DNA of 64,000 nt from Trichodelitschia bisporula (Eukaryota): assembly GCA_010356995.1 (NCBI GenBank), contig ML996700.1, forward strand, positions 496,001 to 560,000, in the 5' to 3' direction. Numbering within the stretch: the stretch's first letter is position 1; every line of letters starts with the position of its first letter. A program made the position numbers and the translations under genes. Shown in pieces: positions 1-64,000 of the stretch. The notes under the pieces are model-generated. The model ran no database searches. It was not told the origin of the DNA and saw only the letters and a program-made list of their open reading frames with translations.

Positions 1-1990
1 ACCTCGCGAGACCCAGCCCCGCTGTTGAATGCAGGTACGGTACGGTAGCATGCCGTCTGCGGTTAATCGACGATAGCAACATACGGTAGACCAGGGCGAT
101 GTTGAGAGGCCTCGTAGTCGCCGTGTCGGCTAGCTATCACACCGCGTGGAAGTGTTGACTCTGGCGCGCCGCAGACCGCAGTTTCATCCTCAGCCCGTCG
201 TCCAACAAACCAACTCATCTGCGGCGCCAGCACCAACGCAAGCGCGCTTGAAGGGAGTGCATCACTGCATATTCACGGGGGCTGGGGGAGCGGTGGGAGC
301 CTCGGCGGGTTTGCTTTTGGCTTTTTTCTTCGGATTGACCGCATCTTTTTCGACAGTGAATTTTCCACTTGTGTGCGCACTCTTCGCCGTAGACGAACAA
401 CGCGAGGGGAGGGTAATCTACGGACAGCTCTAGCCTTCACTCCGCAATCTCAGCGCCCATCACCGCGGCCTGGCGTGATATTTACCATCCGTATTGCGAG
501 TGTACCTTCGATAAATATGCTCTTGCACTCATGGTCAAAGCGGAAGGAGGATGGAGCCGCGGGCCGCAGGGGTGTGGGGGTGATTGTCGATAGGCGGCCA
601 CGATGTGGGGAAGGGGCCGGCGGCGATGGAAGCCAGTGGAAGGGGTGGAATGGGAAGCGGGCTGGCGATCCCGGGGGCTTTTTCTTAGGGCCGGGGGCTG
701 GGCGATGGAGCCGGAGCCGGGGTGGCTTAATTTGGCTTTGGAATTTTGTTCGGTGCGTGTTTCACGGGAACGGATTGCGGCGGGGTTGGGTTGGGGAAAT
801 ATTTGTATACTACTGCGTAGGTGGGACGGGTGTGAGTTGTGTGAGGCAAGGGATGAGGCAAGTGTTGCGGTTGGAGGTGCGGGCGGTGCGGGTGTTCAGG
901 CACGCTGCTGCGCGGCTTCGGGATGTACGACTGCACTTCTCGGAGCGGGCGGATGGCGGGCGGGACGGTATTGGATGGATTGAAGCGCACATCTTCTGGA
1001 CTGTGCACACCGGACAAAGCAAAAGTCGGGCAAGGCGAGCTCACTGCGTCTGGCGTGCCGACGTGCAGCAGGGCTGACGTTGAGCTGCACCTGTGAAAAA
1101 CTGGCGAGGAGGCAACAGCTGAGGATGCGCTTGTCAGGGGCGGAGACGGAAGTGTGGAGTTTGGTGTGTCTAGAGTAAGGGGGTGGCCAACAAGGGGAGG
1201 GGAATGTTGGTGTTGTTGAAGGTTGGACACTTGGATCGAGATGGTTTCCTCACTGGCTGCTTTGTCCATCGCTCGATTCTTCAAGGGGTGGTTGAGGTGT
1301 TGGTGTACCTATCGATTGCGATAATCGGTATCGGCATTCCAACATCCAACCGACCCAACAACCAGCGGGAAGTGTACATGCGTAATCGATACGCTCATCT
1401 TCAGAGCCACGATGGTGCACTACATCCGTACGTACGGAATAGTAAGTGACAAGTCGCCTCGCAACGCCACTGGTTCGAGGCTTGGGACTGCAGGCTTCAG
1501 GGAGAAACTCATCACTGTCGGTAAACAGTGGCTATGACTGGACAGTTTACTCTGGTAAAGAAGTACTACGGAGTACAACGTAGTTCACCGTAGAGTGAGG
1601 AGAAGAGTGTGAGATCGTGAGGAGAGAGTGCAGCAGAGCGTGAGACGGACTGTGCAAGCTATCGTAATTGGCCCCTAAATTGGGATTAGGGCTCCCCCCT
1701 TCCCCATGCCCCCCCTAATGACAAGCCGACAAGGGGTCGGAGCAGTGCGCCCCCGATTCCAAGCCCCCCCAGTAGTGTACCCAATCCCCAGGCAGCGCTC
1801 AATACATAAGAGCCACCGTGTTCTCTCGTCCTCCCCCCTCCCAAATCCCACTGAACAACCACCTGTCCTCTCAACCCACATCCAATGCTGTTACGAAAGC
1901 ATGTCAACCATGGAGGAACATCTCTCCCCTATCAAGAACTTCGTTTTCTCTACTGAACCCGATTCATCTCTACCATCGCAAACAATCAAG

Positions 1991-3160
1991 ATGGAGGACC
2001 TCGAGAACTCTTTCTTCGCCTCCACTCCCTCCACCTTCGTCTCTCACTCTCCCTCTTGCTCGGCCACCCCTGCCCCAGAAGGCTCCACTCCCCAAGACAG
2101 GTCGTCCGAGTCCAAGCCGGTCAAGAAGCGGAAGTCATGGGGACAAGTCCTCCCCGAACCCAAGACAAACCTCCCACCACGCAAGCGTGCAAAGACCGCC
2201 GATGAGAAGGAACAACGCCGCATCGAACGCGTGAAGCGTAACCGTCTCGCAGCTCACAACTCGCGCGAGCGGAAGCGGCAAGAGGTGGAGCTGCTCCAGT
2301 CAGAGAGGAACGTCCTCGAGCAGCGTGTCAAGGAGATGGCCGACATTCTCCGAAAGCAGCAATCCGAACTGCAGGCCTGCCATCAAGTCATCGACCAGGC
2401 AAACCTTCCCCGGCCTACACCTCTAGTAGGGCCCGTTACACTCAGCTTCGATTTCCTCTCGCAGCCGCCCTCCAACAGCGCTTCCCTCCTCACCTCCCCG
2501 GACAGTCTCCGTTCAAGCCTCGACTCCCCGATCACCAGCTCTATTCCATCCACTCCTCGTGACCGCGGATTTGCTGGCGAGCCCCACCTGACACAACATT
2601 CTGCTGCAATGTTGTGCGACCTGCAGTGTCGGTCGGGCCCCAGCATCTCCTCGGGATCGATGAGCATGCCAAGTTGGGCTTTCCAGCTTTGGCTGATGGT
2701 TCTTTCCCTTTTCAGTCTAATGATGACTTCGACTCGCCTTTCTCTCGCGGCGGCGACTTCTCCCTCTTCCCGGACGACGAACCCGGTTCGTTTTTCGAGG
2801 CTGTCTTCGACAGTTCGGCGTCTAACGTCGCGCCTTCTCACCTCTCTAGCGGCCATCCAGACTCCCTGGACGGCTTTGATGCAGGCTTCCTCGATCTGCA
2901 GCCCAGCTTGCGCGCCACTGACGTGTGCGACGGGCCGGGCCTTGCGGCCGAGGATGTCGAGCTCAAAGCTTGACGGGCAGACTGACGGCGCGGTAGGGTG
3001 TGTTGGCGTTGGCCTAGACGACCGTTCTTTCAGAACAGGTCGATCAACAAACCACATAAGGTACGCCAGCGGTCTCGACCGACGGCGCAGTCACAGTGAA
3101 GTGAAGGGGGCGACGCGGCGTAGTGTTGTACAAGGGAGGGCCGGCATCGGCGTGCACTGA
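1991..3160 (+). CDS. HAC1: bZIP unfolded-protein-response transcription factor HAC1/HacA. Unspliced form ends at 3160; Ire1-spliced form (intron 2604-2623) ends at 2973, about 320 aa. Start could also be 1901 or 1910.
   Basis: HacA signature KKRKSWGQVLPEPKTNLPPRKRAKTADEKEQRRIERVKRNRLAAHNSRERKR followed by a leucine zipper. Removing 20 nt shifts the frame into ORF 2614-2973, which ends in the HacA-like tail LQPSLRATDVCDGPGLAA. Confidence 0.96.
   Translation: MEDLENSFFASTPSTFVSHSPSCSATPAPEGSTPQDRSSESKPVKKRKSWGQVLPEPKTNLPPRKRAKTADEKEQRRIERVKRNRLAAHNSRERKRQEVELLQSERNVLEQRVKEMADILRKQQSELQACHQVIDQANLPRPTPLVGPVTLSFDFLSQPPSNSASLLTSPDSLRSSLDSPITSSIPSTPRDRGFAGEPHLTQHSAAMLCDLQCRSGPSISSGSMSMPSWAFQLWLMVLSLFSLMMTSTRLSLAAATSPSSRTTNPVRFSRLSSTVRRLTSRLLTSLAAIQTPWTALMQASSICSPACAPLTCATGRALRPRMSSSKLDGQTDGAVGCVGVGLDDRSFRTGRSTNHIRYASGLDRRRSHSEVKGATRRSVVQGRAGIGVH
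2592..2631 (+). other. Ire1 twin stem-loop and non-spliceosomal 20-nt intron (2604-2623) of HAC1
   Basis: Stem CACAACATT/AATGTTGTG with 7-nt loop CTGCTGC; stem CGAC/GTCG with 7-nt loop CTGCAGT. Both loops fit the CNG|CNG Ire1 consensus and the cuts are exactly 20 nt apart. Confidence 0.95.
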
Positions 3161-3737
3161 GATGTCAACTCGGGTGGAATGGAGCTTGCAACTGCTTTGG
3201 GATTTGTGGATTAGCGATTTGGGAGCATTGGCGTTTGATGAGACTGGTGTGTCTCCATCGGTTACTGGGGCTGGGAAAATGACTAAAGGTTGGGGAATGG
3301 GATCATGGGATCACGGTTCCCTCATTGTGCGCTGGATTGTATTCTATTCTACTATTGTTTTTATAGTGTGGCAGCGGAAGAAGAAGTTCCACCCGATCTC
3401 CGATATTGAGTGCATGTTTGATCTCGATCGCTGTCTTGTTCGAGGCCTTAAGATCCACTGGGCCGGACCCATTCCCTGGCTGTGAGTGGGTCTTCGATTC
3501 TCAGGTGTGGTCATATGCCCCCAGTCTTGACCTCATCACCGCTGATCCCGATTAGGTACCCACCGTGGGTATGACGTATTTCCGTGGGGGATTCGAGGTC
3601 AAATAGCTGAGAGCTTGTCCAAAGGTCAGTCCATCAGTTGAATCCACATCTCTACATTTACTGAACCTCACTCAGACCTCTGCTATCCAATATCTCTACA
3701 CTCTACACCTGATCATCAGCCACTTGAAGCTTTCAAA

Positions 3738-4124
3738 ATGCCGGAGTCTCAACCTCAGTCGCACAACGCCATCGAGACGGGCTCGAATGAGGTCCATGGT
3801 GTTGGGAAGGTGAATGTAAGTTTGTTCTACTGTTCTTTTGCTTCTTCCTATCCATGGTCACTTCTTTTTGCTGTTTTCAGCTTGATATCAGTCTTGTCTT
3901 GTTTGTTCATTCCGCTCTTTGCTCTCTTCGCTCTCGTCTCTCCTAAGCACCTACTGACTAGCCATCTTATCCAGACCTCCCACGTCGACCGCGCCGATAA
4001 AACCGCGCCAATGCCAGAAGTGGAAAAGGGCGGCGCGCTGAAAGATATGCCAGCCAGTGGAGGAGGTAGTGCGGGCTTGTCGAAGGGGCAGGACGCCGGG
4101 CAGGGTGGAAGGCAGATGAAGTAG
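3738..4124 (+). CDS. Small (75 aa) Gly-rich hydrophilic protein, two exons (3738-3815, 3975-4124)
   Basis: ATG in good context (TTCAAAATG). GTAAGT at 3816, branch CTGAC and CAG at 3974 remove the hydrophobic T-rich in-frame stretch, giving MPESQPQSHNAIETGSNEVHGVGKVNTSHVDRADKTAPMPEVEKGGALKDMPASGGGSAGLSKGQDAGQGGRQMK. Confidence 0.75.
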   Translation: MPESQPQSHNAIETGSNEVHGVGKVNVSLFYCSFASSYPWSLLFAVFSLISVLSCLFIPLFALFALVSPKHLLTSHLIQTSHVDRADKTAPMPEVEKGGALKDMPASGGGSAGLSKGQDAGQGGRQMK

Positions 4125-5535
4125 CCGACCGATGGTGTATGTTAGCTACAATGGAGATGAGCGTTGATCTCTGCTGCGATGCGTTGTGCTGTGATGTTGG
4201 CCTTTGTGAGATTGTGTGTGATGGAGATTTTGCTGAGGAGGGGCGGAATGGGAAGAGGAAGGGAGACGATGAGGTATGTGACTTGACGGCGAGGTTGAGA
4301 CACTGCGACGATGGCTGACTGCTGACAGTGTGTGGAGCTCATTGAGGTAGTGCGCTGGCTCGGAGCTGACTTGTCGCTGTTGGTGGCCTTCGTCGCGGGG
4401 GGCCGTCAGGGACGTTCTGGAAGGGAATGGATTGGGATAGTTGCTCAAAGTTATGTCTACCACTCCTGAGCAGCATTGCGCAAGCTTTTACTTACTGATG
4501 GTAGATGATGCTCGAGATGGTAGCGTTTACGAACGTAGGGGTCCGTGGTGTCGCTGTGATCGTGGTGATGGACAAGTGCCTTTGGTAGGAGAAAGGGATG
4601 GGAACCTGGAGATACAATGGTATGTGCACGAAAAAATAGCTTGGAGGTATCTCAGACTGACTCTCAACAGATTGTACAGCATGCTGAGGCCTTGCGAGGT
4701 CTCGTTGTGCTGCTTCTCCTCCCTGGACGGACTGTGTACCCCGCTGAGCAGTCGCGACCCACCCAGAATAACTCCTTCCCCCCCTATTGTTCTACCCTAC
4801 GAAGGCAAACAGCCTGTCACAAACACCGCCAGCGCCATCATGCCATCTTTCCAGTCTTTCTCTTCATGAATTCATATATATCATGATCCTACATTTCTTC
4901 TCCTAGTTGTCCCAGGCTAGCCTCTGACTGTTATCCAGGAACCTCTGCACCGAACTGCTGCCCAGCCTGAATGAGGCTGAAAATGTTCTCGAGGAAGGAG
5001 CGAGGCACATGGACCCAATTATGGGCCTATAAATTGCACCGGAGTGACGCATCTTTCTCTTCCTCTCTTCTCAACCACCACCACTCATCATCATCATCAC
5101 CACCATCTTTCAACACCATCAGTTCCAACCATCTCTCAAGCCTTTCTTTTATATAGGATGGACAGAGAAGCATACAGTTGACTCCGATTTGATTAATTCC
5201 TCCAATTCCTGCCTATTGTCTCGTTCTCACGGTCTCCAGCCAGAACTTTCATTGTCGCACATTCCCCCTCAGGTGCAGCGTGAGCTCACATCTTCGAAGT
5301 AAGATCTTCTATTGGAGCCTTCACGAACGTCGGACTATCGGCTAATTAATCAAGTGCCTCAAGCCAAGATTTGCTGCTCTCCAGTCATCGAATGTCGACT
5401 TTGATACTGCTTTCTGACTAATCAGCGATCACGAACAGATTCTCTGCACCACGTTCAAGGGATGGTCTCTTCCACCGCGTGGTATGGCCCACGGCGTCAT
5501 AAGTACAGTTAAGCGACGCACAACTTGCGAGGGCA

Positions 5536-6158
5536 ATGGCCCGGCTTCAGGACCAACGCTTCATCAGCGACCTCTCCATGAGCAAAGCATCAGAAAGGCC
5601 TAGGCTCGCACTCGACGCTGACAACAACCTTACTCGAGGACCGCCCAGTGCCGGTACGAACCTGGAGATGTCTCGGCAGTTCCGGGATTTCGTATCCGCC
5701 ATCCGCGGAGACCAGGCCCTACCTCCCGACGGAGCGGCTGTAGGGGGGTTCTTTGTCCCCTATACCAACTTCCGCCTTATTCAAGGCCGATATAACATCG
5801 ACGAGAGCATCATCACGGTCTTTTCGCCGCTTTCGTCCAGACACTGGCGATGCTGTTTTGCCTACAAGGGGCACATCATACCCTTGAAGCAAAGAGGCAC
5901 CCATTAAGGCGAAGGGATGTCTCCTAATACTTATTAACCGCTTACTGTCCCTTCTAACTCGTATATCAGGTCAGGCCGCCTCCATTCGCTCATAATTTCT
6001 TCCTCACAATTCATGAGTTCAAGAAGGCTTTCTGGGATAAGTCAAAAAAGTCGGTTCCGTATCACGTGTATTTAAGCGGGTTTCCTTAGCGCAGGAGTTT
6101 GGGCGTTGAGGCCAGCATACGGAAGGGCTTAAAGACATCACAATACATGCTTTTCTGA
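5536..6158 (+). pseudogene. Possible degenerate spliced gene remnant of unknown family
   Basis: ORF 5536-5907 reads more protein-like after a frameshift near 5820 (DESIITV/FAAFVQTLAMLFCLQG). Intron-like branch and acceptor (CTAAC...CAG at ~5969). The following exon contains an in-frame TAG. Confidence 0.25.
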
Positions 6159-7503
6159 GATAGGGAGCGGATACATACACACCCTCTTTTTCTTAAATCT
6201 CACTCTTACGTTTACACCCTCATGTGCAACTCTTGTCCGTGCTTCAAGATTTCATCCATCAATACCGTTGCTAACTGAGGGACGAAACCTGGAGCCCGGG
6301 GTGAGACTTTGTCTCGCTACTCAGAAGCACTACGTCAGTCTTGCTTGTGTGCATTGCAACCTCAGATTCCGCTGGTTGCACCAGGGATATCCGCCGAGTG
6401 TACAGCGAATGGACTAGGTCCGTGCATCTCGCAGCAACCTGTCGGAGGCCTGGAGAGAAACACAACCTAAACACCACACTCTGATATTGAGCACTGGAAG
6501 TTGGCCCTTGACGTGGTACACGACAACTGTGACCGATGTTCCCAAGTAACTTGACGCCATTTTCTTCCATAGGCCTGTGTGACACCATAGAAGTGCCACG
6601 GCAAACGTAGAATTGTTCCATCATATCGAAAGGCAAGTTCCCTTAAGGCTCCGTGGCAGGTGCGAAGGGTAGATCATCAAACAGAACTCGTCCGCAAGCC
6701 CTTGAGGATATTCGAACAGAGATATCGCACAACGCGGCGTATGCGATTCATCTTGCGCTCCAAGTCCGAAGCCCTCAATCCAATTAGGAGGTCTCTCCGG
6801 CGCGAAGAATGCAGGAAGGCTTGACGGAGGATTCATGAATGCTTAGCATAGTTCTCGAAGGAAGCGATAAGCGGGGAGCCCCTTGCTTGCATTGCCCACA
6901 AGCACGAGCTGTCTGAAACGCATTGGCCACCGAAACAAAGGGCTAGCGGGGGTAATAGGCATTTCTTGTCTCTTCAAGGCGCCATTGCCTCTTATCTGCT
7001 CAGCCAACGCCTCTATCACAACTCTTGCCGGAGCTGTATATCTTTAGACGATGTCGAAACATCGCTCGAACGAGGGACGTTTGATCGGGCCGCCATCGGA
7101 ATGACGTCGGGAAGCGGCATTGGAAGTGCATCCTACCCCGCCACCACCAGCCGGGAGTTGCCCGTCCCCCGCATCAAGAACCCAACACGCAGGCGCGGCA
7201 GGATCTATTTTTGTGTTTCACGTGCAAACAAGCACACAAGGGACAGCGACAAGCATAAACGGTGGCGTTAAAGGATCGCGCTAGACACAGCCGCGCACCA
7301 GCCTCGTCCCCTCCCCAATCCAGCAATTAGGATTCTGGTCTCCAACCCTTGCGCTTTGAGGCGGGGTTGCTTGGCCGCGGCTTTAGTAGGGTTATGCTCC
7401 GAAATGCATGCGCCTCGCGTCGACCGCGGGGTCGCGTGCGGAGCGTTTATATCGCGGGCCATGTGCAACGTGAGATGTTGGTATCTGAGGAAGTTCCCTC
7501 GCA

Positions 7504-8745
7504 ATGCTTTTCAAGTTCTTGAGTACGAGTCAACCGCGCGCGCCGCGCATTAAGAAGGAGGAATGGGAGAAGCACAAGGAAGATATTGTGCGCGAGTATA
7601 CGGAGAATGATCTCGCGTATATGGTGGAGTGGATGGCACGGAATCGCAATTTCACCGCGTCGTAAGTTGAACCCACGGCGCTTGGGATATGCGTTGATTT
7701 TTGTAGGGCGAAGCAGTTCGAGCATCAGCTCAATCGCTGGAAAGTTCGGAAGTACCGCAAAGGCGCGGTTAACGGGCAGTCGCTGAGCGGGGCATCAACT
7801 AGCTGTGATGCGAATCGGCCTTCGCCGAATGCATTGCAGTCCGTGGCGTCAACACCCTCATCCGCGACGAATACTGCCGACGGCCAGCAATCGACCCCCG
7901 CGCGAAGCGACCCGCGATCCTCAGTGACGGCCGACACAGCACTCAGCGGCACGGAAGTGATTGCAGAGCCAGATACGGCGGCGCACCCGACCGAGATGGA
8001 AGCTCCTCAAGGCAGTTACGACGCAAGCAGTCACAACACAAGCACTCCTGTCGTAATGCAGGTAACCCACATTCCCGTCCCGGGCATACCAAATGTCATT
8101 TCCCACAGCGTCTGGAGCTTCGAAGAAGAGCGTCCAGCGCCCCAACCGCCGGTTGAATCGCAGGAAATCAACGTCCCGGTCCATGACCCTACCCTCGCGC
8201 CCTCCCGCATGTCACCCAGCACGCGCAGCTTCATCAGCCTCGCGGGCCGATTATCGCGGCTAAAACGCCCGAAGCCAACACCCAGCATGGACTCGATGAC
8301 GCCTGGCAATGACCAGATGGATAGAAAGAGGGCGCGTCTCTCCCGCGCCAGCTCCTCCAGCTCCCTCTCGTCAGCCATGAGTTCTTTGCGCCTGGGCTCA
8401 CGGCTGTCGATGTCCTCCCGGCGCACGTTCACGATACCAGCGGAGTCCAACGTCGCCGATAAGGACGTGTCGATGCGCACATTTGGAGCAAGAGGTTCAA
8501 TGGACTTTCCGCCGACTCCGCCGCTCTTACCGGACTTCGCCCACTGGCCGGAGGATGACGGACTGGTGTATACGGTGGAGGGCGCCGATGAGGAATTCAG
8601 CAGCGTGAGAATACGAGCTGTGCAACGATCAACGACTACGTTCTCGGTGAGGCAGTTGCAGTTACCGGTGGTTGACGTGCGACTGCCGCCGATTTCGGAA
8701 CTTCCTCTGCGAGAGTCGCCTCTGCGAGAGCTTCCTCTGCATTAG
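7504..8745 (+). CDS. Clr5-domain protein, ~398 aa (exons 7504-7661, 7707-8745), with a Ser/Pro-rich disordered tail
   Basis: Exon 1 (missed by the ORF track) reads MLFKFLSTSQPRAPRIKKEEWEKHKEDIVREYTENDLAYMVEWMARNRNFTAS. After a 45-nt GTAAGT...TAG intron it continues AKQFEHQLNRWKVRKY, matching the Clr5 pattern WExHK..I...Y....M.....F.A...Q......W...K, and runs in frame into ORF 7834-8745. Confidence 0.82.
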
Positions 8746-9619
8746 TGGAATTGCGTGCTGAGCATAGAGGGCGACCGCTACTATCCTGGAGTTACGTAGA
8801 TAGCTCGCGGTAGACTATGGGCGGCCCTCAGGATATGCGTAATGTTCATTTTCGGATTGTGCGTTTCCAGGCGCTAGACTAGAGGTTCAAGAGCAGATGA
8901 TGGATACTGTCCTTTTATAATCGGATGGTTGGGAGGCGTTTTGGCATAAAATCCGGCGTTAAATAGAGGCAAGGACTCGGGATCTTCTCTACTTTCGATA
9001 TTAGTACCTTCCCCAAAAATCGGTGAATTGTGGAGAGAATGTTCCTGACTTCCTCGACTGAAGAACTTGAGTCCCGAGACTCTCCGCCCTTAAACAATCA
9101 ATATCACGTGCACAATTCTGCAAGGTACGAGTCCAGGCCAATGCACCGCGATGCCAATGGATCGCCATCCGGCGGCGAGGTTGGCGCATTGCCAATAATG
9201 CGGCTCTTGGAATATCTCGAGGTTGTCAAGGCAAAACTCATCCCGAGTTCGCTTGTCCATGCCGGTAGCCGAGGAAGGAATGAGCGAATAGCGGGGTGAG
9301 AGTAAGGAACATGCACGACAGTCCCGACATCAGATCTCGGAAACCACGCGGTGACGTTGCTACGCTTCCGTTTGTCAGCCACTACAAAGTGTCCATGGAG
9401 GCCAAGAAATGTCCGGGACTCGGCACGGGAATAGACCAGCTGCAGACTGAACCAGACTTTGAACCCCGATAGCGCCGCCGACGTGCAGCCGCTAGCATGG
9501 CAACGATGAGCCGGCGGCGATGGTGGGGAGTACTTGTACTACGACGGCGCCGCTCCAGTCTTTACTATTTCGATTTTGGCGTGTGGTTGTTGGATTAGAG
9601 TTTGGTACGGTGGGCTGAG

Positions 9620-11259
9620 ATGGCTTCCCCGGCAACCATTGGACAACCCATCCCAACTCCGATTGCCTCACGCGAGGACACCTCGACCTCAAAACTCGCC
9701 ATCACGGTACGAAGAATATATTCATTTTTATCATGGACGCCGCCGAACTGCCGTTGGAACCCGGAGCAGCCACCGGCGTTTTCGTTCGCCCTCAATTGCC
9801 TCTTCGGCTTCGCTGGCGCCTTCACCGTCGCCAATCTGTACTACAATCATCCCATCCTCAACATTCTTGCCCATGACTTCGATGTCAAGTATGAGAAGGC
9901 CGCGCAGATACCCACTGTCATGCAGGCTGGCTATGCGGCTGGGCTGCTGTTCCTGTGTCCGCTGGGCGACTTGTTCAAGCGGAGGCCATTCGTATTGCTC
10001 CTCGTCTTTGCTACGGCGACCATGTGGTGAGTGGCTTGGGGATATTCCGGCGAAGCTAACAGCCCAGGATTGGACTATGCATAACCAAGTCGTTCATAGT
10101 CTTCAGCTTCATCTCGTTCCTTACAGCCTTCACTACCGTAACCCCTCAGCTCATGCTTCCCCTCGTCGGCGATCTCGCCCCCATCAATCGCCGTGCCACC
10201 GCCCTCTCCATCGTCGTCTCTGGCCTAACACTCGGCATCCTAATCGCGAGAGTCATAGCCGGCGCTATGGCCGAGTACACTTCATGGCGCAACATCTACT
10301 GGATGAGCGCGGGACTGCAATACCTGATCTTCGCGCTGCTCTGGTGCTTCATGCCGGACTACCCATCCACCAACCCCGGCGGCCTCAACTACCTCAAAAT
10401 GTTATGGTCCATGCCAGTCATGTTCGTCCAGAACCCCATCCTCCCTCACGCCTGCATCATTTCGTTCTTCGTTTCCGCCACATTCACCGCCTTCTGGACC
10501 ACCCTCACCTTCCTCCTCGCCGGCCCGCCATACAACCTCCTCCCCCTTCCAATCGGTCTCTTCGGCCTCATCGGGATCGGCGGAATGTTGTTCGGGCCAA
10601 TATACGCCCGTCTCGTCACCGACCGCTTCGTCCCCTGGCTCAGCGTGCTCGTCGGCCTGACGATGGTGCTCTCCGCCGTGTGCGTAGGCACCTACACCGG
10701 GTCCTTCAGCATCGCGGGCCCGATCATCCAAGCCGTACTCCACGACGCTGGGATGCTGACTACGCAAGTGGCCAACCGGAGCCAGATCTACGCACTGGCA
10801 GCGAAGGCACGCAACAGAGTCAATACTGTGTTCATGCTCGCGACTTTCTGCGGCCAGCTTACGGGCACGGCGGCAGGGAATCATGTCTATGCCCGCGGAG
10901 GGTGGATCCGGAGCGGGAGTATGAGCGTGGGGTTTGCGAGCAGTGCGATCTTGATCTTGTGCCTGAGGGGCCCGTGGGAGAAGGGCTGGCTGGGCTGGCA
11001 TGGGGGGTGGGGGATGGGGAAGAAGGATGCGCGGTCGGCGGACGGGCATACGGTTGAAAGGGCGCAGTATGAGCGGAGTGTTGGGGATGTGGAAGCTTGC
11101 GAGGCGCGTGCGGAGACGCTGAGTGAAGGGGAGAAGAAGGATGGTGATTTTGGGAATGCGGTGAGGCGGTCGGAGGATGCGGGGCGTGTGGATGTAGGCT
11201 CGGAGAAGAGTGTCACAGTGGCTGTGGTGGACGATGAGAAGGGGGTTGAGAAGTCATGA
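9620..11259 (+). CDS. Major facilitator superfamily transporter (YgaY/YnfM-like), ~532 aa; intron 10027-10067
   Basis: Motifs ANLYYNHPIL, QAGYAAGLLFLCPLGDLFKRR, TVTPQLMLPLVGDLAP and multiple TM segments. A 41-nt GTGAGT...GCTAAC...CAG intron joins ORFs 9602 and 10153 in frame. Confidence 0.92.
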
Positions 11260-11925
11260 AAGCTGCGTTTTGGTTCGGCTGGTATCGCTCCTACGCTATA
11301 CGTATTCACCCTTCCTCCCCGAGGCCTTGCAGCCCAATGGCCGGACTCCCTTCCATCCGACAAAAGGCACGTAGACGCCAAACATCCAGTTGTTGCGGGA
11401 ATGCTTCGGGGCTGTCGGGAATCAGCAAGCGGTTCGGCTCCAGGATCTTTTTACAGGGACTTACCAAATGCAGGACAGCTTGGACAGGCCTCGGACTTTT
11501 CTGGCAGTAATGGAGCCTCGACGTCGCCTTCACGGTAGTCGATGCTGTACTTCGGCGGCTTGTTGACGGGGGTTTTCGGGTGCCGAATTCGATAGAACAC
11601 AAGGAAAATACACATTTTGGTTTGCGCAGCAAATATTGTTGGCACAGTTCGGTCATGGTTTGAATGGGGTCTTCTTGCTATATGTACCGAGAGCGACAGG
11701 TAGGATTGTGTGGAATGTGAGGTACAAGGCTGTGAAGTGGCCGCAAACAGCAAGGCTATTGTCTAACCACGCTAGCTCAAAGAATTCAACATTCCAGCTG
11801 TACAGCCTTTCGAGCATTATAGTCAAAGACCGACTACCCCACCCAATCAGCTCGGGCGGTACTACAAAACCCTCGTGGCCGGCCCCGGGAGCATCGAAGC
11901 CAATCATTCTCCTTCCCCGTCAGCC

Positions 11926-12171
11926 CTAGTCCGACACCACCTCATCCTCCAAGGACTCCTTCTCGTGCTTCTTCTGAGAAGCCGTCCAGTCCAAGACCTT
12001 CATGAACGAAACGCATTCATTGCAGACGAGCTCATCCGGATTGATACCAAGAAGCTTACACGATGTTTCTGACTCCGTGTGGCTGGGTTTGCCCTCGCGC
12101 GTGCACCGCTGGACGTATACATTGGTTTCTTTCTTGCAGTACTTGCAGGGACCGCTGACGTAGTAACACAT
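11926..12171 (-). CDS. Small Met-Cys-starting Cys/His-rich protein (81 aa), putative metal-binding; cluster member 1
   Basis: MC-x6-CxxC-x10-C-x7-H...CxxC; aligns without gaps to the ORF at 12701-12895 over the first 35 residues. Confidence 0.7.
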   Translation of the reverse strand: MCYYVSGPCKYCKKETNVYVQRCTREGKPSHTESETSCKLLGINPDELVCNECVSFMKVLDWTASQKKHEKESLEDEVVSD

Positions 12172-12700
12172 CTTTGTTGGGCTGCCGGTGCTGTGGGGAT
12201 TGGAGATGGGCGAGAGATGGGTGATTATGGTGTGGAGGTGGTTGAGCTTTTCGGGTGCGAGATGGGGATAATGGTGTATCTTGATGGCGAGCTCGCGGGG
12301 CCTTTTGTAGGCGGAGGAGGTTGTGAATGGCGAGCATATTCAGGGGTGAGTAGTATCCTCCCATTCACCCAGATGCTGAGCATCGATTTACAGGGTTGGT
12401 TGCCAGTATTTCCCCCGGGCACTGGGCCAGGTAACGGCCGGGCATGGACATATCAAATGATGTCCAGTGTTCACGATTCCACGATCTGAACCACTCAGTT
12501 CTAACGCTCAAGAAGATTAACTCGATGCTCGAAATACATATCCCCACAGCAACTAGACTAATCCTTCGCCAGCACTGTCGTACACTAAGTCCCAATCCGT
12601 TGTTTCGGTCCTCCGTGGTATCCAAGATGTTGTTGCCAGGTTATTGCCATATCGTCGCCCTGTCTGATGCTCTTCGGTGTCCATCGTCAATCGTCGTCGT

Positions 12701-12895
12701 CTAGGATTTGCCATGCGCAGGCACCATGAGCCCGGAGTTGGCGAGCTCCTTGCGGCAGTCGTGGCAGATGAACAGCGTCGTCGGCTTCCCCTCGGCCTCG
12801 GTGTGCTCGGGATGCCCAATTGCCATGCACTGGAAGTACACTTCCTTCTTCATCTTGCTGCATTGCTTGCAGGGCTCGAGGCGGTAGAAGCACAT
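12701..12895 (-). CDS. Small Met-Cys-starting Cys/His-rich protein (64 aa); cluster member 2
   Basis: MCFYRLEPCKQC...C...GHPEHTEAE...CHDC shares C2, Y4, P8, C9, K10, C12, K14, C23, G27, P29, H31, T32, E33 and E35 with member 1. Minus-strand TATAAA at ~13083-13088. Confidence 0.7.
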   Translation of the reverse strand: MCFYRLEPCKQCSKMKKEVYFQCMAIGHPEHTEAEGKPTTLFICHDCRKELANSGLMVPAHGKS

Positions 12896-13587
12896 GGTTG
12901 CGGTACTGTGGTCCTGAGGATTTGAGTAGGGTTCGATGTGAAGGTTCGGCGGATGGAAGTCTTGAAGATGTTTTGCTGGAGATATTCTCTGGGAAGTCAG
13001 ATCATGTGAACAGGAGGTTATCGGAGGTGTTGAAAGTGTGACGGTTGTTGGGGGAAGGAAATCTCCCAGTTACATTTTGCACTTTATATCCCCCCGAAGC
13101 ATCACCCAAGGCTTCCACACAAGGCCGTGCTGTGCTGTGTTTGGGGAGAAACAATACGCCGGTGACGTACCTTCCTTCCTCGATAACACACTGGGTCACG
13201 AGCTGCGTTATCCACTGTGACACTGTGGACTGAGGCGCTCGGTTATTTGCCTGTGGCTTTACAGATATGAATAGGGAAGGAGGAGACGAGACAGAACCTC
13301 ATCTGACGCCTCTTTGGAACACGGAGCTTAATCCGATCTACTGTCCATTCCCTTCTAGCTGGGTGAGCTGAGAGAGACATTCCGTGCTATAAGTGATCGG
13401 TCTTTTAGGAGGGCAGCTTCGTTTACTCACTACATCATCGAATACAAGAGGGGATATTCCCATTCCCGAAATCTATATGGTATCACCTGGCTTCCTACTT
13501 AGATTCCCCCCGATCATCCAGCAAAGAGCAACTCTACTGCCGACTCTCGTTCCTCCTCATAACCCAAGCACCTCACGTTACCAAAGC

Positions 13588-13911
13588 TCACCAATCGTGG
13601 ACCATAGGAACACATGCAATCTCAGCAAATCTCAGCATTCCAGAACAGGCGCCGGAGTCTGTGGCTTGGATTACAACGAAACCCCATCTATTTGCCCTTT
13701 CCATGCGCATCAGGGCGTCTCGGCTCCGTTGACGGTTGATGTCCGCACCGCAGTTGCCACACCAGTAAACGACCATCCCCGTGTCGTATTCCATATGTGG
13801 GCACTTCTTCCAAGCGGCTTTCCAACCTGCCTTCTTATGCTCGGCACATCCCTCGGTGCACATGATGATGTGAGGGCATTCAGAGTACGATGTGCTGATC
13901 TTTCAAAACAT
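13588..13911 (-). pseudogene. Paralog of the 14333-14554 small Cys protein with TGA at codon 3; cluster member 3
   Basis: Reads MF*KISTSYSECPHIIMCTEGC...CPHMEY...WCGNC, aligning to MCKRVTTSFTECGHVTTRTEKC...CPTIQY...MCGDC. Shares the duplicated 5' leader and TATA with member 4. Confidence 0.7.
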
Positions 13912-14670
13912 CTTGAGATCGAGTGGTTTGCCGATGGCGGTATGCAATGCTGAGGCGAGGGTTGTTGGAGAGTGATGATGATGAGGTTTCTGTTATTGAA
14001 GTCGAGGGTTCTTGTAGAGTAGTGTTGATGACGAGGTTTCTGTCGCGGACCATCGAGTTTATATACCCGGCAATCAGCCTGAATGCCTGACTAGGTGACG
14101 GTCGAGGCTTCACAACGTAGTTCCTTAACATATCTTTGGGAAAACAGATTTCATTCAATTTAAGGCTTAGACGGAGGCTAAGTCTCCGGCTGTCTACTAC
14201 TTCTAATTTGAATATTCCTAGCCATTTTCAAAGCCATTTTCTGCCGACGGAGCCGCTCCATAGAGCAGTTCCCGCCCAGAAAAACCGCGCCAGGACCCAG
14301 AGTCTACGATTCAACTGACGACCGAACTCCGTCTATTTACCCTGCTCCCGCGCGATCCTGGCGGCCCGGTTCGCAGCGCTCTGTTGCATAAGAATCGCCA
14401 TATTGCAGTCTCCGCACATCCATGGACGCGACTCCGTGACGTATTGTATGGTTGGGCAGGTGGCGGTGGGATTCTTGTACTGCGCATCACACTTTTCTGT
14501 GCGAGTGGTGACGTGACCGCATTCGGTGAACGATGTCGTGACCCGTTTACACATCTTGAGATCGAGTGGTTTTCCGATGGTGGTAAGCAATGCTGAAACG
14601 AGGATTCTTGGAGACTGATGATGTTGATGATGAGGTTTCTGCCGTTGAAAACTGAGTTTATATATCCGGA
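13908..14670 (-). repeat. Duplicated 5' leader/promoter (copy 1 ~13908-14070, copy 2 ~14551-14670) of the two CxH-type small Cys genes
   Basis: Both copies carry ACATCTTGAGATCGAGTGGTTT(G/T)CCGATGG(C/T)GGTA(T/A)GCAATGCTGA...GATGATGAGGTTTCTG...GAGTTTATATA(C/T)CCGG on the + strand. Confidence 0.9.
14333..14554 (-). CDS. Small Met-Cys-starting Cys/His-rich protein (73 aa); cluster member 4
   Basis: MC-x9-CGH-x7-C-x10-C...CxxC. ATG at 14554 in context CTCAAGATG; TATA about 100 nt upstream. Confidence 0.75.
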   Translation of the reverse strand: MCKRVTTSFTECGHVTTRTEKCDAQYKNPTATCPTIQYVTESRPWMCGDCNMAILMQQSAANRAARIAREQGK

Positions 14671-15354
14671 TCTATGTGAAAGCTTAGCTTAGTGATAGTA
14701 GAGACTTCACAAATGTGCGACGAATCATGAGATACCCTGACGAGTGATGGGAGAAAAGCGGTTGATGATGGAGCTAGCTATGAGCGAGGGCAGCTAGAAA
14801 TACCTCTCGAGTGTTTACACCCGAGAGGGCTGCTGCCTGCTCTAGAGACGCTACTACATACAACAATGAATGCGACTCCCATCTGGAGCCTCTACAGGGA
14901 GAGTGGGTCGGTGGGGCTTCCCACCATCGGGTGGGAAGTGACCCACCGAGACCCCCTGCTCCTGACAACCAGGGAGTACTGAAGGTGACGTCTCTATTCG
15001 GTGAGATTCTGCAAGACGATAGCGTAAGGACGAGGCCGGATACATCACCTAATCGATTCAATATGAGCGTACGGTGATAGTTTTGCCCATTGCCTGTCAG
15101 CCATGAGGATATGAAAGGGCGACGAGGCACCCTGCCTCTATTCCCATCGACACTCCCCATAAAGCAACGTTAGTATCCATATTTGCCTCCCCTACTCCTC
15201 TGGCTCTACCCCCCCAAGAATGGTAAACACCAGTGAGCGGCCTGTCAGTCGCCGAAGCCGAGCCCTCGACGCCTTCTCTCATCGAATCCGGAAGTGACTC
15301 TGGCACCCGCTCATACTAACACCTCAGACTCAACACCATTTAGCTCTCCGGTCG

Positions 15355-16466
15355 CTAGGGCTCTATGTCATATGGAGACACCACACTCTCCCACTCCGGG
15401 TGCGGAATCCGCTCTTGCATCGGGATGCTGGTCGCCTCGAACTGCTGTTCAATAGAAAGCTCGTGCTTGGGGCGCAGAAGCTCCGGGCGTCCAGCGACAC
15501 GAAGAGCCTTGTACTCCTCAAAGAACGGGAGAAAGACATCTTTACAGGCCGTGCGGGAGACCTTCTGCCGCGCAGGAATGATATGGTACTGCCGTTCAAA
15601 GTGGAGCATGTTGTCCCAGGCTTGGTGCTCCTCCTGGTATTTGTCGAACAGCGGGGACATGACATCCTGTGCGAACTTGATGAAGGCAGCGGCGTGGAGC
15701 GGGTGGAGTGGCGCCTTGTCTACGCGCGCTAGGATCATGGGTCCGGAGATCGCGGTGTCAATCTCACATGCGCCGAACTGGTAGTCCCAGTCCTTGAGAG
15801 GGACATTCCCATTGCGGCAAAACATGTCGCAGTTGCGAAAGAGATGCTGGGCGTCCGTATTAGGGTTGGTGAGAAACTGGACAGGTTGCGATCCGGGGAG
15901 CGCTGAGCGCGCCACCAGAGGAATGCCCAAGTTCTCCGTTATGGTGGAGGGCTTGTTGGTGAAGATGCTATCCTTTGGTAGTATTTTAACCTCCTCGAGG
16001 CGAGGCCACTGCTGTCGGACGGCCTGGTCGTGCGTACAGACCCAGACTGCCCACACCTATAAAGCGTCAGCACTTGATGTAGACTAGAGGATAAGTCATG
16101 ATGATAATGGGATCAGAGTAGTTAACCCTGGACTGTCCGTACCTCTGCATTCTTGCGCTTCCTCGGACTCCATAAGACGGAGAAGGGACTTGGTTTCCTG
16201 ATCGGCGAGTCGCTAATGATGGAGAAGGGGAGTGCCATGCTGAATGGTGGCACCACAGGCGAGGAGTGCCGTATACTGGACTGGGACGCAGCTGAGGGTC
16301 GCCTAAATGGATTCATCGTGTATAATCGGCGCGTTTGTGCAAAAACACTGAAAGAAGGCCTCGAGGGAAGTGGAAGTGTTGCCTTGGCAATGGGGAAGCA
16401 TGAAGTCGGCGGCCGTGTTGGGTAGAGATTCAGATCCAAGCCCGTAAATGGACTTTCTTGGGGCAT
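15355..16466 (-). CDS. Fungal hypothetical protein, ~341 aa (exons 16143-16466, 15355-16056); resembles the C-terminal domain of fungal MYND-finger-associated proteins
   Basis: An 86-nt GTACGG...GCTGAC...TAG intron joins the two ORFs in frame. Motif GPMILARVDKAPLHPLHAAAFIKFAQDVMSPLF; the family resemblance is from memory. Confidence 0.65.
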
Positions 16467-17540
16467 CGTTCTGAGTTGGAAAGCACGGTGAGTCTAGTCG
16501 CGTCCTGTCCCGTGGTGGGTGCCTGTGTAGAACCGTTCGGGAAGGCGCGAGCAGTCCTTTGACGCTCGGGGCAGCACGATAGTCAGTATTGATCGCGCTG
16601 TAGGTCCGCTGGAACGTTGAATTTATACTAACTACTTGTTACGGTGAGTTGACTGAAGCTGTACTGGAAGCGATGACGTGAATTTGGAAACATAAGCTGA
16701 CTTCAAAGCCTCAAGCTCGTCCCCAAATCAAGTACATCCTCATTGGACAAGATCCGCGCTGCCAGCTGTCAGGGCAAGCATGGCACAAGGCCAACGGACA
16801 TTTTGGGCTGTCCATCTCATAAGCTTTGAACACAGCAGATGTGACGCCCGTATTGAGCTGAAGCGCTGGCCAAACGATGCCTAAAGGTAAGGAAAGTGTT
16901 GGTGCGACTGTTGAAGCCCAAAGGCATTTGACTGCGAGAGCGACCATGTGAGGAGGAGAATTTACTGATGGCCATGATAGCCAAATATATCACCTCTGCA
17001 CCGAAGTGTTTGTGAATGAAACCCGTTCGAAAGAGAGCGACCCTTCGTGCACTTTGACTGACGAGACTTGAGATGTCGTCGCGACGCCACAACAACGTGG
17101 AGCACTCCAGGCTTGGCATAGTCAGGCACGGATGCACGGTGGCTGAGAGCATCGCAGTCACCAAAATCCAGTTCTACGCCCGATATCCCGTTTATTCTGA
17201 GGCGGACGTTATTGCTAGCCACATTTGCATAATTGTGGTTCCAATCAAGACGACAATTTGCGTTTCACCTGCAGCATCGCTTTGGCCAGCCAGTTGTGTT
17301 GTCGGAAAGCAAGTGGAGCCGAGCGGCGGCCAACGCATCCGCCAACGCGAGGCATCGCCGACCAGCACAGAACTGCTTATAACAGGATGCGCCAGCGAAC
17401 CTTCACGAGAGCCTTCACACATTATTTCACAAGCGCGTAGCCGCGAACTACTGGAAGCCTTCTACTTCCTGACCCGCAAATTTCCCGACGCAGAAGCATC
17501 GATCCGACCCCGCAAACATTTGTGAAGTTCTCAAAACACT

Positions 17541-19922
17541 ATGGACGACGCGTTGCGTTACGACCTCACGTTCGGAGATGCCAGCGTCCTCGATGAAGAC
17601 GACACCGACGATTCCTTCAGCAAACGTATGATCCGCGAAATCAATTCGACGCGTGCCGCAAACGCGCAGAGCGACCGCCCACGCGCCTTTCGCAATGCGC
17701 GCTCGAACGTTCATCTCACTCTGGAAGCGCTCGAGCGCGTCGACAAGGCCAACGACTTTCCGCCTGAGCAGCATGCAACTAGCGAACGAGGCAGTCAAAG
17801 CAGTGGTGGTGCATCGGACCCGCCGCTGAACATACCGCGAGACTGGGGACGGAAGGGCCGCAAGAGGAACGACTGGCTCAAGCGCATCGTGCTGCCCTCG
17901 AACGAGAAGGCAGGGTCGGCAGAGGATGACTGGGTTGAGGCGGCGGCAGACGTCCCTTTACCTTCTGTTGAAGACAGTCCTTTGTCGCAAAGAGCGACGC
18001 GTCTCCGCAGAAACCCGGCGTCGTTCTTGAGCAGAGAGGAGTCGCTAGAGCGGTTCGAAGATTCGGAACTCGGCCTTGAGCTTACAGAGGCGTCACTGAT
18101 TGCATCAACGCCCGCAGCGGTCACAAGAAACCCCGTGCTGGATGAGATACGGCAACGCGAACGAGAGACCGCCCGGGAAGACAGGATATACCCCTCTCCG
18201 CCACCCGAGGAGCCGCAAGAAGAGAGAACAGAGCCCGCTACTCGACCGGCGCGACGAGACACGATACGAATAACCCAGACTGTGTCGGAGACATGGACTC
18301 GCACACCTGCCACAGCTGAAAGGCAGGAGAATCAAACAGCCTCCAAGCTGATCGAAAAGACCTCGGCAGAATCCAGTGACCCATCTAAGCACGTATCCTC
18401 ACAAGCAGGCGAAAACGATGCGCCGCAGAGCCACAAACCAAACACAACTCAGCCAAAGCCAAAGCCAAGACGTGGTGCTCATGATATTCTGAAGGCTCTT
18501 GCACGAGCAGCCAGCAGCACCCCAAGCCCTGCCAGGGCGCAGGCTCCAGACAGCGTTCCAGACGAACAGCCGGCACAAGAAGAAGAACTGCGTCGCAGCA
18601 TCATCGAAACTCCCAGCGCAGCTCCGAAAGCTAGTGGCATTTTCCAGCGCACGACTCTGGGGCGGTCGGTCTCAGACAAGGTCTCCGAAAGGAGGTCTCT
18701 GGATAAGCAATCTCGACTTTTTCACGAAATCACATCCCTCATAGATACCCCACCTCCCGACACGGCCCCACGTATCGTCACCAAGCCTGCAGAAAGAATG
18801 GCCGCCTCCACCCTGCCCAAGCAGCTAGAACCCCCGACACCGGTTGTGAAGACGGGAGGGTGGGTTGACACGCCTGCCCCCACCCGCAGCAAGTCCACGG
18901 TACGCGCCGATCCGGCGGAAAAGTCAGCGACGACTGAGAAATCGACGACGTCCAAGGAGAAGGCGCCCATTCAAGCGGAGCCCCTTCCCCCGACCAGTCG
19001 TGATTTCCAGCCGTCTTCAAAAAGCGACCCAACCCCACGAGTTCGCAAGGAGCCCGAGCTCCCCCGATCCGCCCTCGCCGCGATCATTGCCCGAGCCAAG
19101 CGTGGACAGGCGGAGGATCCAATGGGCGATGCCACCATCACGTCGCTGGAGGACATTGTTCTCACACCAGACGCTACGTTCGACGACGGTGATATTACTG
19201 TGGATGCAACCCCCGAAGTGCAGCCGCCCCGTTCAGCGTCCAAAAAGCAACGCGATGACGAGGTATCTACGCTGAAAAACATGGACGCTCGGTTGAAAAC
19301 CCTGCGTGACAGTATCCACGACACGAGGCTTGGGCTAATGCGCGTCGAGAAGAAGGTCCACCCCACCGAAAAGCAGCGGTCGTCCTCGCCGGAGCAGACT
19401 CCAACAGTGTCTGGTCAGTGCAAATGCAATGAAAACATGGCCCGCGGACCGTTTCAGGCGCTGTGGGGCGCGTTCAAGAGCCTATTCTACCATCGCCGGA
19501 ACGGGAGCCTGAAGCTGACGTGGCTCGGTGCCGCATTTGCTGTCTTCTGGATCTGGTTCATCACGGAGACCATCATGTGGTATGTATTTCTAATGCGGTA
19601 TTCTGAAGATGCTAACAGAGCTAGCATCATCTATTGCCGGCCGATATATGCGTCGTACCTCACCGATGAGGGGATTTACCCGGATGCACCGGAGGCGCCG
19701 TTCGTGATTCCGACCATGCTTTTCCGCCCTTTCCGTCCGATTTGGCGCCCTGTTTTGAATACCGCCGCGACGTTTTTCCATTGGGCTTGGGGGTTTGCTT
19801 CGTACATACTTGCAGAGGGAAGGGCTCCCGACGTAGCGAAAGAGGCTTTCACTGCGACGACGAAGGTTGCCTCGCAGACGGTTGAGACTGATATGAGTAT
19901 GATGGGTGATGAACTGTTATGA
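17541..19922 (+). CDS. Conserved-looking fungal hypothetical protein: long Ser/Thr/Pro-rich region, coiled coil and C-terminal TM helix; in-frame intron 19580-19624
   Basis: 793-codon ORF; hydrophobic LTWLGAAFAVFWIWFITE; 45-nt GTATGT...GCTAAC...TAG intron. The true N-terminus is uncertain. Confidence 0.8.
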   Translation: MDDALRYDLTFGDASVLDEDDTDDSFSKRMIREINSTRAANAQSDRPRAFRNARSNVHLTLEALERVDKANDFPPEQHATSERGSQSSGGASDPPLNIPRDWGRKGRKRNDWLKRIVLPSNEKAGSAEDDWVEAAADVPLPSVEDSPLSQRATRLRRNPASFLSREESLERFEDSELGLELTEASLIASTPAAVTRNPVLDEIRQRERETAREDRIYPSPPPEEPQEERTEPATRPARRDTIRITQTVSETWTRTPATAERQENQTASKLIEKTSAESSDPSKHVSSQAGENDAPQSHKPNTTQPKPKPRRGAHDILKALARAASSTPSPARAQAPDSVPDEQPAQEEELRRSIIETPSAAPKASGIFQRTTLGRSVSDKVSERRSLDKQSRLFHEITSLIDTPPPDTAPRIVTKPAERMAASTLPKQLEPPTPVVKTGGWVDTPAPTRSKSTVRADPAEKSATTEKSTTSKEKAPIQAEPLPPTSRDFQPSSKSDPTPRVRKEPELPRSALAAIIARAKRGQAEDPMGDATITSLEDIVLTPDATFDDGDITVDATPEVQPPRSASKKQRDDEVSTLKNMDARLKTLRDSIHDTRLGLMRVEKKVHPTEKQRSSSPEQTPTVSGQCKCNENMARGPFQALWGAFKSLFYHRRNGSLKLTWLGAAFAVFWIWFITETIMWYVFLMRYSEDANRASIIYCRPIYASYLTDEGIYPDAPEAPFVIPTMLFRPFRPIWRPVLNTAATFFHWAWGFASYILAEGRAPDVAKEAFTATTKVASQTVETDMSMMGDELL

Positions 19923-20224
19923 ATTCCATGGGCCGGGCTTGCATTGCGGTGGAGTTTTGGGGTTCTGGATTTTACCGGTAGGAATTAGCTTTGGCTAGGC
20001 TTTGTCAGAAGCGAAACGATGAGCATCGCCAGGCTCAATCACGTGTTAATGATTTTCACATGAGGCAATGATCCGCGCTTCCCCGGATCATGACGTAACG
20101 GCGATCTCATCCAAACATGCCCATATCCCTACGTCTCAAAATGTCATCCTCAGCAGCTCAATAAACAACCTTCCAGCACAAAACTTCCCATTCTACTTCC
20201 CATTCAACATCAACTACATCCAAA

Positions 20225-20849
20225 ATGTCTTCGATTACCCGTTGTCACCCAACCATGCTCCGCTGCGCGTTACTCCGCCCCACCCAGCGCTTCTCCACAG
20301 CGGCCCGGCTCAGCGGCAGCGACTACGGCACCGACACCACTGACCCGCGCGGCTCACAACCCCAGAAGCAAGGTGCCAACCCATCCGCGAACAGGGAGCA
20401 TCCGGGCCCACCGCCACCCAAGAGCGGCTGGGGATCTGGGTCGACTCCGACGAAAGGCACGCGCGAGGGACACAACACGGGAGAGAGCTATCAGGCGCAG
20501 CACAAGCGGAACTTTGGCACGATGGCAGCGCGGCGGGCGGAAGACCGACCGAAGACGGCGGAGGGATTAAGGCCGCGGATTCTGGACGACAGTGCCCCGA
20601 AGGCTGTCGATGAGCCCGAGGATGTTCGGCGTCACAACGATGAGCTGGAGAACCGGGCGGAGAGGGCGCATGAGGGTGTGAAGCGGGGGACCGACGAGAA
20701 GGACAAGGTTACGAAGGGGTTCTGGTCGGGTACGTGAACTTTTTCTTTGGTGCGCTCTACTGCTAATTAACAGCCGTTTGAGGGCTTCGGACAGTTGCTA
20801 ATGTGGAGCAGGAGTTGGTGGTAAAAGCGAGGATGCGCCTCAGTCTTGA
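20225..20849 (+). CDS. Small hydrophilic hypothetical protein with a mitochondrial-presequence-like N-terminus; intron from 20730 (acceptor 20811 or 20773)
   Basis: Arg/Ser-rich, acid-free N-terminus; GTACGT donor after FWSG; two GCTAA branch sites downstream. Confidence 0.75.
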
Positions 20850-21552
20850 GGATCGCCCCCCTGTTGGGGCTAAATTGCATTGATGAGCTTGGGGTGTTGC
20901 TGAACCTGGATCCTTTGAGGGCATCTCTACAGCTAGCAGAATAAAAGGCGATTAGAACTGCTCTAAGTAGCAGATTAAATTGAGCTTTGGGTTTGAGTCC
21001 AAACGGCCGATGGCATTTGGCTCGACCCATCGGCTTTCAGCCAATCTCGATGAGGCTGTGACCGGATGTGGCTGATTTGCCTGTGGGATCTGCAGCCTGC
21101 CGCCACAATGAACACCAGTGACATCAGTTCCAGCGGCAGGATGCGGCAAAGCGTCAAGCAAAACCGGGCATTCCAGAGGTCTTGCCCCACCCACGCGCAT
21201 AACAATGGCCCTTTGAGCATCACAGGAGTGGCTGCACCACGTACCTGCTCCTGCCCTGTACCACCCCACATTAGAGAAGTCGCAGCCAAAAGCCACCCAC
21301 CCAGTCGTTTTGGTTTGCCTGTTGCTTGCAGATTGCACGTCATTGACGTAGGCCAAGCTGGGGCCTGCTTGCCTACCTGCCCATTCACCTGCCCATTCAC
21401 AAGGCCACCAGATCCTCTTTTTCACCTCAATACTTCTTCCCCCTCCTCCCTCAACCCTACTTCCTCTAGTATTCCTCGCTGGTTCAGTGACGAAACCCCA
21501 CAAACATCTCCTCTACCCTTGATTCCCTACAATCAAACCGCATCAGTTCATC

Positions 21553-22935
21553 ATGCGTTTCAATCGCATTTCCTGCCTCGTGGCCGGTGTCCTCGTCACT
21601 GCGAATGGCGTCGCTGCGAGCACCTGGTTTGGCAAGGCCGGTACGTGAGCTTCGTATTTGCATATTTTGCTTCTTGCGTCTAATTTTGTCAGTGTACAAC
21701 AAGTGGCACGAGACTGAGCTCGAGCGCTGGTTGTCAGATCACGACATTCCGTACCCGACTCCTGCGGACCGCAAGGACCTGGAGAACTTGGTCAAGGACA
21801 ACTGGAACGCACAGGTTGCTCAGCCGTACAACAGCTGGGATGTGAACCAGTTGCAGAAGTACCTATCTACGAAGGGTGCCGATACCCAGAAGTCGGCGGT
21901 GAAGCAGAAGGACAGCCTTGTCAATTCGGTCAAGAGCTACTTCACAGAGACTGAGGAGCAGGCGTCCGAATCGATGGGCAACGTTCGCGATTGGATCTTC
22001 TCTAGGTGAGTTTTGCAGAGTTCTTCCGTTTTGTCCCCGTTAACGTGAACAGCTGGTCCGATTCTCAGATCAAGGCCTTTCTTGACCGCCATGGCATCCC
22101 CAACCCCCAGCCTCGCACGCGTGACTCCCTCCTCAAGACCGCTCGCGAGAACTACCAGTCTATCGCCAACAAGGTCGGTCAGACTGCCTCGTATCCCGGA
22201 GACTGGCTGTATGAGAACTGGTCGGAGTCTGATTTGAAGGCGTGGTGCGACGAACGTGGCATCCCGGTCCCGCAGCCTACCTCTCGTGATCGCCTCATTG
22301 CTACGGTCCGTCGTAACTCGCGCACCGCCTCCCAGCAGCTCAACAGCAATTACTCTTCCCTCTCCGCCTCGGCCGCCTCGGCGACTCAGAGCCTGAGCGA
22401 CGCTCTGTTCGATTCCTGGTCCGACAGCCAGCTGAAGAAGTGGGCGGACGAGAACGGTCTGAAGGTCCCGCAGGGCTCGCGCCGCAACGAACTCATCGCC
22501 CTGGCTCGCAAGCACCGTGCCAACCTGGCAGCCTCGGGCAGCAGTGTATCGGCCTCGGCCTCGAGTGGATTCCACGCTGCCACCACCTCTGCTGGCAACG
22601 AGTACGCTAAGGCTACCGCTGGTGCGGCGGACACGTGGTGGGAGTACATCAACTGGGCTAAGGCCAAGGCTGGTTTTGCTGCCTCAGACGCGTCTGCTAG
22701 CGGTTCGTCCGCTTACAGCGTAGCGTCCGCGTCCGCGAGCAGCCTGAGCAGCAGCCTGAGCTCCAAGGCCTCGAGTGCCAGCGCGAGCGCGTACAGCAAG
22801 GCTGTGAAGGCCGGCAGCAAGACCAAGGAGGCTTCGAAGTCGGGCGCTGCGGCGGCTAGCAGCATTAGCAAGGCGTCGAGCAAGGCCGTGGAGGCTGCGA
22901 TCAAGGCTACGAGCGCGCTTAAGCAGGAGTTGTAG
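21553..22935 (+). CDS. ish1: Ish1/Msc1 stress-response nuclear-envelope/ER protein, ~427 aa; introns 21641-21692 and 22006-22052
   Basis: Signal peptide; repeated Ish1 motifs W(H/S)xx(E/Q/D)LxxWLxxHxIPxP; C-terminal KQEL; canonical introns restore the frame. Confidence 0.9.
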
Positions 22936-23344
22936 ATGCTGATATCCATGGTGGTGTTGGTGGTCAAGGCGACTGTGGAGAGGTGCTAGTGGATTCAAAA
23001 TGATGGACGGTTATGACCGGTGTTTCTTGCGATGACCATGTTCTCAGTGTTTTGATTGTTCTGTTCAGTCGGGATTCTGTAGAGTATGGAGTATGACGGC
23101 AGCATTATGATCGATAGGCCTGCAAACTCTAGTGTCCTGAGATGTGTCTGAGTGATTGAACTTTGTCGTGCTTCTCATCTGTCAGTGAACGTATCAACCC
23201 TGGAACGGGCTAGGACATATCCAATGCAGCCACACGAGCCCGGAACCGAGAACAAAAAGTGCTATCAGCCAAGCCCCAATTCCAGTGTACTTCCTGCGGG
23301 CTCGAACCATGGACCCCTCATCGACATCTGGTCACCTGGTGCCC

Positions 23345-23442
23345 ATATGATGTCTTGTCATCCGCTCGCTCCACCAGCGCTCTCTCATCTTACCTCGAAA
23401 CATATGCTCGTCGATTGCAAACGAATGCTCCTTCCACCATCA
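23345..23442 (-). repeat. Dispersed AGGAGCA double-box element, copy H (no adjacent CT tract)
   Basis: Minus strand: TGATG...AGGAGCA (23432), ACGAGCATAT (23411; +21), CATCAT (23352; +59 from box 2). Confidence 0.6.
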
Positions 23443-24303
23443 CTGTTTCTCTCTAAGATAGTATTCTGAATCAACTACTAGAACTAATCAAGGGTTTCAC
23501 ACCGCACTGCTGAACGTCGCCAACAGAATACTCCGGGCGCTGAATACACCTGTCTGCTCCTAGCTCACTCACGCATATTCATATAAACCACAGTAAGTCT
23601 CAGCTGTCCCCGATGGCCGGTATATGTTAACGAGTCTCATACGAAGCCAATCGATCCAAGAGTTGCTTAGACCTTGGTTGATCGTTCATGTCGATGGAAA
23701 AAGTCGCTTCGGGAGTACATGTGTGAAATGTCGTCACAGCATTCATCGGAGGCTATTCTCTTTGTATGATGACCTTTCCAAGGGCGGACTAAAAGAGAAG
23801 GAACTCGTTCTTAAACGTAAGCACAGTGAATGACAACAGCATTGCCAGTGAAATGTCGAAGGACACGCAAAAAAGTCGTGATCGCCATTCTTAAAGACTT
23901 TTGCGGACCCGGCGGCGACAACCTTTTCACGCCTCCTCTATGCACGCCTTGGATCCGGATCATCCTTTTACCGGTATATTGTGGTTCGTGCCTCCGTGAA
24001 TGCTCCACAGACCTCAAACTCGCGGAGCCTGGCAAACGACTTCCATCAATCTCAATAGCACTTCTCCAGCCCTGATCTTGCAATATCATTTCCGAGCCCC
24101 ATTCTCATCCTCTGGCTCTTAACCACCTCATTTTTCTACCATTCCCTGCCTACGGAGAATCATCGCATCTGGAAGACATTGTTCATCACCTTTGTCAGTT
24201 TCATTTAGCGTTTGCAAGGATTATTCCCAGCCACTGAGGTAGCGCCGCGCCTTGCGACGCTGGGCAGAGCATTTCGCGGAACCAGTTTGACGATCCTCGC
24301 ACG

Positions 24304-27300
24304 ATGAGCAACCCACAGTCTTCAGGTCCTAAACTGGAAGACTCCATTCGAAGGATGCTACTGAACTCGCCAAATCCAACGAATGTGCTTCAACCGAACC
24401 GGTCTTCGGCTGCTCACCCGGCTACGGATACTCGTACTGGGTCTCACGCGCCTGTCAATCGCGACTCCCCGGCGCATATGAATATTCAACAGTACGACCA
24501 TAACGGTATGGATGACGCCTACGGTCGCGGTGCGGCCAGCACGCGTCAACGCAACAACAGCCAGTCTCAACAGCATCCGCAGAATCACCCTCTTCCTACT
24601 CGCCCTGTCAGCCGTGGTCGCGGCCAGCCGCGCAAGCATGTGAACCATCACGTTGCTCCAAATTCTCCATATGCTCCCCACGGACCTCGCATGCCTGCTC
24701 GCACCCAGCCTGCTCTACTGCAGGCAGAGCAGTTTTCTGCCCAATGCCAATACATGGACGATGCCGCGAGTCACGTTATCCCAACCATCATGCCCTCCAG
24801 AGAGGAACTCATGGCCAAGGATACCTTCCGTGTGCGACTTGAGGCTATCTGTCGCGAGGTCGTGCCCATAGCATTGCCTGAGCTTCCGCCATTTTCTCTC
24901 CAGGCGTATGGCAGTTTCGCTTCTGGATTCGCGGTTCGGGGGTCCGACCTCGACTTGACTGTAGTGTGGGATTACCCGCCGATTCCGGGCTTTGAGGAGG
25001 CAGTCGCGAGTGTTCCTCGCATTCTGGAGGCGGCGCTGTTGCAGGCTGGGCTTGGAGCTCGTGTGCTTGACAGAACTCGAGTGCCAATTATCAAGGTTTG
25101 CGAGCATCCTACTCCTGAGCTGTACCACAATCTGGTCATGGAGCGTCAAAAATGGGACACTATTGCCAAGGAGGAAGAAGGGGAAACTCTCCGCGAGCGT
25201 CTCGCGCCCCAGAGTGCAGCCTTCGGAACCCTCCAGCATCTGAAGGAAATGTCTGCCGTTGAACGCACCCTGCAGGACGACCTCCGGGGGTATCTGAATC
25301 GCTTCATGGACTCGGCTCGTGAAGCGATGAAGGACACCGATGAGGATCAGTATTTTGTGTGCAAACTCTTGCTCCAAGGTCTTCCGGAGTCACTTGCCAT
25401 CGAAGCTATGAAGGCGTGCGGAATCACCGAATTACGCGAGACATACTTGCTGGGGCCTTGCGCGAACTGGGTTCGCGAAACCGTAAAGCGCATGACTGAT
25501 CCGGCCCCCAAACCGTGGCTGCGCGAGAAGGCCATGGGGGATCTTGACTTCCCGAAGACAGGTGTTGGTATTCAATGCGACATCAACTTCACGAATTCTC
25601 TTGCAATTCATAACACACGCCTGCTGCGCTGTTACTCGCTCTGTGATGTGCGCGTTCGTCCGATGGTACTGTTCGTCAAGGAGTGGGCCCGTCGCCGGAA
25701 GATCAATAGCGCGTACAGCGGGACGTTGTCATCATACGGATATGTGCTCATGGTACTTCACTACCTCATTCATGTAGCGAAGCCGCCTGTGCTTCCGAAT
25801 CTACTGCACATGTCCGGGGGAGCGGTTGTTACAGAGCAAGGATATAAGTTCTCCTTCTACGACGATGAGGATGCTATTCGGCGCGCTGCGGCTGCAGGAA
25901 ACATCACGACGAACACGATGCCTCTTGGGGTATTACTTCGCAACTTCTTCCATTATTATGGAGAGCTCTCTGCAATGGGAGCTGAGGACAGGGGGTTCAA
26001 TTGGACACGCTGGGTTTTGTCGCTGCGCTCGCCACATGGGCTTCTCTGGAAGGAAGAGAAGGGGTGGACAGCTGCTAAAAATGCAGTCATGACGGATGTA
26101 AGTTCTCCGATGCTCTTACTTTCATTTCTAACAGCTGCACAGAAAGTTGTGCGCCAGCGCTACTTGTTGGCCATTGAGGATCCGTTCGAGACTGACCATA
26201 ACGTTGCGCGTACAGTTACCCACAACGGTATCGTTGCGATTCGCGACGAGTTCCGCCGTGCGCTGAGCATCATGGCCGATCTCGCGAACAAGGAAGCTGT
26301 GATTCCTGACCTGTTCGAACCACTCAATCCACCTGAGTCAAGCCCGACCACTGCCGTGGACGCGAAGGGCTCAGAGACCAACGGCAACAGCCAGCCGGCC
26401 TCCCCGGCCTTGAGCAACGTATCGGTCTCGCGTGGTATAGATCATGTTGAGTCGCCTCTTCGGAAGGTCACGCCAACTGGTGATGGTTCGAGTCATTTGA
26501 CGACGACGGATGCCTCAGACGCCCCGCACCCGGATGCACAAATGGCCGATGTGGTCCTGCGGCCCTCTTGGGTAAAGGGGGGGTTCTCTTGGATAGCGGA
26601 GAATAAGACATCGGCTGCTGGAGCTGTGACTCAGAAGCAGACATTGATTGGTGAAGCAACGCCTCGTCAGCCGGTACCAGAGGCACAAGAGGCTATGAAG
26701 ACCGCCGAGGCGTCGAAGTATCAACCTATCCCAGCCGGTGTGGCTCACTCTGTGTTGGAACCCTCGACTGCCAAGAAAATGCAAGAAATCGCTCCGGCAG
26801 GGCTTCTTCCAGGGCTTGGTGCTCATCTTACGCCTGCTCGATCGGACCCTTCAAAGGAAGTTCCCAGTTTCGCTTCAGCCTTTGCTTCAGCCATCGCTCA
26901 GGGTCAAGCCGGTAAGCCTACGGATCGACTGGCTGCTTCTGTGCCGAAGCCCGAACAAACCATGGAATCCGATCTCCAGCGTAGTGTGCCAGATGCCCCG
27001 GCCATGCCTATGCAGCCGAAGAAGCAACAGCCCTACCAGCCTCCTTGGAAGCGCAGTGGGGACAAGCCAGCACCTCAGGTGGCTGAGCCTAGGCAACCGA
27101 CATGGGATGAAATCAAAGCGGCTCTAGCCGACCCTGTCGAGACATCCACGACTGTTCCCAACACTTTGCGAGGAAGGGCCACGGCAGCAGCACCCGCCAA
27201 ATCTGGCAAGCCCACGGCGAGCGGGCAAGCGCAGACCACGCCTGTGCACTGGCCAAAATCTTCTGAAAGCCAAGACTCTCGCGCTGGTGTATATAAAAGC

Positions 27301-28179
27301 ACTGAAGGCGTTCCATTCTCTGATTCCCACACTCAACACACATCCACAGGTGGCGATCGCAAATCTTCTGCTGCGTCAACAACTCCACATACCGATCCCG
27401 CTGGGCACGCCCCAACGAGGCACTCACCAAAGCCGTGCCTTGTCAAGTCATCCCTCACTCAAGTGACACACACCTCCGCTCCGCAGCCACCCACCACTGC
27501 AGCATTCCGGGCTCCATACCACCTTACTCCCCACCACAATTCTGCCAACATGGCTACTCCGAAAATCATCGACGATCTCGAAGCCTTCTTCCCCATGGGG
27601 CCTGCGGAAGAGACTCCAGGCAACCCTGAAGCAGCGGAGAAGCAGAACTTTATCAAGCCTGAACCGACCAAGGATGATTCTACCGAAATTGAGCCATCGA
27701 CGGACGGTCTCAAAGATCACACGGTCCCCTTCATCTCGCTCGCCTTGAGCAACCCGCGCGCCTTCCGCCAGCCGGCACAAATCCAGAAGCTCCTGAACGA
27801 CGACCTGCGCATCGAACGCGAGGCCAAGCTTCAGCGTGGCCTGAAGAACCTCAAGGAGATGGGGTTCGACGTGACGCGCGAGCAGCTGGAAAAGGTCCTG
27901 AATGACGCTGAGGGGGAGATCGTCGACCCCGTCCCTGCTCCCAAGAATCGTGAGCGTCGTGGTTATCATGGCTGGCGCGGTCGTGGCGGCCGTGGCCGTG
28001 GCGCTCATGACGCTCGTGGTGGCCATCAGCAGGGCGAGTCTCGCGACGGTGGCTATCAAACTCGCGGTACTGAGGGCGGCAAGCCTCGCGGTGGTGGCCC
28101 TCCTCGAGGTCCTCGTGGCGGCGGCTTTGATCGTTGCACTGGTTCCGGCCCTGTCGCTGGTTCCGGTCCTGCCGCCTAG
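24304..28179 (+). CDS. Cid1/Cid13-family terminal nucleotidyltransferase (likely TUTase, CutA/CutB-like) with long C-terminal extension; in-frame intron 26098-26142
   Basis: Pol-beta NTase motif YGSFASGFAVRGSDLDL, third Asp in QCDINF, GTLSSYGYVLMVLHYL, and PAP-associated loop IEDPFETDHNVARTV carrying the UTP-selecting His. Confidence 0.9.
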   Translation: MSNPQSSGPKLEDSIRRMLLNSPNPTNVLQPNRSSAAHPATDTRTGSHAPVNRDSPAHMNIQQYDHNGMDDAYGRGAASTRQRNNSQSQQHPQNHPLPTRPVSRGRGQPRKHVNHHVAPNSPYAPHGPRMPARTQPALLQAEQFSAQCQYMDDAASHVIPTIMPSREELMAKDTFRVRLEAICREVVPIALPELPPFSLQAYGSFASGFAVRGSDLDLTVVWDYPPIPGFEEAVASVPRILEAALLQAGLGARVLDRTRVPIIKVCEHPTPELYHNLVMERQKWDTIAKEEEGETLRERLAPQSAAFGTLQHLKEMSAVERTLQDDLRGYLNRFMDSAREAMKDTDEDQYFVCKLLLQGLPESLAIEAMKACGITELRETYLLGPCANWVRETVKRMTDPAPKPWLREKAMGDLDFPKTGVGIQCDINFTNSLAIHNTRLLRCYSLCDVRVRPMVLFVKEWARRRKINSAYSGTLSSYGYVLMVLHYLIHVAKPPVLPNLLHMSGGAVVTEQGYKFSFYDDEDAIRRAAAAGNITTNTMPLGVLLRNFFHYYGELSAMGAEDRGFNWTRWVLSLRSPHGLLWKEEKGWTAAKNAVMTDVSSPMLLLSFLTAAQKVVRQRYLLAIEDPFETDHNVARTVTHNGIVAIRDEFRRALSIMADLANKEAVIPDLFEPLNPPESSPTTAVDAKGSETNGNSQPASPALSNVSVSRGIDHVESPLRKVTPTGDGSSHLTTTDASDAPHPDAQMADVVLRPSWVKGGFSWIAENKTSAAGAVTQKQTLIGEATPRQPVPEAQEAMKTAEASKYQPIPAGVAHSVLEPSTAKKMQEIAPAGLLPGLGAHLTPARSDPSKEVPSFASAFASAIAQGQAGKPTDRLAASVPKPEQTMESDLQRSVPDAPAMPMQPKKQQPYQPPWKRSGDKPAPQVAEPRQPTWDEIKAALADPVETSTTVPNTLRGRATAAAPAKSGKPTASGQAQTTPVHWPKSSESQDSRAGVYKSTEGVPFSDSHTQHTSTGGDRKSSAASTTPHTDPAGHAPTRHSPKPCLVKSSLTQVTHTSAPQPPTTAAFRAPYHLTPHHNSANMATPKIIDDLEAFFPMGPAEETPGNPEAAEKQNFIKPEPTKDDSTEIEPSTDGLKDHTVPFISLALSNPRAFRQPAQIQKLLNDDLRIEREAKLQRGLKNLKEMGFDVTREQLEKVLNDAEGEIVDPVPAPKNRERRGYHGWRGRGGRGRGAHDARGGHQQGESRDGGYQTRGTEGGKPRGGGPPRGPRGGGFDRCTGSGPVAGSGPAA

Positions 28180-28569
28180 CTTCCTTGCTACTGAAGGCTG
28201 TTCGAGCTTCGGGCTGCTGGTGGGACTGCGCTGTTTCGGTTGCGTCTTTGCTGGTGGCTCAAATGTTACATTTGCCTTTCAGAGTCCAGGCGTTAGGGGT
28301 CTTGTTGTATTGCATGGGCACGGTTTGAATGGGCTGGGCGGGTTATGCATGGATGACTGCATGATACCTGGATTTACGGATGGCTTAGATCGGCATATCA
28401 AGGTTGAATGACAGGATGGCAGCATAGATGGAAGGCCATGGCACATGGCGTTCGAATTGAATCTCTCTTCCAAAAAAAACCTCTAATGCTAAAGCTTCGC
28501 GGTGATCGGATTGCTGTTATACTGGTTAGCCCGAACAAAATGCTAAGCTCTACACCCCGCTCTGGCGAC

Positions 28570-29063
28570 TTACACATACGCCACACACTCAATCTCCACA
28601 TCGGTCCCCATAGGCAGCTCCTTAACAGCGACGCAGGTGCGCGCAGGAAAAGGAGTAGGCATCACACTCTTGTACGCCTCGTTCATGGCGGCGAAGTTGG
28701 CCATGGTGGTTAGGTAAATGTTGACTTTGATGATTTTTTCAAGGCTGCTCCCACCTGCCTCCAGGATGGCAGAGAGGTTCTTGATGGCTTGGATGGTGCG
28801 CGCGCCAATGGAGGAGGTCACTAAGGCATTGGTGGAGGGGTCGAGGCCGATGTTGCCGGAGCAGTAGATTAGGTTGTTGTGCACGATCTGGAAGGGGGTG
28901 TTAGGCATTTGTCCTCTGATACACGAGGGAGAGGTGTCGGTTCTGTTCACTCGGTTCAAATGGGGGAAGAGAGGCTTACTGCCTGGCTGAAGGGGAATTT
29001 GGTTTGGTCTAAGACCGGGGCATTGCGTGTTGATATTACGGTTTTGGAGGAGGGAGGGGCCAT
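28570..29063 (-). CDS. RidA/YjgF/Mmf1-family enamine deaminase, 133 aa (exons 28980-29063, 28570-28887)
   Basis: Spliced sequence MAPPSSKTVISTRNAPVLDQTKFPFSQAIVHNNLIYCSGNIG...MNEAY...PARTCVAVKELPMGTDVEIEC; 92-nt GTAAGC...CTAAC...CAG intron. Confidence 0.92.
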
Positions 29064-29458
29064 TGCTTTTTTGTTTCGTGACTTCAGTACACACAGAACT
29101 CGAAATGCAATTCATATAAAGGAGATGGAGTGACAATGGCGGTGATGTCGTTATCTGTCGTGAAGTAGATACAGAGCGGTCAGCTTATGGTGTCGTGATT
29201 TTGCTTTTGCGGTGGCTGCGGGACCCCGCACTGCAGGGTCGCCAGGACAAGCTTCCATAAGCCTTCCCCAAGTCGTGGCGTTGACTTCAGTTGCTCTAAT
29301 GCCGCTTTTTTAACTTTATATCTATGTCATCGCTAAATGCGACATTGCTCTCTCCACCGGTCGCACCTCCGAACCGCACCCTCCTTCTCCACTGCAATGT
29401 CCTTACCCGCACTTCGAGCCTTCTACACAGGAAGGCACAGTCCTCAACCCGGGCAACC

Positions 29459-29630
29459 TGATATAGCGACAGGGAAGAAGTATCTATATATTCGGAAGGG
29501 GCATCTTAACCAGGAAGTGACCGGTGAGATAATGGAAGGAACCCGGGAGGACATGCACCACGAGTACTACGCATATCCGGTCATCAACAGCGCCACTACC
29601 CCGCTCTCCCTTCCATTCTTCATCTTTCAC
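29459..29630 (+). repeat. Dispersed AGGAGCA double-box element, copy G (divergent)
   Basis: TGATAT (29459), AGAAGTA (29476), AGGGGCAT (29497; +21), purine-rich GGAAGGA..GGGAGGA, CACCAC (29556; +59), CT tract ~29598-29630. Confidence 0.55.
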
Positions 29631-31651
29631 CAATGCTATCAATCCGCACCCATCGCCTTCGCACGTGTTCGAGTCCACGCTCGCCTCACACCGCCCGTCA
29701 TGTGCTTCCCCATACTCCCGGATCCGATCCGGTCAACACTCACGCGTTCCACCCGCCGCTGACGTGCCACACCCGCGGCCCACGCGCCCGGCGCAAGATG
29801 CCGATGCCGACGCGCTGTGAATCAACGTAACAAGCAGCGGGACGTACATCGCGCGCAGATGCGCAAGGGGAAGCCCGACACCACGCCCAAAAATACCCGC
29901 AAATCGCAATCCCAAGCTCATATGCTGCCGTCTTGGCCTTGGGCGACAACTTCCCCATCTGTACCCGAAAAACGGATGCCCATATTACGCCCCCCCCCCG
30001 CCCCCCCCTCACATTCACACTCCCTCGAGGCTTCGTCGAATCTTGCAAGCGAAACCGCCTCGGGAGGGAGGGAGCGGACTCGCCGCGCGGCGAACACCTG
30101 GTCGAGCGCGGATCGGCAGGCTAGCGCCCTGGCGGGGAAGGCGGGGGAGGCGCATCGGGAGCGTGGGCGGCGGCGCGTGCTGCTTCGGGAAGGTGCCGTA
30201 ACGCGGCGGCGCACGTGCGCGGGTGCAGGGCACCCGGGGGAGGGCACCGGGGGGAGGGGGGATGGGGAGTGAGGCCCGAGGGTACGTTCGGAAGGGGGAA
30301 CGGGGAAAGGACGTTTGCCGTACTCGCCATGTGTATTCCGCTTGAGCGGACGTGCCGAACTGTACGGGCACGGTCCTCGTGGATATCTAGGTGGGGTTGT
30401 TTCTTTGGTGGGGTTACTTGCCTCCGGCCAATGCGTGGTGGGGGGCGGGCCAAGCCGCGGAGATTATTGGGGTGGGGTCTGGGGTCTGGCTTTTTGTTTT
30501 GCGGGCAGCTGAGTGCAATGTGGAGAATTTGGGGAAGATTTTTCTGGGGGGCTTGATTCCGTTACGGGGTGGTTTTCCTTGCTTCGTCTATGGTGTGGGC
30601 TGGTTGGGCGGGGAGTGCTTCGTGCTTCTTTCCCGGCTTCCATGGCCGGGGGGGGATATGCACGCGTCTGCCGTGCCCGGGCAGGGAGTATTGAGACTGG
30701 TCTGGTCGCTCGCATGGAACTACGGTAGTATACCCTAGGGGCATAGAGCCCGTTTGTCTATTGATATTGCAGCGCCGGGGGGGTGCGTTGCAGCCCGGCC
30801 CTAGTCTGCATATGCAAGCTAGCGGGCCCGATCGAATGAGATGCCCGAGCCGCTAGCTTGCAAGATTTCATTCAACGGCGCACTTGCTCCCATCCTTGCC
30901 GCTCAGGGAGCTGTCCTTCGGGAACTGCTTTGAGCAGGAATGGGCGCGTGGAACACGGGACGAGTTGTACGAGCGCGGTCAGCCTTAGACGTGGATGAAT
31001 GGGGCTGCGTGTTGTGCCCGTTGCCCGGTTGTTACACTGCATCGTGGATGAGGGAAGGTCGATGTCACCTCCTCCCTCGACTCCCTGCGCACACCCCCTC
31101 CAGCCCCTCATTCCACACTGCCTCCCTCATAGCCCTGTTGTCCAACTCGGGTCCAATTGTACGGCATTTTTTGCAGCGCGGGGCAATGGATGTATATGGC
31201 TGGTGTTTCTTGTCGTGCGAGTACCATGTTGGGTGGATGGCGGACGACTCTACGTACTACCTCTTGGTTGCTTGGTCGTCGTACGTGTAAGGTGGTTGTA
31301 TCCTAGCCTCGCAGCTGGTCTCGGATTTGGTTTCTCTTCTTGGGTTGGTTTGGTTTGGGGCGAGAGGCGAGGAGAATGAGGGTGCGCTTGATGGAGTTGT
31401 GATGAGACGTGGGCGTAGGAAATTCGGAGGAGCCGAAAGGGTTCAACTTACCTGCTTGGCATGGAACTGGTCTCGCCAAGGGTGAAGAATTGGATGATCA
31501 AATGGTGTGGGGAGTGTGGAGAGTGTGGAGAGACGGGTCTACCAAGAAGAAGAGAAGCAGCGGCTTCCTTCGGTGGACAACCTGCCCTCTTCAACCTCCA
31601 CCGTCTTTAATCTGGCGCACGTGCCCTGTGCGTTCCCTCTTCCTCTACCAT

Positions 31652-31678
31652 CCCCCCCCCCCCCCCCCCCCCCCCCCC
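31652..31678 (+). repeat. Poly(C)27 tract in the sugar-transporter upstream region
   Basis: 27 consecutive C residues. Confidence 0.95.
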
Positions 31679-31921
31679 TCCACCACTCCCTCGACCTTCT
31701 TTTTAAGAGATTAATCGTCTGGCATCTCCCCTCCACAAACAATTCCACCCCCTCCCCCCTGTGGTCAAAATTCCCTTTGATCGCGGCCCCCGTTCCTCCG
31801 GTATACAACCCCAATCACCTTATGTGCTCACTTTCCGTCGCCCTCGGTCGCTAACCTCACAACCTCAACCACAGTTCAACCACAGCAGACGCGCCCGGCG
31901 AAGCGTGCCAGCAAACTCAAG

Positions 31922-33762
31922 ATGTTCCAAATCAGCAACGTTTACGTGATCTGCGCCTTTGCCGCCATTGGTGAGTTGTCGCCCGCGCATATCCCTCTGC
32001 GTATCGCATCGCCGTTCTCTACTAACACGGTCCAGGCGGTGGGCTGTTCGGCTTCGACATCTCGTCGATGAGCGGCGTCCTCGGTACCAATGGGTACAAG
32101 AACTATTTCCACAACCCGGTGTCGTCGGCCCAGGGCGGTATCACGGCGTCCATGCCAGCGGGCTCGTTGGTCGGGGCGCTGGCATCGTCCTTCATCGCCG
32201 ATCGCTTCTCGCGCCGCACGGCCATCCAGGTTGCCGCGCTCATCTTCATGCTCGGCGCTGCGTAAGTTTTCCCTGTTGCGCACCGTGCGCGCGCTAATGG
32301 GTCGCAGTCTTCAAGCATCTGCGCAGAACAGGGCCCACCTGTGTATCGGTCGTGTCGTCGCCGGTGTCGCTGTCGGCATCGCGTCGGCCATCGTCCCCGT
32401 CTACCAGTCTGAGATTGCGCCGAAGGAGATCCGCGGTCGCGTCGTCTCGTTGCAGCAGTGGGCCATCACTTGGGGCATTCTGATCCAGTTCTACATCCAG
32501 TATGGCGCCTCCAACGTCGACGGTGGCCCGAAGGCGCCGAATCAGGGGTGAGTTTGTGCTGTCCCTGTAGGAGGGTTCTGCTGACTTGTCTAGTCAATCG
32601 TCGTTCCGCATTCCATGGGGCATCCAGATGGTTCCTGCCTTCATCCTGTTCTGCGGCATGTTCTTCCTTCCCAAGTCGCCGCGCTGGTTGGCCGGCAAGG
32701 ATCGCTGGGAGGAGGCGTAAGTCTTTTGTCGTTTGTCTTGTGGGCATCGCTAACTGTCGCAGTCTGAGGGTCTTGGCCAACCTTCACGGCAAGGGCGACG
32801 TGAACAACCCCAAGGTGCTCGCCGAGTACAAGGAAATCCAGGACGCGATCAACTTCGAGCGCACCCAGGCCGCTAGCTCGTTTAAGGCGCTGACGGAGCC
32901 TCGTATCCTCAAGCGTGTTCTCCTGGGCATGAGCATCCAGATGTGGAGCCAGCTGTGTGGCATGAACATCATGATGTACTACATCGTGTACATCATGGAG
33001 GCCGCCAACATCGGCAATCCCCTCCTGACCGCTAGCATCCAGTACATCATCAACGTCGCCCTGACGCTCCCGGCCATCCTGTATCTCGACAAGTGGGGCC
33101 GTCGTCCGTCGATGCTGCTGGGTTCTTTTGGCATGATGACTTGGCTGTTCATCTCGGGCTCGCTCCAGGGCGCCTACGGTCATCCCAACCCAAGAACTGA
33201 CCCCAATCTCAACGACATTAGCTGGGTGCTCGACTCGAGCCACAAGAAGGTCGGGCAGGCAGTCGTCGCCTGCAGCTACCTGTTCGTGGCGACATTCGCG
33301 ACCACCTGGGGCCCGTCCTCCTGGTAAGCTTCACACCATGACGCCCTGTGCAAATCACGCTAACTAACCGCCAGGACGTACCCGGCGGAGATCTTCCCTG
33401 CGAAGGTGCGCGCCAAGGCCGTCTCGCTGTCGACCGCATCCAACTGGGCGTGGAACACAGCGCTGGCCTTTGCCGTGCCGCCACTCCTGTGGAGCATCAA
33501 CTGGAAGATGTACATGATCTTCGCGACGTTCAATGCCCTTGCGCTGATCCACGTGTTCCTCGCCGCGCCTGAGACCAAGGGCAAGACGCTGGAGGAAATG
33601 GACGAGGTGTTTGACACTGGCATCCCGGCGTGGAAGACGCGGCCTTCGGGTAGCCGGCTGGATAAGTTGCGGGCGGATATTGAGAAGGGGGATCTTGCTG
33701 TTGCGGTGCCGGGGGTTAATCGGCATAGTGTTGAGGGCGAGTCGGTGCATGTTAAGTCGTAG
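31922..33762 (+). CDS. Sugar porter family (MFS) high-affinity hexose transporter, HGT1-like; 5 introns (first 31971-32035)
   Basis: MFQISNVYVICAFAAIG/GGLFGFDISSMS, ADRFSRR, VPVYQSEIAPKEIRGR, PKSPRWL, QLCGMNIMMYY, DKWGRRP and PETKGKTLEEMD motifs; canonical GT...CTAAC/CTGAC...AG introns. Confidence 0.93.
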
Positions 33763-34849
33763 GCTGTTACGTGCTAGGGGTTGATACGGGGTTTGAAAGG
33801 GATGATGTCGAGCTGCTTGGCTTCTACCATGTAGGTTGGGCGTCGTTCGTTTTGAGACCGGCTCAACTCTCCTGCGGAGTTCGGTTTCTGCTCGTGTTTT
33901 CGATATCCATCGGACGAGGCTTGAGGCGAGCTTTTATGTGCGGAAGCTGAGCGATAGATAATGGTGGTAATGTCTCTAACTTGTGTATGGGCGTGCGTGA
34001 GGTTGTGCTGGAGGCGTTCCTGGCAAGGCGTTCCTGTCCCATGCGTGACTACGGTGGATGTTATGACGGGGCTGTGACTCTTGAAGCAGGAGTGCTATGG
34101 GTCAGGGCTGAATGAGGATATACCCGTGACCTTTTCGTAGAAGCCGGAGGTGCGCATCCCGAGTCCAGAGCGGTGATGTCGACGTGGCACGCGTCCCAAA
34201 GCGATCCCCTTCATCCCCAAACACACAGCGTGCTTCGCCATTCCCCCCTTCCTCATTCAGTCCACATAACCCGTGGCCAGGAAGAGAAAGTGCGGGCGCT
34301 TATCCGCGCGCTTCCGCTCCTCGCTTCGCTTCTGAGGGGGCACGACATGTTGCCATTTGTCCTTCCGCTTGTCTGGCCTGTTTGCTGGGTGGGCGAGAGC
34401 GGCTGTGCGGGTTAGGTTGGATGTGCGTTGGGAGGGGCCTGATCTAGTTCTAGATGGGATGGATTAAGGAGGGGAGGGGAGTCGAGCGTGGCGGTGCAGG
34501 GGGGCGGGGGGCGTGGTGCAGGGGGCTAGGGCGGGATGGGGCGGTGCTGGGGACCGGGTGCCGGGTAGTTGGGTGACGACGGGTTAGGGTGAGGAGGGGG
34601 TTGCTGCGCTGGTTTCGCTGGAGGGGGATGATATCGGGACTGGATACCTCCGTACAAGACTTCTATGGGCTTATTTTTCTACGATTTACTGTTATGGGCT
34701 CAGGAGCATTCATATTTGACGACGCGTAGTCTGGGGCGACAGCGTTTCACACTTCTAGTTCTACTACCTCCGTACTCCGTACTCATTCCAGCGCAACCGG
34801 CCGGACGCATAAAGGGAAGATGAGCTTGACATGTGCAATGGTTCCGGTA

Positions 34850-35010
34850 TAAAGTAAAGAGTGATAAAAGAACATAGAGAGGAAAGAGAGTAGAAAATAC
34901 GCTCTGTAACAGGTACATGATGTGGCGATATCCTCCTCAGCCCCTTCCCATACATCGCGAAGCACATTAACCTCGTTCCTTCCCAAGAGTGATATTGCTC
35001 CTTCAAATGG
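34850..35010 (-). repeat. Dispersed AGGAGCA double-box element, copy F
   Basis: Minus strand GAAGGAGCAATATCACTCTTGGGAAGGAACGAGGTTAATGTG closely resembles copy B (AAAGGAGCATATCACTCTTAGGGAGGAACATGATGTAATGTG). Boxes at 35002 and 34980, CATCAT at 34922, then a CT tract. Confidence 0.8.
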
Positions 35011-35303
35011 TAATTATGCTGCCTTGGAGGCAGTCATCACTTGCCTTAATGTCTTGATACCTGGTCGCATTTTGGTATGTGTTCACCATCACATCGCCCT
35101 GAACCGCACGAAAGGTGCAATCAATTATTCGTCCGACTGCAATAAATCGAGTAGCTCAAATCACATTAAAATCCGGTCTCACATCAATCATCAAAAGCGC
35201 GCAAAGGGTATACCCGTCCCCGCCTCATAAGCACCCGTCCCAAACGCCATCCCCCCCCACCTCCACCAACCCTCCGACCCACCCAACGCCCTCACCCCCC
35301 AGC

Positions 35304-37809
35304 CTAATTCTCATATTCAATATTCAAATCATGCAACCTCCGCACCTGCTGCGCCGCCAGCGTAAGACCCTCCAGCGCCTCCGGAACCTCATCACCATGC
35401 CTAAATCACCCATTAGCCTTTCCCCAACCCACCCCAACCCCACATAAGCACTTACTTCAAAAACATAAACTTCAGATTCCGCGCCTTGTCCTTAAGCGCA
35501 ATCTGATCCCGCCCCGCAAGCAGCCCCTTGCCCCTACTATCCGCGCTCTTGATCTCCGCCCACCGCGTCCCGTGGTCATGCATGTACTCGAGCAGCGCCT
35601 CCGTCTCGTCCGTGCTCCACGCCCGGCGCGGACCGCTGGGCACGCGCGATGGCACGCGCGGCGCTTGCGCTTGCAGCTCGAGAAGGCGGCGGCGCGGCGA
35701 GCGCGCTGACGCGGTGGGGACTTCGTCTTCGGACGACGACTCGGCGTCCGCGGTCTCGGTGCGGGGCCGCTTGCGGCGGCGCTCGTTCTCAGCCGCGAGG
35801 CGCTGGCGCGCTTGCTCAGCTGCATCTTCGTTAGTCTCGAACTCGGCGTCGCTGTCGCCCTCTGATTCCGAGTCTTCGGAGTGCGAGCCCGAGGCATGGG
35901 ACGCGGGGGATTCGGATTCAGCCGTAGTGCGGCGGGGGCGGCGCTTGCGCTTGCGCTGCGAAGGCTGGGGGGGTGTTTTCTGGGTGTCGTCCCAGGAGAC
36001 GGTTTTAGCGCCTGGTTGCGAGTCGACGAAGCGCCCGCTTGTGCGGAGCAGGTTCTCCTTCTCGCGGCGCTCTTTCTTGCGCATGGCGCCGACGAGCCAG
36101 TTGTAAGAGCCGGTTGGGGCGGAGGGTTGCGAGCCGATGGGCGCGTCGGCAGTTGCTTCTCGCTCATCGGGGGCCTGTTCGCCTATGTCGGGCAGGGGCT
36201 GGTCGTCGGGGCGTGCATCCTGACGGGGGCGGGGTGCGGTCTCTTCCGCGGAGTCTTCCAGTTGCTCGGCTGTTTCCTGGCGAATGTGCTCTTGCAAAAC
36301 CATGTCGTCATCGACATCTGGCAGAGGCTGGGGGCCATTGCGGCCGACTTGCTCATCTTCGCTCTCTTCCTCTGATTCCGCTTCTGATTCCTCCTCGGCC
36401 TCCTCTGCCCCTGCGCGAAAGTGAAAGTAGTCGGGGTCCGTAATACTGCGCACCGCATCGATGATGCTACCATGCATATGCAGCTGGACACAGATTTCCT
36501 CGCTGCGCTGGTAGGTCCATTCGATCACAGTCGTAGCAAAGTTGTTCCAGGCGAGATGGGCAAACTGTTCCGGAGGCTCGGCAAAAAGGTCCTCCCGCAT
36601 CTCCGCGAAATATTCGCGAAGCTCGTCGATCCGCTTGAGAACGAGTCTCTTAAACTCGGGAAGAAGGCCCTGGGGTCCGGCTTCAAACGCGGTCACATCC
36701 CAACCCCTCAGGTTCAGGTCTCCGTCTCCATCGGTGGATTCGGCGTAAAAGCAGTCTTGTATGGCTTTTTCTGCCAGGCGAGGCCTCGGGTTTATGGATT
36801 CCGCCAAGTGGCGAAGGATGCAGAGCTGGGTACGAATATGCAGCGCAACGTCAAAGGAATCGCGGCGGAGATGACTAGCGCCTACTGGCAGTGGACCTGT
36901 CTCAGGCGCAGGCTGAAAGCCATTCAGGAATGGAGCGGGAAACTCATTATCAAGGGAGCGAATTTGATCATAGGTTTCCGGTGCCTCACGCTCCGACAAG
37001 GCCAGCCACCGGCTGAGGCGCGCGAGGTTAGCGAGGAAGATGGGCTCAAGGTAGAGCTTCTCCGCTGTGAGTAAGTTGGCGGGCATTTGTCGCTGCGCCG
37101 CTTTGTCGACTGTGGACACCTTGACAAAGAGTTCCGAGCTAAGATGCTTGAAATGCTCGTCGAACACGAAAGAGCGCGTATTCAGCAACTTTGCGCGTTT
37201 GGTTCCCGGCTGCTTGAACTGTTTGATGGTCTCCTTGAGGGTTCCTTCATGTTCGGGGTGCGTGAGAAGTTCAAGAAGGCTGATGGAGGCATGGTAGAGA
37301 TCCCGCAGATCGGCAAGGATGAATTCCACATCCAGTTCGCTGGTGAGGCCTTCTGAGAAAGTCGATATGGCCGAATCATCCGAGTTGATAGACGCAACGT
37401 CGGGGGATGAGTGATTCGGTGCCTCGATCGAGCGAACTGGAGAGCTGGGATTTTCTGCTTCCTCTTCCTCCTCTTCCATTTCCTCTTCCATTTCCACGTC
37501 TTCCTCGACTTCGACGTCTTCTACTTCGTTAACGGCCTCGGGAACGGCAGAGAGAGCGGCTACAAAACGCGGGGTTAGCAGCTGTCAAGTATCGTGAGCT
37601 CGGAAAAGCTTACCGGCTTGCTGAGCGCGCGTCGTGGTCCGCGTGGTGAGCTCAGCACTAGCAGTACGAGTGTGGCGGCGCGTGTAGCGGGTCGTGGTTG
37701 CCGTCTCAGTAGGCTCGGTGGTTCTCTCTGTGGTCGGCGATCGGGCAGTTCGTGACGCGGATCGGGTAACGCGCGCGCGGGGCGGCGGCTGTGAAGACAC
37801 TCGCGCCAT
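35304..37809 (-). CDS. Taz1/TRF-like telomere-repeat-binding Myb-domain protein, ~798 aa (exons 37614-37809, 35456-37559, 35304-35400)
   Basis: C-terminal Myb/telobox RRAWSTDETEALLEYMHDHGTRWAEIK...RDQIALKDKARNLK; central helical domain; two canonical introns (54 and 55 nt) give a continuous frame. Confidence 0.82.
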
Positions 37810-38596
37810 GATGCGCGGGTAGAATGGTGTGATGGGGTCAAACTGGGTTGCGTAGGTGTGTACAGCCGGTCCTTGAGAATTGCAGAGCGAAAGATGTATG
37901 TGGGTGGGAGGAAGAAGGAGAAGAAGTGTTACGATGAGAGGTCTCGGTCTGGGTTTGACGGGACGGAGCTCGACGACGCGCGGGCAATGGCTTGGCGGAA
38001 GGCAGGTCAAACAAAGCTGTTCACGTGACTGGGATTGGCATTTGACGGAAAGTTGTTGCAGGCAGTGGGAAACTCTACTGTAGGCTTTCGTAGTTGCCAT
38101 TGATGAAGCGTTTTATGCTTTGATGCTCCATGCTATGATACTTTCTAAGACGACCTTATGGGCTCCGTAGATATTTAATCCATCAGAAGCATTGCGCGAC
38201 CACCGGATGTAGAAGTTTGCGCTTGTTATGCGCTTTCCTATTGGCCGACACGCTCCCAGGTGATGTTTCCCGACACAGCCGTGCCTCAGAACAATGCTCT
38301 CTGAGCTTAACCGCGATGGCTTCTCACCTTCTCTCAGCACAAAGAGAAGTTACAGAGGCAGCGCGCATGCACATGTAGTCCAAAGGCAAATTACCAGCTT
38401 ATCCCACCTTCATAACCTTCCGCAATCCGCTCTTATGCCATCCCAGCCTCCCATCTACTATATCCCGTGACCGCATAGCGCACAGACCACCAGCCTGACA
38501 ACCAAAGCTCCAGAGCCTCTTCCATCTTCCATCAACCTCCAACTTCCGCAAACGCAACCACCACGCCCTACCCCAACTCCCTCCACCACCGCAACC

Positions 38597-39584
38597 ATGA
38601 CCTCGCGCTCGCTCTCCCCCTCGGACAGCGGCCGCGACCGTTCCCGCACCCCCCGCCGCTCCATAACCCCCCGCTCGGCCTCGCGCTCTCGCTCTCCTAT
38701 GCCTTCCCGGCACACACGCACGCGCTCGCGCTCGCCCACCCCCCGCCGCACCAGCGTGCGCAGTCGCTCGCGCTCTCACACTCGGTCGCGCAGCGTTTCG
38801 CGCAGTCGTGATCGCGGCAGGAGCCGCACGCGCAGTTACAGCCGCAGCCGGAGCGCTAGCCCGCGGAGCACGAAGGTAGGCGCGCCAAACACCAAACTCT
38901 CCCCCCGCTAAACGATGACACAGATCGTGGTCGAGAAGCTGACGAAGAACGTCAATGTCGGGCATCTGGAGGAGATATTCGGCGTGTATGGGGCGATTGT
39001 GGATGTTGACTTGCCGATGAACCGCCAGTGTAAGTCCGCTCATCCACCCCATCTCCGTCGCTTAACTCCCAACAGTCAATACCAACCGCGGTACGGCCTA
39101 CATAACCTACACCACCACCCGCGCCGCCGAAGCCGCCCTGGCGCACATGCACGAAGGCCAACTCGACGGCTGCGCAATCAGCGTCTCCATCGTCCTGCCG
39201 CGGCGCCGCTTCTCGCCCTCTCCTCCCCCGCGTCGCCCAGCCTACCCGCGCTACCGCTCACCGCCGCGCCGTCCTTACGCGCCGCACGGCCGCGCGCCTC
39301 CCGGTCCCCCGGCCCGTGGGTATCGGCGTAGCTACTCGCGTAGCCCCCCGCCGCGCCGTAGTCGCAGCCCGCCGCCACCGCGTCGCACACGCAGTCGCAG
39401 CAGGAGCTACGCGCGCAATGCGAGTCGGAGCCCCGGACGCGCGAGGGGGCATGGGAGGCGCGAGAGTCCGGCCCGGCCGAGGGGGGGTGCGGGTGGGCGC
39501 GGTAGGCGGAGTCCGAGTTATGAGAGCTATTCGAGTTATAGTGATCGGAGTCGGAGTCGGGGACCGCGTGGTGGGAGGCGCTAG
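38597..39584 (+). CDS. RNPS1-like SR/RRM RNA-binding protein; introns 38876-38923 and 39030-39075
   Basis: RS-rich termini flank the RRM IVVEKLTKNVNVGHLEEIFGVYG...NRGTAYI...MHEGQLDG. Confidence 0.88.
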
Positions 39585-40147
39585 GGTGGATGGATGGGTT
39601 GAGGGTTACCGGGGACATCCATCGTTAGACGTGGACTTGTTGAGGGATTGCGAGACACATTCATCTTTAGAGATGGACGGCGATTGGCGGTGAAAACATG
39701 GAGCGGTTGGATGTGTGAGTAGTGGCAAGGGTTTGAGGTGTTCGGAGTCAAAAGTAATGCCCGGCTTTCAGTGTGCGTCATGGCACCTTGAGATTTAATG
39801 GTAGAAAATCAGCAGTTGCGAATCAGACTTCCAATCCTACGACAACGGGATACAAAATCACCAAAAAGCATGTCCAGAGCATATCTGCCACCATACAGAT
39901 ACCTTGATATCTTTACTGCGAAGTACTCTGAGATGCATCGCACCAAGTCGTAACATAAAGTCGAGTTCCGCGCGCCATCTCCAAGCTCCTCACAGACCTC
40001 CCCCGCCCAGCCAATCAAACAGCTCCGCCCCGCCGCACCTAGCGTTTCATCCCCCAACGTGCAAGCTGTCTACAACGTCCCATCCCATCACCAACAACCA
40101 CATCTTCATCCCAACCTCATGCCCTCTCCCCAACCCCAATCCGCACA

Positions 40148-41868
40148 ATGAAAACCCCACACCTCGCCGCCCTCCTCCTTGCCACGCCCATTCTCTCCAC
40201 CACCCCCCCGAGGCCCCGTGGTGTAGGCCCGGAGTTCGCAAAGCACTACTCTTCGCCGGATACCTTCACCTGCATCCAGGCCCCACACATCACGCTCCCG
40301 CGCTCCCGCGTCAACGACGATTACTGCGATTGTCCCGATGGGTCCGACGAGCCCGGCACCGCGGCGTGCGCTTCGCTAGCTGCGTCCGATGCTGGCGCTC
40401 TCGCGCTCCCCGGGTTTTACTGCAAGAACAAGGGGCACCAACCCAGTTACATCCCGTTCACGTATGTGAATGACGGGGTGTGCGATAATGAGGCGTGCTG
40501 CGATGGGTCGGATGAGGATGCGACGAGATCGGGTGTGGTTTGTGAGGATCGGTGTAAGGCGGCGGGGAAGGCGTGGCGGGCGCAGGCGGAGGCGCGGGCG
40601 AAGGCGCTGAATGCGGCGCAGAAGAGGAGGAAGGAGTTAGTTGCCCAGGCCTGGCGGTTGAGGCAGGAGGTCGAGGATCGGATTCAGACGCTTACGACGC
40701 AGATTCAGGGCGCGGAGATGCATGTCCGCGATTTGGAGGGGGAGCTGGAGGCTACGGAACGGAGGGAGAGGGCGAGGGTTGTGGCGAAGCCGAAGGAGGG
40801 GGGGAAGATGGGGGTGCTGGTTGGGTTGGCGAGGAGGAGGACGGAGGAGTTGAGGAGTGCGCTTGAGGGGCTGCGCGGGCAGAGGGATGAGGCGGCGCGG
40901 AGGGTGCACGAGCTTGAGGCGCTGCTGGCGAGGTTTAAGGAGGAGTATAATCCGAACTTCAATGATGAGGGGGTCAAGCGCGCGGTGCGTGCGTGGGAGG
41001 ATTACGACGCGCAGGGGCGCTATCAAGAGCCCGAGGGCGCGACGGAGCGGGACTTGGATGAGGTGTCCAAGGCGGACGAGGAGAGCGGGCTGAAGTGGGC
41101 GGAGTGGGAGCGTGAGGAGGTGTCTGATACGGATGTCTGTAAGTCAAGTCACATTTGGGTTTATGCATTTTTACGATCACGGCTAACGTTCCCGCAGTGT
41201 ATCACTTCGAAGCCTACCTCCCGCGCCCCGTGCGCGACTGGCTCGACACAAAACTGCGCGACCTGCGCCTCTGGGCCATGGACAACGGGATCCTAGCCGC
41301 GGACTCGGGGTCCAGCGGCTCGGGCTCGGAAAGCAAGGCCGTTACGGAGGCGCGCACACGCCTTGACACTGCGCGCGGCGAACTCAATACGCATACAACC
41401 AGCCTCGCCCAGCACCGCGAGGACTTGACTAAGGACTACGGGCCTCAAGACGTGTTCCGCGCGCTCAAGGACACGTGCATCAGCGCCGATTCCGGCGAGT
41501 ACGAGTACGAGGTCTGCTGGATGGGGCAGACTATTCAGAAGCCCAAGAAGGGCGGAGCACACACGGGCTTGGGCAGCTTTACGGGCTTTGAGCGCGTGGC
41601 TGTGGATGAGGAGGTCAGGTCTGATGGAAGGGGCTTGGGGAGCGGCGAGCGCCTGGCGATGAAGTTTGAGAACGGCGCGCATTGCTGGAATGGGCCGGCT
41701 AGGAGTGCGTTGGTGGTACTGGCGTGTGCGGAGAGGGATGAGATTTGGCGGGTTGTGGAGGCGGAGAAGTGCGTTTATAGGTTTGAGATGGGGACGCCGG
41801 CGGTTTGTGAGGAGAAGGGGATTGGAGGGGCGGATGCGATGGGGCAGAAGAAGAGGGATGAGTTGTAA
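40148..41868 (+). CDS. GTB1: Glucosidase II beta subunit (PRKCSH/Gtb1), ~553 aa; intron 41139-41197
   Basis: Signal peptide, VNDDYCDCPDGSDEPGTAAC, NDGVCD..CCDGSDE, MRH domain (ENGAHCWNGPARS) and C-terminal RDEL. Confidence 0.95.
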
Positions 41869-42140
41869 GGCGGGTGTAGTTAGATGGAGTGTTTGTATAG
41901 TTGCTTTAGCGGGCATGAGGCGGGTGTGTAGGTCTATGGAAGTACGAAGTACGAAGTACGCAAGTTGCATCACCACTGCCGGCATCCCCTTCTCGTCCTC
42001 ACCACCTCAACTCCAACTCCGAACCCCCATCCCTCAGACCTCAATCCCTCAACCCACGAAGCTCGCCGCCCAACCTGATACCTCCACCTCCTGCTGTGGA
42101 TGCACAAAACATCAAGGCATCAAGGCAGGTACCACTCCTG

Positions 42141-42298
42141 AGGAGTAAATCATCTCTGGAAGGAGCGCACCACTCTGGGCAAGTGTGCTTGCCAAAGATA
42201 GACACTGCCGACGCAACAACGGAAGGAGCTATGGAGGATACGATGCGCAAAGCACATATTCCAGTGCCCCTCTCTCCTCTCTCCTGTTCGTCATCTTT
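42141..42298 (+). repeat. Dispersed AGGAGCA double-box element, copy E
   Basis: AGGAGTA (42141), AGGAGCG (42161; +20); shares CTCTGGAAGGA..ACCA.TCT.GGG..GTGCTTGCC with copy D; GGAAGGAG..GGAGGATA; CT tract 42267-42298. CATCAT box not evident. Confidence 0.6.
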
Positions 42299-42963
42299 AG
42301 CAAAACATTCAGTTTACACGGATGCCGTTGCACGTGTAGAGCATTGCTCCCAATACCTACCCCCCTCCCCCCTCGCCAGCATCGAACCTCGGCGCCCCCA
42401 AAGAGGCAACTCCCCAGCCCAGCCCTACCGTCCGCGCCCTACGCCGATCCCGGCCTACCGCCGGCGGGGGTTATATGTGCGCGACACGGTTATACTATCC
42501 TATACTGCGGGTAATATGGGGAGGAGGATGGGTTTCGCGAGGGGGAGGGATGAGGATGGGGGATGGAAGGGGTACTATGGGAGCTGGCGGTGGGGTTGGT
42601 GCCACGTGGAGGTATATTGTGGAGGGTGGGAGGTGAGGGAGGGATGTTGGATGTTGAGGGCGTGGTTGATTAACGCATGGATAGTGGCCGGGCCACGTGA
42701 TATGGGTCGCGAGGCTGAGGCTGGTGAAGTGATGCTGGGAGGATTGGTGTTGATGTGGGGAGGCATGGTTCGGATGCAAAACAAAAGCGATTGAGCGGTG
42801 AAACTACCGCGGGGGATGGGAGGCTGGGATGGATGGAGCTGCTTGTGGGTTTACAGCGCGCATCAAACACCGACTGCGGGGTAAAAGCCTGTTTGTAAAC
42901 TCGTCAGTCATGTCATCAACGTCATCACGTCACAGACTCGCAAAACTGTAGTAAGACGACATC

Positions 42964-43110
42964 TGATGTGGACATGAGGCAGGAGCATTGTTATGTCAGC
43001 AAGGAACATGATGTATTGTGCGGATGAGGGAGGAAAGAGCATAGGAGGCTACTTAGCATCATCGCGTATTCGTTCTTGAGATCCCCTCTTCTCTTCTCTT
43101 CACTTTCCCC
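42964..43110 (+). repeat. Dispersed AGGAGCA double-box element, copy A
   Basis: TGATGT (42964), AGGAGCA (42981), AGGAACATGATGTA (43002; +21), CATCAT (43057), CTTGAGA, CT tract. Confidence 0.85.
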
Positions 43111-46100
43111 ACTCGCCTGTCGCACGCGTCAAGCCTGGCCTCCATTACCATCCTCACGTCTCGTATTCGAGGCTTCTACGTTCGTGTAAGACTGCCGCAG
43201 CGGTTTTGACGCTGTCGGCAGGCGTCAGCGCCCTCAGCGGCCCGGGCCTGCATGTCAGATCGTTTCACGTTTCCAGACGGCGGTTTCGAGGCCGATGCAC
43301 CGTCGATCTGGGGTTTCGAATCGCGGCGCTTGAGCAGGACGCATTGCGTGCTCGGGGGAAACAAACAACCGCGTCGCGGATGGCGCGAGTTCGACACGAG
43401 GCTAGGTTACCCAGGTGAATTCATCTCGCGATGGTCGCCTCCACCTGCCTCGCGTCATGAGCATCCGCATGTAACAGGCAACAACTTCCACACCCACCAG
43501 CCAACGCAGGAAAGCACCACCCTCCAATCTCCAACCCCACGCAACGCAAATTTCCGTCGCGCCTTCTGGAAGCAAGGAAGGAAATACTCATCTTTCCGCC
43601 ATCCACTCCCATCGCATCATCAAGCCGGACGCGACTCTCTAGCCTCGCACGAGTCAATTACCCTGCGATATCAACCTGTCGTGCACCAAACACAGTCGGC
43701 GAAATAACCGGCCCGCAGCGAGCTGTGTAACTTGTGCCTTCCTGCCTTCCTGCCTCAAAGCACGGCTGACGTCGTACGGGTAGCGCAGCCTGGCGTGCAA
43801 ACGGTCAGCCAAGCCCGCGCCAATCAGCGCAACGCCTCGCGGCGCCGGCGCCGCGATCCGGCTTCCGACGAGCTGGCCTGGGCGCAAATTGCACTGAGGC
43901 GCTACGCCGTAGTTGGTAGATGTGGTTCTCTGCTGTGCGTCCATCCAATCGCGGATTGTTAATTTTTGGGATATGAGAATAGCATCTCCCGCGGGCGAGA
44001 GCGCGGGCGAGTGTTCTTCTCACTCGTCCAGTGTTCCCTGCGAAAGGGAGAGCGAAGAGTTGATTCGCGGACGGCCCGGCGAGTTGTGAGCGACGCGCGC
44101 GGAAGGCCCGTGCTATTGGTGCGTAGGGCGGGCAGGGGCTTTTGGACCAGTCACGGCAGACATCAGAGGCGGCATATCAAAGGCATCAGAAGCTCTGGGA
44201 AAGCCAAAGTTTAGGGGGGAAAAGTGAGGTAAGAAAATGGGCAGTCATCAAGGATGGAGTGGCTGATGAAGGGCTGTGTGCTCGGGTGGATTGCCAAGCC
44301 GCGCTGCGATCCCAGCGCCGTCAAACAAGCGCAAGGCCGCGCGCCGCCCCTTTTTCCATCCGAGACACGCGGGCGCCGATCGCTACTGGGGAAGGGGGCT
44401 TAGGGGGGTAAGTTTAACTTTTTTTTTTATGTTTCTTATGCTGTGTTCTTATGAACGGTGCAACGGGGGATAGGAAGGCACATTAGCGATGAAGGTTTGT
44501 GTGTGCGAAATGGAGTGCGATTCAGCGATGCGCTAAATGGGTACGGTAGACGCGCTTTGTTTGTTGTGTCTGTTAGGATGGCACCCCGCGACGTGTGTCG
44601 CACGCGCATCCCAGGCGGGCGTGAGCAGCTGCCGCAGGGCGGATGTGGCGGTCTTTTTTCCGGGCTGTGGGAACGCTCCGAGCGCAGGCGTGAGATCGTC
44701 GCACGGGGAAGGCGGGTTGGTGGCACGCCGGGCTGGGGGAACTGGGAACAAAAGGAAAGAATGAAAGAAAAAGAGGAAGATCGGCTGAAGGCGACTGCAG
44801 CCTGAAAGCCGATTAGAGCTGCCCAACGAGGAGTGCATCGTCAGCCGCCGACGCTTGCACTGCTCTGCCCGACTCGGGTTGCTGTGGGTTTTGTTCGTCA
44901 CGTTAGTCAGGGGCCTCGGGACGGTGTGTCTGTCTTTTGCGCTGGCTGCACGATGAGTTAGGCTTGTTGACTTGGCATAAACTAACATAGTTGACTCAAT
45001 CAAGTATTCATGCTTAACTGATGACTGACTTATCAACTTCAAAAGTTAGACGATCGCGCTAAGTAAGCTTAGCGTTATTAAAGTCACGTAGGCAGTAATT
45101 TACAAGACGGCAAGGATTAGAGCCAATAGCAGGTGATTATCCTGCCGTATTTTTGATATTGTACGCTAAGTAAGCCAGTTATTCTGTGCCAAGACGCGCC
45201 AAGCTTTCAATGGTCAAGCATGTCAATCAAGTACGTCAAGCAAAGCAAAGTGATGCTTGACATTTGACTGATTTTAGGTGATTGCTTGGCGTCACACTTG
45301 GCGTCATGAATCAACGTCAATCAACTATTACCAACCCTACGATGAGTGCCCCGTTTGTGCCAGTGTTTCCTCGTGTGCAGGGGGTGAGGGGGAGGAACAG
45401 CAAAGTTGGCGGGCGGTTGGCGGGTTGGGCGATGGGGGCAGGGGTGTGCCTTGCGGAGAAAAAAAGCTTCGGGCGGGAGATTCTTTTGGAGCGATGGGAG
45501 GGAGGGATTGTGTGGAGCTGGAGGGGGGGTGGAAGAAGATAATAACTGGAGCGGGACAAGAGGCGAGAGATAGGTGTGATTGAAAGAAGGAGAATTGATG
45601 TTCGCGTGCGACCAGTTGTGGTGGACTTGTGAACCCTCTTTTCTTCTCTTCCTGTGCTTCTCTTGTACAACTGCTGGCTTGGGGGGGGTTTCATCAACAC
45701 CATGACCTTGGACATCCAGACAAATCGTCCATCTCTTTGCTCAAAGTTGGTGGGGTGGGCGAATGCGATGATGGGGACCTGCCTTGTACCTTGCATTAGC
45801 TCGTGAAGGCTATGGAGCATGCATTAGATGAACCAATTAACGCGACGTGTAATATTCTCTTCCACTTCCACTTCCACCCCCCCCCCCCGCCAACGAATTG
45901 CCCCAGCGAATGCCCTGAAATTACCCAGCACACAATAATCCGTAATCGACGGCACGACGGGCAAGCCTGCAGTTTGTTCGTCTCGTCTCTTCTTCCCTCG
46001 TCTCTTTCTCGAGCAGCCTCTCTCTCGTTCTGGTGTCCTGTTCTTCGGTTCATGCATTACTGCAGTGCGTCCGTTCCCTTCGTTTTTGCCCTGTGCCCTG

Positions 46101-46926
46101 CATCGCTGCAACCTGCATCGCTGCAACCTGCACTGCACTCTGCACACGACGCCGTTTAGCTGGTGCTGACAACCCCCTCAGTCGTGCCTCTCTTTCGCTC
46201 TTTCGCTCCTTCGCGCCTAGAGACAGAACCCCCCCCCCCTCCCCCTCTCCCCACGCCTAAACGGCTCTACCACCCCCCCCCCCCCCCACGCGTCGAGTCT
46301 CACCACCCAGCGGACCATCACTCACTTCCTAAACCTTAACAACCTCTCTTTCGTTAATCACTTTTGGCACGCTCCTTTTCCGTGCGAAAGCAACGCCGGC
46401 CGTCGTCAACTTCTACCTTCGTTTCCTGGCCATCAGTCGAATTCACCCGCTCACTTACGCATCTTGTCGAGTGCTCTTTTGGCTACTTTCACGACACTCA
46501 TTGCGCTGTGACTTGGGACTGTGTCTCGAGCGATTCGCCGTATTCGATATCGTCAACTTGCTGCTCTGAAGGTCCACCGATTGCTGTTCAAGCCAACAGC
46601 GTACGCTCATTTTCAGAACTTACCCGACCTGTCCGGTGGTTGTGTGTATGGAGCTTGCATTCTCCGACGATCAAAATCTACCGACAGACCACGAGACTTC
46701 CACCTCCGTCCCATTTCTTGCCTACATTCAGCGGCACGCCGTTTAATTTTCACAACAATCAGATTGTCGCGTTTGTCTCGGTAAGTTCCCGTTCCCCCAC
46801 ACCATCACATCATGCACAGGACCCTCATCCCTTAACTCCCCCACACCATTCCATACCTTCGTCTGACGTCCTCCCCTTTGACCACATGCTACGAATGAGG
46901 GAATGTCTAACATCTACGAAGCTGCC

Positions 46927-49900
46927 ATGAATCGCTTTCGCACCAAGAAGAAGGTCCGCAAGCCGGTCGTCGAAGAGAAGATTCTCCAGCTGGACCTGTC
47001 CACCGCCCTGCCCTCCAGCGATGACTTCAGAACGAGCCTAATCATGCCCAATCTCTCGCGGCGCTTCAGCATGCTGCGCGAGCAGGACGACCCGCATTCT
47101 CTCATTGGAAAGGCGAGCGACGACAGCGTCCTGGAACCTAAGCGCCAATCACGATTGCACGACTTTGGCTTCGGAGCGCCGAAAGGCCTCGCTGACATCG
47201 CCGAGGTTCAGTCAATCAGCAGCTCCGTCCGCAAACCATTCGCGTCTAGCAACGAGCGCACCCACTCCTACGCCTCCGACTATGCCACCGACGAGGATTC
47301 TTCCAACGCCAGCAATGTCATGAATCGTTCGCGTCCCGGCGAGGGTAATATCTTGTTTGGTGGACGTCAGAAGATTTACAAGATTGCGGATGGGAACGGC
47401 GGTCTCAAGGGCCGCGCGCTGTACGATGACGATGTCAGTATGTCCACGTTCCAGCGCTGGAGACGCGAAGAGCGGGAGCGGGAGTTGCGTGCCGAGGCCG
47501 AAGCTCGCAAGAACGACCTCCAGAAGAGCCCGTCCAAGGCGTCGTCCATGTCGCCCTCGCTATCAGGCTCACTTCATCGCCAGGCCTCGACCTCGACGTC
47601 AAACACCGTGCCGTCTGATGGCCGCATGTCGACTGCTGCGACGTCTGTGACGTCTGGGCCCACGTCTGGCCCTCTCTCTTCCACAGCATCAACCTTTAAT
47701 TTCTCTCAACCCGCTCTCCCGCCTCAGCCTCCTCAGCCTCAGCAGAGCCTGCTTGACCGCAATGGCACTAAGACGCGGAGATTATATGAGCAATCGTTTA
47801 ACCGCGACCTGCAGGAGCAGCAGTCGACGAGCATGACGCGCCTCAATTCCATCCAGAAGAATAAGCCAGAAACTGGCTCAGCCACGGGCCGCGAATCACC
47901 GGCTCTGTCGCCCAAACCTTCCCTAGATCGGCATTTCCAAAACGGCACCACCTTTCGTTCTCAGAGTCCGAGTCCGTCGCCGCCGCTCAACGGCGCGATA
48001 CAGTTCGATCAGGGCCAGAACGCGCAAGAGAATGCGCTATCACCGAAGACTAACCAGGAGGCCAACTTGCCCGCGTCAGTCAGTCCGTTCTTGCTCAACA
48101 AGGACCATCAGGACCCGCTCCGGTCGGCTCTTACGCCTAATGATCGCGGGAAGGCGACCGCCCTGGGACACTTTAATAAGCCGAAGCAGTTCGATGAGCA
48201 GCAGTACATGGAGCGGCAAGCGACCTTGAGGAAGGCAAGGGAGACGCCCGCGCCCCGTGAGCCGATGAGAGGGGAGTCGCAGGAGCGTCCTAACCGAGAC
48301 CCCCGCGTCCCTCGTCAGGCGTCACAGGAGCGTCCTACTGTGGACTCCCGCTTCCCTCGTCAAACTTCACAGGAGCGCCCTAATGTGGACTCCCGCTTCG
48401 ACATGAAACCTCGCCAAGCGCCTGAGACGTCCTTTTACCAGAACCGGGCGCCGTCAGCAGCCAGCAACCGGTCACGATCAGCATCTGGAGCCCGGTCACG
48501 TTCAGCATCGACGAGCCAGCCTAATCCTCCCCCCGCTTCCACAGCTTTCTCTGTGTTCCAGAAGGCGGCTATGCAGATGAGAGCGGCTGAGCAGACAAAG
48601 CCGGCTGAGCAGACAAAGCCAGCTGAGTCACCACCACCTCAGGACTCTGTCATGGCTTTCCGCCAGAACCTGTCGACGACGGCGGAGAACAGCGACAGTG
48701 AATACGAGGACGACCTCCCTGCCCCTGAAATCCCGAAAGCGCGGCAATACGCCCCTGTTCGCATGCCTGTCCCTTCTCCGCCCGTTGCTCCTCCCCAGCA
48801 TGAGCACCCTGCGTTCCGTAGTGCTAAGCCGCAGTTCGACCCGCCGAGGCCGAATGGTGTCAAGACGAATGGTGCGCTGCCTAGTCCGTACCTGGCGCAG
48901 ACGAATGGCGACTTTGACAAGGAGATTGACGTCCCGAGGGAAGAGCTCGAGTCCCCTACTCTTGGAACTACGCCCGGAGGTGGCCTAAGCGGGCTTGTTC
49001 GCCAACATCTCCGCAATGCTAGTGATCAGTCCTCCATATACCCGCAACCCCTGGCGCCTACGTCCGCTCCGTTGGCCGTCCAAACACAGCCTGGAGCTAT
49101 GCTAGGAAATTCTGAAGCCAATACCCCTGGCGCATCCAGCTACGCTCCCTCGAACCCCTGGGACCTGGAGGACTTCGATGGCGCCTACCTGGGAGACGAC
49201 AGTCGGAGTCCAGTGAGCCCGCTTGAGAACGAGAAGGCCCTTAACCAGCAGATGTCCAACGGTCCGAACGGCGCCGATCTCCGGAGACAGGTCATGGCCA
49301 AGCCCGCTGAGAACGAGGCGCCCTGGCAACAGGAGTTGCGCAAAACGCACCAGCGTGGTGGCAGCAGTGAGACGCAGCACGAGCGCGAGGCTTTCCAGAA
49401 CGAGCTTCAACAGCGGCAACGTGCGATCCAGGAGAAGCTCAAGGAGCAAGTGGAAGGTGCCATGCGCTCCTCCAGTCCCAGCCGTGCCGGCCCCTTCAAG
49501 GCAATCGACATGCTCCGTACAAAGTCGAGCCGGGAATCCTTCCGCACAAAGCCCGAAGTCCGGCCTATGCGGATGCCCGGCTTTGGCGGCTCATCGACCA
49601 ACCTGCGCGATCCGTCACCTTCAATCGGCACCCTCAGCGACCGGCAACTCGACCCCTGGCGCTCCGATGAATCCCGCTCTGCCTCGCGCAGCGGCACCCA
49701 CCGTGTCCCGAAGCAATACGCCTTCGACGCCGGCTCCGAGCCCAACTCACGCCCCGGCACCGCCCGCGTCAGCGAAGAGCATCAAGGCCGGCCCCGTGGC
49801 AACTCAAACGCAAAGTCGCGCTCCCCGCCGCAAACCACCCGCCCTACCACGCGCTCCCGGTCCAACTCAGAACTCTCAAACGGCCGCTCCCGCAGCGCCG

Positions 49901-50967
49901 GCCGCCACCGCGAGGACTTCGAGCGCGGCCTGGCAGAGGGCGCCGGGCGCATGGTCGGCTATCCCGAGCCCTCGCCGAGCATACCAGAGCACTACCAGTT
50001 CCCGATCCAGGAGCCGCCGCGCAGTGTCGAGCCCCCGCTCTCTGCGAAGCCGACGTTTGAGAATAAGGGCCTGTTTCCGCCGCCTGCTATGAACGGGATC
50101 CCGTCTCCGCGTCCGTCGCCTGGGTTTGCGGGGCCGGGCGGCTTATCGCCTGCGCTCTCGCAGGGCCAGTCCCCACGCCCGTCGCCCGCGCTCGGGCCTG
50201 CGAGCCCGCTTCCCCGCTTGCCCATGGCCCCGTTCGCGAATCCCACGCCGCCGATCAGCGCTGCGAGTACGCCGGTCGGCGCGTCGTTTCCCGCGCACCC
50301 ACCGCCGCAACATGCGCTGCCGCAAATACCAAGGGGCATGCCGCCCATGCCGACTCACGACAAGCCAACGCGTTCACTTGGCAGTCGCAAAAAGTCGATC
50401 CAGAAATGGGACATCAGCGAGCCGGTCCTGATTAGCACGACCAGCGCGATTGACACGGTGGACCTGCCGCCCGGTGCGAGCCTGGCGAATGGCATGGATG
50501 AGGCACCGCCTGTGCCGCCGATTAATCCGCTTAGGAAGAGGTTTGGGTTTGGGCGTGGGGCCCCGGCGGCGACGGGGAGGTTTCGGAGTGGGAGTGGGAA
50601 TGGGAGTCCGGGTCCCGCTGCGACGGCGCCGTTTATGACCTCTGAGGCGGATTTGCCGCAGCCGGCGTATGCGCTGGTGGAGCAGACGCATAGTGCGGAT
50701 GAGAGGGAACGGCAGCCCAGGACACGGCATCGCTTGAGGAAGAGTTCTAGTGATGGCGCGAAGATTGGGTTGCATCTTAGGGCGCAGAGGGAGGCGGCGG
50801 GGATGGGGCCGGGGGTTGGTGTGGGGGCGCAGCCTACGCTGCCGAGTGGGGAGATTGGGGGGGAGGGTGTTGGGAGGAGTCCGCCTAGGAAGGGGGCGCT
50901 TGGGGCGGGGTTTGTGGTTAGGAGTCCGCCGAGGCGGGCGGGGGGGGTTGAGGGGGGGATGTTTTAG
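46927..50967 (+). CDS. Large conserved-looking Pezizomycotina hypothetical protein (~1346 aa, Ser/Pro/Arg-rich) with a probable 5'UTR intron 46781-46921
   Basis: Long ORF with N-terminal LPSSDDFRTSLIMPNLSRRFSMLREQDDP and C-terminal KKSIQKWDISEPVLISTTS motifs. GTAAGT...CTAAC...AAG places ATG 46903 inside an intron. Internal 3x 14-aa repeat (SQERPxxDxRxPRQ). Confidence 0.85.
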   Translation: MNRFRTKKKVRKPVVEEKILQLDLSTALPSSDDFRTSLIMPNLSRRFSMLREQDDPHSLIGKASDDSVLEPKRQSRLHDFGFGAPKGLADIAEVQSISSSVRKPFASSNERTHSYASDYATDEDSSNASNVMNRSRPGEGNILFGGRQKIYKIADGNGGLKGRALYDDDVSMSTFQRWRREERERELRAEAEARKNDLQKSPSKASSMSPSLSGSLHRQASTSTSNTVPSDGRMSTAATSVTSGPTSGPLSSTASTFNFSQPALPPQPPQPQQSLLDRNGTKTRRLYEQSFNRDLQEQQSTSMTRLNSIQKNKPETGSATGRESPALSPKPSLDRHFQNGTTFRSQSPSPSPPLNGAIQFDQGQNAQENALSPKTNQEANLPASVSPFLLNKDHQDPLRSALTPNDRGKATALGHFNKPKQFDEQQYMERQATLRKARETPAPREPMRGESQERPNRDPRVPRQASQERPTVDSRFPRQTSQERPNVDSRFDMKPRQAPETSFYQNRAPSAASNRSRSASGARSRSASTSQPNPPPASTAFSVFQKAAMQMRAAEQTKPAEQTKPAESPPPQDSVMAFRQNLSTTAENSDSEYEDDLPAPEIPKARQYAPVRMPVPSPPVAPPQHEHPAFRSAKPQFDPPRPNGVKTNGALPSPYLAQTNGDFDKEIDVPREELESPTLGTTPGGGLSGLVRQHLRNASDQSSIYPQPLAPTSAPLAVQTQPGAMLGNSEANTPGASSYAPSNPWDLEDFDGAYLGDDSRSPVSPLENEKALNQQMSNGPNGADLRRQVMAKPAENEAPWQQELRKTHQRGGSSETQHEREAFQNELQQRQRAIQEKLKEQVEGAMRSSSPSRAGPFKAIDMLRTKSSRESFRTKPEVRPMRMPGFGGSSTNLRDPSPSIGTLSDRQLDPWRSDESRSASRSGTHRVPKQYAFDAGSEPNSRPGTARVSEEHQGRPRGNSNAKSRSPPQTTRPTTRSRSNSELSNGRSRSAGRHREDFERGLAEGAGRMVGYPEPSPSIPEHYQFPIQEPPRSVEPPLSAKPTFENKGLFPPPAMNGIPSPRPSPGFAGPGGLSPALSQGQSPRPSPALGPASPLPRLPMAPFANPTPPISAASTPVGASFPAHPPPQHALPQIPRGMPPMPTHDKPTRSLGSRKKSIQKWDISEPVLISTTSAIDTVDLPPGASLANGMDEAPPVPPINPLRKRFGFGRGAPAATGRFRSGSGNGSPGPAATAPFMTSEADLPQPAYALVEQTHSADERERQPRTRHRLRKSSSDGAKIGLHLRAQREAAGMGPGVGVGAQPTLPSGEIGGEGVGRSPPRKGALGAGFVVRSPPRRAGGVEGGMF

Positions 50968-51720
50968 ATGCGCGAGGGTAAGGGTTTTGGAGGAAGAGGG
51001 GAAAGGGTATTAGTCAAGAGGAGGAAAAGCTTCGTGATATTGGGAGTGTGTTTGGAGTTGCTTGGTTGTAGGACTGGAGTTGATACCGGTTTTTGGGACG
51101 GGCGGCTCCGGTTTTGGCGCGCAGGTTTTGCGGACGCACGCTTTACTACCACTGGTTTTACTAGCTTCTTGGGTTCTTTTTTGGTGTTTTTCTTCAGTTT
51201 GAGGAGATGAGGATGAGGAATATACACGGAGGGTAGCGATTTAAGACCTGAAGCTTTTTTGGGCGGGGCTGGTTCTCGCTACAATGAGTTGGTGATGTCG
51301 GGAGGTATATATATACAGTCTAGTGGGTTTTTGGTAGTTGGATGAGGCCGGGGCTGGAGGGGATAATTCATGGGTGGATGCTGAACTGGCTTTTTTGGTG
51401 ACCTGGTTTCTCGGTGATTATGATTGTGCTGTTGCTGTGCTTGATCATCACCGGAGCAAGATGATATCAATGCTTCCTCTATCCACGCCGCACAGGATAT
51501 ACGTTGATGAGAATACAATCAACCACCCCCAAAAGCCAAAATGACCGCACGCCAACCCAACCCACTGAACACCAGCAATGCCTCCCCCCTTAACCAGTAC
51601 AACCCGAACCTCCCCTCATCTCCAATTTCCCATCCATCACGCAATCCCTCCCCGCAACTTAGCCCATCCCCTTTTCACCATCTCACCCCCCCCATTCCCC
51701 TCAACCCTAACCCTCGCTGC

Positions 51721-54041
51721 CTAACTCCCAACCGCCCTCCCCACCCCCTGCACCAAGCGCTGAAACTCCCTCAACAACTCCTCCACCTCGCCCACCCTAA
51801 GCTCTTTCGCATCCCGACACTCAACGAACTTCTTCGCCGGCGGGCTCATCCTTTTCAATTCCTCAATAGCCGCCACAGCCCTCGCATCGGCGGGAGTACG
51901 ATGCACTTCCTTACACCCCTCCTTCCCCTCCTCCTTCCCCTCCTCCTTCCCCTCCTCCTTCCCGCCCTTCCCCTCCAACGCTACACCCACCGGCCCAACC
52001 GGACTCACACCCGGCCTCACCAGCGCCGGGGAAGGCGAAACAGCCGGCCTCACCAGGCTCGGCGAGGGCGAAACGGGAGCAGAGGGGGGAACAGGCGAGC
52101 TCCCGCGGCCGAAGAAGCTTATTTTCGAGAATTGGGAGAGCGGGTTTAGACTGCTGCCGAGGGTGCGCATGCTTTCGACTGCGCTGGCGGGCGAGGCGAG
52201 GGGGGGTGTCTCGGTGGTGCGGCGGGTGCTGGTTCTGGTGTGGGTGGAAGTGGCTGAGGTGGTGCTGTCGGCGCTGCGGTCCCGTATGGCGCGACGCGGC
52301 GGAGCTGGTTCTAACCTGCCCTCCGCGGCTGGAGTTGGGGGTTCGGGTTCGGTAGTGGGCTCAGCGGAGGATGAAGACTGCGCGTCGTCGTCCTGCGCCC
52401 TTGGGCTTACCAGCGCCGCCGCGTCGGCGAGTGTGCGGGGCCGGGCCTGCTCCCTTAACCGGCCGAAGAGAAAGCTGAAACTAGCGTCTAGGGTGGAATT
52501 GATGGTATCGAAGGCCTGGTCCGCGGAGTCCAGGACCGCGCCCCGCAGGGAGTCGCCGGCGGCTTCCAGGCGGTTGGTTTGTTTTGTGAGGAGGGAGGAG
52601 AGACGGCGTTGGGATTTGGTGGTTGTGGGGGAGGGGGGTTTGGCTGTTACGTCCAGGGTGGAGGGAGAGGTACTGCCGGGGACGGAGGCGGGGAGTATGC
52701 CGAGTTGCATTGGGACGGTGGGCGTGACGGGCCGGCTTGGATGGGGTTTACCTGGCCCGGCAAGCGATTCGTCGGCGCGCAGCGAGGCCAGGTCCACGGT
52801 TTCGAGGAAGGAGATTGCGGCTTCGAGATTCACGAGGCAGTAGGCTGCTTCGCCATCCACCTTCCCGGCGGCGCGGAAACGGGTTATGAAGTTTAGGTTT
52901 GAGATTACGTTGATTGTGTCTGGAGGGGAGGTTATGAGGGCGTAGATGAGGGTGGGGAGGATTTCGTCGGCGGAGGAGGTGGAGGGGAAGAGTTGGGAGA
53001 GGGTTTCGACGATGCTCTTGTGCGCGGCGGTGAGGTGGTGCAGCTTGCCCAGGGGGTGGTGCTCGGCGTCCATTGCCTGGATGGAGTCCCGCGCGCCTTG
53101 GAGCATCAGTCGGATGCGGTCTTGTTCTTCGACTGTTTTGCGCCGTATGTCGTCTGTGATGTCCTCGGCGCCGACGAGCAGCTCCTTCAGGCCGATGCCG
53201 ATGAGCGAGAGGGCTGCGATGCGTGAGCGTAGCTTTTGGTCCTTCTCCTCGTCTTCTGAGCTGCGGTGGCGCCACACGCGGTCGTACACTTTTTCGCACA
53301 CCGTTCGCTCCACTGCTTCTTCGAGCACTGTCTTCTTGACTTCTAGTGCTTTCCGCGCCTTCTTGCGGTCTGATATCTCCGACGCTGTAAGCATTTGCTG
53401 CTCCACGCCGCCATTGTTCTTCTGGCTGTCCTTGGCCCCGCGGGACGACCCTTTCAGTGATGCAGTGGGAGACTTTTCGCGCGATATCCGCGACGAGAGG
53501 GTTGCGATGTGGGCCGCGATATGGGAGTCCGCGCGCGTGTAAAAGTCCTGGAAGAGGTCGGATAGGGCGTCGATGGACAGTGGCGAGGGGTGCACTTTCG
53601 CAGAGAGCGACTCTAGGAACCTGCCCTCATGTCAGTAAATAACCCCGCTGCATACTGTAGCGCGCGTCGAATGCAACTCGCGAGTCATGCTCGACCCTAC
53701 CTCTCGGTAAAACTGCGAATCTCAATAGGCAGCTCCTCGAGCGACTCGGGTACCTTCACGTCCGGCACGGGAGGCATGTTCTCAGCGCTGGGTCCGCGCT
53801 CGGCTGGCTCGACGATGGCCGGTTTGGCGCTGGGGTCATGCTCTGTGATGGCGATGATGGAAGGCGGGAGGAAGGTTAGGCCTGCTTTGCTGGGTTGTAG
53901 AGTGGTGGCTCGGGTGCGCGGTGTGTCTGATGGACTGCGGAGTGAAGGTTCGAGCCGGCTGAATGATTTGGAGTTTTGCAGAGCTGGACGTGGGGAGTCT
54001 GAGGAGACGGACCAGGTGGCAGCGGTGCGGATGGCCTGCAT
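51721..54041 (-). CDS. VPS9-domain Rab5 GEF (Muk1-like), ~746 aa; intron 53621-53700
   Basis: VPS9 motifs SSADEILPTLIYALI, NLNFITRFR and GEAAYCLVNLEAAISFLE; 80-nt GTAGGG...CTGAC...CAG intron. Confidence 0.9.
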
Positions 54042-54645
54042 GATGCGTGGCTTTTGATGGCTTGCTTCTTTCTCCCCGGTGGGCGGGACGGCGGGCGGTA
54101 CGGTTCGCGGGTAAGTGTCAACGGAACATGGCGGGAAGACGTGATGTGTAAGACTGGTGATGAGATGGAGTGATTGATAAGAGAGAGTAAGGAGAAGGAA
54201 GAGGAGAAGAGAGAGAGTGAGGATGACCAACGTCAGGTATTTTTCCCTTATGAATAATGGTGAGAATTAAGAAGGATTTCTCTCTATCTCCGTCTTGATC
54301 TCTCTCTCTCTCTCTGTGTGTTGCCCTTCAACACTGCACCCAGTTCCCCTCGCCATTAACCTCTCGCACGCCTGTCGCTACTCGTATGCAAACCCCAGGC
54401 AAGGGTTGAGCCCACGCCAAGGTGTCGATGCCGTCACCCTCACAGGTCGCATGAGCCTCCCCATCCACTCATCGCCGCCTGCGCCTCTCAACTCATCCTC
54501 AACCCAAAACAACAACCCGTACAACTCAAACCCGTTTCCATCCCACCACCCATACGCTTCCTACAAACAACCACACGCCTCATATCTTGTCATGTTTTAG
54601 CCCTTCAACTGCTGCACTCCTTTCTATCAACGCACGGCTCCCGCG

Positions 54646-56712
54646 ATGCTCACGTCCCTCACCCTCTCTCTCCTCCTCGCCGTCACCGCCATCGCCCCCG
54701 CCAGCGCAGCGACTCGTGAGGGTCCGCAACGACGCGCTCCTCACCACCCAGACCCCGCGCCCTTTCCTCTGCCCGGCCATCAAGATGTCCTGGCGCCTCC
54801 GGAACATGATGAGCCTCTAGAGTTTGTATGTTCTTTGTTCCTCCCTCTGCTATACCCACCATGCTCATAGCAGGCAGACGCTCCGTCACATCCTCCACCA
54901 CGGCAGCCACAAGTACCCCGATCTCTTTCGCCAGCAAAATATACCCCCAGATGCGGCACTATACGCAACGAGAGATGGCTCCACTCGCCGGGAGCCCGTG
55001 CCGAGGTACCGCGCCCGATCACAGAATCTCCGCATCCAGCGGATGGTGGATCGCAGTTTTGAGACAATAGACTCGTTGCTGGATGCTGGGAGGTTGATGG
55101 GGGCTCCGGTGGTGCTGGATGCCTCGGCGTGGACAACGGACGACGTTCCGGGGCCGAACATCACCGACAAGGAGACAGTCCTAAGCATGGCCAGAATAGC
55201 GGCGGATGCCTATGTTGCGGACAACAACGGTGCAGAGTGGTTCGATGTGAGTACAGAAATGGAGGCTTGTTGGGAATATTGCTGATGGGGATAGGTTGGC
55301 AACGGACTCAATTACACCGAAGACTTTGGTTGGGAAAATGACGGGCTGCGGGGACATATCTTTGCCGACACGACGAACCGGACGATCGTGATCGGTATCA
55401 AAGGAACATGTATGTTCTGTGCAGAATGAGAGAAGTACGTAACTGACAAGGGGCAGCACCGGCGGTGTTTGACGGCTCCGAGACGACAACAAACGACAAG
55501 ATCAACGATAACCTCTTCTTCAGCTGCTGCTGCGGTCAAGGCGGGCAATACAGTTGGAAGCAGGTGTGCGAGTGCCAAACATCGGCGTACAGATGCAACT
55601 CCACCTGCGTCGTCGAGGCACTCCGAAATAAGAACCGCTACTACTACGCCGGGCAAGAAATCTACCGCAACGTCTCGATACTCTACCCGGACGCCGACAT
55701 CTGGCTGGCCGGGCACTCGCTGGGCGGCGCAACAAGCAGCCTAGTCGCCCTAACCTACGGCATCCCCGTCGTGACCTTTGAAGCGCCAGGCGAAGCCATG
55801 GCAGCTAAGCGTCTCGGCCTCCCCACTCCCCCGGGGTACCATCTCGGAGCGCATCAGCAACGCGCCACAACCGGCGGATACCACTTCGGACATACAGCCG
55901 ACCCGATTTTTACCGGCACCTGCAACACCTTCACATCCGTGTGCACAATCGCCGGCTACGCCATGCAAAGCCGCTGCCACACAGGCTACACATGCACCTA
56001 CGACACCATCGGCGACTGGGGCTGGCGCTCGGGCGTCGGCTACCACCGCATCTCCGGCGTCATCCGCGACGTTCTCGAAGTCTACGAGCAGCCTGCTGCG
56101 TGCGCACCCCTCGCAAACTGCACCGACTGCTTCAACTGGGAGTACTATGAGAGCCACGACTCACCGCCTTCGAGCAGTAGTAGCTCTTCCAGCGCATTTA
56201 CGTCGACACGGACCTCGACGTGCAAGACGCCGGGTTGGTTTGGGTGCTTAGATGAGAGTACTACGACGACGAGCACGACGAGCACGAGTACGAGTACGGA
56301 GGTTACTACGACTACGACGACGACGACGACGACGACGACGTGTAAGACGCCGGGGTGGTTTGGGTGTAAGGATCCGACGACTACTACTACGACCACGGCG
56401 ACGTCGAGCACGGAAGCACCGTCAACCTCAATTCTCATCACCAGCGCACCACCGCTGCCGACTACGACTTCGACTCACTCCAGCGGTACTTCGTCAACCA
56501 CGTGCCACTCGCCGGGCTGGTGGGGATGTAAGGACCCAACCACAAGCACTAGTTCTAGTTCTGCGTCGTGGAAAACAAGAACGATCTCCACGGTCTTCCC
56601 GACGGAGACGTGTTCCGAAAGGAAATGGTTCGGGTTGATTTGCGCTGGTCCGGCTGCTACGTCGACGGCGGTGACGCGGGCGGGGAGGATGGGCGCGAAG
56701 ACGGATTTGTGA
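54646..56712 (+). CDS. ATG15: Autophagy lipase Atg15 with Thr-rich C-terminal tail; multi-exon (first intron 54826-54877)
   Basis: N-terminal hydrophobic anchor, [56 protein letters not shown] and the lipase motif WLAGHSLGG. Confidence 0.93.
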
Positions 56713-56974
56713 TTGGGTTTAAGGGAACTGGGATTGATGGGCATGCATCGGCGTCTTTTTGGGGGGGTTTGGGTTGGGTTGGGTTTTTTTTTTTGCGGGT
56801 TTGATGCTGGGAAGGGAAATTGTGATGAGTTGGTGTTGGGATGTGGATGGATGGCTTGCTGGCTGGTGCTGGCCGTATATACTTAGCTTATTGACATGAC
56901 TGGATGTGTGTGGGTGGTTGGATGTGATTGTGTACGTGAGTACTACCCGATGTCGTACGCAGCGCGTCTACATA

Positions 56975-57130
56975 TGATGTAGACATGAAAGGAGCATATC
57001 ACTCTTAGGGAGGAACATGATGTAATGTGGTGATGATAGAAGGAAGGAAGGAGGGGAGGAGGGTATCTGGCATCATATATAAGTCTCAAGAGACTCTGAC
57101 TCTCTTCCTCTCCTTGTCTTTACTTCAATC
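56975..57130 (+). repeat. Dispersed AGGAGCA double-box element, copy B
   Basis: TGATGT (56975), AGGAGCA (56990), AGGAACATGATGTAATG (57011; +21), GAAGG-rich segment, CATCAT (57071), CTCAAGAGA, CT tract. Confidence 0.85.
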
Positions 57131-57371
57131 TTTGATTTTCTACAGTTACCTAAGCACGTAAACAAGACCTTACTCCCATCACCATGTATCACAGTATACG
57201 ACGACGCATTCCGGTTGGCAACAGCCATCCAAGCGTTGAGAAAATGAGGCAGGTATCAAAGACCACGGGTAGAAGTTTCCCTTTGGTCTTTGGCAAGCAC
57301 GATGGCAACGTCGACGGCTGCGATGCTTCAAGACCTCCCATGCCCCAATCCTCACCCTCCACCTTCAACAT

Positions 57372-57435
57372 CTCCTCACTCCTCTCCTCATTCCTCTCCT
57401 CATTCCTTTCCTCATTCCTCTCCTCATTCCTCTCC
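57372..57435 (+). repeat. 12-bp minisatellite (CTCCTCATTCCT) x5
   Basis: Five tandem units with 0-1 mismatch each. Confidence 0.9.
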
Positions 57436-57511
57436 CGTCCCATCACCTATAATACTATAATAGAGCGTCTATATCCCAGTACAGCCATAGAATCCCCTTC
57501 ATCACTCCATC

Positions 57512-59014
57512 ATGACCACCACCACCACCAGCCAGCCAGCCTCCTCCCCCCCTTTCCCCCCCCGCCCCCGCCCTCTCGCCAGAATGCGCATCCGCAGCCT
57601 CTCCATCTCCTCAAACCCCGAAGCTGGCACGCACTCCAAACCAACAATAACCTCCCTGCTGCTCACCCGCCCCCTCCAAGCACCACCAAGCTCCACAACC
57701 TTCACTCCGACACCCACCTTCACCCCCATCGACACCCCCACCGCGCGCCCCACCACCGCTTCCTCCCCCATCCTCTCCCCCCAGCCGTCGCCCCCGCTCT
57801 TCCGCTGGTACACCGACCTCGAGTCCTACGCCGCCGCCGCCGCCGCGCCCCGCCGCTCCTCGGAAGGCAGCATCCCAGCCCGCAGCGAGGCACTCCGCGA
57901 TGCTAGACTGGGGAGCCGCCTCCGCTGGACCGGGAGCTTCGACGAGGACGCGTCGGCGCGGGATGCAGATGCGGAGCCCGGACTGTGGGACCGGCGCCCG
58001 AGTTCAGCGCTCACGGCTATACGGCACGGGGCGGGGGACGACAAGGCGGGTCCTGCGATTCTCTGGCAGCCTGGGCTGATGGCGCAGACTCCTGGTCCCA
58101 AAGCCCCGCCCGCCAACCCCGCAACAACGCACACCACGGTCGTAGCCACGGGCATCTCGCCCTCCTGGCCCTGCCTGCCCGTCGGGACGGAAGGCCAACA
58201 GCCCAGCACGGCACAGCTCGTGCGCACGGCGACGGGGGTGTACGAGGTCGTGTGGGAAGAGTACAGCGGTGCAGCCACGCCCGGCCGTTCAGACAGCGGG
58301 ACGGGATCGGAGCCGCGGAGTGATGGGGGCCGGGAGCCTGTCCTGGCTGCCGTGTTGGAGCGTGTCAATACGAAGCTGTGGGAGTGGGCATGGGCGAATG
58401 CGGCGCGGAACGGGAGTGAGGAGGGGCCGGCGGGGGGACGGGTCAGGGGACGGCAGTTTCGCAGCCTTTTTGAGCCGAGTTTGGAGGAGGGGGAGGTGCC
58501 GCTTGGTAGTGTTGTGACGAGTGCGTTTGGGAGTCCACCGCCGGCGTCGGTCTCGAGTGCTCAGACGGAGGAGGACGAAGAGGAGGAGGACGGGCCGGCG
58601 GCTGAGGTTGTGAAGCCGGGCATCCAGGTCTCGGTGTCATGGCACGGGCCGGGACTGATCTCCCCGCCCGCGCTGGCGCGCGAGGAGTCTGAGGCGAGTG
58701 AGGCGGGGCCGTTTTTCCACGATATTACCGACTCGGTGACGCTGCTGCATCGGACGTTGGATCGCCCGCCGTCGCTGCCGCAGAATATGTGGGGGAGTAG
58801 GGTGGTTAGGGATTCCATTGCGTTGGCGAAGAGGAGGATACGGAATCGGCCGCATAAGGGGTCGAATGCGGCGGAGCTTGGACTGGAGGGGGTGGGGGTG
58901 GTTAGTCCTAGGGGGGAGGTGCTGGATTTGAAGGGGGGAGGGAGAGAGGTTCGAGGTAGGGGGGTTGTTGGGGCCCTTCTAGGGGGCAGAGAGGGCGTTG
59001 GCGTCGAGTATTAG
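57512..59014 (+). CDS. Hypothetical Ser/Pro-rich protein (~500 aa)
   Basis: 500-codon ORF showing the window-wide C-to-G codon gradient; short Trp-containing islands (GVYEVVWEE, VNTKLWEWAW). No recognised domain. Confidence 0.6.
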   Translation: MTTTTTSQPASSPPFPPRPRPLARMRIRSLSISSNPEAGTHSKPTITSLLLTRPLQAPPSSTTFTPTPTFTPIDTPTARPTTASSPILSPQPSPPLFRWYTDLESYAAAAAAPRRSSEGSIPARSEALRDARLGSRLRWTGSFDEDASARDADAEPGLWDRRPSSALTAIRHGAGDDKAGPAILWQPGLMAQTPGPKAPPANPATTHTTVVATGISPSWPCLPVGTEGQQPSTAQLVRTATGVYEVVWEEYSGAATPGRSDSGTGSEPRSDGGREPVLAAVLERVNTKLWEWAWANAARNGSEEGPAGGRVRGRQFRSLFEPSLEEGEVPLGSVVTSAFGSPPPASVSSAQTEEDEEEEDGPAAEVVKPGIQVSVSWHGPGLISPPALAREESEASEAGPFFHDITDSVTLLHRTLDRPPSLPQNMWGSRVVRDSIALAKRRIRNRPHKGSNAAELGLEGVGVVSPRGEVLDLKGGGREVRGRGVVGALLGGREGVGVEY

Positions 59015-59587
59015 GTTGTTGGAGTACCTACATCCGTATAGATGCGGTTCGAGTCCTATGGCCCTATTCGAGTCCTAGATGTTGGTTGCAACAGAGGCCG
59101 CATGTCAACGGTGCGTGATTGGGTGCGCTGAGATGGCGGGATCAGTGATACCTGGGCGAGATCACATCGTCGGAGAGCTGGAATGGACATGGCGAGGTTC
59201 CTTTCGATCCTCCCGCAACTAACTGCGTACTTTTACCTGTGATCGGTTGGCTTGAGTTCGTGAAGGGCAGTGATGCTTGGGGTGTGAGGCCTGTCGGCGT
59301 AAGGTTAGGGCTGACAGTTGATATTATGGCGAAGCCTTTTCGATCGACCCCGCAGCCAACCTCTTAGCTGCATTTGTGATTGGGTAGGCTGAGCTCGCGG
59401 GAGTGGTGATACTTATGTAAGTGAAATGCCTGTGATGGATGGGCTGGACTTGGATATGGCGATGTGTTCTTGCTCTGAGGGGTTACCTGAAGGGACAAGG
59501 GCAAGCTTGAAAAGTCGTGCCGCCTCCTCTCGAGATTTTAGCAGAGGAGTCTCGGCGGGCGTGTGCATGACTTCTTTTTGTGAGTGC

Positions 59588-59705
59588 TCTGGAAGGATCA
59601 TATACCATTCTCGGGTGAAGGTGCTTGCCGAAGGAAGAAGCATTGGAAGGACATCGTGTATACATTCTGGAGACCCTCTCGACTCCCTTCTTTTCTTCGT
59701 CAATC
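59588..59705 (+). repeat. Dispersed AGGAGCA element, copy D (box 2 onward only)
   Basis: GGAAGGATCATAT (box at 59594), GAAGGAAGAAG, CATCGT (59652; +58), CTGGAGACCCT, CT tract. Confidence 0.65.
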
Positions 59706-60952
59706 ACAGTCTTCACTTTACACCGACGGGAGGCCAGAGATCGTGTACTGCGGTATGCCCTGCGAGGCTGACACGCTCGGCGCATCCTCACCGTAGGGTA
59801 CCCGTAATTGGCCATGTCGGCCAGCGCAGATCAGGCATGCAGTCCCATCTCAAGTCGAAGCGAAGCAGTGCAACCCAAGCTGCCACCACGAACATAAGCG
59901 ACCAACGCCGGCCCCCTCAGCAGCAGCCTAACCGGACGATATGCCCCGACCACATGTGCGCCACGCAAGCACTCGTATTCTCCTCGGGATTCCAAACGCC
60001 TCCCCCGCCGCCGAACTTCAACTCGCCGTCAGCCTTATTGCACTTCGCATCTCAGTCGCCGCGAAGGCCACGAGGTGAGTTAGCCTTAAATCTCGGCTCC
60101 GGAGCTCCCTCCCCCCTCGCCCCCACGGCGCCGGGCCTCGCACCGCCTTTGGCCCTAGCCGCCAATGCCGCCTCGGCAGGCAACCGACCGGGCGCGCGGT
60201 GCGATTGGCGCGCGGAGATGGAGTCGAATGGGGGAGGGAAAGCGGGAGGGGCGGCGCGGTGTGACGGAGGGGGTCCCGAGGGGCGGAGGCGGAGTCGCCG
60301 AGAGAGAGGAGGGGTGGGAGCTTACGGGTCTTGATAGTTGAGTTCGTTGTTCGGGTCCTTTGTTTGATGGCCGATGCCTCGCTGCCCGACCTGCGCTCGG
60401 CTGTGGAAGCGGGAGAAACCCGTCCGTTAACCCCTTTGGCTGGCTGGGTGCAGGCGGTTGACGGCGTGCGTGCGCCACCAACCGGCGAGACGACATCATG
60501 GCGTCCTGCGGCGCTCAGCATCGCTAACTACGGTACCCTGTCGCATCTCACTTTGTTGCTAACGTATTAGCATCTAGCCAATTCCTTACCGGTACACCTC
60601 TCCTTCCAACACACCCCCTCCTTGTTCCAACAACCCCCGCATCGCTTCTCCCCGCACGCTGGAGTCCTAATTGGCAACCTCCGCCCTCCCCCTCCTGTCA
60701 ATCACAGGCTCGTCGCCGATCGAACATACCTCGGAGCCGGCGCCTTCGTCAAATACGGGTCAGGCCGACCATCCTACTGTCTGACCTATCCATGTCAATT
60801 GCGCGCTCCTTTACGTCGTCACTACGAGTAGTGCTAGGGCAGCATAATATAAAGGCCGTCCGTCTCGGCACCCAACATCCCGCTAGCATCCAACACCTCC
60901 GCACATCACCACCCCGCCACCTGGTCGTTAATCGAACCTCCCACCTTCCGCA

Positions 60953-62526
60953 ATGGCTCTCACCACGTTCCTGGCCACCGCCTTCGGCGTGCTGAGCATC
61001 ATCTACTACGCCTACAAGCACATCACCACCCTCCAGGCCCGCAAACGCCTCGCCGCGCAACACGGCTGCCAACCCCTAATGCACTTCGTCCCCGCGCACA
61101 ACCCGCTCGTCGACTTCACGATCATGAAAGAAAGCATCAAAGCCGCCAGAGACCACACCCTGCTCTCGGTAATCCAAGCCCGCTTCCAGAAATCAGCAAA
61201 CACGTTCGGCGCGCGCCTGATCCGAAAACCCATCGTCGCCACCGTCGAGCCAGCAAACATAAAAACCATCCTCAGCACGCACTTCAAGGACTACTCCCTC
61301 GGCGCCCGCATCGACAGCCTCGGCCCGCTGCTGGGCATGGGCATCTTCACCACCGACGGCGCCATCTGGGCGCATTCCCGCGCTCTCATCCGGCCCAACT
61401 TCGCAAAGGACCAAGTCGCAGACCTCGCCTCCTTCGAGCGCCACATGCAGTCCCTGCTCAAGCTCATCCCGCGCGACGGCTCCACCGTGGATCTGCAATC
61501 CCTGTTCTTTAGCTTCACAATCGACTCCGCGACCGAGTTCCTCTTCGGCACGAGCACTAACACGCTCGCTATGGCTGTCGCGGGCCGCGAGGCGGGCGAC
61601 GCGGAGCGCTTCGCGGTCGCGTTTAACGTGGCGCAGGATGCGTGTGCGCAGCGCTTTCGCCGCGGGTTCCTTGCCCGCTTCCGGCGCGATCCAGAGGGCG
61701 ACGCGGCGACGGCTGAGTGTCACGCTTTCGTGGATCAGTTCGTGGATGAGGCGGTGCGGTACCGCGCGGATGTAGAGAAGGGTCTGGCTAAGGAGGACAA
61801 ATACGTGTTTCTGCACGAGCTGGCGAAGGCGACGAGCGATAAGCGGCAGCTGCGGGATGAGTTGCTTAATGTGCTGCTTGCGGGGCGCGATACGACGGCG
61901 AGTCTGCTGAGTAATATGTGGTTTATGCTTGCGAAGCATCCGGAGGTGTGGGCGAAGCTGCGCAGGGAGGTGGAGCAGGAACTGCAGGGACGGTTGCCGA
62001 CGTATGAGCAGCTGCGCAACTTGAAGTACCTCAAGTACTGCATGAACGAGTGTAGGTCGCCCTTCTTTCTTTCCATATACGAGCTAACCCGACCCCGCCA
62101 GCCCTCCGCCTCCACCCCGTTGTCCCCTCTAACTCCCGCCTCGCCCTCGTCGACACCATCCTCCCCCTCGGCGGCGGGCCCGACTCCAAATCCCCCCTGC
62201 TCATCCCCGCCGGCACGCTCGTCACCTACAGTCCCTACGCCATGCACCGGCGCACCGACCTGTTCGGGCCTGACGCCGCGGATTTCAAGCCGGAACGGTG
62301 GGAGACGCTCCGGCCTGGGTGGGAGTATCTGCCGTTTAATGGGGGCCCGAGGATATGTCTGGGCCAGCAGTATGCGCTTACGGAGGCAGGATACGTGACG
62401 GTTAGGTTGTTGCAGGAGTTTGAGAGGTGTGAGGATCGGGATGGGGGGGTGTGGGAGGAGAGTTTGACGTTGACGGTTTGTTCGCGGAATGGGACTAAGG
62501 TTGGCTTGACGCCGGTGGAGAAGTAA
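60953..62526 (+). CDS. Cytochrome P450, CYP52-like alkane/fatty-acid hydroxylase, ~507 aa; intron 62052-62101
   Basis: [30 protein letters not shown], ExxR (ESLR after splicing), FKPERW and heme motif [21 protein letters not shown] near 60848. Confidence 0.93.
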
Positions 62527-62986
62527 GTGGGTAACTGGGCATGTACACTACTGTACTCTGATGAGCAGATGATGGGTTCTGGTAGACGGGTTTTGGGATG
62601 GGAATCGGAGCATGGGGTTTGGACTTTGGACACTGTGGTGAGCCTGAACTGTACGGATGTAGAGTATCCCGCTCCGAAAAACAACGCGTTGGTTGGCGTT
62701 TCAGACTCGCCCTCCTGCATCTGCCGTGCAACGGGCCGCCCGTTGCCCTGATTAGATGAGCCGCAAGGCGAGGTTCTGACGTTATCGATAGGGTAGGGCG
62801 GGGTAGGGCGATCACAGCGATTGCTGCACGTGGAGGGCTTCCCGAAGCTCCCGAAATAAGGTCAATACTGACGATAGGGCAGAGAAGTTCATCGTCATCA
62901 TGAACTTCCATCCTCATCTTCACGATGCTACTTCCACGCTCACATGTTCAACATCTCCCATCCGCATCGCACCACCAGCACACCCC

Positions 62987-63150
62987 TGATGTGGGTATAG
63001 AAGGAGCACTGTCATGTCAGGAAGGAGCATATGATGTAATGCTCGTATGATCGAAGGAAGGAGTAAAGGAAGATACTTGGCATCGTGAATTTAAACCTCG
63101 AGAGCCTCTTCCTCTCTTCGTCTCTTCGTCTCTTCGTCTTCCCCTTCAAT
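62987..63150 (+). repeat. Dispersed AGGAGCA double-box element, copy C
   Basis: TGATGT (62987), AGGAGCA (63002), AGGAGCATATGATGTAATG (63023; +21), CATCGT (63081), CTCGAGAGCCT, CT tract. Confidence 0.85.
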
Positions 63151-63939
63151 CTCCAGTTTACATACTCGCAGATGTTATTGCCTGTGTCCCGAGCCTTGCT
63201 CCCATCAACCCCCCCTCCTCTCCCCTTTCCAGCATCATCAGCTCATCAGCCATACATTAACACAGCGCCTCCAATATCCCCAATTCTCTCGATGCCTAAG
63301 GGGAGCCTTTCTAACCGCCGCACTCCCTTCGCGCCGCACCACGCTCCACCATGCCCATCAGCCCCACCGGCCGCTACCCGCCCGGCCCCGCAGCCTCAGC
63401 ACATCGGCGCCCGCCCCGCAGGCTAACTCGCCGCCATGTGTGTCAGACCACGCCAAAAGTCGTGGCCGCTCACCTACACACCTTCGCAGACAAGGTCGGT
63501 CACGATCTTCCCAAGCGGCCATTGGACCATGAGCCCTCTCAAAAAGTAATGGCTGCCCAGCCTGCCCATCTTGCGAGCTAGAGCAGCGACGACTTTTCTT
63601 ACCCCTCATTGGGCATCCGCACCCAGCCGCCCCCAGACCGGGCCGCCTAATCGGCCCCGCATCCAGCCAATCAAACAACAGCGCTTCGCCCACATCCCGA
63701 GCGGGCGCGTGCGCGGGCGCGTAGCGCAGGCCAGTCAGGACAAGGCTGGGACCGCACACCTCCACCTTCTCGAGGGTACAAGATGCGTACACGGCCGCGT
63801 TTCACGGCCGCTAAAGGAGGGAGTTAATTTCCAGCGAACGCATCTGTGATCATCCTCTGTCTGCTCCGTGAAGCAACGTGAAGCAAGGACCCGTACGACA
63901 TTACCTCACGCGGTTAAAACCCCGCACCCGCACTCCGCC

Positions 63940-64000
63940 ATGGCTGCGAATACCGCTACCGCTACCGCGCCCGCGAAGCCCGCGCTGCATATCTTCCCGC
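63940..64000 (+). CDS. Probable start of a gene running off the window (MAANTATATAPAKPALHIFP...)
   Basis: ATG in strong context CCGCCATGG; open to the window end, but only 20 codons are visible. Confidence 0.4.
   Translation, partial: MAANTATATAPAKPALHIFP

Follow-up and report, generated by a model that had tools for sequence, protein, structure and literature searches.

Genes and repeated units in the window

The window analysed here is a 64-kb stretch of contig ML996700.1 (GCA_010356995.1) of Trichodelitschia bisporula, in which a discrete, non-coding unit occurs seven times (copies A to G) in intergenic DNA and in a consistent orientation. All copies lie at 23–63 kb of the window and none at 1–23 kb, and they are spaced over 34–41 kb (seven full copies; 41 kb together with two likely fragments). 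Each copy in turn was found again with a profile of the remaining six (leave-one-out with the longer unit described below, E 4e-6 to 9e-21). All seven are directed away from the gene that lies 5' of them, and five of the copies (E, B, D, C, and F) begin 242–514 nt past the stop codon of a same-strand gene, with A following E.

Copy G (29439..29709, plus strand) is the most diverged full-length copy (E 3e-38 with the seven-copy nhmmer profile; leave-one-out E 4e-6, 20.5 bits). It sits 530 nt upstream of the ATG of an L-PSP gene, from which it is directed away, and about 2.2 kb upstream of the ATG of a sugar transporter gene. Copy F (34774..35052, minus strand; leave-one-out E 5e-11, blastn match to B of 83% over 42 nt) begins 403 nt past the stop of a same-strand Myb-like gene, and the 1.1 kb into which it points holds no ATG-initiated ORF of at least 70 aa. 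Copy E (42117..42394, plus strand, leave-one-out E 3e-16) begins 249 nt past the stop of the glucosidase II beta gene and precedes copy A (42935..43186, plus strand; leave-one-out E 5e-16, blastn match to C of 75% over 101 nt, E 2e-11). The stretch of about 3.7 kb that follows A on its 3' side has no coding signal, and the 151-aa ORF of this copy is absent from the protein collection. The best-preserved copy, B (56954..57213, plus strand, leave-one-out E 5e-17), begins 242 nt past the stop of a lipase gene. Copy D (59528..59804, plus strand, leave-one-out E 4e-11), in which one box unit of about 21–22 nt is absent, begins 514 nt past the stop of the annotated gene P0001. Copy C (62958..63227, plus strand, leave-one-out E 9e-21) begins 432 nt past the stop of a P450 gene, and the region downstream of it is cut by the window end.

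A credible gene lies directly downstream of one copy in seven, namely B. This gene, P0001 (57584-59011), has its annotated ATG 370 nt away, its codon usage is like that of real genes, and distant homologues of it were found. Coding signal is absent from the ORFs behind A, D, and E and from the first one behind C; it is ambiguous for the ORF behind G and the second one behind C. When the simple ORFs after A, B, D, E, and G were looked up (those of C were left out), P0001 alone was present in the protein collection. Each copy is followed by 0.5–3.7 kb with room for an unannotated transcript. The P450, glucosidase II beta, VPS9, and poly(A) polymerase-like genes do not use the element as a proximal promoter; the P450 gene 1.15 kb downstream of D has its own TATAAA at -105, so that D is probably not its promoter.

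Several other relations between copies and genes were considered and rejected. A promoter working in the reverse orientation would have a gene on that side for G only. Paralogous downstream genes were dismissed on the ground that none of 13 flank segments has a partner at E ≤0.01 and that three-frame translations of eight downstream regions yielded a single weak cross-match (47 aa, E 2.8e-4). Short MFL/MLL ORFs run through the reversed boxes on the opposite strand of A, B, and C; coding there was discarded because C has a shifted start codon, upstream indels break the frame, and no such ORF exists in D to G. A small ORF in the conserved 3' block was likewise set aside, as its ATG is common to C and E, E stops after five codons, and F and D have no ATG.

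Homology of the copies and of two candidate fragments

Copies A, B, and C match one another in blastn (E 9e-10 to 6e-12), and a profile made from these three reaches F (E 9e-9), D (1.5e-8), E (4e-4), and G (1e-3). The shuffled controls proposed with the original prediction support the family, since scores of at least 8 bits occurred in 0 of 100 block-wise dinucleotide-shuffled windows (maximum 7.8). Pairwise alignments of the copies are 110–320 nt long at 68–78% identity, and the copies have non-repetitive blocks in common, for instance ACATGATGTAATG and TTGCACRTGT. Judged from these alignments, A to G share one ancestral sequence. The tree of the copies is star-like, with terminal branches of 0.3–0.7 changes per site; its sole supported group is A/B/C (94/97), and neither of the neighbouring pairs E-A and B-D consists of mutual closest relatives. 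Metagenome scans gave no match for a pattern fitting A/B/C and none for a pattern fitting E/F. In the accessible portions of the literature that names the organism of the best protein match, nothing on promoters or repeats was found.

Eight copies had originally been listed, and seven of them form one homologous family. The eighth, H, is at best a degraded 5' half: the A/B/C profile reaches it at E 3.4 only. Its boxes and CATCAT (23345..23436, minus strand) fit the three-part rule given below and are collinear with B over about 93 nt, and only 2 of 300 shuffles attained its summed Smith-Waterman score against the family members; the seven-copy nhmmer profile found no match at H. As had been predicted, H is devoid of a CT tract (pyrimidine fraction 0.41). 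A candidate 3'-half fragment at 54139..54315 (plus strand), about 330–500 nt upstream of the lipase ATG (54646), carries a CT tract, CCCTTCAAC, and CGCACGCCTGTCGC. It is a weak match, with E 0.006 for a five-copy profile, a summed score reached by 0 of 300 shuffles, and no match on the plus strand with the seven-copy profile. It is possible that H represents a degraded 5' half of the unit, and 54139-54315 is possibly a degraded 3' half; in sequence, both look like partial, older copies.

Box motifs and their spacing

The positions predicted for the boxes of A, B, C, F, and H proved correct, and TGATGT was indeed read 15–17 nt 5' of box1 in A, B, and C. In A and B it forms part of an imperfect palindrome, TGATGT-NN-ACATGA. 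The heptamer AGGAGCA, after which the element had been named, is by itself not enriched in the window (16 matches vs 10.4 ± 3.1 expected; 5 of 100 shuffles reach 16). The AGGAGCA double box consists of two exact heptamers in C only, with an exact box1 in four of seven copies and an exact box2 in one of seven. A three-part rule (box1 with at most one mismatch, box2 with at most two mismatches at 20–22 nt, and CATCRT at 55–60 nt) is satisfied at five places, A, B, C, F, and H, compared with 0.02 matches per shuffled window and at least one match in 2 of 100 shuffles.

The proposed constancy of spacing was borne out in part. Distances of 20–22 nt between box1 and box2 and of 55–60 nt between box2 and CATC hold in A, B, C, F, and G, whereas D lacks about 21–22 nt, that is, one box unit, and the spacing is therefore not invariant. 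Alignment of the copies also reveals insertions in E. In our reading of the alignments, the single boxes of D and E are better aligned to box1 of F and B, which differs from their original assignment. The reported absence of CATCRT from E is confirmed by GCGCAAA at the aligned place.

Promoter-like layout of the unit

The unit is about 270–340 bp long, against the roughly 140 bp implied earlier, as conserved blocks run about 100 nt past the CT tract; the extra blocks carried by the unit are CAGTTTACA, GCACGTGT, and GCTCCCATCA. Each of the seven copies contains a run of purines, a spot richer in AT, and a CT tract. The CT tract described in the original prediction is real in all of them, with pyrimidine fractions of 0.69–0.86, all at or above the 95th percentile of the window (0.69). 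The spot after CATCRT has an AT fraction of 0.53–0.73 vs a window mean of 0.43, and it reaches the 95th percentile (0.67) in B and C only. A canonical TATA box (TATAWAWR) is present in one copy of seven, B; the other six have 2–4 mismatches, with two in C and D. Exact CACGTG occurs in two of the seven copies, and the decay of motifs varies from copy to copy.

The order of features is best followed in B, on the plus strand. The palindrome is read there as TGATGT-AG-ACATGA (56975-56988), and motif scans confirmed box1 AGGAGCA at 56990-56996 and box2 AGGAACA at 57011-57017. The segment 57040..57083 holds the purine run and CATCAT (57071-57076), as well as TATATAAG (57076-57083, no mismatch to TATAWAWR), which is the one canonical TATA box among the copies. 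The segment 57096..57183 follows with the CT tract, TTCAATCT, GCACGT (57154-57159), and finally CTCCCATCACC (57173-57183), directly 5' of an ATG at 57184. Among native genes of the window, a CATCA-type motif precedes the ATG in three cases (P450 at -49, glucosidase II beta at -62, and a 1361-aa ORF at -100/-95), and C/CT-rich leaders also precede native genes. The layout of purine run, AT-rich spot, CT tract, and CATCA motif is promoter-like, and promoter activity of the copies is plausible on the basis of their sequence.

Tests for transposon classes

As had been claimed, terminal inverted repeats and target-site duplications are not apparent: no inverted repeat is common to the seven copies, and three of them have no inverted repeat of at least 10 nt. 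MITEs are defined by terminal inverted repeats. As to TG...CA ends, A, B, and C contain TGATGT close to the 5' side, and B and C contain CCCATCA close to the 3' side; in D to G such sequences are unclear, the homology of some pairs runs past these points, and no consistent TG...CA termini were found across the seven copies. A search for target-site duplications of 4–6 bp gave 5/5 positions in C (ACCCC, with one choice of border), 4/5 in A, 3/5 in B, and none in the others. Since the flanks of A, B, and C are alike at ACCCC, the borders are uncertain and these bases are probably part of the unit.

None of the 137 ORFs scanned in the window contains a reverse transcriptase, integrase, gag, or transposase domain. 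The neighbouring pairs E-A, B-D, and D-C were considered as the two LTRs of one element and dismissed: adjacent copies are not most closely related to each other, and a normal P450 gene lies between D and C. With respect to SINE features, ARAGORN predicted no tRNA gene in the window that could serve as a tRNA-like head, and no Rfam match was obtained at the copies at the gathering score.

Origin and possible function of the family

We give about even chances to the reading that A to G belong to an old, lineage-specific family of interspersed repeats, solo-LTR-like or unclassified, with the anatomy of a promoter cassette, that would have spread by copying. The copies go back to one ancestral sequence, and the unit of about 270–340 bp occurs within 41 kb in seven full copies and two likely fragments. 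Its anatomy is that of a portable RNA polymerase II promoter cassette: the upstream boxes are followed by a purine run and CATCRT, these by an AT-rich or TATA-like spot and a CT tract, and an initiator-like TCAAT/CATCA motif and a short leader come last. Solo LTRs look like this, as do other mobile or duplicated segments that carry a promoter. The reading draws on the homology of the copies, on the discreteness of the unit, whose flanks have no partner at E ≤0.01, on the star-like tree, the partial copies, and the uneven decay of motifs, and on the promoter anatomy and position of the copies. Against it, no hallmark of any transposon class was found, and a canonical TATA box and a credible gene directly downstream are each confined to one copy in seven. 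The unit may have been dispersed by transposition or a similar copy mechanism, and we surmise that the copies acted or still act as promoters, which would fire away from the upstream gene and into mostly non-coding or orphan DNA, with copy B probably serving a real gene. A more far-reaching proposal, which we regard as unlikely, is a mobile Pol II promoter cassette that would have been copied past gene ends in a housekeeping region, with its length and spacing under selection, and that would have seeded lineage-specific non-coding or orphan transcription units and been captured by at least one conserved gene, the one after B.

The original prediction favoured a selected multi-site promoter over the decay of a transposon. 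The promoter-like layout upholds one part of this view, whereas the argument from spacing falls with the homology of the copies over 110–320 nt at 68–78% identity. Copies that descend from one ancestor have constant box spacing as a consequence, and with alignments of this extent the spacing has been inherited and cannot count as separate evidence for selection. Fixed spacing is thus not proof of a new promoter class, and a transposon origin is at least as likely as the reading in terms of a selected promoter. That reading, in which a class of multi-site core promoters or cis-regulatory elements would be bound by the same factors, which would preserve the boxes and their helical spacing, and would control a regional cluster of lineage-specific transcripts regulated together, for example by stage, appears possible to us, if doubtful. 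The conserved columns of the alignment fall in blocks, with a lag-1 autocorrelation of 0.41 that was reached in 0 of 2000 uniform-rate simulations and is inflated by uneven alignment quality, which biases the test. That near-full length and similar spacing are kept in seven such diverged copies hints at constraint, as do, on the same side, the 20–22 and 55–60 nt distances in A, B, C, F, and G despite long branches. The orientation of all seven copies away from the 5'-side gene, the 0.5–3.7 kb after each that could hold an unannotated transcript, and the palindrome of A and B, of a kind that a dimeric factor might bind, are also consistent with it. Restriction of the copies to 34–41 kb, with none in the first 23 kb, agrees with such a class as well, and their clustering at 23–63 kb is more easily reconciled with local spread or a regional role than with a family scattered at random over the genome. 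The selected class is opposed by the missing box unit of D and the insertions of E, by the degradation of the boxes and the TATA box in most copies, and by the conserved genes of the window, which do without the element as proximal promoter. Most of the downstream ORFs, moreover, have no coding signal, and among those looked up (after A, B, D, E, and G) P0001 alone is in the protein collection.

The position of five copies 242–514 nt past a same-strand stop, with A following E, and the mostly signal-free DNA downstream would also suit a 3'-flank element of the upstream gene, be it terminator-proximal, a boundary, or a repeat that inserts just past gene ends, with no promoter for what follows. 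We consider this improbable, as G does not follow a gene end but stands upstream of a divergent gene, a real gene follows B, and an AT-rich spot, a CT tract, and CATCA in this arrangement are typical of promoters in fungi rather than of poly(A) regions. The structured RNA offered as an alternative in the original prediction, a hairpin of the purine run with the CT tract that might be, for instance, a small-RNA precursor, seems very improbable. All seven copies can fold in this way, B and G are more stable than their shuffles (z -2.55 and -2.26), and two hairpins have weak, non-significant miRNA-precursor-like Rfam matches (E 3.9 and 3.8). Nevertheless, the consensus fold amounts to -1.52 kcal/mol with 11 pairs and compensatory change in two only, five of the seven hairpins do not surpass their shuffles (z 0.05 to -1.36), and purine and pyrimidine tracts pair in any register. 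An Rfam family had also been named as a finding that would speak against a new element, and no match was obtained at the gathering score. Finally, chance or low complexity could be suspected, considering that AGGAGCA alone is not enriched and that GA and CT tracts abound between the genes of fungi. The leave-one-out recovery of every copy, the shuffled windows of which none reaches 8 bits, and the shared non-repetitive blocks such as ACATGATGTAATG and TTGCACRTGT refute such an artefact for the sequences A to G, and we attach hardly any probability to it.

Should the copies be no more than relics of an unclassified repeat, they would still provide a useful annotation for a little-studied Dothideomycete lineage, and they call for caution, since fixed spacing among homologous copies does not amount to evidence of selection. 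If they are active, they would show, in a clean natural setting, a single promoter sequence at work on transcription units that are unrelated to one another, would bear on the origin of new transcripts and orphan genes in compact fungal genomes, and would supply a candidate promoter part as compact as about 0.3 kb.

Comparison with known systems

Core promoters of filamentous ascomycetes such as Aspergillus and Neurospora have a TATA or AT-rich spot, a CT-rich tract, and a start near a CATCA-type motif, and the order of features in the copies is identical. To our knowledge, promoters of unrelated genes are normally not alignable over 270 bp. Unlike such ordinary promoters, the seven copies are mutually alignable over about 270 bp, and most of them have no recognisable gene behind.

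Fungal solo LTRs of LTR retrotransposons are represented by the delta and sigma elements of yeast Ty and by the Tf LTRs of fission yeast. The copies differ from these in having no consistent TG...CA termini or 4–6 bp target duplications, no gag-pol remnant in the window, and neighbours that do not form pairs, as well as in their strong orientation bias and local clustering. They resemble solo LTRs in being a discrete non-coding unit of 0.25–0.35 kb scattered in intergenic DNA, in their promoter signals (upstream sites, an AT-rich or TATA spot, and a start region), in their star-like tree, and in the degraded fragments beside full copies.

Another point of reference is the mimp family of MITEs, which is reported to lie in promoters of Fusarium oxysporum effector genes (PMC3599309). 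In contrast to mimps, the copies described here have no shared terminal inverted repeats, and they lie among housekeeping genes and not on an accessory chromosome. What they have in common with mimps is the form of a small non-coding repeat upstream of lineage-specific genes that marks a genomic neighbourhood (PMC3599309).

A family of seven intergenic copies

All seven copies of the repeat, A (42935–43186), B (56954–57213), C (62958–63227), D (59528–59804), E (42117–42394), and G (29439–29709) on the forward strand and F (34774–35052) on the reverse strand, are intergenic. The AGGAGCA heptamer by itself shows no enrichment (16 matches versus 10.4 ± 3.1 expected, with at least 16 in 5 of 100 shuffles); the larger recurring pattern beyond the heptamer is real by blastn, nhmmer, and shuffle controls. 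Comparisons by blastn among A, B, and C gave 72–75% identity over 101–151 nt (E 9e-10 to 6e-12), and an nhmmer profile of these three copies found F (E 9e-9), D (1.5e-8), E (4e-4), and G (1e-3). In 100 windows obtained by dinucleotide-preserving shuffling within 1-kb blocks, the best profile score was 7.8 bits, compared with 13–30 bits for D, F, E, and G. Leave-one-out profiles, built from the other six copies over a longer unit, recovered all seven (A 5e-16, B 5e-17, C 9e-21, D 4e-11, E 3e-16, F 5e-11, G 4e-6), while a scan of the whole window with the seven-copy profile revealed no further match at E <0.2. Metagenome scans with two sequence patterns gave no matches. A–G form a real family and join the interspersed repeats with promoter-like features that are already known.

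The three-part rule, which places box1, box2, and CATCRT at set distances, matched five times in the real window versus 0.02 times per shuffled window. H (23345–23436, reverse strand), the eighth copy of the original prediction, satisfies this rule and is collinear with B across ~93 nt, with a summed score equalled in only 2 of 300 shuffles; however, it has no CT tract and no profile match (E 3.4 only with the A/B/C profile), which would make it a degraded 5′ half at best. Immediately 3′ of H, a GGTTCGAGCCC stretch (~23290–23320, reverse strand) looks in the alignment like a tRNA T-arm or B box; ARAGORN and Rfam detected no tRNA there. Upstream of the lipase gene, 54139–54315 (E 0.006; summed score equalled in none of 300 shuffles) is a possible 3′ half of the unit.

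Anatomy and relatedness of the copies

Pairwise local alignments of the copies cover 110–320 nt at 68–78% identity, about −175 to +180 around CATCRT. The unit consists, in order, of the imperfect palindrome TGATGT-NN-ACATGA (distinct in A and B), box1, box2 at a distance of ~21 nt (in A–C it overlaps ACATGATGTAATG), a purine run GGAAGGAG...GGAGG that is the best-conserved block, CATCRT, an AT-richer spot, the CT tract, TCAATCT or CAGTTTACA, GCACGTGT, and GCTCCCATCA, the last three blocks being added by the extended alignment, in which homology reaches ~100 nt past the CT tract. Motif retention is uneven: box1 is exact in four of the seven copies, box2 in one, and CACGTG in two; a canonical TATA box occurs in B alone, with two mismatches in C and D and three to four in the others. 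D is short of approximately one 21-nt box unit, and insertions are present in E. Judged by this layout, the unit is a candidate promoter.

The tree of copies is star-like, with terminal branches of 0.3–0.7 changes per site and A/B/C as the only supported group (94/97). Within this tree, copies that adjoin each other in the window are not the most closely related, which makes LTR pairs among them and simple tandem duplication unlikely. Conserved columns cluster (lag-1 autocorrelation 0.41, equalled in none of 2000 uniform-rate simulations), a measure inflated by uneven alignment quality; the 17 invariant columns are not unusual (12.2 ± 3.4 simulated; at least 17 in 209 of 2000 simulations).

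Genomic context

The window is fungal DNA with ~57% G+C, and its VPS9-domain ORF (51721–53631, −) shares 95% identity with a Trichodelitschia bisporula (Dothideomycetes) protein, the next relatives reaching only 56–59%. Besides this VPS9 gene, Pfam matches and a codon-usage scan mapped genes for a poly(A) polymerase-like protein (24238–28179, +), L-PSP (about 28573–28908, −), a sugar transporter (about 31922–33759, +), a Myb-like protein (35455–37584, −), glucosidase II beta (40043–41865, +), a class-3 lipase (54646–56709, +), P0001 (57584–59011, +), and a P450 (60953–62523, +), as well as a 1361-aa ORF (46882–50964, +). A run of ~30 C residues falls within 31640–31680, in the sugar transporter promoter region. 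Two ~93-nt direct repeats (56200–56292/56320–56412, 74% identity) lie towards the 3′ end of the lipase ORF, where one overlapping reading frame is arginine-rich and of low complexity. The strongest self-match of the window, a ~140-nt direct repeat (13863–14000/14506–14649, 78% identity, 640 nt between, E 3e-26), bears no relation to A–G. An Rfam RF04247 match (non-canonical Hac1/Xbp1 intron; 2581–2638, +; 39.8 bits versus a gathering score of 41, E 3.7e-4) sits within ORF 1679–3160, which has a bZIP_1 domain match and is probably a Hac1/HacA unfolded-protein-response gene with an unconventionally spliced intron.

Five copies begin 242–514 nt beyond the stop codon of a gene on their own strand (B 242, E 249, F 403, C 432, D 514), A comes after E, and G is found 530 nt upstream of L-PSP, which is divergently oriented; all seven are thus directed away from the gene that lies 5′ of them. 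The DNA ahead of them mostly carries no coding signal: the codon-usage scan found no segment of at least 14 bits downstream of D, F, or C, nor on either strand of 42000–46880, which holds E and A and has no Pfam match. At nearly 5 kb, this interval without such a signal is unusually long for an otherwise gene-dense window. Simple ORFs following A, D, E, and G are absent from the protein collection; codon scores are ≤0 for those following A, D, and E and for the first following C, and weakly positive and ambiguous for the one following G and the second following C. The exception is B, 370 nt downstream of which starts the annotated 476-aa protein P0001, whose codon usage resembles that of genes (0.124 bits per codon). 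A word-indexed search returned only P0001 itself, and an exhaustive search 11 distant homologues at E ≤1e-3 (best 5.7e-9). The motifs G.YE..W, LERVN..L..W, F..HRDS, and RDS..AK.R...R.H are shared, and an eight-sequence alignment contains 25 invariant columns; P0001 is a member of a conserved family not represented in Pfam.

At −105, the P450 gene downstream of D carries a TATAAA of its own. Most native promoters in the window lack a TATA box and are rich in C or CT, and CATCA-type motifs occur ≤100 nt from the ATG in 3 of 12 genes examined; the repeat unit thus resembles the local promoter style.

Nature and origin of the repeat

Neither tRNA genes nor Rfam matches at gathering score were found in the window, and of the matches up to E 5 just two touch the family, both hairpin-like and non-significant. 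A conserved RNA structure, once offered as an alternative, finds no support: the consensus fold reaches only −1.52 kcal/mol with compensatory change in 2 of 11 pairs; purine/CT hairpin z-scores across the seven copies are 0.05, −2.55, −1.16, −1.36, −0.44, −0.90, and −2.26. Coding sequence in the unit is rejected on either strand, and so is the reading of the unit as the conserved head of genes in one family: of 13 flank segments, none has a partner at E ≤0.01, and translated downstream regions have one weak 47-aa match in common. No transposon protein domain was detected in 137 scanned ORFs. In line with the original prediction, the copies have no inverted repeat in common, which excludes a MITE, and the unit lacks the tested hallmarks of SINEs as well. 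Its termini are fuzzy, no consistent target duplications were found, and we could not assign it to a transposon class.

On the best-supported reading, the unit would be an old interspersed repeat, specific to its lineage and built like a portable Pol II promoter cassette; among known elements it would come closest to a solo LTR. We consider the chances about even that it arose by mobility or duplication, whether or not it is active at present. That the cassette now works, or came to work, as a promoter module kept by selection seems less likely to us, though three features speak for it: the copies are consistently oriented, locally clustered, and survive near full length despite such divergence. 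The fixed box spacing taken as its hallmark is inherited from a single ancestral sequence and by itself says nothing about selection. The repeat family is of modest significance unless transcripts prove its copies to be firing.

Among the closest analogues of the unit are solo LTRs of fungal retrotransposons and the ordinary core promoter of filamentous ascomycetes, which is of the TATA/CT-box type. Although A–G share no MITE-type inverted repeat, the mimp MITEs, described as occurring in Fusarium effector promoters (PMC3599309), are a close analogue as well.
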